From Selaginella moellendorffii (lineage: Eukaryota > Plantae > Lycopodiophyta): a DNA stretch of 64,000 nucleotides. Below are positions 1 through 64,000 of the stretch, piece by piece (position 1 is the first letter of the stretch; the number at the start of each line of letters is the position of its first letter). A program made the position numbers and the translations under genes. The notes below the pieces were generated by a model. That model was not told the origin of the DNA, did not search any database, and saw only the letters and a program-made list of their open reading frames with translations. Where the stretch lies: positions 395,075 through 459,074 of the forward strand of contig NW_003314295.1 of NCBI RefSeq assembly GCF_000143415.4, read 5' to 3'.

Positions 1-345
1 AGCCCAGCAGCAGCACTAATAGAGAAGCAAGCATCTCTCCATCCCAAAATGAAACAGATAAATGCTTTTTGTGGGTTCCAGCTGAAGAAGAATCCATCGA
101 TTTTGTTACGATCATGTGAGAGAGCACTTACCTTGCAAGTCCTGCTTGCGGAGTAAAATTCCTAGAGCGTAGAAACAACTTTTACGACTTTGTAAAGTTT
201 AAAAATTTGAACTAAGAACGGAGAGAGAAAAGCTTACTTACGACCAGAAAAGTCTCGAGAGTGAAAATAAAGACGAAAAGGGATGCCACTCACAAGTTTG
301 AAATTCCTGAGATACATCTTCACTCCAGGAGCTAGGACAAAGTGC
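1..345 (-). pseudogene. Remnant 5' exons of a Crinkler-like NTPase-REase copy whose body lies left of the window
   Basis: Near-identical to 14748-15050 and 54485-54825, which lie directly upstream of NTPase copies. The minus strand reads FVLAPGVKMYLRNFKL|gtgagt, matching FVLAPGVEMYLRNF in the 45317-46057 ORF. Further GTAAG donors near 131 and 241. Confidence 0.55.
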
Positions 346-993
346 AATAAATAATGACTCCAGAAGCTTATGGATAAATAAACCACCATAAACCATTTCC
401 TTTCGAAAAATAAAGGTGAAAAAAAAGTATCCCAAATCCAAAAGCTATCCAGCTCCGACCGAAGAAATTCTTCCTTCTTGCGGAGTGCTCGATCTCGTCA
501 ACTTCTCCCCGATTTTGCGGAATGCAAGGCAAATTTTTGTGGGAGCTTTATCCAGCAGATTGATTACCAGGTCCCAGGAGCGAAAGCTGGTGGAAGAAAC
601 TCATGCTGGTCGACTTGGAGTGGTGGGGAGAGAACGAGATTGGACGCATGATGCTCCGACGGATGGCACGTAGAAGCAGAGAGTTGACGCCATCAACGAG
701 CTCAGTGAAAGCTGCGAAAAATCCAGGGACAGAAGCGAGTGAAATTCCGCTTCTAATCGCTTAGAAACTCTGGTTGAATGCACGAATTTCTGGCTCCTCG
801 CTCCTGAGCTCTTCAAATCGGTCGAGAGCATAAAACAGATTTAAAAATATTTCAGTAAACCGGTTAAGTTGCTGAAAATCTTTATCTTAAAGATGGTTTG
901 GCGAAAAACGTAGTATATTCGTTTGTTTCGTATAAGGTTTGTGATTGTAAAAGGGAGACGAGAAGAACTTCTCACGAGCAGAGCAGATCGGAG

Positions 994-1359
994 ATGGTGG
1001 CGGTGGACGTTGAGCGGTATGTTGAGCTCAAGCGCATGATCGACGACTTGGCGATCGAGGCTGGTAACAATAGGAGCATCTGGGTGAAACAATACGATAG
1101 CTTCGACTTTGCGGACTATGATCACTGGGCCGAGACCAACAACAAGAGGGCGCTCAGGCCGGACTGCCATTACATGGACGACGAAGTGGCGTTGGATCCT
1201 CCCCATGCCGACCGGATCACGCGGATGGTGGCCGTGGCACTCCAGCAAGAGGAGGAAGACAACAGGAGGCAACTGCCTAAGGAGGTGAACCACTTCACAA
1301 GGCAACTGGCGCTTCAGCAACAACAAGCCGGGCCACCGAGCAAGAGAGCTCGCCACTGA
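994..1359 (+). CDS. Orphan 121-aa protein (ORF121), copy 1, intact
   Basis: ATG 994 to TGA 1359 (366 nt), MVAVDVERYVELKRM...AGPPSKRARH. GC-rich island with ten homologous copies in the window. Confidence 0.6.
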   Translation: MVAVDVERYVELKRMIDDLAIEAGNNRSIWVKQYDSFDFADYDHWAETNNKRALRPDCHYMDDEVALDPPHADRITRMVAVALQQEEEDNRRQLPKEVNHFTRQLALQQQQAGPPSKRARH

Positions 1360-2049
1360 TCGTCGAATCATCCCCTGGAGGGATGATCGAAAACGATCTT
1401 GTATCACAAGCTCTAACAAACTTGTGAACAAAGCAAGCTCCTGCCAAGGATCAAAAACTTTTGTTGTTTGTACTTCATATACCTGGCAATGAAGAGATCT
1501 TTCCAGTTCTATGAGCTTTAGTGGCGTTCCATCTCGCGGAATATGGCTGTGAGTCATTTGGGTCTTCCTTTAGCTAAGAAGCCCTAGCTAGAGCTACATT
1601 ACGAGCGAAGGAAACGTATTGGTGCAAAGAAAATGTGTACAAGTGCTCCAGTGGTGCCTGATCAAGAACATCAATGCTCAAAGTCTATACTGATGAATTC
1701 AACCTTTAAGGAAAAAACATTTGTTTTGTTTTTTGGAAAAAAAACAATGCGCCTACTCCCTCTTCTCAACTTTGTGATTGAGGATAATGGCTTTTCAATG
1801 GTTCTTCTTTTCTTCTTTTCCTTGTTTCTCATCGAATGCTTGTGTTCTTGCTCCCGCTTCACCACTGCCCTTGCAAGTGAAAAACAACCAAACTACTGAA
1901 GTAACTGCTCTGTGCATCATGTTTTCTTCGAATCTAAGTACTATTCTTACGCTCTCTCTGGTTCCACTTTCGAGAACAAACATGAATTTAGAGACGAGTC
2001 ATTTAAAATGAGATCTTTGCTTATAAACTTTTAATAACAGATTAAGGAA

Positions 2050-2265
2050 ATGGAGACTTTTGAGCAACAGGATTTTACCATGCGATTCAGCTGCAGGGTT
2101 TACTCGAGGTGATGGCAAACTCCAGTGTTGCAAATCTCACACTTGCTGCCTTTGGCACTTCTGGCAGTAGTCCCGGCACACCTGGTCGCTTGGAGGTGCA
2201 CAGGAAGTGCCCCTCCACACATACCCCCGCCATAGCCAGGCTCTCCTTGTTGACCACTCCAGGTA
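2050..2265 (+). pseudogene. Detached 5' module of the REase-kinase gene (other copies near 8465-8680, 9585-9800, 16755-16975, 26400-26640, 35765-35985, 42490-42790, 48200-48420, 51287-51490, 58655-58860, 61710-61925)
   Basis: Reads EVMANSSVANLT...VVPAHLVA...GAQEVPLHTYP with frameshifts. The homologous segment at 42490-42790 is contiguous with the kinase-gene body. Confidence 0.5.
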
Positions 2266-2521
2266 AACGAGCAAGTCCATGAGGTGAGCTTGGCCATTTT
2301 GGAGAATATATATTCCATTTCCCACTAAGGCTGTGGGTGGTAATGTTTTTCACAGGGTTAGTAGCCTCACAAACTGTTGTTGATTTCTTCGAACATGGCA
2401 TGGTTTAGATGCTCTAAGACAAAATGGAGACATCGCTTTTTTTCGTCCAAGAGGAGAAACAAAGAACAAACAACATGGTACGTACCTGAGGAAAATGTCT
2501 GAGAAAAGAATGATAAAGAAC

Positions 2522-2728
2522 AAGAAGACGAGGTCGGCAGCCGAGTCCGAGGAGCTCGGGGTGACCGTAAAGATGCACGGGAGCAAGCTCGAGCACATGA
2601 CTAGGAGCCTGCTGGGCTCGCCCGGAGCGATCGTGCAGGGCAGCTTCGATGGATCGCTCAAGGCTAAAGCATCTGAAGAAGAGCTAAGGAAGATCCTCCG
2701 CCTAGCATTTCACTATAATGCCTTCTAG
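2522..2728 (+). pseudogene. Paralogous fragment of the B3 gene C-terminal domain
   Basis: KKTRSAAESEELGVTVKMHGSKLEHMTRSLLGSPGAIVQGSFDGSLKAKASEEELRKILRLAF aligns with the C-terminus of the 39465-40672 B3 protein. Confidence 0.75.
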
Positions 2729-3089
2729 TGGAAAACTGATAAGAACTGATGTCTTGAGATGTATTGTATTTTCCTTTTACACAACAACTATTGGAGCAAT
2801 CAATTTCACTGAACGAAGAAATGTTGGTTTTGGAGGTGGCAACTGTGATGGCGGGTCCTTGTCCTCGTTAGATTTGCTTTTTGACTCTTTGGGACAACTT
2901 TTGGACGTGCTAGCCTCCACTGCATTGATCACAAACAAGCATTGCACTACTTGTCGATGGATCAGGTTATATACAAACTGTTGAGACAAAAGGGAGGCAT
3001 ATATAGCTCTTAGTACGAATATTCTTTATTTTATTCTGGTCTAAGCTGTTTTGCGTTACTTATAATTTACGGTCATACCTTGTATGTCT

Positions 3090-4810
3090 TAAGAAAATAA
3101 TAATAATAATAAAAACATAAAGAGAAATGAAAAATATATTATGATTTAATATTTGAGCTTTTATCCTCATTGAAATGCCACATCCACTCCTAGCTTGCTA
3201 TATCACTCCAAAGGTTCTAGGCATTATAAAATGATAAAAAAATCAATGCTAAAGTAAGGATAAATCTTTTGATTAGGTATATCTTGAAAGTAAATGAATT
3301 GTTTGGCCATGAGGTATAAAATCCTAAACTTCCCTTCTAACATTATAGGTATTAATATAAACTTACTTCAAGGATTATTAGTATTAAAAATATTAGTTAG
3401 GTTTTTAATAATTGACAGCAAAAAGAAATATAAGTTTAAACAAGAAAAATATAAAAGAAATGTTACTTACAATGCTTACAGAAATATGGCAATGAATATG
3501 TGATTTTGCATGGGAGCATTATATATTTACACATGTGCAAATTTATTTTTTTGTTTTGAGTTGCATGCAAAAATATTATGCATCCAATCACTTTTCAATT
3601 GCTATATAAGCAATTAAAATGCCATTGTGTTGTCATGAGATATATTATATATGCATGGGGCATAACAACTCATATTACCATATACACATTATGCCATGTG
3701 ATTTTAGACAATATGATATCACTGCAATTTAATAAGGGTTTTTTTTTCTCATTTTTGTAAGTGCAAATTTATGATGAGATAATTGTTATCATTTCTCTCT
3801 TCTCATTTCTCTTAGTTATAATTCATTTTTCATGGTTATGGCTCATTTTTCACAACTATAGCTTATTTCTTGCAGTTGTGGCTTATTTCTCAGAACTTGG
3901 AGGTGTTATGCACCTTAATTTATTTATTGCACCTTTCATTTTTTGTAATCTGTTTGCAATATGACACTTTAACTTAGTGCCATAATAAGTGTGATTGATT
4001 GGAGTGTAGTGGCAAGTACAATCACTTAGAGTGCAATAATGAGTGCAATCGATTTGAGTGCAGTGGCAAGCTTGATCAATTGGAGTGTAGTGGTAAATGC
4101 AATTAATTGAAGCATAATGATGAGCTCAATCAATTGGAATATAGAGGCAAAACAATTTTTTTGTTTTTTCTCTATTTTGTAATTTTCTTTAACATTCACT
4201 CATGTAAAAATTTCTTCATTTCTTCATTTGTTGCAAAACCATTAACTTACAAAGTATTTTTCATTACCTTTATTAAAGAAAGTGATTAAAGAGCCTATAA
4301 TATTTTAAAATTTAGCTTGCACATTTGAAAAACATCACATAAAAACGTAACCCTATTGACATGTAAAAACAAAATCTAATATGAGATGAAAAAATTGTAT
4401 ATATAGCATTATTTTATGAGTCACACATATATGTTACAATAATTTAAACACATATGTGTTTTATTTTCATATATTTTGCAAATGTGAAAGATTTTTTACC
4501 GGGTTATCTACCTTAGGTACATCTTCCTTCTTGGGAGGTATACCTCCCCCCAAAATACTTCAGAATTTAATAGTGTAAATACATTAAATGAAAATATATT
4601 AAAACTTAAACATGATAATTTAAAAAAAATAACTAAAACTTTAGAAATAATATAGTAAATTGTTATTAAATCATTCATTTCATCTTCTCTTCTAATAAAA
4701 AAGTATGCTTTAAATAACAATTAAAGCTCAGATAATAATTATTATTTAACTTTTATTCAAATTCTTGAAGTGGCACATAAATCATTCTCAAGTTTTGGAT
4801 CAAATTTCAT
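3090..4810. repeat. AT-rich spacer of about 1.7 kb shared by the array units (copies 17750-24245 interrupted, 36775-39460 interrupted, 49220-50880, 62715 onward)
   Basis: Direct sequence similarity among copies; no credible ORF. Confidence 0.8.
3988..4140. repeat. Degenerate 27-bp minisatellite, about 6 units (also 23242-23395, 38727-38812, 50129-50248)
   Basis: Unit approximately GCAATTGATTGGAGTGTAGTGGCAAGT. It appears as LQLIALTTT-like 9-aa repeats in ORF 23224-23448. Confidence 0.75.
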
Positions 4811-4815
4811 CCATT

Positions 4816-6005
4816 CTAGAAGGGAGTGGCATCGTAGAGAGGAAATGCCAGGTTGAGGATCTTCCTCAGCTCTTCCTTGGACACTTTAGCCTTGAGCGAT
4901 CCAGTGGAGCTCCCCTCCACGATTGATCCAGGCGAGCCCAGCACACTCCTACACATGCGCTGGAGCTTGCTCCCCTGCATCTTGAAGCTCATCCCAAGCT
5001 CCTCGGACTCGGCTGCCGACCTCGTCTTTTTGAGCACCAGCGCCACCACTGGCTCGTGGCGCTGCTGCCGCCGCTCCTCCGCCGCCTCTTCTCCGCCTCC
5101 CATCCCTTCTGCCACTCCCTCCTCCTCCTCGCCCGCCACCTCCTGGTTGCACGAGTGTGAGTTCTCCACCCATTCTCTCCTCAGGAGCCCCCTCGTCCTC
5201 TTGGGATTGCGCTCGAAGACGTCGTAGTCATGGACGTCTCCTCCGGTGGCTACTCCGCCGAGTTCTTCGATCTCGATCTCCAGCCCGTCTGGTTCTTTCT
5301 TTGGCGGGAGCAACACTATGTTGGCGGCGTTGGCGCGATCACTGGCGCTTGAATATCTCGACGCGGAACGTGATCATCTCGGAGGAGGAGTTCTCCTTTT
5401 GGAAGACGAGGACGTCTCCCTTGACGAGTTCGTGATGGACGCAGAAGGCTTTCCACCCGGCACCGATCACTGGCTGCATCGTCCAGTTCCATCTCATCCT
5501 CCATTGGTGACCACTCCGGTCGCGGACGATCACCTCGGCTCTCCCGTGCGGCATCATCTTCTTGCAGTAGTTCGAAGGAAGAGTCTGCAGAAAAAAAATA
5601 AAGAAGAAAAGAAAAACGATTAGCAAGTTCTTTGTGAAGATATCGAAGGGAAAAAAGACAAGGATAGCGAAACATAAACCTCGAGCTTGTTCTTCGCTTA
5701 CCATAACGTATGTGCCGCTCACACAGCACTGGTTCAAGACTTTAATGGTGCTGCGACTCTTCTTTGCAAGATGTTGCTGGTACTCCTGCGCGGCTTGCAG
5801 CGCTTCGTGCGAACCTGGCAGCTCCTCGCGATTCCGCCGCTGCCGCTGCTGATTGGAGGGGATGTAACTCGACAGAGGACTGTCTTCCTCGTAAGAACCT
5901 GCGAAGATACGCTCGGACAAATATAAGAAACGAAGTGATGAGAGAAAAAAAGCGAGAAGGAAAGCTCTGACCAGATGGATAAGCTTCGCCGCCGCTCGAC
6001 TCCAT
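4816..6005 (-). pseudogene. B3-domain (REM/VRN1-like) gene, frameshifted copy
   Basis: Exons 6005-5972, 5898-5702 and 5584 onward, with GT-AG introns of 73 and 117 nt. B3 motifs VIVRDRSGHQWRM and IGAGWKAFCVHHELVKGDVLVF. A 17-nt deletion near 5346 relative to the 39.9-kb copy gives a stop at 5339, just after the B3 domain. Confidence 0.85.
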
Positions 6006-6347
6006 AGCTGCGCTCTCGCTCTTCTTCTTGCTTGCTGAAGGAAAAACCTCGCTGAGAGAGCGTCCGGTCTACTAGTACGTCCCAATGATGAATGATCGTG
6101 CGCCGTCGGATTGGCTCCATCCGACGGCCACCATTCACGTACGAGGAAAGAAAATGCTCGTATCTTTCCAGTAGCCGTCGCTTTCCATTTCGTGATCTTT
6201 GCTCCATTCTAGAGGCAACCTTGGAGACTTGCTTGGATGGCTTTGCATTAATAAAAAATCCACAGTACCAATCAAAACTTCAGCTCTAAAGAGGCGAGAT
6301 TATCACCTTCCAGGTATCGAGTGTGTTCTTCGTTTCTATAGATGATA

Positions 6348-7860
6348 TTACGCGGATCCAATAACTCGGAGCCATTCGTCACTCAAAACACCTTCCACAG
6401 TGTTATACGATTTGCCTAACAGTCCCTTTATGAGAGCTTGAAGGGCCTGACTGGTTAGAAGACGAGGATAATGCTTATGCATCAACGACCCAGCATTTTC
6501 CATCCCTACTGTGCACACGCCTTCTAGATCAACTTTCTTCGCTCGTAGTCATACAAGCATTAGCTGGTCGAATGTCGCGATGCACCAAGCCTGCACAGCC
6601 ACATGAAACTACAAGCTCCCAAAGATAGACGAGCCTCAACAGCACCATGTAAGGCCTTTAAAGCCTTGCGAATGCCAAGCACCATCTGTCGCAGCTCGTC
6701 TTCCGAAACAGGCTCTCGCACGGCAAGAAGAGGAACAGTCATAACCATGCATGCTCGAGGAGCCTGATCGTTCTTCGTTTCTTGGAGGAGGAATCACGGT
6801 CAGCAGTCGATGACACCGGATTCAACAGTTGCTCACATTCACTCCTGGTCCTGAATTTGGGCCCTTCGACACTGCCAACGAGGTGTTTCCCACATTTGGG
6901 AGCCAGCGTGTAGGCCTGGAAGACATCTTCGCAGTTGACGCCCCACTCGTTGCAGTAATCGTTCCAGTTCCATATCACCTTGAGCACACCGTCATGGGTC
7001 AGCATCAGAGAGCTCATATCTCGATCAATCAGTGCATTCAGCTTGTACCTGATAGCAATACAACTGTCGGCCAAACTTCACACTTCCCCGGCTCCGATGG
7101 CAGCAAGCATTCCATGGAGCTTGATACAAGTTGAGGACTGGAGTCAGCTGAGTCAGAATGGCTGCTCCTGCTTAATAAAAAGAGAGCAAAGTGATGGTCG
7201 ACAAAACGAAACCGATCTTATGAGCTACTTGAGGATTGATTTGTACAGTGAAAAACTGGAGATGAGGTCCCGGCACGGCATAGCAAGAAACTGCCACTGG
7301 TAGAGTTGAGACTTTGTCCGTCAACAAGGATTTCACTACCTCAAACTCAGCGTCCTCCCTCACTTCCCCGTACATGACAATCTCATGCCACTCCAGTTGT
7401 CAATGCAGATCAAAGTCAAAATGAGCTTGAGCTTCTTGTTCTCCCCTTACTTCTTGAAGTGTGCGATTGGGCTGGTGTTCATTGCATCTAAAACGTGCCA
7501 GGTGCTGTGATTTCCGGGCTTCTGATCCGGGGAGAAGAGATCACATCGCTCCAGGAGGTCCAGATTGCCTGCTCCACTGCTTCGGTAGTATTCCCCTATC
7601 TCGCTGGGCAATTCAAGCCAGGGAACTTTGCCCGTGAGGTATGTGGCCACTTCACAACCGGCAAAGAGCTCCGGCGCCTCACTCACGGTAGCGTTGGCGA
7701 TGCCAATGTGGAGGAATTCGGTCGCCGATAGAGGAGAACGAATCTTCCCCGTCATCCCCGTCACAAGCCGCTCTAGCAGGGAAACCTTTTATTGACTGCT
7801 ATTGACTGGGCATTGACTGGGCCGTTAGCTCGCCTGCTCTGTGTGATCCTCTTCTTCCGA
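6348..7860 (-). pseudogene. Crinkler-type REase + protein kinase gene, disrupted, copy 1
   Basis: REase-like motifs STWHVLDAM, IVMYGEVRE...KSLLTDK and CYAVPGPHLQFF. Kinase motifs ELRQMVLGIRKALKALHGA, LVHRDIRPAN and VDLE. Several frameshifts, and a deletion removes the SDLY segment. Confidence 0.75.
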
Positions 7861-8061
7861 TCAATAAAGTGGAGGCTAGCACGTCCAAAAGTTGTCCCAA
7901 AGAGTCTAGCGAGGACAAGGACCCGCCATCACAGTTGCCACCACCAAAACCAAGATTTCTTCGTTCAGTGAAATCGATTGCTCCAATAGTTGTTGTGTAA
8001 AAGGAAAATACATTTCTAAGTTAAAATACATCTCAAGACATCAGTTCTTATCAGTTTTCCA

Positions 8062-8230
8062 CTAGAAGGCATCATAGTGAGGAAATGCCAGGCGGAGGAT
8101 CGTCCTCAGCTCTTCTTCGGATGCTTTAGCCTTGAGCGATCCATCGAAGCTGCCCTGCACGATGCGCTCGACCTTGCTCCTGTGCATCTTTACGAGCTCC
8201 TCAGACGCTGGGCTGCCAACCTCGTCTTCT
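8062..8230 (-). pseudogene. B3 C-terminal paralogue fragment with deletions
   Basis: Reverse complement of 2522-2728 with internal deletions. Confidence 0.7.
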
Positions 8231-10485
8231 TGTTCTTTATCATTCTTTTCTCAGACATTTTCCTCAGGTACGTACCATGTTGTTTGTTCTTCGTTTCTCA
8301 TCTTGGACGAAAAGAAGCGATGTTTCCATTTCGTCTTAGAGCATCTAAACCATGCCATGTTCAAAGAAATGAACGACAGTTTATGAGGCTACTTACCACC
8401 CACAGCCTTAGTGGGAAATGGAATTTATATTGCCAAGCTCACCTCATGGACTTGGTCGTCGCCCTGGAGTGGTCAACAAGGAGAGCCTGGCTATGGCGGG
8501 GATATGTGTGGAGGGGCACTTCCTGTGCACCTCCAAGCGACCAGGTGTGCCGGGACTACTGCCAGAAGTGCCAAAGGCAGCAAGTGTGAGATTTGCAACA
8601 CTGGAGTTTGCCATCACCTCGAGTAAACCCTGCAGCTGAATCGCATGGTAAAATCCTGTTACTCCAAAGTCTCCATTTTCTTAATCTGTTATTAAAAGTA
8701 CTTCCAAAGAACTCATTTTAAACGACTCGTCTCTAAATTCATGTTTGTTCTCGCAAGTAGAACCAGAGAGAGCGTAAGAATAGTACTTTGATTCGAAGAA
8801 AACATGATGCACACAACAGTTCCTTCAGTAGTTTGGTTGTTTTTCACTTGCAAGGGCAGTGGTGAAGCGGGAGCAAGAACACAAGCATTCGATGAGAAAC
8901 AAGGAAAAGAAGAAAAGAAGAACCATTGAAAAGCCATTATCCTCAATCACAAAGTTGAGAAGAGGGAGTAGGCGCATTGTTTTTATCAAAAAAACAAAAC
9001 AAACGTTTTTTCCTTTCATCAGTATAGACTTTGAGCATTGATGTTCTTGATCAGGCACCGCTGGAGCACTTGTACACATTTTCTTTGCACCAATAATACG
9101 GCATACCCTGGCAGCTAACAACGCAGCAACGTTTCCTTCGTTCATCATGTAGCTCTAGCTAGGGCTTATTAGCTAAAGGAAGACCCAAATGACTCACGGC
9201 CATATTCCGCGAGATGGAACGCCACTACGGCTCATAGAACTGGAAAGATCTCTTCATTGCCAGGTATATGAAGTACAAACAACAAAAGTTTGTGCTCCTT
9301 GGCAGGAGCTTGCTTTGTTCACACGTTTGTTGGAGCTTGTGATACAAGAAGTTTCGATCATCACGTACCATGTTGTTTGTTCTTCGTTTCTCCTCTTGGA
9401 CGAAAAGAAGCGATGTTTCCATTTCGTCTTAGAGCATCTAAACCATGCCATGTTCAAAGAAATGAACGACAGTTTGTGAGGCTACTAACCCTGTGAAAAA
9501 CATTACCACCCACAGCCTTAGTGGGAAATGGAATATATATTCTCCAAAATGCCCAAGCTCACCTCATGGACTTGGTCGTCACCCTGGAGTGGTCAACAAG
9601 GAGAGCCTGGCTATGGCGGGGATATGTGTGGAGGGGCACTTCCTGTGCACCTCCAAGCGACCAGGTGTGCCGGGACTACTGCCAGAAGTGCCAAAGGCAG
9701 CAAGTGTGAGATTTGCAACACTGGAGTTTGCCATCACCTCGAGTAAACCCTGCAGCTGAATCGCATGGTAAAATCCTGTTACTCCAAAGTCTCCATTTTC
9801 TTAACCTGTTATTAAAAGTACTTCCAAAGAACTCGTTTTAAACGACTCGTCTCTAAATTCATGTTTAATCTCGCAAGTAGAACCAGAGAGAGTGTAAGAA
9901 TAGTATTTTGATTCGAAGAAAACATGATGCACACAACAGTTCCTTCAGTAGTTTGGTTGTTCTTCACTTGCAAGGGCAGTGGTGAAGCGGGAGCAAGAAC
10001 ACAAGCATTCAATGAGAAACAAGGAAAAGAAGAAAAGAAGAACCATTGAAAAGCCATTATCCTCAATCACAAAGTTGAGAAGAGGGTTGTTTTTTTCAAA
10101 AAAACAAAACAAACGTTTTTTCCTTTCATCAGTATAGACTTTGAGTATTGATGTTCTTGATCAGGCACCACTGGAGCACTTGTACACATTTTCTTTGCAC
10201 CAATAATACGGCATACCCTGGCAGCTAACAACGCAGCAACGTTTCCTTCGCTCATAATGTAACTCTAGCTAGGGCTTATTAGCTAAAGGAAGACCCAAAT
10301 GACTCACGGCCATATTCCGCGAGACACGGCTCATAGAACTGGAAGGATCTCTTCATTGCCAGATATATGAAGTACAAACAACAAAAGTTTGTGCTCCTTG
10401 GCAGGAGCTTGCTTTGTTCACACGTTTGTTGGAGCTTGTGATACAAGATTGTTTTCGATCATCACTCCAGGGGATGATTCGACGA

Positions 10486-10851
10486 TCAGTGGCGAGCTCT
10501 CTTGCTCGGTGGCCCGGCTTGTTCTTGCTGAAGCGCCAGTTGCCTTGTGAAGTGGTTCACCTCCTTAGCCAGTTGCCTCCTGTTGTCTTCCTCCTCTTGC
10601 TGGAGCGCCACGGCCACCATCCGCGTGATCCGGTCGGCATGGGGAGGATCCAACGCCACCTCGTCCTCCATGTAATGGCAGTCCGGCCTGAGCGCCCTCT
10701 TGTTGTTGGTCTCGGCCCAGTGATCATAGTCCGCGAAGTCGAAGCTATCGTATTGTTTCACCCGGATGCTCCTATTGTTACCAGCCTCGATCGCCAAGTC
10801 GTCGATCATGCGCTTGAGCTCAACATACCGCTCAACGTCCACCGCCACCAT
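10486..10851 (-). CDS. ORF121 copy 2, intact (plus-arm subtype, inverted)
   Basis: 366 nt from ATG to TGA; EDNRRQL/NHF subtype. Confidence 0.6.
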   Translation of the reverse strand: MVAVDVERYVELKRMIDDLAIEAGNNRSIRVKQYDSFDFADYDHWAETNNKRALRPDCHYMEDEVALDPPHADRITRMVAVALQQEEEDNRRQLAKEVNHFTRQLALQQEQAGPPSKRARH

Positions 10852-12421
10852 GCTCTGCTCGTGAGAAGTTCTTCTCGTCTCCCTTTTACAATCACAAACC
10901 CTATACGAAACAAACGAATATACTACGTTTTTCGCCAAATATTGTTTCACCATCTTTAAGATAAAGGTTTTCAGCAACTTAACCAGTTTACTGAAATATT
11001 TTAAAATCTGTTTTATGCTCTCGACCGATTTGAAGAGCTTAGGAGCGAGGAGCCAGAAATTCGTGGATTCAACCAGAGTTTCGAAGCGATTAGAAGCGGA
11101 ATTTCACTCGCTTCTGTCCCTGGATTTTTCCCAGCTTTCACTGAGCTCGTTGATGGCGTCAACTCTCTGCTTCCAGGACTTAATCTCCTCGCCATCCGTC
11201 GAGCATCATGCGTCCAATCTGGTTCTCTCCCCACCAGTCCAAGTCGTCCAGCAAGGGTTTCTTCCACCAGCTTTCGCTCATGGGACCTGGTAATCAATTC
11301 GCTGGATAAAGCTCCCACGAAAATTTGCCTTGCATTCCGCAAAATCGGGGAGAAGTTGACGAGATCGAGCACTTCACAAGAAGGAAGAATTTCTTGGGTC
11401 TGAGCTGGATAGCTTTTGGATTTGGGAAGGGATACTTTTTTTTTTCACCTTTATATTTCGAAAGGAAATGGTTTATGGTGGTTTATTTATCCATAAGCTT
11501 CTGGAGTCATTGTTTATTCTATCTGTGGAAAGCTCTTTGTTAGCCTCATCGATGCTATTGTTCTTGTAGAAGGCATCCCTCCTCAAGCTTCACAATCAGT
11601 AACACCTGCCCGACTTGCAAAGAAGTGTAACGTGTTTGGAGCACAATTTTCTATCCTTTCTCAGGCACTTGAAAGTGCCATCCTTGCTTGTTCGGGAAAA
11701 AGAAAGAGAGAGAAGCATCATCTACATAACGCATTAGGTTGAGCTTTGATGGTCTTGCGAAATTGAGAACCGCCTGGTGCCGCAAACATTCGTTTCCTCC
11801 CAAATGTACTCCAAAGTCTCAATTGTTAAAAGTTTATTATATAAGCACACTTACCAGAGAGAAGAATAGTAATTGGCACACAACAGTTACTTCAATAGTT
11901 TGGTTGTTTTTCACTTGCAAGGGCATTCGATGAGAAACAAAGAAAAGAAGAACATTGAAAAGCGATTCTCCTCAATCACAAAGTTGAGAAGAGGAAGTAG
12001 AAATTCGTTTTTTCCTCTCTTAACCTGTCCTCCACGTCTTCCATAATTCCTAACTGATGTTCCACATTTCATAATCTCTGTCCCATATCTTAGTAATTGA
12101 GTATTGATGTTCTTGATCAAGCCCCCCAAGGTCACTGGAGCACTTCTACACATTTTCTTTGCACCAATAATACGGCATATCTTGGCAACTAACAACGCAG
12201 CATCGTTTCCTTCGCTCGTAACATAGCTCTAGCTAGGGCTAAAGGAAGACTCACGGCCATACTGAGATGGAACGCCACTAAAGCTCAAACACTAGAACTG
12301 GAAAGATCTCTTCATTGCCAGTATATGAAGTACAAACAACAAAGGTTTTCTGCTCCTAGTTTTAGTAATGCTTGTGATACAAGATTGTTTTCGATCATCC
12401 CCCAAGGGGCTGATTCGACGA

Positions 12422-12777
12422 TCAGTGGCGAGCTCTCTTGCTCGGTGGCCCAGCTTGTTGTTGCTGAAGCGCCAGTTGCCTTGTGAAGTAGTTCACCTCC
12501 TTAGCCAGTCGCCTCCTGTTCGCTTCCTCCTCTTGCTGGGCTACCATCCGTGTGATTCGGTCGGCATGGGGAGGATCCAACGTCACCTGTCGTCCATGTA
12601 ATGGCTGTCCGGCCTGAGCGCCCTCTTGTTGTTGGTCTCGGCCCAGTGATCATAGTCCGCGAAGTCGAAGCTATCGTATTGTTTCACCCGGATGCTCCTA
12701 TTGTTACCAGCCTCGATCGCCAAGTCGTCAATCATGCGCTTGAGCTCAACATACCGCTCAACGTCCACCGCCACCAT
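12422..12777 (-). pseudogene. ORF121 copy 3, frameshifted
   Basis: 356 nt: a 1-nt deletion near 12588 and a 9-nt deletion near 12539. Confidence 0.7.
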
Positions 12778-13464
12778 CTTCGATCTGCTCCGCTCGTGAG
12801 AAGTTCTTCTGGACTCCTTTTTACAATCACTAACCCCATACAAAACAAATGGATATGCCACTTTTTTGCCAAATATTCTTTCATTATCTTTAAGACAAAA
12901 AAAAGGTTTTAACCGGCTTACTGAAATATTTTTAAATTTGTTTTATGGAGCAGCGATCTCCACAGATTTGAAGAGCTAGGAGTGAGGAACTAGAAATTCG
13001 TGGATTCAACCAAAGTTTCGAAGACTTGTTTTGTCCCTGAATTTTTTCCATCTTTCACTGAGCTCATTGATGGCATCAACTCTCTGCTTTCAGGATTTAA
13101 TCTGTCCAAGCATCAATCCCGTCCTCAGTCCAAGTCGTCCAGCAACAGTTTCTGCCACCAGCTGGGACGCTCTGCATGTATAGCCCCTGGTAATTAATCC
13201 GCTGGAGAAAGCTCCCACGAAAATTCGCCTTGCATGTGCGCGGCTGCGGGGTTAAAAGGAGACTGGATAAACATGCACACACTTGTCAATTACAAAATCA
13301 TGCAAGGAGAGTAGGGGAGAAAAACAAGAACAGTACACACACACCGAAACAAGAAACACCAGGGGAAAAAAAAAAAGTGGCAGCCATGCCTCCAATGATG
13401 CCCTCTAGATCCGTAATTGTACATGGCACCTCGATCTCGTGCAGGGCGCTTCATCCAAACGCAA

Positions 13465-15050
13465 TTAAAGCACATATGTAGCAGTATGGCATGCACTCGC
13501 ACAAGCTTTTGCATGCGGTTCAGAACTTCCCTCTCCTCTTTCAAATGCTTCCCTGAAGCCCTTGCATGAGTCGTCGTCCATGGGAGGCAGGACAATGGTC
13601 ATCTGGGGAATAGGCAGATCAAGCCTTTTCCACGAATGCCTGCCAGTCTTCGTAACCTTTGGCTGACCGTCTTCAATCACGTAGTCACTCAAACCCATGA
13701 AACTCCCCGCTTGCTTGGTGCTTAACTCCTGGATTTATCATGTTCACAAGCTCCCCATTCCCCAGCACATCCCTGTATCGCCTCTTGAACGCTTTCAACA
13801 GCTCCGAAGGCTTTTAGGCATCCATATGGAAAGTCACAAACCGGGCCTCATCCATTGTCGTCTCAGCGGCATCAGCACCATTCCGGGATGGACTTGCGAA
13901 GAGGACCGTCCTTCCTCGTGTGGCTCTATATCCTTGAAAGCTATCGTCCATAAGGAGCCAAGTCCCTGCTAAGCTCAACAGGTCTGTCGGAACTTTATAC
14001 AAGCACCAGATCTCTCCGCCCAGCGAGATGATGATGAAGACCCTGGCATCCACAAACAGTTGCACTAAAATGTATGCTCCAGCTAGTTCCGCATCGCTGA
14101 GGAGCTCGTGAACGAAGTACCAGATGCAGCACGACTTCCTATCCCCGGATTACCGGAGATGTGCGCGAAGATGCTGTGGCCGTGTCTCAGCTGACGATAG
14201 ATCTTCTCGTAAGACTTGCGAACGAGGATGTCGGCATGGTTGGCTGTGAGCTCGGCTATGACGGCAGGGAGCCTCAGAAATCCTTCCGCACCCCAACCCC
14301 TGCACAGGTGCGAGCGGGTGTCCGGGGGGAAAGTCTTGTCCTTGGCAAAAGGGACTGCATAAACAAGCACACACTTGTCAAAGTTACAAATCATGGAAGA
14401 GCAGAGGGAACATACACACAACGAAAACAAAAAGACTGTACCTCGAATGATATGCTCTGCCCCGGCGTCGAACTTGACACGGTTTAAGCCATCGTCCACG
14501 CTCATCCGGCTTCTTGTAAAAGAAACTTAGGGCGCCAGCCGTAACCCGCACTTTGCCATTCTTTAGACAGAACCTGAGCTTGTCATCCCTCCATGCGAAA
14601 GTACACGATGCCAATCGTCCCACAGCCTTATAGAAAATGAGACGAAACAAAATCCATGGCTGCTGCTCTGCTGCTGCTCTCTGAAAAGAAAACAATGAGA
14701 TTTGTCAAAAGATTGCTTTCAGCAATATTCTCTCCTTTCACTGCACAGGCCAGCAGCAGCACTAATAGAGAAGCAAGCATCTCTCCATCCCAAAATGAAA
14801 CAGATAAATGCTTTTTGTGGGTTCCAGCTGAAGAAGAATCCATCGATTTTGTTACGATCATGTGAGAGAGCACTTACCTTGCAAGTTCTTCTTGCGGAGT
14901 AAAATTCCTAGAGCGTAGAAACAACATCTACGACTTTGTAAAGTTTAAAATTTTGAACTAAGAATGGAGAGAGAAAAGCTTACTTACGACCAGAAAAGTC
15001 TCGAGAGTGAAAATAAAGAAGAAAAGGGATACCACTCACAAGTTTGATTT
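13465..15050 (-). pseudogene. Crinkler/RHS-type NTPase-REase gene, internally deleted copy
   Basis: ILVRKSYEKIY; Walker A GNPGIG[K]S broken by a 1-nt deletion; Walker B WLLMDD; TVLFASP; FHMDA*KPSEL with a TGG>TAA stop; C-terminal IPQMTIVL. 87-nt GT-AG intron at 14355-14441. REase core missing. Confidence 0.75.
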
Positions 15051-15710
15051 TCCTGCAATAAATAAATACTCCAGAAGCTTATGGATAAATAAACCACCAT
15101 AAACCATTTCCTTTCGAAAAATAAAGGTGAAAAAAAAGTATCCCAAATCCAAAAGCTATCCAGCTCCGACCGAAGAAATTCTTCTTTCTTGCGGAGTGCT
15201 CGATCTCGTCAACTTCTCCCCGATTTTGCGGAATGCAAGGCAAATTTTTGTGGGAGCTTTATCCAGCAGATTGATTACCAGGTCCCAGGAGCGAAAGCTG
15301 GTGGAAGAAACTCTTGCTGGTCGACTTGGAGTGGTGGGGAGAGAACGAGATTGGACGCATGATGCTCCGATGGATGGCAAGGAGATTAAATCCTAGAAGC
15401 AGAGAGTTGACGCCATCAACTAGCTCAGTGAAAGCTAGGGACAGAAGTGAGTGAAAATCCGCTTCCAATCGTTTCGAAACTCTGGTTTTATACGCCATCA
15501 AGAATATCTGGCTCCTCACTCCTGAGCTCTTCAAATCGGTGGAGAGCATAAAACAAATTTAAAATATTTCAGTAAACCGGTTAAGTTGCTGAAAACCTTT
15601 ATCTTAAAGATGGTGAAACAATATTTGGCGAAAAACGTAGTATATTCGTTTGTTTCGTATAGGGTTTGTGATTGTAAAAGGGAGACGATCACGAGCAGAG
15701 CAGATCGGAG

Positions 15711-16072
15711 ATGGTGGCGGTGGACGTTGAGCGGTATGTTGAGCTCAAGCGCATGATCAACGACTTGGCGATCGAGGCTGGTAACAAAGCATCCGGGTGA
15801 AACAATACGATAGCTTTGCCTTCGCGGACTATGATCACTGGGCCGAGACCAACAACAAGAGGGCGCTCAGGCCGGACTGCCATTACATGGAGGACGAGGT
15901 GGCGTTGGATCCTCCCCATGCCGACCGGATCACGCGGATGGTGGCCGTGGCGCTCCAGCAAGAGGAGGAAGACAACAGGAGGCAACTGGCTAAGGAGGTG
16001 AACCACTTCACAAGGCAACTGGCGCTTCAGCAACAACAAGCCGGGCCACTGAGCAAGAGAGCTCGCCACTGA
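15711..16072 (+). pseudogene. ORF121 copy 4, frameshifted
   Basis: 362 nt: 4-nt deletion (TAGG) near 15787. Confidence 0.7.
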
Positions 16073-17235
16073 TCGTCAAATCATCCCCTGGAGTGATGAT
16101 CGAAAACAATCTTGTATCACAAGCTCCAACAAACGTGTGAACAAAGCAAGCTCCTGCCAAGGAGCACAAACTTTTGTTGTTTGTACTTCATATATCTGGC
16201 AATGAAGAGATCTTTCCAGTTCTATGAGCCGTGTCTCGCGGAATATGGCCGTGAGTCATTTGGGTCTTCCTTTAGCTAATAAGCCCTAGCTAGAGCTACA
16301 TTATGAGCGAAGGAAACGTTGCTGCGTTGTTAGCTGCCAGGGTATGCCGTATTATTGGTGCAAAGAAAATGTGTACAAGTGCTCCAGTGGTGCCTGATCA
16401 AGAACATCAATACTCAAAGTCTATACTGATGAAAGGAAAAAACGTTTGTTTTGTTTTTTTGAAAAAAACAATGCGCCTACTCCCTCTTCTCAACTTTGTG
16501 ATTGAGGATAATGGCTTTTCAATGGTTCTTCTTTTCCTTGTTTCTCATCGAATGCTTGTGTTCTTGCTCCCGCTTCACCACTACCCTTGCAAGTGAAAAA
16601 CAACCAAACTACTGAAGGAACTGTTGTGTGCATCATGTTTTCTTCGAATCAAAGTACTATTCTTACGCTCTCTCTGGTTCTACTTGCGAGAACAAACATG
16701 AATTTAGAGACGAGTCGTTTAAAATGAGTTCTTTGGAAGTACTTTTAATAACAGATTAAGAAAATGGAGACTTTGGAGTAACAGGATTTTACCATGCGAT
16801 TCAGCTGCAGGGTTTACTCGAGGTGATGGCAAACTCCAGTGTTGCAATCTCACACTTGCTGCCTTTGGCACTTCTGGCAGTTGTCCCGGCACACCTGGTC
16901 GCTTGGAGGTGCACAGGAAGTGCCCCTCCACACATATCCCCGCCATAGCCAGGCTCTCCTTGTTGACCACTCCAGGGTGACGACCAAGTCCATGAGGTGA
17001 GCTTGGCCATTTTGGAGAATATATATTCCATTTCCCACTAAGGCTGTGGGTCGTAATGTTTTTCACAGGGTTAGTAGCCTCAGAAACTGTCGTTGATTTC
17101 TTCGAACATGGCATGGTTTAGATGCTCTAAGACGAAATGGAAACATCGCTTCTTTTCGTCCAAGATGAGAAACGAAGAACAAACAACATGGTACGTACCT
17201 GAGGAAAATGTCTGAGAAAAGAATGATAAAGAACA

Positions 17236-17405
17236 AGAAGACGAGGTTGGCATCCGAGGAGCTCGGGGTGACTGTAAAGATGCACAGGAGCAAGCTCGAG
17301 CGCATTGTGCAGGGCAGCTTCAATGGATCGCTCAAGGCTAAAGCATCCGAAGAAGAGCTGAGGAAGATCCTCCACCTGGCATTTCCTCACTATGATGCCT
17401 TCTAG
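17236..17405 (+). pseudogene. B3 C-terminal paralogue fragment
   Basis: KKTRLASEELGVTVKMHRSKLERIVQGSFNGSLKAKASEEELRKILHLAFPHYDAF. Confidence 0.7.
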
Positions 17406-18095
17406 TGGAAAACTGATAAGAACTGATGTCTTGAGATGTATTTTAACTTAGAAATGTATTTTCCTTTTACACAACAACTATTGGAGCAATCGATTTCACT
17501 GAACGAAGAAATCTTGGTTTTGGTGGTGGCAACTGTGATGGCAGGTCCTTGTCTTCGCTAGACTCTCTGGGACAACTTTTGGACGTGCTAGCCTCCACTG
17601 CATTGATCACAAACAAACTCCCCATTGCACTACTTGTCGATGGATCCTAGGTTATATACAAACTGAAAAGGGTTGAGACAAAAGGGAGGCATATATAGCT
17701 TTTAGTGCGAATATTCTTTATTTTATTCTGGTCTAAGCTGTTTTGCATTCATGTCTTAAGAAAAAAAATTATAATAATAAAAACATAAAGAGAAATAAAA
17801 TATATATATGATTTAATATTTGAGCTTTTACCCTCATTGAAATGCCACATCCACTTGCATGGTTTCCTAGCTTGCTATATCACTCCAAAGGTTCTAGGCA
17901 TTATAAAATGATTAGAAAATCAATGCTAAAGTAAAGATAAATCTTTTGATTAGGTATATCTTGAAAGTAAATGATTTGTTTGGCCATGAGGTATAAAATC
18001 CTAAACTTCCCTTCTAACATTACAGGTATTAATATAAACTTACTTCAAGGATTATTAGTATTAAAAATATTAGTTAGGATTTTAATAATTGACAG

Positions 18096-18270
18096 TGTGA
18101 GTGATTGGAATATGGAAAGGGAATATAGAAAATGTGCATATCAATTAGCCCAAAAACCCTAGCTTATATACATGAGCGAGTGGTTAGAATTAAAACCAAT
18201 CCGACGGCTACCAAAATCCCACTATGCTAATATTAGTATATAGCATGTAGCCATACATTTGGCCCTCACA
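18096..18270 (-). repeat. 3' LTR (175 bp)
   Basis: TGTGAG...CTCACA, adjacent to the PPT. Confidence 0.95.
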
Positions 18271-21200
18271 TCATCCCCTCCTCTCGGAATAATGGAAGAC
18301 CATCAGGGTTCTCTTGTAGACGGGCGGAGGAGGCCTTGGCAGATCTGTAGGTGGTATTAATTGCTCCTGATCCCTTTGTATGAAGCGTTTCAACCGCTGC
18401 ACATGCACAATCTCTGGAGGATCAACCTGCTGGACATCATGCCGAACTTCATAAATTTGTTGTCCAACATGCTACAACACGTGATATGGTCCTTTCCACT
18501 GCACAAGGAGCCCCTTAGATAAACCATATACCGTAAAATGGGGAAAACAGACTAATACCAAATCATCCATTTTGTACTCCGCATGTGGACGATGATGGGA
18601 GTTATAACGCTGTTGTTGTCCCACTTGTACATGGCCTAAGTGTTCGGCAGACTCTGCTTGGACAAGTGGAAGAATGCTCGTCAAATACTGATCCCACGAC
18701 CTAGCATCGGCAGCTCGTGGCAATCGCAAAGGTAAACCCAGCTCTGTTGGTAATATTGGATCATAACTATAGAGGAGTTTATATGGTGAAGCACCAACAG
18801 AACTCTACACCCCTGTAACATACACATACCGAAGAGACGGCAAATAACCATCCTAATCCAAATGCTAAAATCTCATCTCTTTGAATGTCCAAATGAATCG
18901 TTCCACCAGACCGTTTGATTGTGGATGATAAACATTTGTGAAAGTGTGGCATATCCCTAACCAAGACGTCAAAAGATGAAATGCCTCAGCCATAAATGCA
19001 AGACCATTATCCGAAAGAATCCACTCTGGATAAGAATATTGGAACACCACTCAATTGAGGAGGAAGTATCCAACAGCAGTTGTAGAGGCGCTAGCAAGAG
19101 CACCAACTTCCACCCAATGAGTTAAGTAGTTAGAAACAATAATAACATACTCATTGCCAGCAGTCGACCATGGAAAAGGTCCCATAAGATCAAACGCCAC
19201 CAACTCAAATAAAGGGGAAACTGTAATTGACTCTAACCATCCTTCCACAACCCGAGGGGGAGTATTACGAGCTTAGCACCAAACACAGCTACGCACATAC
19301 CGGATAGTATCACGTCGCATCTCTGGCCAATAGAAAGACCTGCGTAGCTTCTCAGTTACATGACGATATCCCATATGCCCACCTAGAATAGGAGAATCAT
19401 GGTAGGCATAGAGAAACCGCAGGATAAAGACAGAAGGCACCACCAGCTGTAAATGATTATTAAAATTTATCCCCATAAAATAAAGAAAGTCATCTTCAAG
19501 ACGATATTAAGAATGTAAATGCCGGAAAGGCAAGTCATCAGCAAGTGATGTAGGATTCTCAAACGCATTTCGAAGCCTTCGAATCCACAACTCAATCTTT
19601 TGAGCCTCACGAACTTCATCAACAGAAGGTAGATCTTGCTCTGCACCTTGTGGACACTAAACGTCAGGTATAACAACCGCCAACGGCATACAATCCTCAT
19701 CTAGAAAATCCATAGAGGCTGGAACAACAGGCTTGTCAAAAACATGAGAAGAGATTGGAGAAGGAAGAGGAGCTCGAGAAAGGGCATTAGCATTAACTAT
19801 AGAGTTCCCTGGGCGATGAACAATATCAAAATCATATATTTGAAGCTTCAAATCCCATTAAGCAGGATGACAAAATAGGTTCTTCCGCTTCAATAATGAA
19901 GTAACAACGGCATGATCACCTTCAAGTAACATCCAAGAACCATGTAGATATGCATGAAGTTTCTTGAAACCTCAAACTGTTGCTAACACTCATTCTCTGT
20001 CATGGAGTAGTTCATCTCCGCTAGTTGTAATGTACGGCTTATATATGCAATGGGATGACACTGACCAAGCACGCTCAAGCTCTCTTGCCTCAACACAACT
20101 CCAAGACTAATGTCAGAAGCATCCACGCAAAATAAAAGGTCAAGTGTAGTTAGGATATGCCAAAACTGGAGGAGTCGTTAATAGCTTTTTGAGATCCATG
20201 AATGCCCACTCACAATCTGGAAACCAGATGAAAGATGATGTTGATGACTTCAGCAACGCTCTCAACGGTGCAGTGTGATCAAAAAGATGATTCACAAAAC
20301 AACTGAGATACTACATTTTGCCCAAGAAGCGCTGCACATTATTCACACACTTTGGAGTAGAGAACTTTAGAACCGCCACAAGTTTGTTAGGATTAACTTG
20401 CAAACCCTCACGAGAAATACGGTACCCAAGATAAGTTGTGTCCTTAGACCCAAACACGCACTTTGACCGCTTCAACTTTAAACTAACGTCGTGTAACCGA
20501 TCCAACACTTTACAAACATCACGAATGTGCTCCTCCCACATCCCCTTCGAGTGGATCAAAACATCATCAATGAAGTCAACAGTCACCTCTGGCATATCGC
20601 AAAGAACCTTATCTATCATCCGTTGGAAAGTTGCTAGAGCATTGTTTAAACCAAACGGCATCACCAAGAACTTGTACAAACCAAACGGTGTATGAAAACT
20701 AGTCTTAAGAATATCTTCTTCGGCCATTGGTACTTGCCAGTACCCAGAAGCAAGATCTAGCTCGGTGAACTAACGACTTCACCTCAAACGATCCAAGAGA
20801 TTAGCAATGTGAGGAAGAGGAGCTGAAAGACGGGCAGCGAGAAGTGGAAGAGGCGACGTCTCATAACGTTGTGCCAAGTGAAGAACATCATCAAGGGTGG
20901 AGGGAGCAAGTGCATACACAAGTTCGACAAAATCTTGACGAAGTGCTGGCCACAACATTTTTAGCTTGATCCGCTCCCACATATTTGGCTCCGCACAAAA
21001 CAAAAGACTTCAGAAACGAATGCCAAATTGCATCACTGATTCAGATGGCCCTTGGCAAAGACAATGCAATTGTTGGAAAGCATCATCACAGTCATCAGCA
21101 TGTCTGAAGGCCCGTTTGAAGACGTCCAGGAGAACACTCCAATCCCCATGAGTGGCTATGCTCAGACCATTGTACCATTGCAACACTGTCCCTTGGAGAC

Positions 21201-21335
21201 ATATGGGAAACTCATGCAAACGTCGAGCATCATCCCAAGAATGATATGTGGCAATCATCGTGAAGTGATCGAACCACTGGTACACATCATCCCTAAGATT
21301 CCCACGAAAGAACTTTGGCCAAACGCGAGGATTAA

Positions 21336-22198
21336 GGGCAGGGTTCCATGCTCCACCCTAGGGGGAAAATTTCCAGAGGGGGGAAATAAAACCCTGGGTT
21401 CCATGCCCCCCCTAGTGACATGGCACTAAAAATGGGGGGGAAGTGGGGAACCCGGTGTCCCCTCCGTAAATTTCTCCCGGAGCCTGGAACTCGGTAAAAT
21501 ACACAAATAAAATAATGCCATGTGGCAAAATTGCCACATCATCTAAAAATTTGACCCGCCCTAATTTTGCCGCTGTGTGAGCATGCGAGTTCTTGGAGGG
21601 TTTTGGGGGGGATTTTTGCAGTGATTTGAGAAGGAAGTTTGTAAGAAATGGAGAATCGCTCACCCTCACCTTATCCATAGTTGCAATTTGCCTATTATTT
21701 TAATTCATCAATAGCTCAAACTCATGTAAGTATGAAATTTTGTAATTCTGAAATTTTGCTTGTTTTTCTTAATGTCCAGGGAGGAGAGGGTTCTTCTTTT
21801 AGTGCTAGCATGGGATTTATGCCAAATGTAACTATGATCCAAATACTTTTCATTTTCTCTTTGGTTTTTTTCTTTTGTTTAGTAAAATTTTGCAATGGTT
21901 TTTAGCCTATCATTTCTACATTCAACCCAATGATTGGATTTGTTCCAAGTATCCCTACAATGCAAGCTAACTTCAATTCATCGAGCTAAGTATTTTTTCC
22001 AATTGTTTTCCTACTTTGTGCGCTCAATTTAGGGTAAACAAAATTGGCACCCTAATCCTTTATGACGTGGGAAAAAAAATGCTAATGTGTAAACTTACGT
22101 GGCATATAAAGAAGGGTAGCCATTAAAAAAAAGGGGAGGGGATTTTTTTTTGGAGGGGGAGAGAAATTTCTAGGTGGGTGGAGCATAGAACCTCGCCC
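21336..22198. mobile_element. Non-autonomous PIF/Harbinger (Tourist-like) element nested in gag
   Basis: Imperfect 23-bp TIRs GGGCAGGGTTCCATGCTCCACCC / GGGTGGAGCATAGAACCTCGCCC. TAA TSD at 21333-21335 and 22199-22201. Gag sequence is continuous across the insertion; no transposase. Confidence 0.85.
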
Positions 22199-22494
22199 TA
22201 ACACCAAGAGTAGGAGGAGTTGTACCATGTGTCGTGAATGCCGCATCAATTGTGTTTGATTGGTCAATTGCAAGCACATAGCATCAAGCAATTGTACCAA
22301 CTGTTGCTCCAAAGTCAAAGGAGGAGATTGCTGATCTGCCATGAAGACGGACAAAGAAAGAGCAAAAGAAGAGAAACAACAAAAAGCGAGAAGGAAATGG
22401 GAGATCTAGACAATACAAAAAGCTAGATCTAAACCAAAATCCCAAATTCAAACATTATTCAAGGACAATCAAAAGTGCCCCTCACCTTCACCAA

Positions 22495-22670
22495 TGTGAG
22501 TGCTTGGAATATGGAAAAGAAATACAGAAAATATGCATATCAATTAGCCCAAAAACCCTAGCTTATATATAGGAGTGAGTGGTTCGGATTGAAACCAATC
22601 CGACGGCTATCAAAATCCCACTATGCTAATATTAGTATACAACATCATAGCCGTACACTTAGCCCTCACA
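22495..22670 (-). repeat. 5' LTR (176 bp)
   Basis: TGTGAG...CTCACA, adjacent to the PBS. Confidence 0.95.
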
Positions 22671-24245
22671 ACAGCAAAAAGAAATATAAGTTTAAACAAG
22701 AAAAATATAAAAGAAATGCTACTTATAATACTTACAGAAATATGGCAATGAATATGTGATTTCGCATGGAAGCATTATATTTTTATACATATGCAAATTT
22801 ATTTTTTTGTTTTGAGTTACATGTAAAAATATTATGCATACAATCACTTTTCAATTGGTATATAAGCAATTAAAATGCCATTGTGTTGTCATGAGATATG
22901 TTATATATGAATGGGGTATAGCAACTCATATTACCATATACACATCATGCCATGTCATTTTAGACAATATGATATCATTGCAATTTAGTAAGGGGTTTTT
23001 TTCTCATTCTTGTGAGTGCGAATTTATAATGAGTTAATTGTGATCATTTCTCTCCTCTCATTTCTGTTAGTTATAATCCATTTTTCATGGTTATTGCTCA
23101 TTTCTCATAACTATAGCTTATTTCTTGCAATTGTGGTTCATTTCTTATAACTTAAAAGTGTTATGCACCTTAATCTATTTATTGCACCTCTCATTTTTTG
23201 TAATCTGTTTGCAATATGACACTTTAACTTAGTGCCACAATAAGTGTGATTAATTGGAGTGTAGTGGCAAATGCAATTAATTGGAGTGTAATGGTGAGTG
23301 CAATTGATTGGAGTGTGGTGGCAAGTTTGATCAATTGCAATGTGGTGGTAAGTGCAATAAATTGAAGCACATTAATGAGTTCAATCAATTGGAATATAAA
23401 GGCAAAACACTTCTTTAGTTTTTTCTCAATTTTGTAACTCTCTAGCATTCACTTACGTAAAAGTTCCTTCATTTCTTCATTTGTTGTAAAACCATTAACT
23501 TACAAAATGCTTTATTTCGTTAAAGTGGAGCTTTTCATTATCCCACTTATGGTGTGTGGCCACATGCCATTTTTATAACAACAATAAAAAATTGAAGTTT
23601 TAGCTTTATAATTTATAAATTAAAAACTTTTCATATGATTTTGTGTTATAATATTGTGAAATATAAAAAATAAATTAAAAAACTGATAGAAATATTAATA
23701 AATATTAATTAAGTACTAGGAAATGGCATGTGGACACATGCTAATTAATGTCCCACTTTACTGAATAAGTTCCACTTTAACGAAATAAAGCATCAAAGTA
23801 TTTTTCATTACCTTTATCAAAGAGAGTGTCTAAAGAGCCTATAATATTTTAAAATTTAACTTGCACATTTGAAAAACATCACCTAAAAACTTAACCCTAT
23901 TGACATGTAAAACCAAAATCTAAGATGGGATGCAAAAAATTATATATATAGCATTATTTTATGAGTCACACACAAGTGTTACAATAATTTAAACACACAT
24001 GTGTTTTATTTTTATATATTTTGCAAATGTGAAAGATAATTTACTAGATTATCTATCCTAGGTACATCTCCTCTCTTTGGAGGTGTACCTCCCCCCAAAA
24101 TACTTCAGAATTTAATAGTGTAAAAATAATAAATGAAAATATATTAAAACTTAAACATTATAATTTAAAAAAAATTAACTAAAACTTTAGAAATAATATA
24201 GTAAATTGTTATTAAATCATCTCTTCTAATAAAAAAGTATGCTTT

Positions 24246-26177
24246 TGTGAGGGCAAAGTGTACAACTACGATGCCATATACTAATATTAGTGTAGTGGGA
24301 TTTTGGTAGCCGTCGGATTGGTTTCAATCCGGACCACTCGCTCTTGTATATAAGATAGGGTTTTTGGGCTAATTGATATGTACATTTCTGTATTCCCTTT
24401 TTATATTCCATGCACTCACATTGGTGGAGGTGAAGGGCACTTTTGATTGTCCTTGGGGAGTGCTTGGATTTGGGATTTCAGTTTAGATTTAACTTTTGCA
24501 TCGTCTAGATCTAACTTTTTCCATTTCCTTTCTTTTGTTCTTTCCTTTCAGGATTTTGGTTTAAATCTAGCTTTTTGCATTGTCTAGATCTACCATTTCT
24601 TTCCAGCTTTTTGTCATTTCTCTTCTTTTGCTCTTTCTTTTTTGTTCATCTTCATGGCCGATCAACAATCTCCTCCTTTGACTCTAGAGCAGCAGTTGGT
24701 TCAATTGCTTAATGTTATGCGCTAGCAATTGAATAACCAAACTCAATTGATGGCGGCATTCACGGCACATGGTCTAACTCCTCCTGCTCTTGATGCCAAT
24801 CCTTGTGTTTGGCTGGAGTTCTTTCGTGAGAATCCTAGGGATGATGTGTACCATTGGTTCAATCACTTCACAGTGATTGCCACATATCATTCTTGGGATG
24901 ATGCTCGATGTTTGTGTGAGTTTCCCACGTGTCTCCAAGGGACGGCATTGCAGTGGCACAATGGATTGAGTAGATGCAAAAGCTAGATCTAAACCGAAAT
25001 CCCAAATCCAAGCACTCCCCAAGGACAATCAAAGGTGCACGTGGTCCAACTCCTCCTGCTCTTGATGCCAATCCTCGCGTTCGGCCGGAGTTCTTTCGTG
25101 GGAATCTTGGGGATGATATGTACCATTGGTTCGATCACTTCACAGTGATTGCCATGCCTTCAGACATGCCGACGATTGTGACGATGCTTTCCAACAATTG
25201 CATCGTCTTCGCTAAGGGCCATCTTGAGTCGGTGATGCAATTTGGCGTTCGTTTCCGAAGTCTTTGCTTCGTGTGGAGCCCAATATGTCGGAGCGGATCA
25301 AGCTAGGAATGTTGTGGCTAGCACTTCGTCAAGATCTTGTCGGCCTTGTGCATGCACTTGCTCCTGCCACCCTTGACGATGCTCTTCGCTTAGCACAACG
25401 TTATGAAACATCGCCTCTTCCACTCCTTGTTGCATGTCCTTCAACTCCACTTCCTATAAGTGATGGTCCTGTTCCAATGGAGGTTGATGCTGTTGCTACT
25501 TGAGTCCACGGACAAGGGCGAAGACGTGGTTGTGGCCGTGATGTTTGTTGTTAGGCATCTAATGAAGTTGGTCATACTTATCGGCGTTGTTGACGCTTTT
25601 CGAATTGGCGACCTCCATTTCCTGGATGGAGACCTTGGCGTCAGCACCGTCCCGTTGGTGCTGCTGCGGTGGAAGGTTTGGACACCGAGGTGCATCCGGG
25701 AAATGAGGAGTCGCGCGAGTAACAGAGGGACCTTGCGCGAATAAGTCAGTGACCCCTCCATCTTTCTTTCGAGAGTATCATCAAGGGGTTCACTTGGCAC
25801 CAGTTCATCCAGTGTTTACTTTCCAAGCTCGTTTTTATAACAAGAGGTCTTCTATTCTTCTCTCCGTGTTGGTTGATACAGGTTCGAGTTTATCTTCTAT
25901 TGCTCGACCTATTGCCACACGTTGTTGCCTACACTTGCATCGTGTGGCGGATCTAGTTTTCATTCTTTATAGCAACGGCCGTACACATGCATGTGCACGA
26001 GATGAGGCGAACCTGGTTGTGCATGTGGGTGATCTCGAGCTTGAGTTGTAGTCATTATGGGTGGTGCCGAGTCAAGCTTTTAACCTCATTCTTGGTATGG
26101 ATTGGTTGCAGTGTAATCATGCCAAGTGTGATTTTGAGGCTTTTCCCCCTTGTCTCATACTTCTTTATGTTTCATCC
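24246..26177 (+). mobile_element. 3'-truncated gypsy element of the same family (5' LTR, PBS, gag, protease)
   Basis: LTR 24246-24420; PBS TGGTGGAGGTG from 24422; gag from ATG 24654 (MADQQSPPLTLEQQ); PVPMEVD motif; degenerate zinc knuckle near 25545-25590; protease VLVDTGSS near 25870. Confidence 0.9.
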
Positions 26178-26403
26178 ATATGAGGAAATGCCAGGTTAAG
26201 GATTTTCCTCAGCTCCTCCTTAGACACTTTAACCTTGAGCGATCCAGCCGATTGATTCGGGCAAGCATAGCACGCTCCTACACATGCGCTGGAGCTTGCT
26301 CCCCTGCATCTTGAAGCTCATCCCAAGCTCCTTGGACTCGGCTGCCAACCTCGTCTTTTTGAGCACCAGCACCACCACTGGCTCGTGGCGCTGCTGCTGC
26401 CGC
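26178..26403 (-). pseudogene. 3' fragment of the B3 gene (C-terminal domain)
   Basis: Matches about 4840-5075 (ERQQQRHEPVV..LKKTRLAAESKELGMSFKMQGSKLQRM); frameshifted near its end. Confidence 0.8.
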
Positions 26404-27060
26404 TCTAGCAGGGAAATCCTTTATTGACTGCTATTGACTGGGCATTGACTGGGCCGTTAGCTCGCCTGCTCTGTGTGATCCTCTTCTTCCTGTGCTTCTT
26501 TTTGAGCAGCAATAAGGAATGCCTGGCTATGGCGGGGATATGCGTGGAGGGGCAATTCCTGTGCACCTTCACAAGCGACTAGGCGTGATGGGACTATTGT
26601 TGTAAGTGCCACTACATCAAAGGCAACAGTGAGATTTGCAAGTAGAAATTCGTTTTTTCCTCTCTTAACCTGTCCTCCACGTCTTCCATAATTCCTAACT
26701 GATGTTCCACATTTCATAATCTCTGTCCCATATCTTAGCAATTGAGTATTGATGTTCTTGATCAAGCCCCCCAAGGTCACTGGAGCCACATTTTCTTTGC
26801 ACCAATAATACGGCATATCTTGGCAACTAACAACGCAGCATCGTTTCCTTCGCTCGTAACATAGCTCTAGCTAGGGCTAAAGGAAGACTCACGGCCATAC
26901 TGAGATGGAACGCCACTAAAGCTCAAACACTAGAACTGGAAAGATCTCTTCATTGCCAGGTATATGAAGTACAAACAACAAAGGTTTCCTGCTCCTAGTT
27001 TTAGTAATGCTTGTGATACAAGATTGTTTTCGATCATCCCCCAAGGGGCTGATTCGACGA

Positions 27061-27426
27061 TCAGTGGTGAGCTCTCTTGCTCGGTGGCCCGGCTTGTTGT
27101 TGCTGAAACGCCAGTTGCCTTGTGAAGTAGTTCATCTCCTTAGCCAGTTGCCTCCTGTTCGCTTCCTCCTCTTGCTGGAGCGCCAGGGCTACCATCCGTG
27201 TGATTCGGTCGGCATGGGGAGGATCCAACGCCACCTCGTCGTCCATGTAATGGCAGTCCGGCCTGAGCGCCCTCTTGTTGTTGGTCTCGGCCCAGTGATC
27301 ATAGTCCGCGAAGTCGAAGCTATCGTATTGTTTCACCCGGATGCTCCTATTGTTACCAGCCTCGATCGCCAAGTCGTCAATCATGTGCTTGAGCTCAACA
27401 TACCGCTCAACGTCCACCGCCACCAT
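27061..27426 (-). CDS. ORF121 copy 5, intact (minus-arm subtype)
   Basis: 366 nt; EANRRQL/NYF subtype; ends PPSKRAHH. Confidence 0.6.
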   Translation of the reverse strand: MVAVDVERYVELKHMIDDLAIEAGNNRSIRVKQYDSFDFADYDHWAETNNKRALRPDCHYMDDEVALDPPHADRITRMVALALQQEEEANRRQLAKEMNYFTRQLAFQQQQAGPPSKRAHH

Positions 27427-28098
27427 CTCCGATCTGCTTCGCTCGTGAGAAGTTCTTCTGGACTCACTAACCCTATACAAAACAAATGGATATGCCACTT
27501 TTTTGCCAAATATTCTTTCATTATCTTTAAGACAAAAAAAAGGTTTTAACCGGCTTATTGAAATATTTTTAAATTTGTTTTATGGAGCAGCGATCTCCAC
27601 AGATTTGAAGAGCTAGGAGCGAGGAACTAGAAATTCGTGGATTCAACCAGAGTTTCAAAGACTTGTTTTGTCCCTGAATTTTTTCCATCTTTCACTGAGC
27701 TCATCGATGGCATCAACTCTCTGCTTTCAGGATTTAATCTCCTCGTCATCCGTCCAAGCATCAATCCCGTCCTCAGTCCAAGTCGTCCAGCAAGAGTTTC
27801 TGCCACCAGCTGGGACGCTCTGCATGTATAGCCCCTGGTAATTAATCCGCTGGAGAAAGCTCCCACGAAAATTCGCCTTGCATGTGCGCGGCTGCGGGGT
27901 TAAAAGGAGACTGCATAAACATGCACACACTTGTCAATTACAAAATCATGCAAGGAGAGTAGGGGAGAAAAACAAGAACAGTACACACACACCGAAACAA
28001 GAAACACCAGGGGAGAAAAAAAAAGTGGCAGCCATGCCTCCAATGATGTCCTCTAGATCTGTAATTGTACATGGCACCTCGATCTCGTGCAGGGCGCT

Positions 28099-29207
28099 TC
28101 ATCCAAACGCAATTAAAGCAAGCTTTTGCATGCGGTTCAGAACTTCCCTCTCCTCTCTTTCAAATGCTTCCCTGAAGCCCTTGCGTGAGTCGTCGTCCAT
28201 GGGAGGCAGGACAATGGTCATCTGGGGAATAGGCAGATCAAGCCTTTTCCACGAATGCCTGCCAGTCTTCGTAACCTTTGGCTGACCGTCTTCAATCACG
28301 TAGTCCCTCAAACCCATGAAACTCCCCGCTTGCTTGATGCTTAACTCCTGGATTATAATTTATCATGTTCACAAGCTCCCCATTCCCCAGCACATCCCTG
28401 TATCGCCTCTTGAACGCTTTTAACAGCTCCGAAGGCTTTTAGGCATCCATATGGAAAGTCACAAACTGGGCCTCATCCATTGTCCTCTCAGCGGCATCAG
28501 CACCATTCCGGGATGGACTTGCGAAGAGGACCCTCCTTCCTCGTGTGGCTCTATATCCTTGAAAGCTATCGTCCACAAGGAGCCAAGTCCCTGCTAAGCT
28601 CAACAGGTCTGTCGGAACTTTAGATCTCTCCGCCCAGCGAGATGATGATGAAGACCCTGGCATCCACAAACAGTTGCACTAAAATGTATCTCCAGCTAGT
28701 TCCGCATCGCTGAGGAGCTCGCGAACGAAGTACCAGATGCAGCACGACTTCCTATCCCCGGATTACCGGAGATGTGCGCGAAGATGCTGTGGCCGTGTCT
28801 CAGCTGACGATAGATCTTCTCGTAAGACTTGCGAACGAGGATGTCGGCATGGTTGGCTGTGAGCTCGGCTATGACGGCAGGGAGCCTCAGAAATCCTTCC
28901 GCATCCCAACCCCTGCACAGGTGCGAGCGGGTGTCCGGGGGGAAAGTCTTGTCCTTGGCAAAAGGGACTGCATAAACAAGCACACACTTGTCAAAGTTAC
29001 AAATCATGGAAGAGCAGAGGAAACATACACACAACGAAAACAAAAAGACTGTACCTCGAATGATATGCTCTGCCCCGGCGTCGAACTTGACACGGTTTAA
29101 GCCATCGTCCACGCTCATCCGGCTTCTTGTAAAAGAAGCTTAGGGCGCCAGCCGTAAGAACCTCTCCGACCCGCACTTTGCCATTCTTTAGACAGAACTT
29201 GAGCTTG
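28099..29207 (-). pseudogene. Crinkler/RHS-type NTPase-REase gene, internally deleted and 5'-truncated copy
   Basis: Same motifs and the same Walker A frameshift, TAA stop and REase-core deletion as 13465-15050. Confidence 0.75.
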
Positions 29208-29414
29208 TAACTTGGCTCCTCACTCCTGAGCTCTTCAAATCGGTGGAGAGCATAAAACAAATTTAGTAAACCGGTTAAGTTGCTGAAAACCTTTATCTTA
29301 AAGATGGTGAAACAATATTTGGCGAAAAACGTAGTATATCCGTTTGTTTCGTATAGGGTTTGTGCTTGTAAAAGGGAAACTAGAAGAACTTCTCACGAGC
29401 AGAGCAGATCGGAG

Positions 29415-29780
29415 ATGGTGGCGGTGGACGTTGAGCGGTATGTTGAGCTCAAGCGCATGATCGACGACTTGGCGATTGAGGCTGGTAACAATAGGAGCAT
29501 CCGGGTGAAACAATACAATAGCTTCGACTTCGCGGGCTATGATCACTGGGCCGAGACCAACAACAAGAGGGCGCTCAGGCCGGACTGCCATTACATGGAG
29601 GACGAGGTGGCGTTGGATCCTCCCCATGCCGACCGGATCACGCGGATGGTGGCCGTGGCGCTCCAGCAAGAGGAGGAAGACAACAGGAGGCAACTGGCTA
29701 AGGAGGTGAACCACTTCACAAGGCAACTGGCGTTTCAGCAACAACAAGCCGGGCCACCGAGCAAGAGAGCTCGCCACTGA
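29415..29780 (+). CDS. ORF121 copy 6, intact
   Basis: 366 nt from ATG to TGA. Confidence 0.6.
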   Translation: MVAVDVERYVELKRMIDDLAIEAGNNRSIRVKQYNSFDFAGYDHWAETNNKRALRPDCHYMEDEVALDPPHADRITRMVAVALQQEEEDNRRQLAKEVNHFTRQLAFQQQQAGPPSKRARH

Positions 29781-30104
29781 TCGTTGAATCATCCCCTGGA
29801 GGGATGATCGAAAACAATCTTGTATCACAAGCTCCAACAAACGTGTGAGCAAAGCAAGCTCCTACCAAGGAGGACAAACTTTTGTTGTTTGTACTTCATA
29901 TATCTGGCAATGAAGAGATCTTTCCAGTTCTATGAGCTTTAGTGGCGTTCCATCTCCAGAATATGGCTGTGAGTCCCTTCCTTTAGCTAATAAGCCCTAG
30001 CTAGAGCTACATTACGAGCGAAGGAGTTATTAGCTGCCAGGGTATGCCGTATTATTGGTGCAAAGATAATGTGTACAAGTGCTCCAGTAACATTAATACT
30101 CAAT

Positions 30105-30948
30105 TCACAACTACACAAAAGCATTAGAATGACGTGTTTTTCCAACCAAAATTTTGTGTTTGCTGGAAATTTAAGTTGTAATTTTAACCTACTTGCTATC
30201 AACTTAAATGTTAGTAGCAAATTGGCTTTAGTTACAAATTTTAAATTGCAATGTCTGATAGCATTCATAGTTACTCAGATTTAAGTTGGAAATTATAGTT
30301 GTTCTTTACAACTAAAATAGAAATCATAACTTTTACATATTCTTTAAAATTAGATAAGCTCATATATGTTGCTAATTAGAGTTGCAATTTACAATTTTTA
30401 ACATGCAACTAAAATGTAAGTTCTTAAGGTTTGTAGTTGCAAAATTTTTAGTCACAAATTTCAATAATATTTAGTTTATGCTTTTTGTTTAGAATTTAGG
30501 AATGAAAGTTGCATGTTGGTATTTAAGATGTAGAGGAAATCAAATTTGCCTCATACAAATTATCATAGATTATATTCATCTTTATGGTAGACATCCTTCA
30601 GCACGCATGATTTCTAATAAAAGATATTCAAGGGATTAGATTATGCAGATCTACTACTTCAGCAAAATAAAATTTTTAAAATTGGTGAAATTTTTGTTAA
30701 TAGAGGTGGCAATGACAATATTAAGGATGAGATTATTTTTCAGAATGGTTACATGGATATGAAGATAATTTATTACCTATTTATGAAGGGGCTAGTGCTT
30801 CTATTTTGTCAGCTTGTTTAAGTTATTCCTAAAATATCAAACCAAGCAACAGATTATTTTGTAACCTAATTAATTTTTATTTATTATTTAGTATTAAATT
30901 TTTCATTATTTGGATGAAGGCTCTTCAAACAAATATTACCTACAAATA
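30105..30948 (+). mobile_element. CACTA (En/Spm) element remnant, truncated duplicate of 56190-57088
   Basis: Near-identical to 56190-57088, including the LPIYEGASA segment. Confidence 0.65.
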
Positions 30949-30967
30949 TAGTTTATATATGAAGTAG

Positions 30968-33070
30968 TTCAAGTATGTATGAACCATGTAGATATGCATA
31001 AAATTTCTCGAAACCCCAAACTGCTGCTAAATAATCTTTCTCCGTCGTGGAGTAGTTCACCTTTGCTGGTTGTAATGTACAGCTTATAGATGCAATGGGA
31101 TGATGTTGACCAGGCACACTCGGGCTTTCTTGCATCAACACACCTCCAAGACCAATATCATAAGCATCTACGCACAAAATAAAAGGTCAAGTGTAGTCAG
31201 GATATGCCAAAACCGGAGGAGTCATCAACAATTCTTTGAGATCCACAAACGCCCGCTCACAATCTGAAGACCAAATGAAAAATGACGTTGATGACTTCAG
31301 CAACGCTTGCAACGGTGCAATGCGATCAGAAAGATGATTCACAAAACAATCGAAATACTGCACCTTGCCCAAGAAGCGCTGCACATCATTCACACACTTC
31401 GGAGTAGAGAACTTTAGAACAGCCACAAGTTTGTCAGGATCAACTTGCAAACCCTCATGAGAAATACGATACCCAAGATAAATCGTGTTCTTGGACCTAA
31501 ACACGCATTTCAACCGCTTCAACTTTAAACTAACATTCCGTAGTTAATCCAACACTTTACACACATCACGAATGTGCTCCTCCTACGTCCCCTCCGAGTG
31601 AATCAAGACATCATCAATGAAGTCAACAATCACCTCTAGCATATCACAAAGAATTTCATCCATCATCCGCTGGAAAGTTGTTGAAGCATTGTTCAAAGCA
31701 AACGGCATCACTAAGAACTCATACAAACCAAATGGTGTACGAAAACCAGTCTTAGGAATATCTTCTTCGGCCATCGGTACTTGCCAGTACCCAGAAGCAA
31801 GATCTAGCTTGGTGAGCTAACGACTTCACCCCAGACGATCCAAGAGATCAGCAGTGTGAGGAAGAGGGTACACATCTGGGATCGTCACTTCATTTCATGG
31901 ACGATAGTGGATGCAGAAACGAATACTCCCATCAGGCTTCGTCACAAGATGAGGTTCATATGCCCAAAGACTCCGCGACTTCTAAATAACACCCTTCTCC
32001 AACATCTCCTTGACGTTTACACGTCCTTGGGTGACCGACGACAAACAGGAACCTTAATTGGATGAGCATCCCCGGTTGAAATCGGATGACGTGTGGCAAT
32101 CTTGGCCCCAGACGATAGGTCAAATTCAAAGAGATCAGAATACTCCTTCATAAGTCAGTCAACCACTGCAACACAAAGACTGTCGGAGGGATTGAAAAAG
32201 GGAAGAGTAGAACAAGATAAAAACATAGGAGAAAAGAATGGAGGAATAAAAGTAATGAAAGCAAAAGTATAAGTAAAGGGACAAAAAGGTACAGAAGTGA
32301 GAGGAATGGATAAAACATAAAGAAGTATGAGATAAGGGGGAGAAGCCTCAAAGTCAGACTTGGCATGATTGCATTGCAACCAATCTATACCAAGAATGAG
32401 GTCAAAAACTTGACTTGGCACCACTCGTAATGACTACAACTCAAGCTCGAGACACACACAACCAGGTTTGCCTCATCCCATGCACATGCATGTGTATGGC
32501 CGTTGCCATAAAGAATGAAAACTAGTTTCGCTGCACGACGCAAGTGTAGACGGCAACGTGTGGTAACAGGTCGAGCAATAGAAGATAAACTCGAACCTAT
32601 ATCAACTAATACGGAGAGAATAATAGAAGACCTCTTGTTATAAAAACAAGTTTGGAAAGTAAACACTGGATGAACTGGTGCCGAGCAAACCCCTTAATGA
32701 TACTCCCGAAAGAAAGATGAAGGGGTCATTAACTTATTCGCGCAAAGTCCCTCAATTACTCACGCGACTCCTTATTTCCCGAATGCATCTCAGTGTTCAA
32801 ACCTTCAACTGCAGCAGCACTAACAGGATGTTGCTGACGCCAAGGTCTCCACCTAGGAAATGGAGGTCGCCAATCCAGAAAATGCTGACAGCGCTAATAA
32901 GTATGACCAACTTCATCACACACCTAGTAGTGAATATCACGGCCATGACCACGTCCTCGCCCTTGTCCTTAGACTCGAGCAATAACAGCATCAACCTCCA
33001 TTAAAACAGGACCATCATCCATAGGAAGGGGAGTTGAAGGACGGGTAGCGAGAAGTGGAAGAGGTGACAT
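30968..33070 (-). mobile_element. LTR-less internal gypsy fragment (gag 3' end, protease, RT, RNase H)
   Basis: VLVDIGSS, FDLILGIDWL, TGFRTPFGLYEFLVMPF, FIDD, CVDAYDIGLGGVLMQ, NYSTTEKD. Same family as 18096-22670. Confidence 0.9.
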
Positions 33071-33329
33071 GGCAGAAAGAAAAGGAGCTTAAGTTCCTTT
33101 GGTTGGAGCTGGATAGCTTTGGGAAGGAAGATTTACTTCCTCTTCTAGAAGGGAACAAGCACACAGTCATGCACGACGAAGTTTTCAAAATGAGGCATGC
33201 ACGAAACTTCACCTGGAACATTACACTACTGCAAATCCCCTCTCGAACTTGTTTTCCTGGTGCCACTTAAGGAGCTCTTGGAACAAATCCGAGAATGGCC
33301 CCATTGCGTTCCTATCTCCGGAATATCCT

Positions 33330-34545
33330 CCTTCAGGCATATGCCCAGAGGGGGTCTTCGACAGGATGCCGTCCAAGGACGTGGTCGCGTGGACGGCTAT
33401 GGTGAATGCCTATGCCGAGAACGGCGTTGTGGACCTCGTGCAATGTATGTTCGAGAATAGGCCCGTGAGGAACGTGGTGTCGTGGAACTCCATGCGTTTT
33501 GCATATGCCCAAAGCGGGTATTGCAGTCAAGACATGGAGCTCCTTCATATCATGCCTGCTCACAACGAGTACACGTGGAATGTTATGATTCCTTGCTACG
33601 CTCTTAGTGGAAAAACGGGCAAGGCTATGGTTGTGTTCCCGTCGGCGCAAGAATGCTATGGTGAAAGATCCCTTTGACGCAATGCCTGCTCGCAATATTG
33701 TGTCGTGGAAGAAGCTCGATTTAAGCTCAATCACCTGGAGCGTGATGCTTCAAGCATTTGCAGGGTTTGGGCATGTACAAGATGGCGAGAGTTTGTTTCA
33801 GATCATGCGAGAAACCTCACTCGGCGATCCCAGTTGCTTGTCAGCGTGGACCAACATGATTGTTTTATAAGATTGACAAAGCTCGAGCAGTGTTTGATGC
33901 TTTGGCGTGCCTGGACAAGGTCTCCTGGAACACCATGCTCGCTCACCTGACGTCCACCACTGCAAATATTTCTTTGAGCAAATGCCCGGCCACAACCTGG
34001 TGTCTTACAACACTGTCTTGTCCTCGGTGGTCAGCTGCAGATTATCCGAGAAAGCAGTGAAAATCTTCGTCGAAATGCTAGAGATAACATACAGTGTGAT
34101 GATGCAAGCTTATGCACAGGAAGGCCAGCTTGCGAGTGCCAGGGACATCTAGGAGACAATGCCGGATCGCAACTCAGTGGCTCTCATCACCGTGATCTTG
34201 GCACTCGCACAGCCCAATCCCCAAGAACAGCCTGGAGCTCGATCATCCCGGCCTATGTGCAGAACGGACGCGTGACTGGATCGCTTTCGAGAGATGATCT
34301 TGCTGTCTTTCAAGCCAGACGAGACCATCTTCACGAGAAATCTAGCAGCGGCAGCGAGCCAGCTCGAGCAGTGTTGCCGAGATTTTTTGTCCATGATCGC
34401 AAACTTTGGGATCTCTCCCAGGATCGAGCATTATGATTGACACAATAGGGCAACCTGGTCAGCTGGAGCAATCCATGCCATTTGTTCCACAGCCGGGCTT
34501 GTGGATGATTCTTCTGGGCTCGAAATGCAAAGGTTGTGGAAATGT
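33330..34545 (+). pseudogene. PLS/E-class pentatricopeptide repeat (PPR) pseudogene
   Basis: VFDRMPSKDVVAWTAMVNAYAENG, RNVVSWNSM, FDAMPARNIVSW, FEQMPGHNLVSYNT, PDETIF, SMIANFGISPRIEHY, SMPFVP...LWMILLG. Many frameshifts. Confidence 0.9.
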
Positions 34546-36216
34546 CGGCTGGAAAATCGGGATAATGCCAGGTTGACAACCAACAATCCTAGTCATCCCG
34601 GAGATGCGGGTGTTGTGCCATGTAAGCTGAAAACCTATCCCACCAGCCAAGGCGCAATAGAGGAACACTGGTATAAAAGAAATGGAGTGGGAGGTATGGT
34701 TAATCCGGGAGAGCCTGAAAGGGCGCTTGCATCCCTCGGGTTGCTTAGTAAATGGGGTCGCTGACCCTTGACCACTTGGCCCCCCTCGTCGGTGACCCAG
34801 TAGTGCTAAGTCGGTATGGTCAACTCCACCGTGACCTACCGGATAGCGCTTGGTACCCAGGGCGCCCAAGGAGGCCCGATATCTTTTGCAAACATTTCTT
34901 TGATCTTCCTTTGTGGAATTTCTTGGTGCGCCAGGCCTTGAAGTAAATTTTTTCACTCATTTGAGAGAAACGAATGTTTGCGGCATCAGGCGGTTCTCAA
35001 TTTCGCAAGACCATCAAAGCTCAACCTAATGCGTTATGTAGATGATGCTTCTCTCTCTTTCTTTTTCCCGAACAAGCAAGGATGGCACTTTCAAGTGCCT
35101 GAGAAAGGATAGAGAATTGTGCTCCAAACACGTTACACTTGTTCTAACAAACTTGTGAACAAAGCAAGCTCCTGCGAAGGATCAAAAACTTTTGTTGTTT
35201 GTACTTCATATACCTGGCAATGAAGAGATCTTTCCAGTTCTATGAGCTTTAGTGGCGTTCCATCTCGCGGAATATGGTCGTGAGTCATTTGGGTCTTCCT
35301 TTAGCTAATAAGCCCTAGCTAGAGCTACATTACGAGTGAAGGAAACGTATTGGTGCAAAGAAAATGTGTACAAGTGCTCCAGTGGTGCCTGATCAAGAAC
35401 ATCAATACTCAAAGTCTATATTGATCAATTCAACCTCTAAGGAAAAAACGTTTGTTTTGTTTTTTGGAAAAAAACAATGCGCCTACTCCCTCTTCTCAAC
35501 TTTGTGATTGAGGACAATGGCTTTTCAATGGTTCTTCTTTTCTCCTTTTCCTTGTTTCTCATCGAATGCTTGTGTTCTTGCTCCCGCTTCACCACTGCCC
35601 TTGCAAGTGAAAAACAACCAAACTACTGAAGTAACTGCTCTGTGCATCATGTTTTCTTCGAATCTAAGTACTATTCTTACGGTCTCTCTGGTTCCACTTC
35701 CGAGAACAAACATGAATTTAGAGACGAGTCATTTAAAATGAGATGGAAGTACTTTTAATAACAGATTAAGGAAATGGAGACTTTTGAGCAACAGGATTTT
35801 ACCATGTGATTCAGCTGCAGGGTTTGCTCGAGGTGATGGCAAACTCCAGTGTTGCAAATCTCACACTTGCTGCCTTTGGCACTTGTGGCAGTAGTCCTGG
35901 CACACCTGGTCGCTTGGAGGTGCACAGGAAGTGCCCCTCCACACATATCCCCGCCATAGCCAGGCTCTCCTTGTTGACCACTCCAGGGTGACGACCAAGT
36001 CCATGAGGTGAGTTTGGCCATTTTGGAGAGTATATATTCCATTTCCCACTAAGGCTGTGGGTGGTAATGTTTTTCACAGGGTTAGTAGCCTCACAAACTG
36101 TCGTTGATTTCTTCGAACATGGCATGGTTTAGACGAAATGGAGACATCGCTTTTTTTCGTCCAAGAGGAGAAACGAAGAACAAACAACATGGTACGTACC
36201 TGAGGAAAATGTCTGA

Positions 36217-36402
36217 GAAGACGAGGTCGGCAGCCGAGTCCGAGGAGCTCACGGGAGCAAGCTCGAGCGCATGACTAGGAGCCTGCTGGGCTCGCCCGGA
36301 GCGATCGTGCAGGGCAGCTTCGATGGATCGCTCAAGGCTAAAGCATCTGAAGAAGAGCTGAAGAAGATCCTCCGCCTGGCATTTCACTATGATGCCTTCT
36401 AG
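36217..36402 (+). pseudogene. B3 C-terminal paralogue fragment
   Basis: Homologous to 2522-2728, with deletions. Confidence 0.7.
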
Positions 36403-37358
36403 TGGAAAACTGATAAGAACTGATGTCTTGAGATGTATTTTAACTTAGAAATGTATTTTCCTTTTACACAACAACTATTGGAGCAATCAATTTCACTGAA
36501 CGAAGAAATCTTGGTTTTGGTGGTGGCAACTGTGATGGCGAGTCCTTGTCCTCGCTAGATTTTCTTTTTGACTCTTTGGGACAACTTTTGGACGTGCTAG
36601 CCTCCACTGGATTGATCACAAACAAGCTCCCCATTGCACTACTTGTCGATGGTATACAAACTGAAAAGGGTTGAGACAAAAGGGAGGCATATATAGCTTT
36701 TAGTACGAATATTCTTTATTTTATTCTGGTCTAAGCTGTTTTGCGTTACTTATAATTTACGGTCATACCTTGTATGTCTTAAGAAAAAAATTTATAATAA
36801 TAAAAAAATAAAGAGAAATGAAAAATATATTATGATTTAATATTTGAGCTTTTATCCTCATTGAAATGCCACATCCACTTGCATGGTTTCCTAGCTTTTT
36901 ATAATGCCTAGAACCTTTGGAGTGATATAGCAAGCTAAAGTAAAGATAAATCTTTTGATTAGGAATATCTTGAATTGTTTGGCCATGAGGTATAAAATCC
37001 TAACTTCCCTTCTAACATTATAGGTATTAATATAAACTTACTTCAAGGATTATTAGTATTAAAAATATTAGTTAGGATTTTAATAATTGACAGAAAAAAC
37101 AAATATAAGTTTAAACAAGAAAAATATAAGAGAAATGTTACTTACAATGCTTACAGAAATATGGCAATGAATATGTGATTTCACATGGGAGCATTATATA
37201 TTTACACATGTGCAAATTTATTTTTTTGTTTTGAGTTGCATGCAAAAATATTATGCATTCAATCACTTTTCAATTGCTATATAACCAATTAAAATGCCAT
37301 TGTGTTGTCATGAGATATGTTATATATGCATGGGGCATAACAACTCATATTACCATAT

Positions 37359-38468
37359 TGTTGCGAATTTGATTTTGAGTATCGAAAGATATTTGTCGAC
37401 CAGTCCTTACGGGCACTTTTTCCTTACTGCCCGACAGTGGTATTGATGATCCCTTTTATAGTTTCCACTCAAGCTAATTGAGAAACTGGTCATCGTGTGT
37501 GCACTTGATTAGATAAGCATAAGGACAGAATTCCTACATACTATTTGTCAAGCATATTTAATCTGGTTAGAGAAACTCATTCGTTGATTTGCACTTGCTA
37601 GTGTTGGGAACCCCCATGATATTGAGACTAGTCCCTCAATATCACTAGATGATAGCTTACTGTGTTTGCCAAACACCCTCGCTATCATGCCCTTTGTGTT
37701 AGTCTCATTTCGGTCCCAAATGCTAATTATGAAAAATATCTAGATTTGCTCATTTGGCATATTTACGGAATGTAAAGATTGGTCTGAACACAATGGTGTT
37801 TGTCCCGTGTCCAAATTCACAATTTAACGCCATTCCATATTTAGTAAGTTTCAAACTTGTCCCAAAGACTAATTCTTGGTACTAAGGGAGGCTTGGGGTG
37901 AAAGCCCAAAGCGTGTGTCCTTCAAGGGGGGGGGGGGGTTCCAAATGTATAGTAGGGATAATGGGTAGGTCAGACATGCCTGACTAACCTAAGGCATAAT
38001 TTAGCTCCTGCATGCATGTCTGTCTTTGTTCTGCGTCTGGCTTGGGTCTAAGCTCAAGTTTCATTCTATGCTAGCTGATGGAGTACCCATGTCCTCACGT
38101 TAGACCACCGGTATGCCAAAATAGCACCAAACTCCGTTTAACTATGTTTTGCATGCTGGTTTTGGCATTGGGATGCTGGTTGCTCTAGGACTATACCAAG
38201 TCGCTCCGGGCTCCTGTCCCTTTGCTTCTTGGGCTATATGTTCGGGAATTGCTCTGTGGTTCGGTTCCATTGCTCCTAGGCTCCATGCTTGGGAGTTTGG
38301 CACCGTTCCTTCGTTCAGTGGCCCACCATTGAACCTCGGGTTCCGCACCACTGTCCTTTGGACACGTGGCATGTGTCACATGGTATAAAGAGGGTTTAAG
38401 TTCCATTTCGTGGTGTTATCCTATGGTAAATCACTATAGGATAAAGGGTCAAAACCACGTGCGCTACA
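37359..38468. mobile_element. 1110-bp TG...CA insertion, probably a solo LTR of a second retroelement family
   Basis: Termini TGTTGCG...CGCTACA. CCATAT duplicated at 37353-37358 and 38469-38474. Empty site catattaccatatacacat seen at 3671 and 22927. Confidence 0.75.
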
Positions 38469-39464
38469 CCATATACACATCATGCCATGTCATTTTAGAC
38501 TATGATATCACTGTAATTTAGCAAAGGTTTTTTTTCTCATTCTTGTGAGTGCAAATTTAGGATGAGTTAATTGTGATCATTTCTCTCTTCTCATTTTTCT
38601 TAGTTATAATTCATTTTTCATGGTTATGGCTTATTTCTCACAACTATAACTTATTTCTTGTAGTTGTGGCTTATTTCTTAGAATTTAGAGGTGTTATGCA
38701 CCTTAATCTATTTATTGCACCTATTTATTGGTGTAGTGGCAAGTTTGATCAATTGAAGTGTGGTGGTAACTGTAATTAATTGAAGCACAATGATGAGCTC
38801 AATTAATTGGAATATCGAGGCAAAACAATTCTTTAGTTTTTTTTCTCAATTTGTAGTTTTATTTAGCATTCACTCACGTAAAAATTTCTTCATTTCTTCA
38901 TTTGTTACAAAACCATTAACTTACAAAGTATTTTTTATTACCTTTATTAAAAAGAGTGCTTAAAGAGCCTATAATATTTTAAAATTTGGCTTGCACATTT
39001 GAAAAACATCACCTAAAAACCTAACCCTGTTGACATGTAAAAACAAAATCTAATGTGGGATGCAAAAAATTATATATATGGCATTATTTTATGAGTCACA
39101 CATATGTGTTACAATAATTTAAACACACATGTGTTTTATTTTCATATATTGCAAATGTGAAAGATTTTTTACCAGGTTATCTACCCTAGGTACATCAGAA
39201 TTTAATAGCGTAAATACATTAAATGAAAATATATTAAAACTTAAACATGATAATTTAAAAACAATTAACTAAAACTTTAGAAATAATATAGTAAATTGTT
39301 ATTAAATCATTCATTTCATCTTCTCTTCTAATAAAAAAGTATGCTTTAAATTTTTATAAAACATTCTTTAACATGCTCAGATAATAATAATTATTTAACT
39401 TTTATTCAAATTCTTGAAGCGGCAAATAGATCATTTTCAAGTTTTGGATCAAATTTCATCCACT

Positions 39465-40672
39465 CTAGAAGGGAGTGGCATCGTAGAGAGGAAATGCCAG
39501 GTTGAGGATCTTCCTCAGCTCCTCCTTGGACACTTTAGCCTTGAGCGATCCAGTGGAGCTCCCCTCCACGATTGATCCAGGTGAGCCCAGCACACTCCTA
39601 CACATGCGCTGGAGCTTGCTCCCCTGCATCTTGAAGCTCATCCCAAGCTCCTCGGACTCGGTTGCCGACCTCGTCTTTTTGAGCACCAGCGCCACCACTG
39701 GCTCGTGGCGCTGCTGCTGCCGCTCCTCCGCCGCCTCTTCTCCGCCTCCCATCCCTTCTGCCACTCCCTCCTCCTCCTCGCCCGCCACCTCCTGGTTGCA
39801 CGACTGTGAGTTCTCCACCCATTCTCTCCTCAGGAGCCCCCTCGTCCTCTTGGGATTGCGCTCGAAGACGTCGTAGTCGTGGACGTCTCCTCCGGTGGCT
39901 ACTCCGCCGAGTTCTTCGATCTCGATCTCCAGCTCGTCTGGTTCTTTCTTTGGCGGGAGCAACACTATGTTGGCGGCGTTGGCGCGATCACTGGATTTGA
40001 CCAGCTTGCGGCGCTTGAATATCTCGACGCGGAACGTGATCATCTCGGAGGAGGAGTTCTCCTTTTGGAAGACGAGGACGTCTCCCTTGACGAGTTCGTG
40101 ATGGACGCAGAAGGCTTTCCACCCGGCACCAATCACTGGCTGCATCGTCCAGTTCCATCTCATCCTCCATTGGTGACCACTCCGGTCGCGGACGATCACC
40201 TCGGCTCTCCCGTGCGGCATCATCTTCTTGCAGTAGTTCGAAGGAAGAGTCTGCAGAAAAAAAATAAAGAAGAAAAGAAAAACGATTAGCAAGTTCTTTG
40301 TGAAGATATCGAAGGGAAAAAAGACAAGGATAGCGAAACATAAACCTCGAGCTTGTTCTTCGCTTACCATAACGTATGTGCCGCTCACACAGCACTGGTT
40401 CAAGACTTTAATGGTGCTGCGACTCTTCTTTGCAAGATGTTGCTGGTACTCCTGCGCGGCTTGGAGCGCTTCGTGCGAACCTGGCAGCTCCTCGCGATTC
40501 CGCCGCTGCCGCTGCTGATTGGAGGGGATGTAACTCGACAGAGGACTGTCTTCCTCGTAAGAACCTGCGAAGATACGCTCGAACAAATATAAGAAACGAA
40601 GTGATGAGAGAAAAAAAAGCGAGAAGGAAAGCTCTGACCAGATGGATAAGCTTCGCCGCCGCTCGACTCCAT
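39465..40672 (-). CDS. B3-domain (REM/VRN1-like) DNA-binding protein, apparently intact, 338 aa
   Basis: Exons 40672-40639, 40564-40368 and 40250-39465 (34+197+786 = 1017 nt, in frame) with GT-AG introns of 74 and 117 nt. EALQAAQEY helix, B3 domain, acidic linker, C-terminal domain. The start codon is inferred. Confidence 0.85.
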
Positions 40673-41025
40673 AGCTGGGCTCTCGCTCTTCTTCTTGCTT
40701 GCTGAAGGAAAAACCTCGCTGAGAGAGCGTCCGGTCTACTAGTACGTCCCAATGATGAATGATCCTGAGCCGTCGGATTGGCTCCATCCGGCGGCCAGCA
40801 TTCACGTACGAGGAAAGAAAATGCTCGTATCTTTCTAGTAGCCGTCGCTTTCCATTTCGTGATCTTTGCTCCATTCTAGAGGCAACCTTGGAGACTTGCT
40901 TGGATGGCTTTGCACATGGAAATATACAAAAAAAAATCCACAGTATCAATCAAAACTTCAGCTCTAAAGAGGCGAGATTATCACCTTCCAGGTATCGAGT
41001 GTGTTCTTCGTTTCTATAGATGAGA

Positions 41026-42790
41026 TTACGCGGATCCAATAACTCCGAGCCATTCGTCATTCAAAACACCTTCCACAGTGTTATACGATTTGCCTAACAG
41101 TCCCTTTACGAGAGCTTGAAGGGCCTGACTGGTTAGAAGACGAGGATAATGCTTATGCATCAAGAGTCCCACCGGGTAGAGGTCCGACCTCGTCGTGTAC
41201 CCGTACCAAGGAATTCCCCATTGCTCGTCCCAGCATTTTCTATCCCTGCTGTGCACACGCCTTCCAGATCAACTTTCTTCACTCGTAGTCATACAAGACA
41301 TTAGCTGGTCGAATGTCGCGATGCACCAAGCCTGCACAGCCACATGAAACTATAAGCTCCCAAAGATAGACGAGCCTCGCCAGCACCATGTAAGGCCTTT
41401 AAAGCCTTGCGAATGCCAAGCACCATCTGTCGCAGCTCGTCTTCCGAAACAGGCTCTCGCACGGCAAGAAGACGAACAGTCATAACCATGTATGCTCCAG
41501 GAGCGTCGCTCCTGATCGTTCTTCGTTTCTTGGCGGAGGAATCACGGTCAGCAGTCGATGACACCGGATTCAACAGTTGCTCACTTTCACTCCTGGTCCT
41601 GAATTTAGGCCCTTCAACACTGCCAAGAAGGTGTTTCCCACATTTGGGAGGCCTGGAAGACATCTTCGCAGTTGACGCCCCACTCGTTGCAGTAATTGTT
41701 CCAGTCCCATATCACCTTGAGCTCATAGCTCGATCAATCCGTGCATTCAGCTCGCATCTGATAGCAATACAACCGTCAGCCAAACTTCACACTTTCTCAT
41801 TACACTCACATCGGTCTGGCTCCGATGGCAGCAAGCATTCCCTGGAGCTTGATACAAGTTGAGGACTGGAGTCAGCTGAGTCAGAAACGGCTGCTCCTGC
41901 TGAAAAAAAAAGAGAGCAAATTGATGGTCGACAAAACGAAACCGATCTTATGAGCTACCTGAGGATTGATTTGTACAGTGAAAAACTGGAGATGAGGTTC
42001 AAGCACGGCATAGCATACTAGAAACTGCCACTGGTAGAGTTGAGACTTTGTCCGTCAACAAGGATTTCACTACCTCAAACTCAACGTCCTCCCTCTCTTC
42101 CCCGTACATGACAATCTCATGACAATCCAGTTGTCAATGCAGATCAAAGTCAAAATGAGCTTGAGCTTCTTGTTCTCCCCTTAGTTCTTGAAGCATGCGA
42201 TTGGGCTGGTGTTCATTGCAACTAAAACGTGCCAGGTACTGTGATTTCCGGGCTTCTGATCCGGGAGAAGAGATCACATCGCTCCAGGAGGTCCAGATTG
42301 CCTGCTCCACCGCTTCGGTAGTATTCCCCTAGCTCGCTGGGCAATTCAAGGCAGGGAACCTGTGGCCACTTCACAACCGGCAATATGCCAAGAGCTCCGG
42401 CGCCTCACTCACGGTAGCGTTGGCGATGCCAATGTGGAGGAATTCGGTCGCCGATAGAGGAGAACGAATCTTCCCCGTCATCCCCGTCACAAGCGAGAAA
42501 TCTTTTATTGACTGGGCATTGACTGGGCCGTTAGCTCGCCTGCTCTGTGTGATCCTCTTTTTCCTGTGCTCCTTTTTGAGCAGCAACAAGGAGAGCCTGG
42601 CTATGGCGGGGATATGCGTGGAGGGCAATTCCTGTGCACGACTAGGCATGATGGGATTACTATTATAAGTGCCACTACATCAAAGGCAATTGTGGGATTT
42701 GCAGCACAGGAGTTTGCCATCACCTCAAATGCAATTGCCTGCAAACCATGCAGCTGAATCGCGTGGTAAAATCCTGTTACTCCAAAGTCT
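41026..42790 (-). pseudogene. Crinkler-type REase + protein kinase gene, disrupted, copy 2 (most complete)
   Basis: 5' module, then IVMYGEERE...KSLLTDK, HLQFFTVQ, ALKALHGAG-intron-LVHRDIRPANVL, VDLE, YTTRSDLYPVGLLM, EGVLNDEWL. Internal stops and frameshifts. Confidence 0.8.
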
Positions 42791-43401
42791 CAATTGTTAA
42801 AAGTTTATTATATAAGCACACTTACCAGAGAGAAGAATAGTAATTGGCACACAACAGTTACTTCAATAGTTTGGTTGTTTTTCACTTGCAAGGGCATTCG
42901 ATGAGAAACAAAGAAAAGAAGAACATTGAAAAGAGATTCTCCTCAATCACAAAGTTGAGAAGAGGAAGTAGAAATTCGTTTTTTCCTCTCTTAACCTGTC
43001 CTCCACGTCTTCCATAATTCCTAACTGATGTTCCACATTTCATAATCTCTGTCCCATATCTTAGCAATTGAGTATTGATGTTCTTGATCAAGCCCCCCAA
43101 GGTCACTGGAGCACTTCTACACATTTTCTTTGCACCAATAATACGGCATATCTTGGCAACTAACAACGCAGCACCGTTTCCTTCGCTCGTAACATAGCTC
43201 TAGCTAGGGCTTATTAGCTAAAGGAAGACTCACGGCCATACTGAGATGGAACGCCACTAAAGCTCAAACACTAGAACTGGAAAGATCTCTTCATTGCCAG
43301 GTATATGAAGTACAAACAACAAATGTTTTTTGCTCCTAGTTTTAGTAATGCTTGTGATACAAGATTGTTTTCGATCATCCCCCAAGGAGATGATTCGACG
43401 A

Positions 43402-43767
43402 TCAGTGGCGAGCTCTCTTGCTGGGCGGCCCGGCTTGTTGTTGCTGAAGCGCCAGTTGCCTTGTGAAGTAGTTCACCTCCTTAGCCAGTCGCCTCCTGTT
43501 CGCTTCCTCCTCTTGCTGGAGCGCCACGGCCACCATCCGCGTGATCCGGTCGGCACGGGGAGGATCCAACGCCACCTCGTCCTCCATGTAATGGCAGTCC
43601 GGACTGAGCGCCCTCTTGTTGTTGGTCTCGGCCCAGTGATCATAGTCCTCAAAGTCGAAGCTATCGTATTGTTTCACCCGGATGCTCCTATTGTTACCAG
43701 CCTCGATCACCAAGTCGTCAATCATGCGCTTGAGCTCAACATACCGCTCAACGTCCACCGCCACCAT
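43402..43767 (-). CDS. ORF121 copy 7, intact (minus-arm subtype)
   Basis: 121-aa ORF in the supplied track. Confidence 0.6.
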   Translation of the reverse strand: MVAVDVERYVELKRMIDDLVIEAGNNRSIRVKQYDSFDFEDYDHWAETNNKRALSPDCHYMEDEVALDPPRADRITRMVAVALQQEEEANRRRLAKEVNYFTRQLALQQQQAGPPSKRARH

Positions 43768-44404
43768 CTTCGATCTGCTCCGCTCGTGAGAAGTTCTTCT
43801 GGACTCCTTTTTACAATCATTTTTTCGCCAAATTATTCTTTCATCATCTTTAAGATAAAAAAAAAGGTTTTAACCAGCCTACTGAAATATTTTAAATTTG
43901 TTTTATGGAGCTCCGCCGATTTGAAGAGCTAGGAGCGAGGAGCCAGAAATTCGTGGATTCAACCAGAGTTTCGAAGACTTGTTTGGCCCCTGAATTTTCC
44001 CATCTTTCACTGAGCATCAACTGTCTGATTCCAGGATTTAACCTCGTCATCATCAACGCGTCCAATCCCGTCCTCTCAGTCCAGCAAGAGTTTCTTCCAC
44101 CAGCTGGGACGCTTTGCATGTATAGCCCCTGGTAATTAATCCGCTGGAGAAAGCTCCCACGAAAATTCGCCTTGCATGTGCGCGAAGATGCTGCTGCGGG
44201 GTTAAAAGGAGACTGCATAAACATGCACACACTTGTCAATTACAAAATCATGCAAGGAGAGTAGGGGAGAAAAACAAGAACAGTACACACACACCGAAAC
44301 AAGAAACACCAGGGAAAAAAAAAGGTGGCAGCCACACCTCCAATGATGTCCTCTAGATATGTAATTGTACATGGCACCCTCGATCTCGTGCAGGGCGCTT
44401 CATC

Positions 44405-46035
44405 CGCATGGGAGGCAGGACAATGGTCATCAGATCAAGCCTTTTCCACGAATGCCTGCCAGTCTTCGTAACCTTTGGCTGACCGTCTTCAATCACGTAG
44501 TCCCTCAGCAGCTGTAGTTGCGACAGCGTTGTGTGGGCAGACATGAACGAAGACTGGTGTGGTACAGGGTGCGCCATCTATAACCACGGCGTTGGGGCTT
44601 TCAGGCATGGCCTCCTGGCGTACAACAAAAAGCTTTCAACAAAATCTTTGTGCCCATATGAAACATTTCAAGGAAAGATGTGTAATTCAATAGTGAGAAG
44701 GAAAAGAAAAGACAAGTCCTAAGCAAGAGAAAAATTGCTCAAACACAGCAGCCACGGGCATTGCAGCAGAAGGCCCAGCTCTGGAATGTAGGAGTCCACA
44801 ATGTCAAGCCTCCGCCTCACGAGCCTCAAGTTGGGCCTGAAGGTGACGAAGGACATATGGTTGTTCACAACAGTGAATGTCCGATCACTTGTTGAGAGGA
44901 GGCGTAGTCCTCAAAGAGCTCCCCACGCGCAGAAGAAAAGTCAATCTGGGCGAGATTGGCCAGGGAAGCATCCATCTTCCCGGATGCGAAGACCTTGCTT
45001 GTAAACATAGTGCGGATGTACCTGGAAGCAAAAGCTATCGTCGGAGCGAGAATTTTGGACGGCTGTAGAAAACTTTGTCCGCCAACTCCTCACGCCCCGT
45101 CACCAGGAAGCTCGACACTGCTCTTTGCTGTCTATCCGTCACAGTGCCCAAATCCTGGAAAAAATGCGGAGCTATGCCAACACAGACGTAAAGCCGTGCC
45201 AGGAAATGTGCTGCTGAGAAATCTCCGGCCGTAAGTGCTCCTGAAATTCCCCGCCTGGTGCTTCCTCTTGAACGCTTTCAACAGCTCCGAAGGCTTCCAG
45301 GCATCCATATGGAAAGTCACAAACCGGCCTCGTCCATTGTCGCCTCAGCGGCATCAGCACCATTCATCCGGGATGGACTTGTAAAGAGGACCGTCCTTCC
45401 TCGCGTGCCTCTATATCCTTGAAAGCTATCGTCCACAAGGAGCCACGTCCCTGCTAAGCTCAACAGGTCTGTCGGAACTTTATACGAGAACCGGACCTCT
45501 CCGCCCGGCGAGATGATGATGAAGGCCCTGGCGTCCGCAAACAGTTGCACTAAAACGTATGCTCCAGCTAGTTCCGCGTCGCTGAGGAGCTCGCGAACGA
45601 AGTACCAGATGCAGCACGACTTTCCTATCCCCGGATTACCGGAGATGTGCGCGAAGGTGCTGCGGGCGTGTCTCAGCTGACGATAGATCTTCTCGTAAGA
45701 CTTGCGAACGAGGATGTCGGCAGGGTTGGCTGTGAGCTCGGCTATGACGGCAGGGAGCCTCAGAAATCCTTCCGCATCCCGACCCCTGCACAGGTGCGAG
45801 CTGGTGTCCGGCGGGAAAATCTTGTCCTTGGCAAAAGGGACTGCGTAAACACGCACACACTTGTCAAAATTACAAATCATGGAAGAGCAGAGGGAACATA
45901 CACACAACGAAAACAAAAAGACTGTATTGAAATTCCTGAGATACATCTCCACTCCAGGAGCTAGGACAAAGTCAGGGCAGCACTGGCGCTTCAGCCACTT
46001 GCGGATGGCAATCTCATGCGGCACATTAATTAACA
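44405..46035 (-). pseudogene. Crinkler/RHS-type NTPase-REase gene, most complete copy
   Basis: Intact Walker A ISGNPGIGKS, Walker B WLLVDD, TVLFTSP, FHMDAWKPSEL. Then, across frameshifts, IAFASRYI, RGELFEDYA, IVDSYIPELGLLLQC and VFVHVCP, consistent with a CR-REase core. Confidence 0.8.
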
Positions 46036-46047
46036 ACCGTGAGCATG

Positions 46048-46180
46048 AACTTCTCACGAGCAGAGCAGATTGAAGATGATGGCGGTGGACGTTGGGCGGT
46101 ATGTTTCGACGACTTGGCGACGATAGTTTCGACTTTGCGGACTATGATCACTGGGCCGAGACCAACAACCAGAAGGCGCA
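46048..46180 (+). pseudogene. Heavily deleted ORF121 remnant (11th copy)
   Basis: atgatggcggtggacgttgggcggtatgtt...gactatgatcactgggccgagaccaacaac with two large internal deletions. Confidence 0.75.
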
Positions 46181-47181
46181 GGCAATCCCATCCTCTCACT
46201 TGCACTCGATTGAGTATGATCAGCAGCATCACCACCACCAAATCAGACCACTGTTTTGATTCTCTGCTTTCACTTCCTCGACCAATTCTACCCTGGAAAA
46301 CAGTTTGAGCGATGGAAAAAAAAGCGAGGCCTAGAAAACACTTCCGCTTCGTCGTGAAGATGCTGGTTAGTATCTCATCGGAAAGGGAGGAGCGATTCCA
46401 ATCTTGACCTCGAACATCAAACGCTTCTCTTTGTCCTCCAGTGGAGGAACCATTCTTTTGGTCACGTGAGAATCCGTGACGTCGATGCCTTGGCCAGGAA
46501 TGGTACGAGCTCGACATATCTACACAGGACTAAAAGCAAAGCTGTGAGTGACAAAACCATCACCTCGAACATAACACTGGAAAACTAAATTTGAAGGAAG
46601 AAAACCAGCTTACTGTCGATCTTGCTGCAGACCTTGCAAATTCCCTCTTCCTGGTGCCACTTAAGAAACTCTTGGAACAAATCCGAGAGTGGCCTCATTG
46701 CGTTACTAGCCTTCCCAGAGCTATCCAGCTCCAACCCAAGAAATTTTTCTTTCTTGCGGAGTGCTGGACCTCGTCAACTTCTCCCTGATTTCGAGGAATG
46801 CGAGGCAAATTTTCTTAGGAGCTTTCTCCAGCGGATTGATTACGAGGGGCTATGCATGCAAAGCGTCCCAGGAGAGAAAGCTGATGGAAGAAACTCTTGC
46901 TGGACGACTTGGACTGGTGGGGAGAGAACGAGATTGGACACATGATGCTCGACGGACGGCGAGAAGATTAAATCCTGGAAGCAGAGAGTGAAAGCTGGGA
47001 AAAATCAAGGGACAGAAGCCAGTGAAATTCCGCTTCCAATTGCTTCGAAACTCTGGTTGAATCCGAGAATTTCTGGCTCCTCGCTCCTCAAATCAGTGGA
47101 GAGCATAGAACAAATTTTATAATATTGAAATTGTTTTGTATAGGGTTTGTGATTGTAAAAGAACTTCTCGAGCAGAGCGAG

Positions 47182-47484
47182 ATGGTGGCGGTGGACGTTG
47201 AGCGGTATGTTGAGCTCAAGCGCATGATCGACGACTTGGCGATCGAGGCTGGTAACAATAGGAGCATCCGGGTGAAACAATACGATAGCTTCGACTTCGC
47301 GGACTATGATCACTGGGCCGAGACCAACAACAAGAGGGCGCTCAGGCCGGACTGCCATTACATGGAGGACGAGGTGGCGTTGGATCCTCCCCATGCCGAC
47401 CGGATCACGCGGATGGACTTCACAAGGCAACTGGCGCTTCAGCAACAACAAGCTGGGCCACCGAGCAAGAGAGCTCGCCACTGA
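47182..47484 (+). CDS. ORF121 copy 8, 100 aa, with an in-frame 63-nt deletion
   Basis: RITRM-DFTRQL junction; frame and C-terminal PPSKRARH preserved. Confidence 0.5.
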   Translation: MVAVDVERYVELKRMIDDLAIEAGNNRSIRVKQYDSFDFADYDHWAETNNKRALRPDCHYMEDEVALDPPHADRITRMDFTRQLALQQQQAGPPSKRARH

Positions 47485-48676
47485 TCGTCGAATCATCCCC
47501 TGGAGTGATGATCGAAAACAATCTTGTATCACAAGCTCCAACAAACGTGTGAACAAATCAAGCTCCTGCCAAGGAGCACAAACTTTTGTTGTTTGTACTT
47601 CATATACCTGGCAATGAAGAGATCTTTCCAGTTCTATGAGCCGTAGTGGCGTTCCATCTCGTGGAATATGGCCGTGAGTCATTTGGGTCTTCCTTTAGCT
47701 AATAAGCCCTAGCTAGAGCTACATTATGAGCGAAGGAAACGTTGCTGCGTTGTTAGCTGCCAGGGTATGCCGTATTATTGGTGCAAAGAAAATGTGTACA
47801 AGTGCTCCAGTGGTGCCTGATCAAGAACATCAATACTCAAAATCTATACTGATGAGTTCAACCTCTAAGGAAAAAACGTTTGTTTTGTTTTTTTGAAAAA
47901 AACAATGCGCCTACTCCCTCTTCTCAACTTTGTGATTGAGGATAATGGCTTTTCAATGGTTCTTCTTTTCTTCTTTTCCTTGTTTCTCATCGAATGCTTG
48001 TGTTCTTGCTCCCGCTTCACCACTGCCCTTGCAAGTGAAAAACAACCAAACTACTGAAGGAACTGTTGTGTGCATCATGTTTTCTTCGAATCAAAGTACT
48101 ATTCTTACGCTCTCTCTGGTTCTACTTGCGAGAACAAACATGAATTTAGAGACGAGTCGTTTAAAATGAGTTCTTTGGAAGTACTTCTAATAACAGATTA
48201 AGAAAATGGAGACTTTGGAGTAACAGGATTTTACCATGCGATTCAGCTGCAGGGTTTACTCGAGGTGATGGCAAACTCCAGTGCTGCAAATCTCACACTT
48301 GCTGCCTTTGGCACTTCTGGCAGTAGTCCCGGCACACCTGGTCGCTTGGAGGTGCACAGGAAGTGCCCCTCCACACATATCCCCGCCATAGCCAGGCTCT
48401 CCTTGTTGACCACTCCAGGGTGACGACCAAGTCCATGAGGTGAGCTTGGCCATTTTGGAGAATATATATTCCATTTCCCACTAAGGCTGTGGGTGGTAAT
48501 GTTTTTCACAGGGTTAGTAGCCTCACAAACTGTCGTTGATTTCTTCGAACATGGCATGGTTTAGATGCTCTAAGACGAAATGGAGACATTGCTTTTTTTC
48601 GTCCAATAGGAGAAACGAAGAACAAACAACATGGTACGTACCTGAGGACAATGTCTGAGAAAAGAATGATAAAGAA

Positions 48677-48874
48677 CAAGAAGACGAGGTCGGCAGCCAG
48701 TCCGAGGAGCTCGGGGTGACCGTAAAGATGCACGTCAAGCGCATGACTAGGAGCCTGATGGGCTCGCCCGGAGCGATCGTGCAGGGCAGCTTCGATGGAT
48801 CGCTCAAGGCTAAAGCATCTGAAGAAGAGCTGAGGAAGATCCTCCGCCTGGCATTTCACTATGATGCCTTCTAG
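48677..48874 (+). pseudogene. B3 C-terminal paralogue fragment
   Basis: Homologous to 2522-2728, with frameshifts. Confidence 0.7.
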
Positions 48875-50882
48875 TGGAAAACTGATAAGAACTGATGTCT
48901 TGAGATGTATTTTAACTTAGAAATGTATTTTCCTTTTACACAACAACTATTGGAGCAATCGATTTCACTGAACGAAGAAATCTTGGTTTTGGTGGTGACA
49001 ACTGTGATGGCGGGTCCTTGTCCTCGCTAGACTCTTTGGGACAACTTTTGGACGTGCTAGCCTCCACTGCATTGATCACAAACAAGCTCCCCATTGCACT
49101 ACTTGTTGATGGATCCTAGGTTATATACAAACTGAAAAGGGTTGAGACAAAAGGGAGGCATATATAGCTTTTAGTACGAATATTCTTTATTTTATTCTGG
49201 TCTAAGCTGTTTTGCGTTCATGTCTTAAGAAAAAAAATTATAATAATAAAAACATAAAGAGAAATAAAAAATATATTATGATTTAATATTTGAGCTTTTA
49301 TCCTCATTGAAATGCCACATCCACTTGCATGGTTTCCTAGCTTGCTACTCCAAAGGTTCTAGGCATTATAAAATGATTAGAAAATCAATGCTAAAGTAAA
49401 GATAAATCTTTTTAGGTATATCTTGAAAGTAAAATTGAATTGTTTGGCTATGAGGTATAAAATCCTAAACTTCCCTTCTAACATTATAGGTATTAATATA
49501 AACTTACTTCAAGGATTATTAGTATTAAAAATATTAGTTAGGATTTTAATAATTGACAGCAAAAAGCAATATAAGTTTAAACAAGAAAAATATAAAAGAA
49601 ATGTTACTTACAATGCTTACAGAAATATGGCAACGAATATGTGATTTCGCATGGAAGCATTATATATTTACACATGTGTGAATTTATTTTTTTGTTTTGA
49701 GTTACATGCAAAAATATTATGCATACAATCACTTTTCAATTGGTATATAAGCAATCAAAATGCCATTGTGTTGTCATGAGATATGTTATATATGCATGGG
49801 GCATAACAACTCATATTACTATATACACATCATGCCATATCATTTTAGACAATATAACATCACTGCAATTTAGCAAGGGTTTTTTTTCTCGTTCTTGTGA
49901 GTGCAAATTTATGATGAGTTAATTGTGATCATTTCTCTCCTCTCATTTCTCTTAGTTATAATCCATTTTTCATGGTTATTACTCATTTCTCACAACTATA
50001 GCTTATTTTTTGCAATTTTGGCTCATTTCTCACAACTTAAAAGTGTTATGCACCTTAATATATTTATTGCACCTCTCATTTTTTGTAATCTATTTGCAGT
50101 ATAACACTTTAACTTAGTGCTATAATAAATGTGATCGATTGGAGTGTAATGTGCAATCAATTGGAGTGCAATGGTGAGTGCAATCTATTGGAGTGTGGTG
50201 GTAAGTGTAATTAATTGAAGCATAATGATGAGCTCAATCAATTGGAATATAAAGGCAAAATAATTATTTAGTTTTTTCTCAATTTTGTAACTTTCTCTAG
50301 CATTCACTCACATAAAAGTTCCTTCATTTCTTCATTTGTTGCAAAACTATTAACTTACAAAGTATTTTTCATTACCTTTATCAAAGAGTGTTTAAAGAGC
50401 CTATAATATTTTAAAATCTAACTTGCACATTTAAAAAATATCACCCAAAAACTTAACCCTATTGACATGTAAAAATAAAATCTAACATAGGATGCAAAAA
50501 ATTATATATATAGCATTATTTTATGAGTCACACACGTGTTACAATAATTTAAATACACATGTGTTTTATTTTCATATATTTTACAAATGTGAAAGATATT
50601 TTACTAAGTTATCTATCCTAGGTACATCTCCTATCTTGGGAGGTGTACCTCCCCTCAAAATACTTCAAAATTTAATAGTGTAAAGATATTAAATGAAAAT
50701 ATATTAAAATGTAAACATGATAATTTTAAAACAATTAACTAAAACTTTAGAAATAATATAGTAAATTGTTATTAAATCATCTCTTCTAATAAAAAAGTAT
50801 GCTTTAAATTTTTATAAAAAATTCTTTAACATGCTCAGATAATAATAATTATTTAAATTTTAATCATAATTTTCAGTGGCAA

Positions 50883-51286
50883 NNNNNNNNNNNNNNNNNN
50901 NNNNNNNNNNNNNNNNNNNNNNNNNNNNNNNNNNNNNNNNNNNNNNNNNNNNNNNNNNNNNNNNNNNNNNNNNNNNNNNNNNNNNNNNNNNNNNNNNNNN
51001 NNNNNNNNNNNNNNNNNNNNNNNNNNNNNNNNNNNNNNNNNNNNNNNNNNNNNNNNNNNNNNNNNNNNNNNNNNNNNNNNNNNNNNNNNNNNNNNNNNNN
51101 NNNNNNNNNNNNNNNNNNNNNNNNNNNNNNNNNNNNNNNNNNNNNNNNNNNNNNNNNNNNNNNNNNNNNNNNNNNNNNNNNNNNNNNNNNNNNNNNNNNN
51201 NNNNNNNNNNNNNNNNNNNNNNNNNNNNNNNNNNNNNNNNNNNNNNNNNNNNNNNNNNNNNNNNNNNNNNNNNNNNNNNNNNNNNN
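50883..51286. other. Assembly gap (404 N)
   Basis: Run of N. By analogy with other units, the B3 and kinase bodies (about 3 kb) would lie here. Confidence 1.
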
Positions 51287-52090
51287 GGCTATGGCAGGGA
51301 TATGCATGGAGGGGCAATTCCTGTGCACCTTCACAAGCAACTAGGCGTGATGGGACTACTGTTATAAGTGCCACTACATCAAAGGCAACAGTGAGATTTG
51401 CAGCACTGGAGTTTGCCATCACCTCAAATGCAATTGTATCGCCCCTGCAGCTGAATCACGTGGTAAAATCCTGTTACTCCAAAGTCTCAATTGTTAAAAG
51501 TTTATTATATAAGCACACTTACCAGAGAGAAGAATAGTAATTGGCACACAACAGTTACTTCAATAGTTTGGTTGTTTTTCACTTGCAAGGGCATTCGATG
51601 AGAAACAAAGAAAAGAAGAACATTGAAAAGCGATTCTCCTCAATCACAAAGTTGAGAAGAGGAAGTAGAAATTCGTTTTTTCCTCTCTTAACCTGTCCTC
51701 CACGTCTTCCATAATTCCTAACTGATGTTCCACATTTCATAATCTCTGTCCCATATCTTAGCAATTGAGTATTGATGTTCTTGATCAAGCCCCCCAAGGT
51801 CACTGGAGCACTTGTACACATTTTCTTTGCACCAATAATACGGCATATCTTGGCAACTAACAGCGCAGCATCGTTTCCTTCGCTCGTAACATAGCTCTAG
51901 CTAGGGCTAAAGGAAGACTCACGGCCATACTGAGATGGAACGCCACTAAAGCTCAAACACTAGAACTGGAAAGATCTCTTCATTGCCAGGTATATGAAGT
52001 ACAAACAACAAAGGTTTTGTGCTCCTAGTTTTAGTAATGCTTGTGATACAAGATTGTGTTCGATCATCCCCCAAGAGGATGATTCGACGA

Positions 52091-52456
52091 TCAGTGGCGA
52101 GCTCTCTTGCTCGGCAGCCCGGCTTGTTGTTGCTGAAGCGCCAGTTGCCTTGTGAAGTAGTTCACCTCCTTAGCCAGTCGCCTCCTGTTCGCTTCCTCCT
52201 CTTGCTGGAGCGCCACGGCCACCATCCGCGTGATCCGGTCGGCACGGGGAGGATCCAACGCCACCTCGTCCTCCATGTAATGGCAGTCCGGACTGAGCGC
52301 CCTCTTGTTGTTGGTCTCGGCCCAGTGATCATAGTCCTCAAAGTCGAAGCTATCGTATTGTTTCACCCGGATGCTCCTATTGTTACCAGCCTCGATCACC
52401 AAGTCGTCAATCATGCGCTTGAGCTCAACATACCGCTCAACGTCCACCGCCACCAT
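52091..52456 (-). CDS. ORF121 copy 9, intact (minus-arm subtype)
   Basis: 366 nt; protein differs from copy 7 only at AGLPSK versus AGPPSK. Confidence 0.6.
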   Translation of the reverse strand: MVAVDVERYVELKRMIDDLVIEAGNNRSIRVKQYDSFDFEDYDHWAETNNKRALSPDCHYMEDEVALDPPRADRITRMVAVALQQEEEANRRRLAKEVNYFTRQLALQQQQAGLPSKRARH

Positions 52457-53141
52457 CTTCGATCTGCTCCGCTCGTGAGAAGTTCTTCTGGACTCCTTTT
52501 TACAATCACTAACCCTATACAAAACAAATGGATATGCCACTTTTTTGCCAAATATTCTTTCATTATCTTTAAGACAAAAAAAAAGGTTTTAACCGGCTTA
52601 TTGAAATATTTTTAAATTTGTTTTATGGAGCAGCGATCTCCACAGATTTGAAGAGCTAGGAGCGAGGAACTAGAAATTCGTGGATTCAACCAGAGTTTCA
52701 AAGACTTGTTTTGTCCCTGAATTTTTTCCATCTTTCACTGAGCTCATCGATGGCATCAACTCTCTGCTTTCAGGATTTAATCTCCTCGTCATCCGTCCAA
52801 GCATCAATCCCGTCCTCAGTCCAAGTCGTCCAGCAAGAGTTTCTGCCACCAGCTGGGACGCTCTGCATGTATAGCCCCTGGTAATTAATCCGCTGGAGAA
52901 AGCTCCCACGAAAATTCGCCTTGCATGTGCGCGGCTGCGGGGTTAAAAGGAGACTGCATAAACATGCACACACTTGTCAATTACAAAATCATGCAAGGAG
53001 AGTAGGGGAGAAAAACAAGAACAGTACACACACACCGAAACAAGAAACACCAGGGGAGAAAAAAAAAGTGGCAGCCATGCCTCCAATGATGTCCTCTAGA
53101 TCCGTAATTGTACATGGCACCTCGATCTCGTGCAGGGCGCT

Positions 53142-54825
53142 TCATCCAAACGCAATTAAAGCAAGCTTTTGCATGCGGTTCAGAACTTCCCTCTCCTCTC
53201 TTTCAAATGCTTCCCTGAAGCCCTTGCGTGAGTCGTCGTCCATGGGAGGCAGGACAATGGTCATCTGGGGAATAGGCAGATCAAGCCTTTTCCACGAATG
53301 CCTGCCAGTCTTCGTAACCTTTGGCTGACCGTCTTCAATCACGTAGTCCCTCAAACCCATGAAACTCCCCGCTTGCTTGATGCTTAACTCCTGGATTATA
53401 ATTTATCATGTTCACAAGCTCCCCATTCCCCAGCACATCCCTGTATCGCCTCTTGAACGCTTTCAACAGCTCCGAAGGCTTTTAGGCATCCATATGGAAA
53501 GTCACAAACTGGGCCTCATCCATTGTCGTCTCAGCGGCATCAGCACCATTCCGGGATGGACTTGCGAAGAGGACCCTCCTTCCTCGTGTGGCTCTATATC
53601 CTTGAAAGCTATCGTCCACAAGGAGCCAAGTCCCTGCTAAGCTCAACAGGTCTGTCGGAACTTTAGATCTCTCCGCCCAGCGAGATGATGATGAAGACCC
53701 TGGCATCCACAAACAGTTGCACTAAAATGTATCTCCAGCTAGTTCCGCATCGCTGAGGAGCTCGCGAACGAAGTACCAGATGCAGCACGACTTCCTATCC
53801 CCGGATTACCGGAGATGTGCGCGAAGATGCTGTGGCCGTGTCTCAGCTGACGATAGATCTTCTCGTAAGACTTGCGAACGAGGATGTCGGCAGGGTTGGC
53901 TGTGAGCTCGGCTATGACGGCAGGGAGCCTCAGAAATCCTTCCGCATCCCAACCCCTGCACAGGTGCGAGCGGGTGTCCGGGGGAAAATCTTGTCCTCGG
54001 CAAAAGGGACTGCATAAACAAGCACACACTTGTCAAAGTTACAAATCATGGAAGAGCAGAGGAAACATACACACAACGAAAACAAAAAGACTGTACCTCG
54101 AATGATATGCTCTGCCCCGGCGTCGAACTTGACACGGTTTAAGCCATCGTCCACGCTCATCCGGCTTCTTGTAAAAGAAGCTTAGGGCGCCAGCCGTAAG
54201 AACCTCTCCGACCCGCACTTTGCCATTCTTTAGACAGAACTTGAGCTTGTCATCCATCCATGCGAAAGTACACGATGCCACTCCTTCCTCATCCTCTTAC
54301 TCATCGCCCTCGTTCGCTTCCCACAGCCTCACTGAACCATAGTTTTTGTGAGAGCTACCTATAGAAAATGAGACGAAACAAAACCCATGGCTGCTGCTCT
54401 GCTGCTGCTCTCCATTGTCTGAAAAGAAAGCAATGAGATTTGTCAAAAGATTGCTTTCAGCAATATTCTCTCCTTTCACTGCACAGGCCAGCAGCAGCAC
54501 TAATAGAGAAGCAAGCATCTCTCCATCCCAAAATGAAACAGATAAATGCTTTTTGTGGGTTCCAGCTGAAGAAGAATCCATCGATTTTGTTACGATCATG
54601 TGAGAGAGCACTTACCTTGCAAGTCCTTCTTGCGGAGTAAAATTCCTAGAGCGTAGAAACAACATCTACGACTTTGTAAAGTTTAAAATTTTGAACTAAG
54701 AATGGAGAGAGAAAAGCTTACTTACGACCAGAAAAGTCTCGAGAGTGAAAATAAAGAAGAAAAGGGATACCACTCACAAGTTTGAGATTCCTGAGATACA
54801 TCTCCACTCCAGGAGCTAGGACAAA
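53142..54825 (-). pseudogene. Crinkler/RHS-type NTPase-REase gene, internally deleted copy retaining 5' exons
   Basis: Same lesions as the 13.5-kb and 28.1-kb copies. Keeps the N-terminal exon SSHKNYGSVRLWEANEGDE*EDEEGVASCTFAWMDDKLKFCLKNGKVRV. Confidence 0.75.
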
Positions 54826-55472
54826 GTGCAATAAATAATGACTCCAGAAGCTTATGGATAAATAAACCACCATAAACCATTTCCTTTCGAAAAATGAAGG
54901 TGAAAAAAAAGTATCCCAAATCCAAAAGCTATCCAGCTCCGACCGAAGAAATTCTTCTTTCTTGCGGAGTGCTCGATCTCGTCAACTTCTCCCCGATTTT
55001 GCAGAATGCAAGGCAAATTTTTGTGGGAGCTTTATCCAGCAGATTGATTACCAGGTCCCAGGAGCGAAAGCTGGCGGAAGAAACTCTTGCTGGTCGACTT
55101 GGAGTGGTGGGGAGAGAACAAGATTGGACGCATGATGCTCCGACGGATGGCAAGGAGATTAAATCCTAGAAGCAGACAGTACGAGCTCAGTGAAAGCTAG
55201 GGACAGAAGCGAGTGAAAATCCGCTTCCAATCGTTTCGAAACTCTGGTTTTATACGCCATCACGAATATCTGGCTCCTCACTCCTGAGCTCTTCAAATCG
55301 GTGGAGAGCATAAAACAAATTTAGTAAACCGGTTAAGTTGCTGAAAACCTTTATCTTAAAGATGGTGAAACAATATTTGGCGAAAAACGTAGTATATCCG
55401 TTTGTTTCGTATAGGGTTTGTGCTTGTAAAAGGGAAACTAGAAGAACTTCTCACGAGCAGAGCAGATCGGAG

Positions 55473-55838
55473 ATGGTGGCGGTGGACGTTGAGCGGTATG
55501 TTGAGCTCAAGCGCATGATCGACGACTTGGCGATTGAGGCTGGTAACAATAGGAGCATCCGGGTGAAACAATACGATAGCTTCGACTTCGCGGGCTATGA
55601 TCACTGGGCCGAGACCAACAACAAGAGGGCGCTCAGGCCGGACTGCCATTACATGGAGGACGAGGTGGCGTTGGATCCTCCCCATGCCGACCGGATCACG
55701 CGGATGGTGGCCGTGGCACTCCAGCAAGAGGAGGAAGACAACAAGAGGCAACTGGCTAAGGAGGTGAACCACTTCACAAGGCAACTGGCGTTTCAGCAAC
55801 AACAAGCCGGGCCACCGAGCAAGAGAGCTCGCCACTGA
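55473..55838 (+). CDS. ORF121 copy 10, intact
   Basis: 366 nt from ATG to TGA. Confidence 0.6.
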   Translation: MVAVDVERYVELKRMIDDLAIEAGNNRSIRVKQYDSFDFAGYDHWAETNNKRALRPDCHYMEDEVALDPPHADRITRMVAVALQQEEEDNKRQLAKEVNHFTRQLAFQQQQAGPPSKRARH

Positions 55839-56189
55839 TCGTTGAATCATCCCCTGGAGGGATGATCGAAAACAATCTTGTATCACAAGCTCCAACAAAC
55901 GTGTGAACAAAGCAAGCTCCTACCAAGGAGGACAAATTTTTGTTGTTTGTACTTCATATACCTGGCAATGAAGAGATCTTTCCAGTTCTATGAGCTTTAG
56001 TGGTGTTCCATCTCGCGGAATATGGCCGTGAGTTATTTGGGCCTTCCTTTAGCTAATAAGCCCTGGCTAGAGCTACATTACAAGCGAAGGAAACGATGCT
56101 GCGTTATTAGCTGCCAGGGTATGCTGTATTATTGGTGCAAAGAAAATGTGTACAAGTGCTCCAGTGATCAAGAACATTAATACTCAATT

Positions 56190-58293
56190 CACAACTACAC
56201 AAAAGCATTATAATGACGTGATTTTCCAACAAAAATTTTGTGTTTGTTGGAAATTTAAGTTGTAATTTTCAACTACTTGCTATCAACTTAAATGTTAGTA
56301 GCAAATTGGCTTTAGTTACAAATTTTTTGCAATGTCTGATAGCATTCATAGTTACTCAGATTTAAGTTGGAAATTATAGTTGTCCTTTACAACTAAAATA
56401 GAAATCATAACTTTTACATATTCTTTAAAATTAGATAAGCTCATATATGTTGCTAATTAGAGTTGCAATTTACAATTTTTAACATGCAACTAAAATGTAA
56501 GTTCTTAAGGTTTGTAGTTTCAAAATTTTTAGTCACAAATTTCAATAATATTTAGTTTATGCTTTTTGTTTAGGATTTAGGAATGAAGGTTGCATGTTGG
56601 TATTTAAGATGTAGAGGAAATAAAATTTGCCTCATACAAATTATCATAGATTATATTCATCTTTATGGTAGACATCCTTCAGCACCACATGATGCATGAT
56701 TTCCAATAAAAGATATTCAAGGGATTAGATTATATAGATCTATTACTTCAGTAAAATAATTTTTTAAAATTGACGAAAATTTTGTAATTCCAGATGATTG
56801 TGGTATTAATTTGAGTGGTGGTAATGGAGGTGGCAATGACAATATTAAGGATGAGATTATTTTTCAGAATGGTTACATGGATATGAAGATAATTTATTAC
56901 CTATTTATGAAGGGGCTAGTGCTTTTAATTTGTCGGCTTATTTATGTATTTTATATGTGCAAGTTATTCCTAAAATATCAAACCAAGCAACAGATTATTT
57001 TTTAAGGTAATTACTTTTATTTATTATTTAGTATTCAATCTTTCATTATTTGGATGAAGGCTCTTCAAACAAATATTACCTACAAATAATATTTTTCCAA
57101 ATAAATATAAGGAATTGGTAAAAGTCACTAAACACAATGGACTTACCTATAAAAATAATTGATTCATGTATGTTATTTTATAAGGAGAATAAAGACCTTC
57201 AATTTTATCAAATTGATAATGCTAGTAGGTACAAAGATTTTAATAATTTTATACTTGAGAAAATAATGTTCTATTTTCCTATTATACCTCGATTTCAACA
57301 ACAATTTCAATGTAGAGAAATAACACAATACATGACTTATCATTTTGATCATTGATCCATTGATGGAATAATAAAAATTTCTGCTGATGGTTCATCTTAG
57401 AAAAAATTCAAAAATGATTATCCAAATTTTGCAGCAAACCATAGGTAGAAAACACCAATGACCAATATATATGCATTTATGTAAGCTTCATGACCATAAT
57501 CCAAAAAATTCTATTCCACAATCTGGGTAAAAGTATTTCCCACTAGTTTGAAGTCTTGAACAAAATCATAATCCAGGAAAATCATGAACAAACTATTGCA
57601 TTATTGCTCTATGTTTGAAAAACTATTAACCCTCTAGTTTAGAATTATCTTTGCATAGCACTCTATCCCATAATTGTTTTAACTCTTCCACAAATAATAA
57701 CCAATAAGTATCAGATAACTTGGACCTAGAAAAATTATTAATATACTTATTTTATTTTATTTTTTTAACTAATACCTGATATAATCATAATAGGAAATAT
57801 AAATGAAGGCTTAATTGCTAGAGTTGGTGGTATATTATTATTCATTGCAACAATTGCCTAATATGAACATAGTTTTGCCATTAATTTTGTTAAAGAAAGA
57901 CTATCTGTAGTCACACTAAAATATATATTTCTTGGATCCATTTAGGTCTAGTAATAAAAGGTAAAATTTTAATTATTATTTCTAAAACATGAAAAAATGA
58001 AGCACCGAAAATTTCTTTTCCACCCTTCACGAAATTAATCTATAATTTTAATTTATTTATTTAATGGTCATAATTGTATTCAACCAATACTAAAATAGAT
58101 GACTCCTGGGCAACACATTATTATTTGGTTAAACAAAAAGATTAAATATCATTACTTAATGGTATGAAATGATTTTATCAATATTGCTAAATATGGAAGA
58201 GAGATTAGGAAATTCTGGACCATTAATTAGGAATCTGGAAGAGAGGACAAATATGGAAAACAAGCCTAAACACATTTTACACTAGAAGTATGG
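56190..58293 (+). mobile_element. CACTA (En/Spm) Tnp2/Transposase_21-like remnant with an internal inversion
   Basis: Plus strand: LPIYEGASAFNLSAYLCIL, LPTNNIFP, GLTYK/IIDSC, YFPIIPRFQQQF, MTYH...SIDG...ADG...YPNFAA. Minus strand 57437-57938: DPRNIYFSVTTD, NNNIPP, FVEELKQLWD, VHDFPG. No clear TIRs. Confidence 0.8.
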
Positions 58294-59279
58294 CAAAGTC
58301 TATACCGATGAAATCAACCTCTAAAAAAGGTAAGGAAAAAACGTTTGTTTTGTTTTTTTGACAAAAAACAATGCGCCTACTCCCTCTTCTCAACTTTGTG
58401 ATTGAGGAGAATGGCTTTTCAATGTTCTTCTTTTCTCCTTTTCCTTGTTTCTCATCGAATGCTTGTGTTCTTGCTCCCGCTTCACCACTGCCCTTGCAAG
58501 TGAAAAACAACCAAACTACTGAAGTAACTGCTCTGTGCATCATGTTTTCTTCGAATCTAAGTACTATTTTTACGCTCTCTCTGGTTCCACTTGCGAGAAC
58601 AAACATGAATTTAGAGACGATTGGACGTGTGCTTATAAACGTTTAAGAACAGATTAAGGAAATGGAGACTTTGGAGTAACAGGATTTTACCATGCGATTC
58701 AGCTGCAGGGTGATGGCAAACTCCAGTGTTGCAAATCTCACACTTGCTGCCTTTGGCACTTGTGGCAGTAGTCCCGGCACACCTGGTCGCTTGGAGGTGC
58801 ACAGGAAGTGCCCCTCCACACATATCCCCGCCATAGCCAGGCTCTCCTTGTTGTCCACTCCAGGTTGACGAGCACGAGTCCATGAGGTGAGCTTGGCCAT
58901 TTTGGAGAATATATATATTCCATTTCCCACTAAGGCTGTGGGTGGTAATGTTTTTCACAGGGTTAGTAGCCTCACGAACTGTCGTTGATTTCTTCGAACA
59001 TGGCAGAAAGAAGAGGAGCTTAAGTTCCTTCGGTCGGAGCTGGATAGCTTTGGGAAGGAAGATTTACTTCCTCTTCTAGAAGGGAACGAGCACGCAGTCA
59101 TGGACGACGAAGTTTTCAAAATGAGGCATGCACGAAACATCACCTGGAACATTATACTACTGTCGATCTTGCCACGGAACTTGCAAATCCCCTCTCGAAC
59201 TTGTTTTCCTGGTGCCACTTAAGGAGCTCTTGGAACAAATCCGAGAATGGCCCCGTTGCGTTCCTATCTCCGGAATATC

Positions 59280-60480
59280 CTCCTTCAGGCATATGCCCAG
59301 AGGGGGTCTTCGACAGGATGCCGTCCAAGGACGTGGTCGCGTGGACGGCTATGGTGAATGCCTACGCCGAGAACGGCGTTGTGGACCTCGTGCAATGTAT
59401 GTTCGAGAATAGGCCCGTGAGGAACGTGGTGTCGTGGAACTCCATGCGTTTTGCATATGCCCAAAGCGGGTATTGCAGTCAAGACATGGAGCTCCTTCAT
59501 ATCATGCCTGCTCACAACGAGTACACGTGGAATGTTATGATTCCTTGCTACGCTCTTAGTGGAAAAACGGGCAAGGCTATGGTTGTGTTCCCGTCGGCGC
59601 AAGAATGCTATGGTGAAAGATCCCTTTGACGCAATGCCTGCTCGCAATATTGTGTCGTGGAAGAAGCTCGATTTAAGCTCAATCACCTGGAGCGTGATGC
59701 TTCAAGCATTTGCAGGGTTTGGGCATGTACAAGATGGCGAGAGTTTGTTTCAGATCATGCGAGAAACCTCACTCGGCGATCCCAGTTGCTTGTCAGCGTG
59801 GACCAACATGATTGTTTTATAAGATTGACAAAGCTCGAGCAGTGTTTGATGCTTTGGCGTGCCTGGACAAGGTCTCCTGGAACACCATGCTCGCTCACCT
59901 GACGTCCACCACTGCAAATATTTCTTCGAGCAAATGCCCGGCCACAACCTGGTGTCTTACAACACTGTCTTGTCCTCGGTGGTCAGCTGCAGATTATCCG
60001 AGAAAGCAGTGAAAATCTTCGTCGAAATGCTAGAGATAACATACAGTGTGATGATGCAAGCTTATGCACAGGAAGGCCAGCTTGCGAGTGCCAGGGACAT
60101 CTAGGAGACAATGCCGGATCGCAACTCAGTGGCTCTCATCACCGTGATCTTGGCACTCGCACAGCCCAATCCCCAAGAACAGCCTGGAGCTCGATCATCC
60201 CGGCCTATGTGCAGAACGGACGCGTGACTGGATCGCTTTCGAGAGATGATCTTGCTGTCTTTCAAGCCAGACGAGACCATCTTCACGAGAAATCTAGCAG
60301 CGGCAGCGAGCCAGCTCGAGCAGTGTTGCCGAGATTTTTTGTCCATGATCGCAGACTTTGGGATCTCTCCCAGGATCGAGCACGCAATGGGGCGACCTGG
60401 GCAGCTGGAGCAATCCATGCCATTTGTTCCACAGCCGGGCTTGTGGATGATTCTTCTGGGCTCGAAATGCAAAGGTTGTG
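59280..60480 (+). pseudogene. PLS/E-class PPR pseudogene, duplicate of 33330-34545
   Basis: Near-identical sequence with the same frameshifts. Confidence 0.9.
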
Positions 60481-62158
60481 GAAATGTCGGCTGGAAAATC
60501 GGGATAATGCCAGGTTGACAACCAACAATCCTAGTCATCCCGGAGATGCGGGTGTTGTGCCATGTAAGCTGAAAACCTATCCCACCAGCCAAGGCGCAAT
60601 AGAGGAACACTGGTATAAAAGAAATGGAGTGGGAGGTATGGTTAATCCGGGAGAGCCTGAAAGGGCGCTTGCATCCCTCGGGTTGCTTAGTAAATGGGGT
60701 CGCTGACCCTTGACCACTTGGCCCCCCTCGTCGGTGACCCAGTAGTGCTAAGTCGGTATGGTCAACTCCACCGTGACCTACCGGATAGCGCTTGGTACCC
60801 AGGGCGCCCAAGGAGGCCCGATATCTTTTGCAAACATTTCTTTGATCTTCCTTTGTGGAATTTCTTGGTGCGCCAGGCCTTGAAGTAAAATTTTTCACTC
60901 ATTTGAGAGAAACGAATGTTTGCGGCATCAGGCGGTTCTCAATTTCGCAAGACCATCAAAGCTCAACCTAATGCGTTATGTAGATGATGCTTCTCTCTCT
61001 TTCTTTTTCCCGAACAAGCAAGGATGGCACTTTCAAGTGCCTGAGAAAGGATAGAGAATTGTGCTCCAAACACGTTACACTTGTTCTAACAAACTTGTGA
61101 ACAAAGCAAGCTCCTGCGAAGGATCAAAAACTTTTGTTGTTTGTACTTCATATACCTGGCAATGAAGAGATCTTTCCAGTTCTATGAGCTTTAGTGGCGT
61201 TCCATCTCGCGGAATATGGTCGTGAGTCATTTGGGTCTTCCTTTAGCTAATAAGCCCTAGCTAGAGCTACATTACGAGTGAAGGAAACGTATTGGTGCAA
61301 AGAAAATGTGTACAAGTGCTCCAGTGGTGCCTGATCAAGAACATCAATACTCAAAGTCTATATTGATCAATTCAACCTCTAAGGAAAAAACGTTTGTTTT
61401 GTTTTTTGGAAAAAAACAATGCGCCTACTCCCTCTTCTCAACTTTGTGATTGAGGACAATGGCTTTTCAATGGTTCTTCTTTTCTCCTTTTCCTTGTTTC
61501 TCATCGAATGCTTGTGTTCTTGCTCCCGCTTCACCACTGCCCTTGCAAGTGAAAAACAACCAAACTACTGAAGTAACTGCTCTGTGCATCATGTTTTCTT
61601 CGAATCTAAGTACTATTCTTACGGTCTCTCTGGTTCCACTTCCGAGAACAAACATGAATTTAGAGACGAGTCATTTAAAATGAGATGGAAGTACTTTTAA
61701 TAACAGATTAAGGAAATGGAGACTTTTGAGCAACAGGATTTTACCATGTGATTCAGCTGCAGGGTTTGCTCGAGGTGATGGCAAACTCCAGTGTTGCAAA
61801 TCTCACACTTGCTGCCTTTGGCACTTGTGGCAGTAGTCCTGGCACACCTGGTCGCTTGGAGGTGCACAGGAAGTGCCCCTCCACACATATCCCCGCCATA
61901 GCCAGGCTCTCCTTGTTGACCACTCCAGGGTGACGACCAAGTCCATGAGGTGAGTTTGGCCATTTTGGAGAGTATATATTCCATTTCCCACTAAGGCTGT
62001 GGGTGGTAATGTTTTTCACAGGGTTAGTAGCCTCACAAACTGTCGTTGATTTCTTCGAACATGGCATGGTTTAGACGAAATGGAGACATCGCTTTTTTTC
62101 GTCCAAGAGGAGAAACGAAGAACAAACAACATGGTACGTACCTGAGGAAAATGTCTGA

Positions 62159-62344
62159 GAAGACGAGGTCGGCAGCCGAGTCCGAGGAGCTCACGGGAGC
62201 AAGCTCGAGCGCATGACTAGGAGCCTGCTGGGCTCGCCCGGAGCGATCGTGCAGGGCAGCTTCGATGGATCGCTCAAGGCTAAAGCATCTGAAGAAGAGC
62301 TGAAGAAGATCCTCCGCCTGGCATTTCACTATGATGCCTTCTAG
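62159..62344 (+). pseudogene. B3 C-terminal paralogue fragment
   Basis: Same as 36217-36402. Confidence 0.7.

Positions 62345-64000: not shown

Follow-up and report, generated by a model that had tools for sequence, protein, structure and literature searches.

A multi-copy 121-codon reading frame among decaying gene fragments is very probably a lineage-specific lycophyte gene

Why does a small open reading frame of 121 codons stay open in most of its copies at a locus where the neighbouring genes are broken? The question is raised by the window, that is, the whole 64-kb stretch of DNA analysed here, in which this frame (ORF121) is repeated in both orientations and the recognisable domains, B3 (PF02362) and PPR, are those of plants. 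Very probably, ORF121 is a genuine gene specific to its lineage that has yet to be characterised. We lean slightly towards the fuller reading that it would be a single-exon lycophyte coding gene of a tiny, lineage-restricted family, whose frame is kept open by purifying selection together with gene conversion.

A blastn search of the window with the copy at 43767-43402 (c07, also the reference for other ORF121 searches and for fold prediction) found ten copies and one remnant, as counted in the initial annotation; seven are exactly 366 nt with an open frame, one has lost 63 nt in frame, and two are frameshifted. The two subtypes recognised at that stage are also evident in the alignment: subtype A, with the motif EANRR[R/Q]L..NYF, comprises c03, c05, c07, and c09, and subtype B, with EDN[R/K]RQL..NHF, is represented by c01, c02, c04, c06, and c10. 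On the minus strand, the A-type copies c05 (27061..27426) and c07 (43402..43767) encode 121 aa and c09 (52091..52456) is open, while c03 (12422..12777) is frameshifted, with a 1-nt deletion at ORF nt 190 and a 9-nt deletion at nt 240-248. The B-type copies c01 (994..1359, plus strand), c02 (10486..10851, minus), c06 (29415..29780, plus), and c10 (55473..55838, plus) are open with 121 aa, c08 (47182..47484, plus) is open with 100 aa because of the in-frame deletion of ORF nt 236-298, and c04 (15711..16072, plus) is frameshifted by a 4-nt deletion at nt 78-81. The remnant (46076..46179, plus) retains ORF nt 1-30 and 101-160. Homology between the copies extends ~460-560 nt upstream and ~550 nt downstream of the ORF in indel-rich flanks. 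An assembly gap, a run of N at 50883..51286, is separated from c08 by 3.4 kb and from c09 by 805 nt, so that no copy and none of the 700-nt flanks analysed crosses it; on its left the sequence stops within a B-type long unit (a homologue of 923-4775), on its right it begins within an A-type 3′ flank, and additional copies could be concealed in it.

The anatomy of the protein agrees with the initial description. AlphaFold2 predicts a short N-terminal helix at 6-22 and further helices at 42-49 and 69-111, the last of which is long, amphipathic, and Q/E-rich (pLDDT 76-93). A strongly conserved acidic and aromatic core, SIRVKQYDSFD[FY]xDYDHW..TNNKRAL.PDCH..EDEVALDPPHADRITR, is predicted with pLDDT below 50, and a basic C-terminal K-[KR]-x-R-H is found in all window copies except c05 (KRAHH). 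No domain had been recognised in ORF121, and searches of Pfam, NCBIfam, PHROGs, PADLOC, PDB sequences, Foldseek, and Rfam likewise returned no match for it; Rfam covariance models gave 0 matches at gathering score in the whole window. Since the core is modelled at such low pLDDT and the fold search is blank, any function of ORF121 has to be inferred.

Among 1.84 billion (1.84e9) representative proteins searched by phmmer, the only match is XP_024515048.1 from Selaginella moellendorffii (E 1.5e-44). Therefore, the term "orphan" first given to ORF121 holds in the sense that it is domainless and nearly without relatives, but not strictly, as one relative exists. This protein of 346 aa is annotated as "probable polygalacturonase At1g80170", and it is a chimeric model: it begins with 217 residues corresponding to the C-terminal half of a polygalacturonase and ends with 118 residues of ORF121-like sequence. 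ORF121 positions 1-114 are aligned by phmmer with residues 229-344, and the two are colinear end to end, from Met229 to the terminal His, with 73% identity over 116 columns of a global alignment. The same core motif, the Q/E-rich helix, and the basic end (SKKPRH vs SKRARH in ORF121), including K-[KR]-x-R-H, are shared, whereas the relative differs by following half a polygalacturonase, by a 2-residue insertion past the first helix, and by a Q-rich stretch shortened by a 5-residue deletion; both indels are in frame. No polygalacturonase piece was found anywhere in the window, so that the ORF121 module stands alone there. Replacements between the two are conservative (mean BLOSUM62 +0.65 vs −0.28 expected if single-base nonsynonymous changes fell at random, p=2.5e-4) and spare the core (mismatches at 7/50 core positions and 24/66 elsewhere, p=0.01), a pattern that points to protein-level purifying selection between ORF121 and the tail of XP_024515048.1, although this relative came from a protein database, in which broken relatives are invisible (ascertainment bias). 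Relatives of ORF121 were found neither in other genomes nor in viruses or metagenomes, a collection of 15 billion proteins contains no exact ORF121 sequence, and the public collections hold no gene model or transcript-derived protein for it.

ORF121 has the composition of a coding sequence. All open copies have GC values of 0.63/0.35/0.75 at codon positions 1/2/3, whereas the flanks lie at 0.41-0.46; the B3 ORF in the window is similar to the copies (0.56/0.40/0.66). The initial Met with its purine −3/G +4 context is invariant, and every copy retains its start context and stop codon. Judged from sequence, the coding nature of ORF121 and its membership in one family with the S. moellendorffii tail are established. 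The indel-rich flanks noted initially are confirmed, and the indel-density test proposed with them came out in favour of the ORF: there are 33 distinct gap intervals upstream, 4 in ORF121, and 19 downstream per ~366 nt, i.e., 4 against 22 expected at flank density (P=3e-6). Fixed differences between the subtypes number 4/352 in ORF121 vs 66/607 in the flanks (p=7e-10), and both kinds of change are 5- to 10-fold fewer in the ORF than around it. At the ATG, A/B identity climbs from 0.86 to 1.00; past the stop, indels return within ~55 nt. Among the window copies themselves, 12 synonymous and 26 nonsynonymous events fit neutrality (p=0.25; neutral expectation of 25.6% synonymous from the flank mutation spectrum), variable sites at codon positions 1/2/3 number 11/12/15, and variation within subtype A is similar in the ORF and its flanks (20/356 vs 49/789, p=0.79). 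None of the 38 events is nonsense, which is weak evidence (P=0.23). The early caution that the differences between copies do not demonstrate purifying selection was right: amino-acid-level selection is not demonstrable among the window copies by these sequence counts, and the individual present-day copies look to be under relaxed constraint, in keeping with a redundant multi-copy family.

The history of the copies is visible in their arrangement. Eight of the ten are paired in inverted orientation, each pair enclosing one of four degenerate P-loop NTPase fragments. For example, in module 1 the A-type unit, that is, the ORF with its homologous flanks (11876..13235, minus), and the B-type unit (15233..16631, plus) are opposite arms of a 1.4-kb inverted repeat with 75% identity. 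As the four modules are colinear and 92-98% identical, the adjacency of ORF121 and NTPase is one ancestral arrangement copied by block duplication; the copies derive from a few such duplications plus gene conversion, and the ten cannot be counted as independent trials. Upstream of c09, 105 of 106 informative sites match c05, while from −50 to +378 31 of 32 match c07 (switch p=2e-28), placing a conversion tract at about −50 to +378/+439. This c07-type ORF inside c05-type flanks indicates that gene conversion homogenises ORF121, and c03 is likewise a mosaic of c05-like and c07-like segments, so that conversion is directly seen in both copies. Fixed A/B differences include one synonymous change where ~8 are expected (P=0.003). 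Much of the deficit of indels and substitutions in ORF121, which is also the GC-richest part of the repeated unit, could be explained by gene conversion alone.

The NTPase fragments, all on the minus strand, lie at 13844..14505, 28469..29118, 45320..46057, and 53512..54160 (modules 1 to 4). The neighbouring genes, initially labelled CR, are indeed broken: all four fragments are truncated, ending ~100 codons past the NTPase, and three are split over frames. Module 1 has a frameshift in the Walker A stretch and in-frame stops, modules 2 and 4 are split over frames, and module 3, which the ORF121 remnant adjoins, has the longest open piece, with Walker A GNPGIGKS and Walker B LLVDD, before its truncation; Walker A and Walker B (LLVDD/LLMDD) are legible in pieces across the fragments. 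The module 3 fragment matches AAA_16 (E 0.003, below the cut-off) and Trypano_RHS (E 0.33), and further weak matches are to nSTAND3 and NPHP3_N (E 0.018); none of these reaches its family threshold, and the fragments have no annotated relatives in the 135-430 aa range. The order of motifs, GNPGIGKS, LLVDD, VLF[AT]SPS, and FHMDAWKPSELL, resembles that of CR/RHS NTPases, and by motifs only the fragments appear CR/RHS-like. The ORFs that separate or adjoin the ORF121 copies contain no PD-(D/E)xK nuclease domain; the single weak match, to PDDEXK_12 (E 0.28), falls in a junk-like ORF antisense to a PPR gene, and the ORFs at 14384-14695 and 46026-46517 upstream of NTPase pieces have no Pfam match to a ubiquitin-like header. 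The proposed nuclease neighbours were thus not found, and what is present is degenerate P-loop NTPase sequence with matches below threshold. Other surroundings of the copies are B3 C-terminal-like pieces (o8077 family) and PPR pieces, and c01 and c02 flank a B3 gene rather than an NTPase fragment. The A-type copies lie ~1.07 kb downstream of an NTPase fragment on the same strand, and an intron-like block of 100 nt is common to the NTPase exon boundary and the A-type flank. Fragments of retrotransposon reverse transcriptase (RT) also occur near the copies.

In the account of PMC5289972, which cites Zhang et al. (2016), CR proteins occur in land plants and combine a Ubl header, a P-loop NTPase, an HTH, and an REase nuclease. 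Like them, the fragments carry P-loop NTPase motifs, with Walker A and Walker B followed by motifs in what appears to be the CR/RHS order, but the header and the REase domain are not detected in the fragments, and ORF121 is unlike any CR domain. The proposal of the initial annotation, that ORF121 is an antidote, regulator, or partner of adjacent CR NTPase-nuclease genes and is maintained by selection because of them, would gain from the four inverted pairs and from the remnant abutting a fragment, from the CR/RHS-like motif order with its faint Trypano_RHS match, from the report of CR proteins in land plants, and from a nuclear tail, which would suit nuclear-acting CR proteins. Toxin-antidote and toxin-immunity pairs similarly place a small ORF in close linkage to a larger gene whose family includes toxic nucleases; however, such pairs have an intact toxin, and here no nuclease domain was detected and every fragment is broken, so that there is no present-day activity left to neutralise. 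The linkage goes back to the single duplicated adjacency instead of recurring independently, the neighbours of c01, c02, and the S. moellendorffii relative are not CR genes, and CR membership of the fragments is itself unproven. The accessible portions of the literature searched mention no antidote to CR proteins like these. As an antidote to its decayed neighbours ORF121 is unsupported, and the whole proposal is very unlikely.

Other explanations dispense with the neighbours. ORF121 could be a cargo or accessory gene of a mobile or fragment-capturing element (Helitron or Pack-MULE-like) with which it spreads, as suggested by its many copies in both orientations, always among gene fragments (NTPase, B3-like, PPR), by the fusion of its relative to half a polygalacturonase, and by RT fragments close by. 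We consider this improbable, because the ends of the shared units carry only short, chance-level inverted matches and no terminal inverted repeats, no transposase or Rep/helicase was seen, colinear block duplications account for the copies, and no relatives are known from the other genomes, viruses, and metagenomes searched. Similarly doubtful is that ORF121 has lost its function here or never had one, and is a decaying former coding segment left uniform and open by recent duplication and GC-biased gene conversion. The neutral substitution ratio, two frameshifts, a 21-codon deletion, and a remnant among 11 loci, the flank-like variability of subtype A, the conversion tracts over a GC-rich ORF, and the missing gene model or transcript-derived protein fit decay; the low-divergence tract, which in the subtype comparison begins at the ATG and ends ~15-55 nt from the stop, the retained start context and stop, the strong GC3 periodicity, the conservative divergence from the relative, and, weakly, the lack of nonsense events argue against it. 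Finally, ORF121 would, with very little probability, be the terminal exon of a longer gene whose other exons lie in the 5′ flank, forming the C-terminal end of a CR-type NTPase or joined as in the S. moellendorffii model. Its sole relative makes up the C-terminal end of a longer model that continues in frame across the residues preceding Met, all copies have 20-45 further codons without a stop before the ATG, most have an AG acceptor-like site at about −59, and the distance and intron-like block of the A-type copies fit an NTPase gene. Yet flank-level divergence and indels, including copy-specific 9-31-nt deletions, continue right to the ATG, ~7 A/B differences in the last 58 nt before it would all be nonsynonymous, the start context is invariant, the AG is absent from c03 and deleted in c07, and the polygalacturonase family at large has no ORF121 tail, XP_024515048.1 being the sole match among the 1.84e9 proteins.

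For the favoured reading of ORF121 as a real coding gene, purifying selection is indicated by the coding composition and by the conservative, core-sparing divergence from the relative. Long-term selection on the protein would have shaped ORF121 while its surroundings decayed; copies would have arisen by inverted duplication around the NTPase gene fragment and by tandem block duplications, one of ~25 kb, and short conversion tracts would repeatedly re-homogenise them. We infer that the product may be a small adaptor or regulator, probably nuclear if the K-[KR]-x-R-H tail serves in import, and that it might bind a partner through the conserved core and self-associate through the long helix. Unlike a young de novo ORF, ORF121 is mature in coding composition and shares 73% identity with a relative, and therefore it is not recent. 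It resembles orphan small genes in plant segmental-duplication clusters, which are likewise domainless with relatives confined to one lineage, and which show the same local inverted and tandem copies, conversion mosaics, and mixture of intact and broken members.

A blastn search of the window with the copy at 43767-43402 as query returned ten full or nearly full copies of the 121-codon reading frame (ORF121) and one remnant, the set described in the initial annotation: seven are open at exactly 366 nt, one (47182-47484) lacks 63 nt in frame, and two are frameshifted, by deletions of 1 nt and 9 nt at 12422-12777 and of 4 nt at 15711-16072. The remnant (46076-46179) keeps nucleotides 1-30 and 101-160 of the ORF. 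The two subtypes, A and B, previously read from the sequence are also real. Four colinear modules are found, each composed of an A-type ORF121 (minus strand), a P-loop NTPase fragment (minus strand), and a B-type ORF121 (plus strand), and the A-type and B-type ORF units of a module form an inverted repeat of 1.4 kb that is only ~75% identical. Modules 2 and 4 lie within a tandem segmental duplication of ~25-26 kb (26640-38058 versus 51663-64000, identity 95-99%); module 2 is without ~0.9 kb present in modules 1 and 4 (the equivalent of 14583-15509). Unlike the copies in the modules, the first two copies (c01 and c02) bracket a B3 gene. Because of this nest of duplications, the ten copies cannot be counted as independent of one another and trace to only a handful of events. 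A run of N at 50883-51286, outside every ORF121 copy and all of the 700-nt flanks analysed, could hide more of the repeat.

ORF121 has the codon-position composition of a mature coding sequence, like the B3 ORF of the window: GC at the first, second, and third positions of the sense frame is 0.63, 0.35, and 0.75, and that of the flanks is 0.41-0.46. When the two subtypes are compared, identity rises from 0.86 to 1.00 at the ATG, and indels reappear within ~55 nt past the stop codon. Across the copies, 33 distinct indel intervals fall upstream, 4 within ORF121 (two of the four in frame), and 19 downstream; in the comparison of indel density with the flanks, a check already suggested in the initial annotation, ~22 intervals would be expected in ORF121 (P=3e-6). 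Substitutions among the window copies speak against present-day constraint, with 12 synonymous and 26 nonsynonymous events against 25.6% synonymous predicted by the flank mutation spectrum (p=0.25), and the earlier caution that purifying selection is not demonstrated holds at this level. The pairwise NG86 mean of 0.44 among copies overstates selection, since the pairs are non-independent and mutation bias is ignored, and the 160.7 ORF121 events expected from the flank rate are inflated by the non-homologous upstream region of c06, a B-type copy, so that the other comparisons are relied on. Within subtype A alone, ORF121 is as variable as its flanks.

The uniformity of ORF121 owes much to gene conversion. 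Across the A/B split, the deepest among the copies, fixed differences are found at 4 of 352 sites in ORF121 and 66 of 607 in the flanks (p=7e-10). Of these four, one is synonymous, against ~8 synonymous differences expected (P=0.003), and with so few of them protein-level selection alone is insufficient to account for the similarity of the subtypes. The cause is apparent from a mosaic test, in which the A-type copy c09 (52091-52456) is a clear gene-conversion mosaic: its upstream region matches that of c05 (27061-27426) at 105 of 106 informative sites, the stretch from -50 to +378 matches c07 (43402-43767) at 31 of 32 sites (p=2e-28), and the sequence is c05-like again from +466 to +629, so that, numbered from the ATG, a c07-like tract of ~-50 to +378/+439 lies within c05-like flanks. 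The frameshifted A-type copy, c03, is a mosaic too. Short conversion tracts of this kind hold the copies alike over ORF121, and also lower its apparent indel density. As the tracts cover ORF121, its preservation is in part an effect of concerted evolution, and the cluster offers a worked example of an ORF that seems selectively preserved among duplicates though much of the signal is gene conversion.

Deeper evidence comes from a single relative. When 1.84 billion representative proteins were scanned in full with HMMER, exactly one was found, the last 118 residues of XP_024515048.1 of S. moellendorffii, so that "orphan", the earlier description of ORF121, needs this one qualification. The two are 73% identical and colinear from the Met to the terminal His with two in-frame indels; compared with single-base changes drawn at random, the replacements between them are far more conservative (p=2.5e-4), and they cluster outside a core of 50 residues (p=0.01). 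Residues 2-217 of XP_024515048.1 correspond to the C-terminal half of a polygalacturonase, which reads straight into the ORF121 homologue, and the latter has a Met of its own, residue 229, at its start. Since this remainder is half a polygalacturonase and no polygalacturonase piece is found in the window, the ORF121 module is independent and the RefSeq model probably chimeric, and splitting of the model is probably warranted. No relative was found by word search among proteins of 67-212 aa, by scans of viral, prokaryotic-genome, and metagenome contigs, or by looking up each of the eight open copies for an exact match; a word search with region 229-346 of XP_024515048.1 among proteins of 190-605 aa returned only that protein itself. 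ORF121 is very probably a real lineage-restricted family of small-protein genes, probably nuclear, with one earlier mis-modelled relative. If so, an unannotated family of proteins specific to lycophytes, probably addressed to the nucleus and sharply conserved over a core of 50 residues, would be a small addition to the lineage-restricted genes catalogued in plants.

Other readings of the same locus were weighed against a small-protein gene family. Antisense ORFs of 180-238 aa, longer than ORF121, overlap every open copy (841-1557, 10414-10959, 27007-27549, 29298-29852, 43330-43932, 47005-47682, 52019-52615, and 55356-55910) and could have marked the true coding strand. This is rejected: their products are L/R/V/H/P-rich and junk-like, their ends vary between copies, they have no Pfam match, and their GC is high at the first codon position, not the third; the codon composition of the sense strand is taken to have produced them incidentally. 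ORF121 is unlikely to be the terminal exon of a bigger gene, as the 58 nt preceding the ATG diverge at the level of the flanks, with every change nonsynonymous if translated, and contain copy-specific deletions. Carriage as transposon cargo is possible, although no termini were detected. Decay of a non-functional ORF is possible for individual copies and fits poorly with the deep conservation.

The protein encoded by ORF121 has no recognizable domain, as the initial annotation had stated. Even with E values up to 10 allowed, FIMAH was the sole Pfam match (E 0.08, attributed to chance). Profile searching of PDB yielded nothing beyond the polygalacturonase part and p32 (E 0.39), NCBIfam, PHROGs, and PADLOC gave no meaningful match, and a Foldseek search against PDB gave none. 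AlphaFold2 with a shallow alignment predicts helices at residues 6-22, 42-49, and 69-111, with good confidence for the long helix and poor confidence for the best-conserved core (residues 25-68). The proposed NLS-like tail is borne out in part: the monopartite nuclear-import pattern K-[KR]-x-[KR] ends the S. moellendorffii relative and all window copies except c05, which has KRAHH. From these sequence features, the product may be a small nuclear adaptor or regulator.

The initial annotation had also proposed ORF121 as an antidote, regulator, or partner of neighboring Crinkler-RHS-type (CR) nucleases. The four module fragments, read as separate pieces without joining or mending, resemble a P-loop NTPase with the motifs GNPGIGKS, LLVDD/LLMDD, VLF[AT]SPS, and FHMDAWKPSELL, an order that we take to resemble that of the CR NTPase. 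The domain matches are sub-threshold hints (AAA_16, E 0.003; Trypano_RHS, E 0.33), neither a header domain nor a nuclease domain was found for the four fragments, and a word search among proteins of 135-430 aa gave no annotated relative of the NTPase ORF. Occurrence of CR proteins in land plants is reported in PMC5289972, summarising Zhang et al. (2016). The single support for an antidote is an adjacency that arose once, in an ancestor, and was then copied by duplication; against it, truncation or a frameshift affects each of the four fragments, leaving the partner gene dead, and the nuclease domain is absent. The antidote role and any functional link to the CR genes are thus unsupported. It is very improbable that a selfish CR-type NTPase-nuclease element resident in plants has ORF121 as its dedicated nuclear partner (antidote, chaperone, or targeting subunit), one that outlives the toxic gene of the element through a continuing need for it in the host or in the remaining elements. 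Were it true, no cognate small partner of the Crinkler-RHS class would have been described earlier from a free-living plant, and only a functional link would have a bearing on the way in which Crinkler-like toxins are tolerated by free-living eukaryotes.

A pyrimidine-rich, intron-like block of ~100 nt ending in TTTATGCAG is present twice (~14350-14440 and 13250-13360, with equivalents in modules 2-4), once directly ahead of the NTPase exon and once where the upstream flank of the A-type units starts; its alignment score is 72-77 versus a shuffle maximum of 29. GK... and LLLDD-like strings picked out by eye had suggested the 5′ flank as a decayed NTPase exon, which is unsupported: in local alignments against shuffles, only this block is supported in A-type flanks and nothing in B-type flanks.

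Judged by its B3 and PPR domains, the window is DNA of a plant. Elsewhere in it, B3 DNA-binding domains are found in ORFs at 39465-40949 and 5339-6085. The former gene (minus strand) is a 494-codon open frame with in-frame intron-like stretches, and the latter domain falls in a gene split across three frames (4819-6270, minus strand). Approximately eight broken pieces resembling the C-terminal part of the B3 protein (the o8077 family; for example, 2140-2716, 8077-8586, 16853-17390, and 48296-48862) follow B-type ORF121 units tail to tail. A PPR-repeat ORF lies at 33249-33677 (plus strand), and PPR-repeat gene pieces in several frames at 59128-60104 (plus strand); a PDDEXK_12 match (E 0.28) in a 265-aa ORF on the opposite strand (60101-60898) is meaningless. 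Rfam gave no match in the window. Retroelement insertions occupy 18095-22671, where the long B-type unit downstream of the frameshifted copy c04 is interrupted, and ~30094-32000, with RVT_1 (reverse-transcriptase) fragments at 20311-20727 and 31361-31774. AT-rich stretches (GC 0.28-0.36) are located at 22-24, 30-32, and 56-58 kb. A conserved palindrome around CTAGCTAG is found in the 3′ flanks of the units, ~190 nt past the stop codon, at 12224-12241 and 16282-16297.
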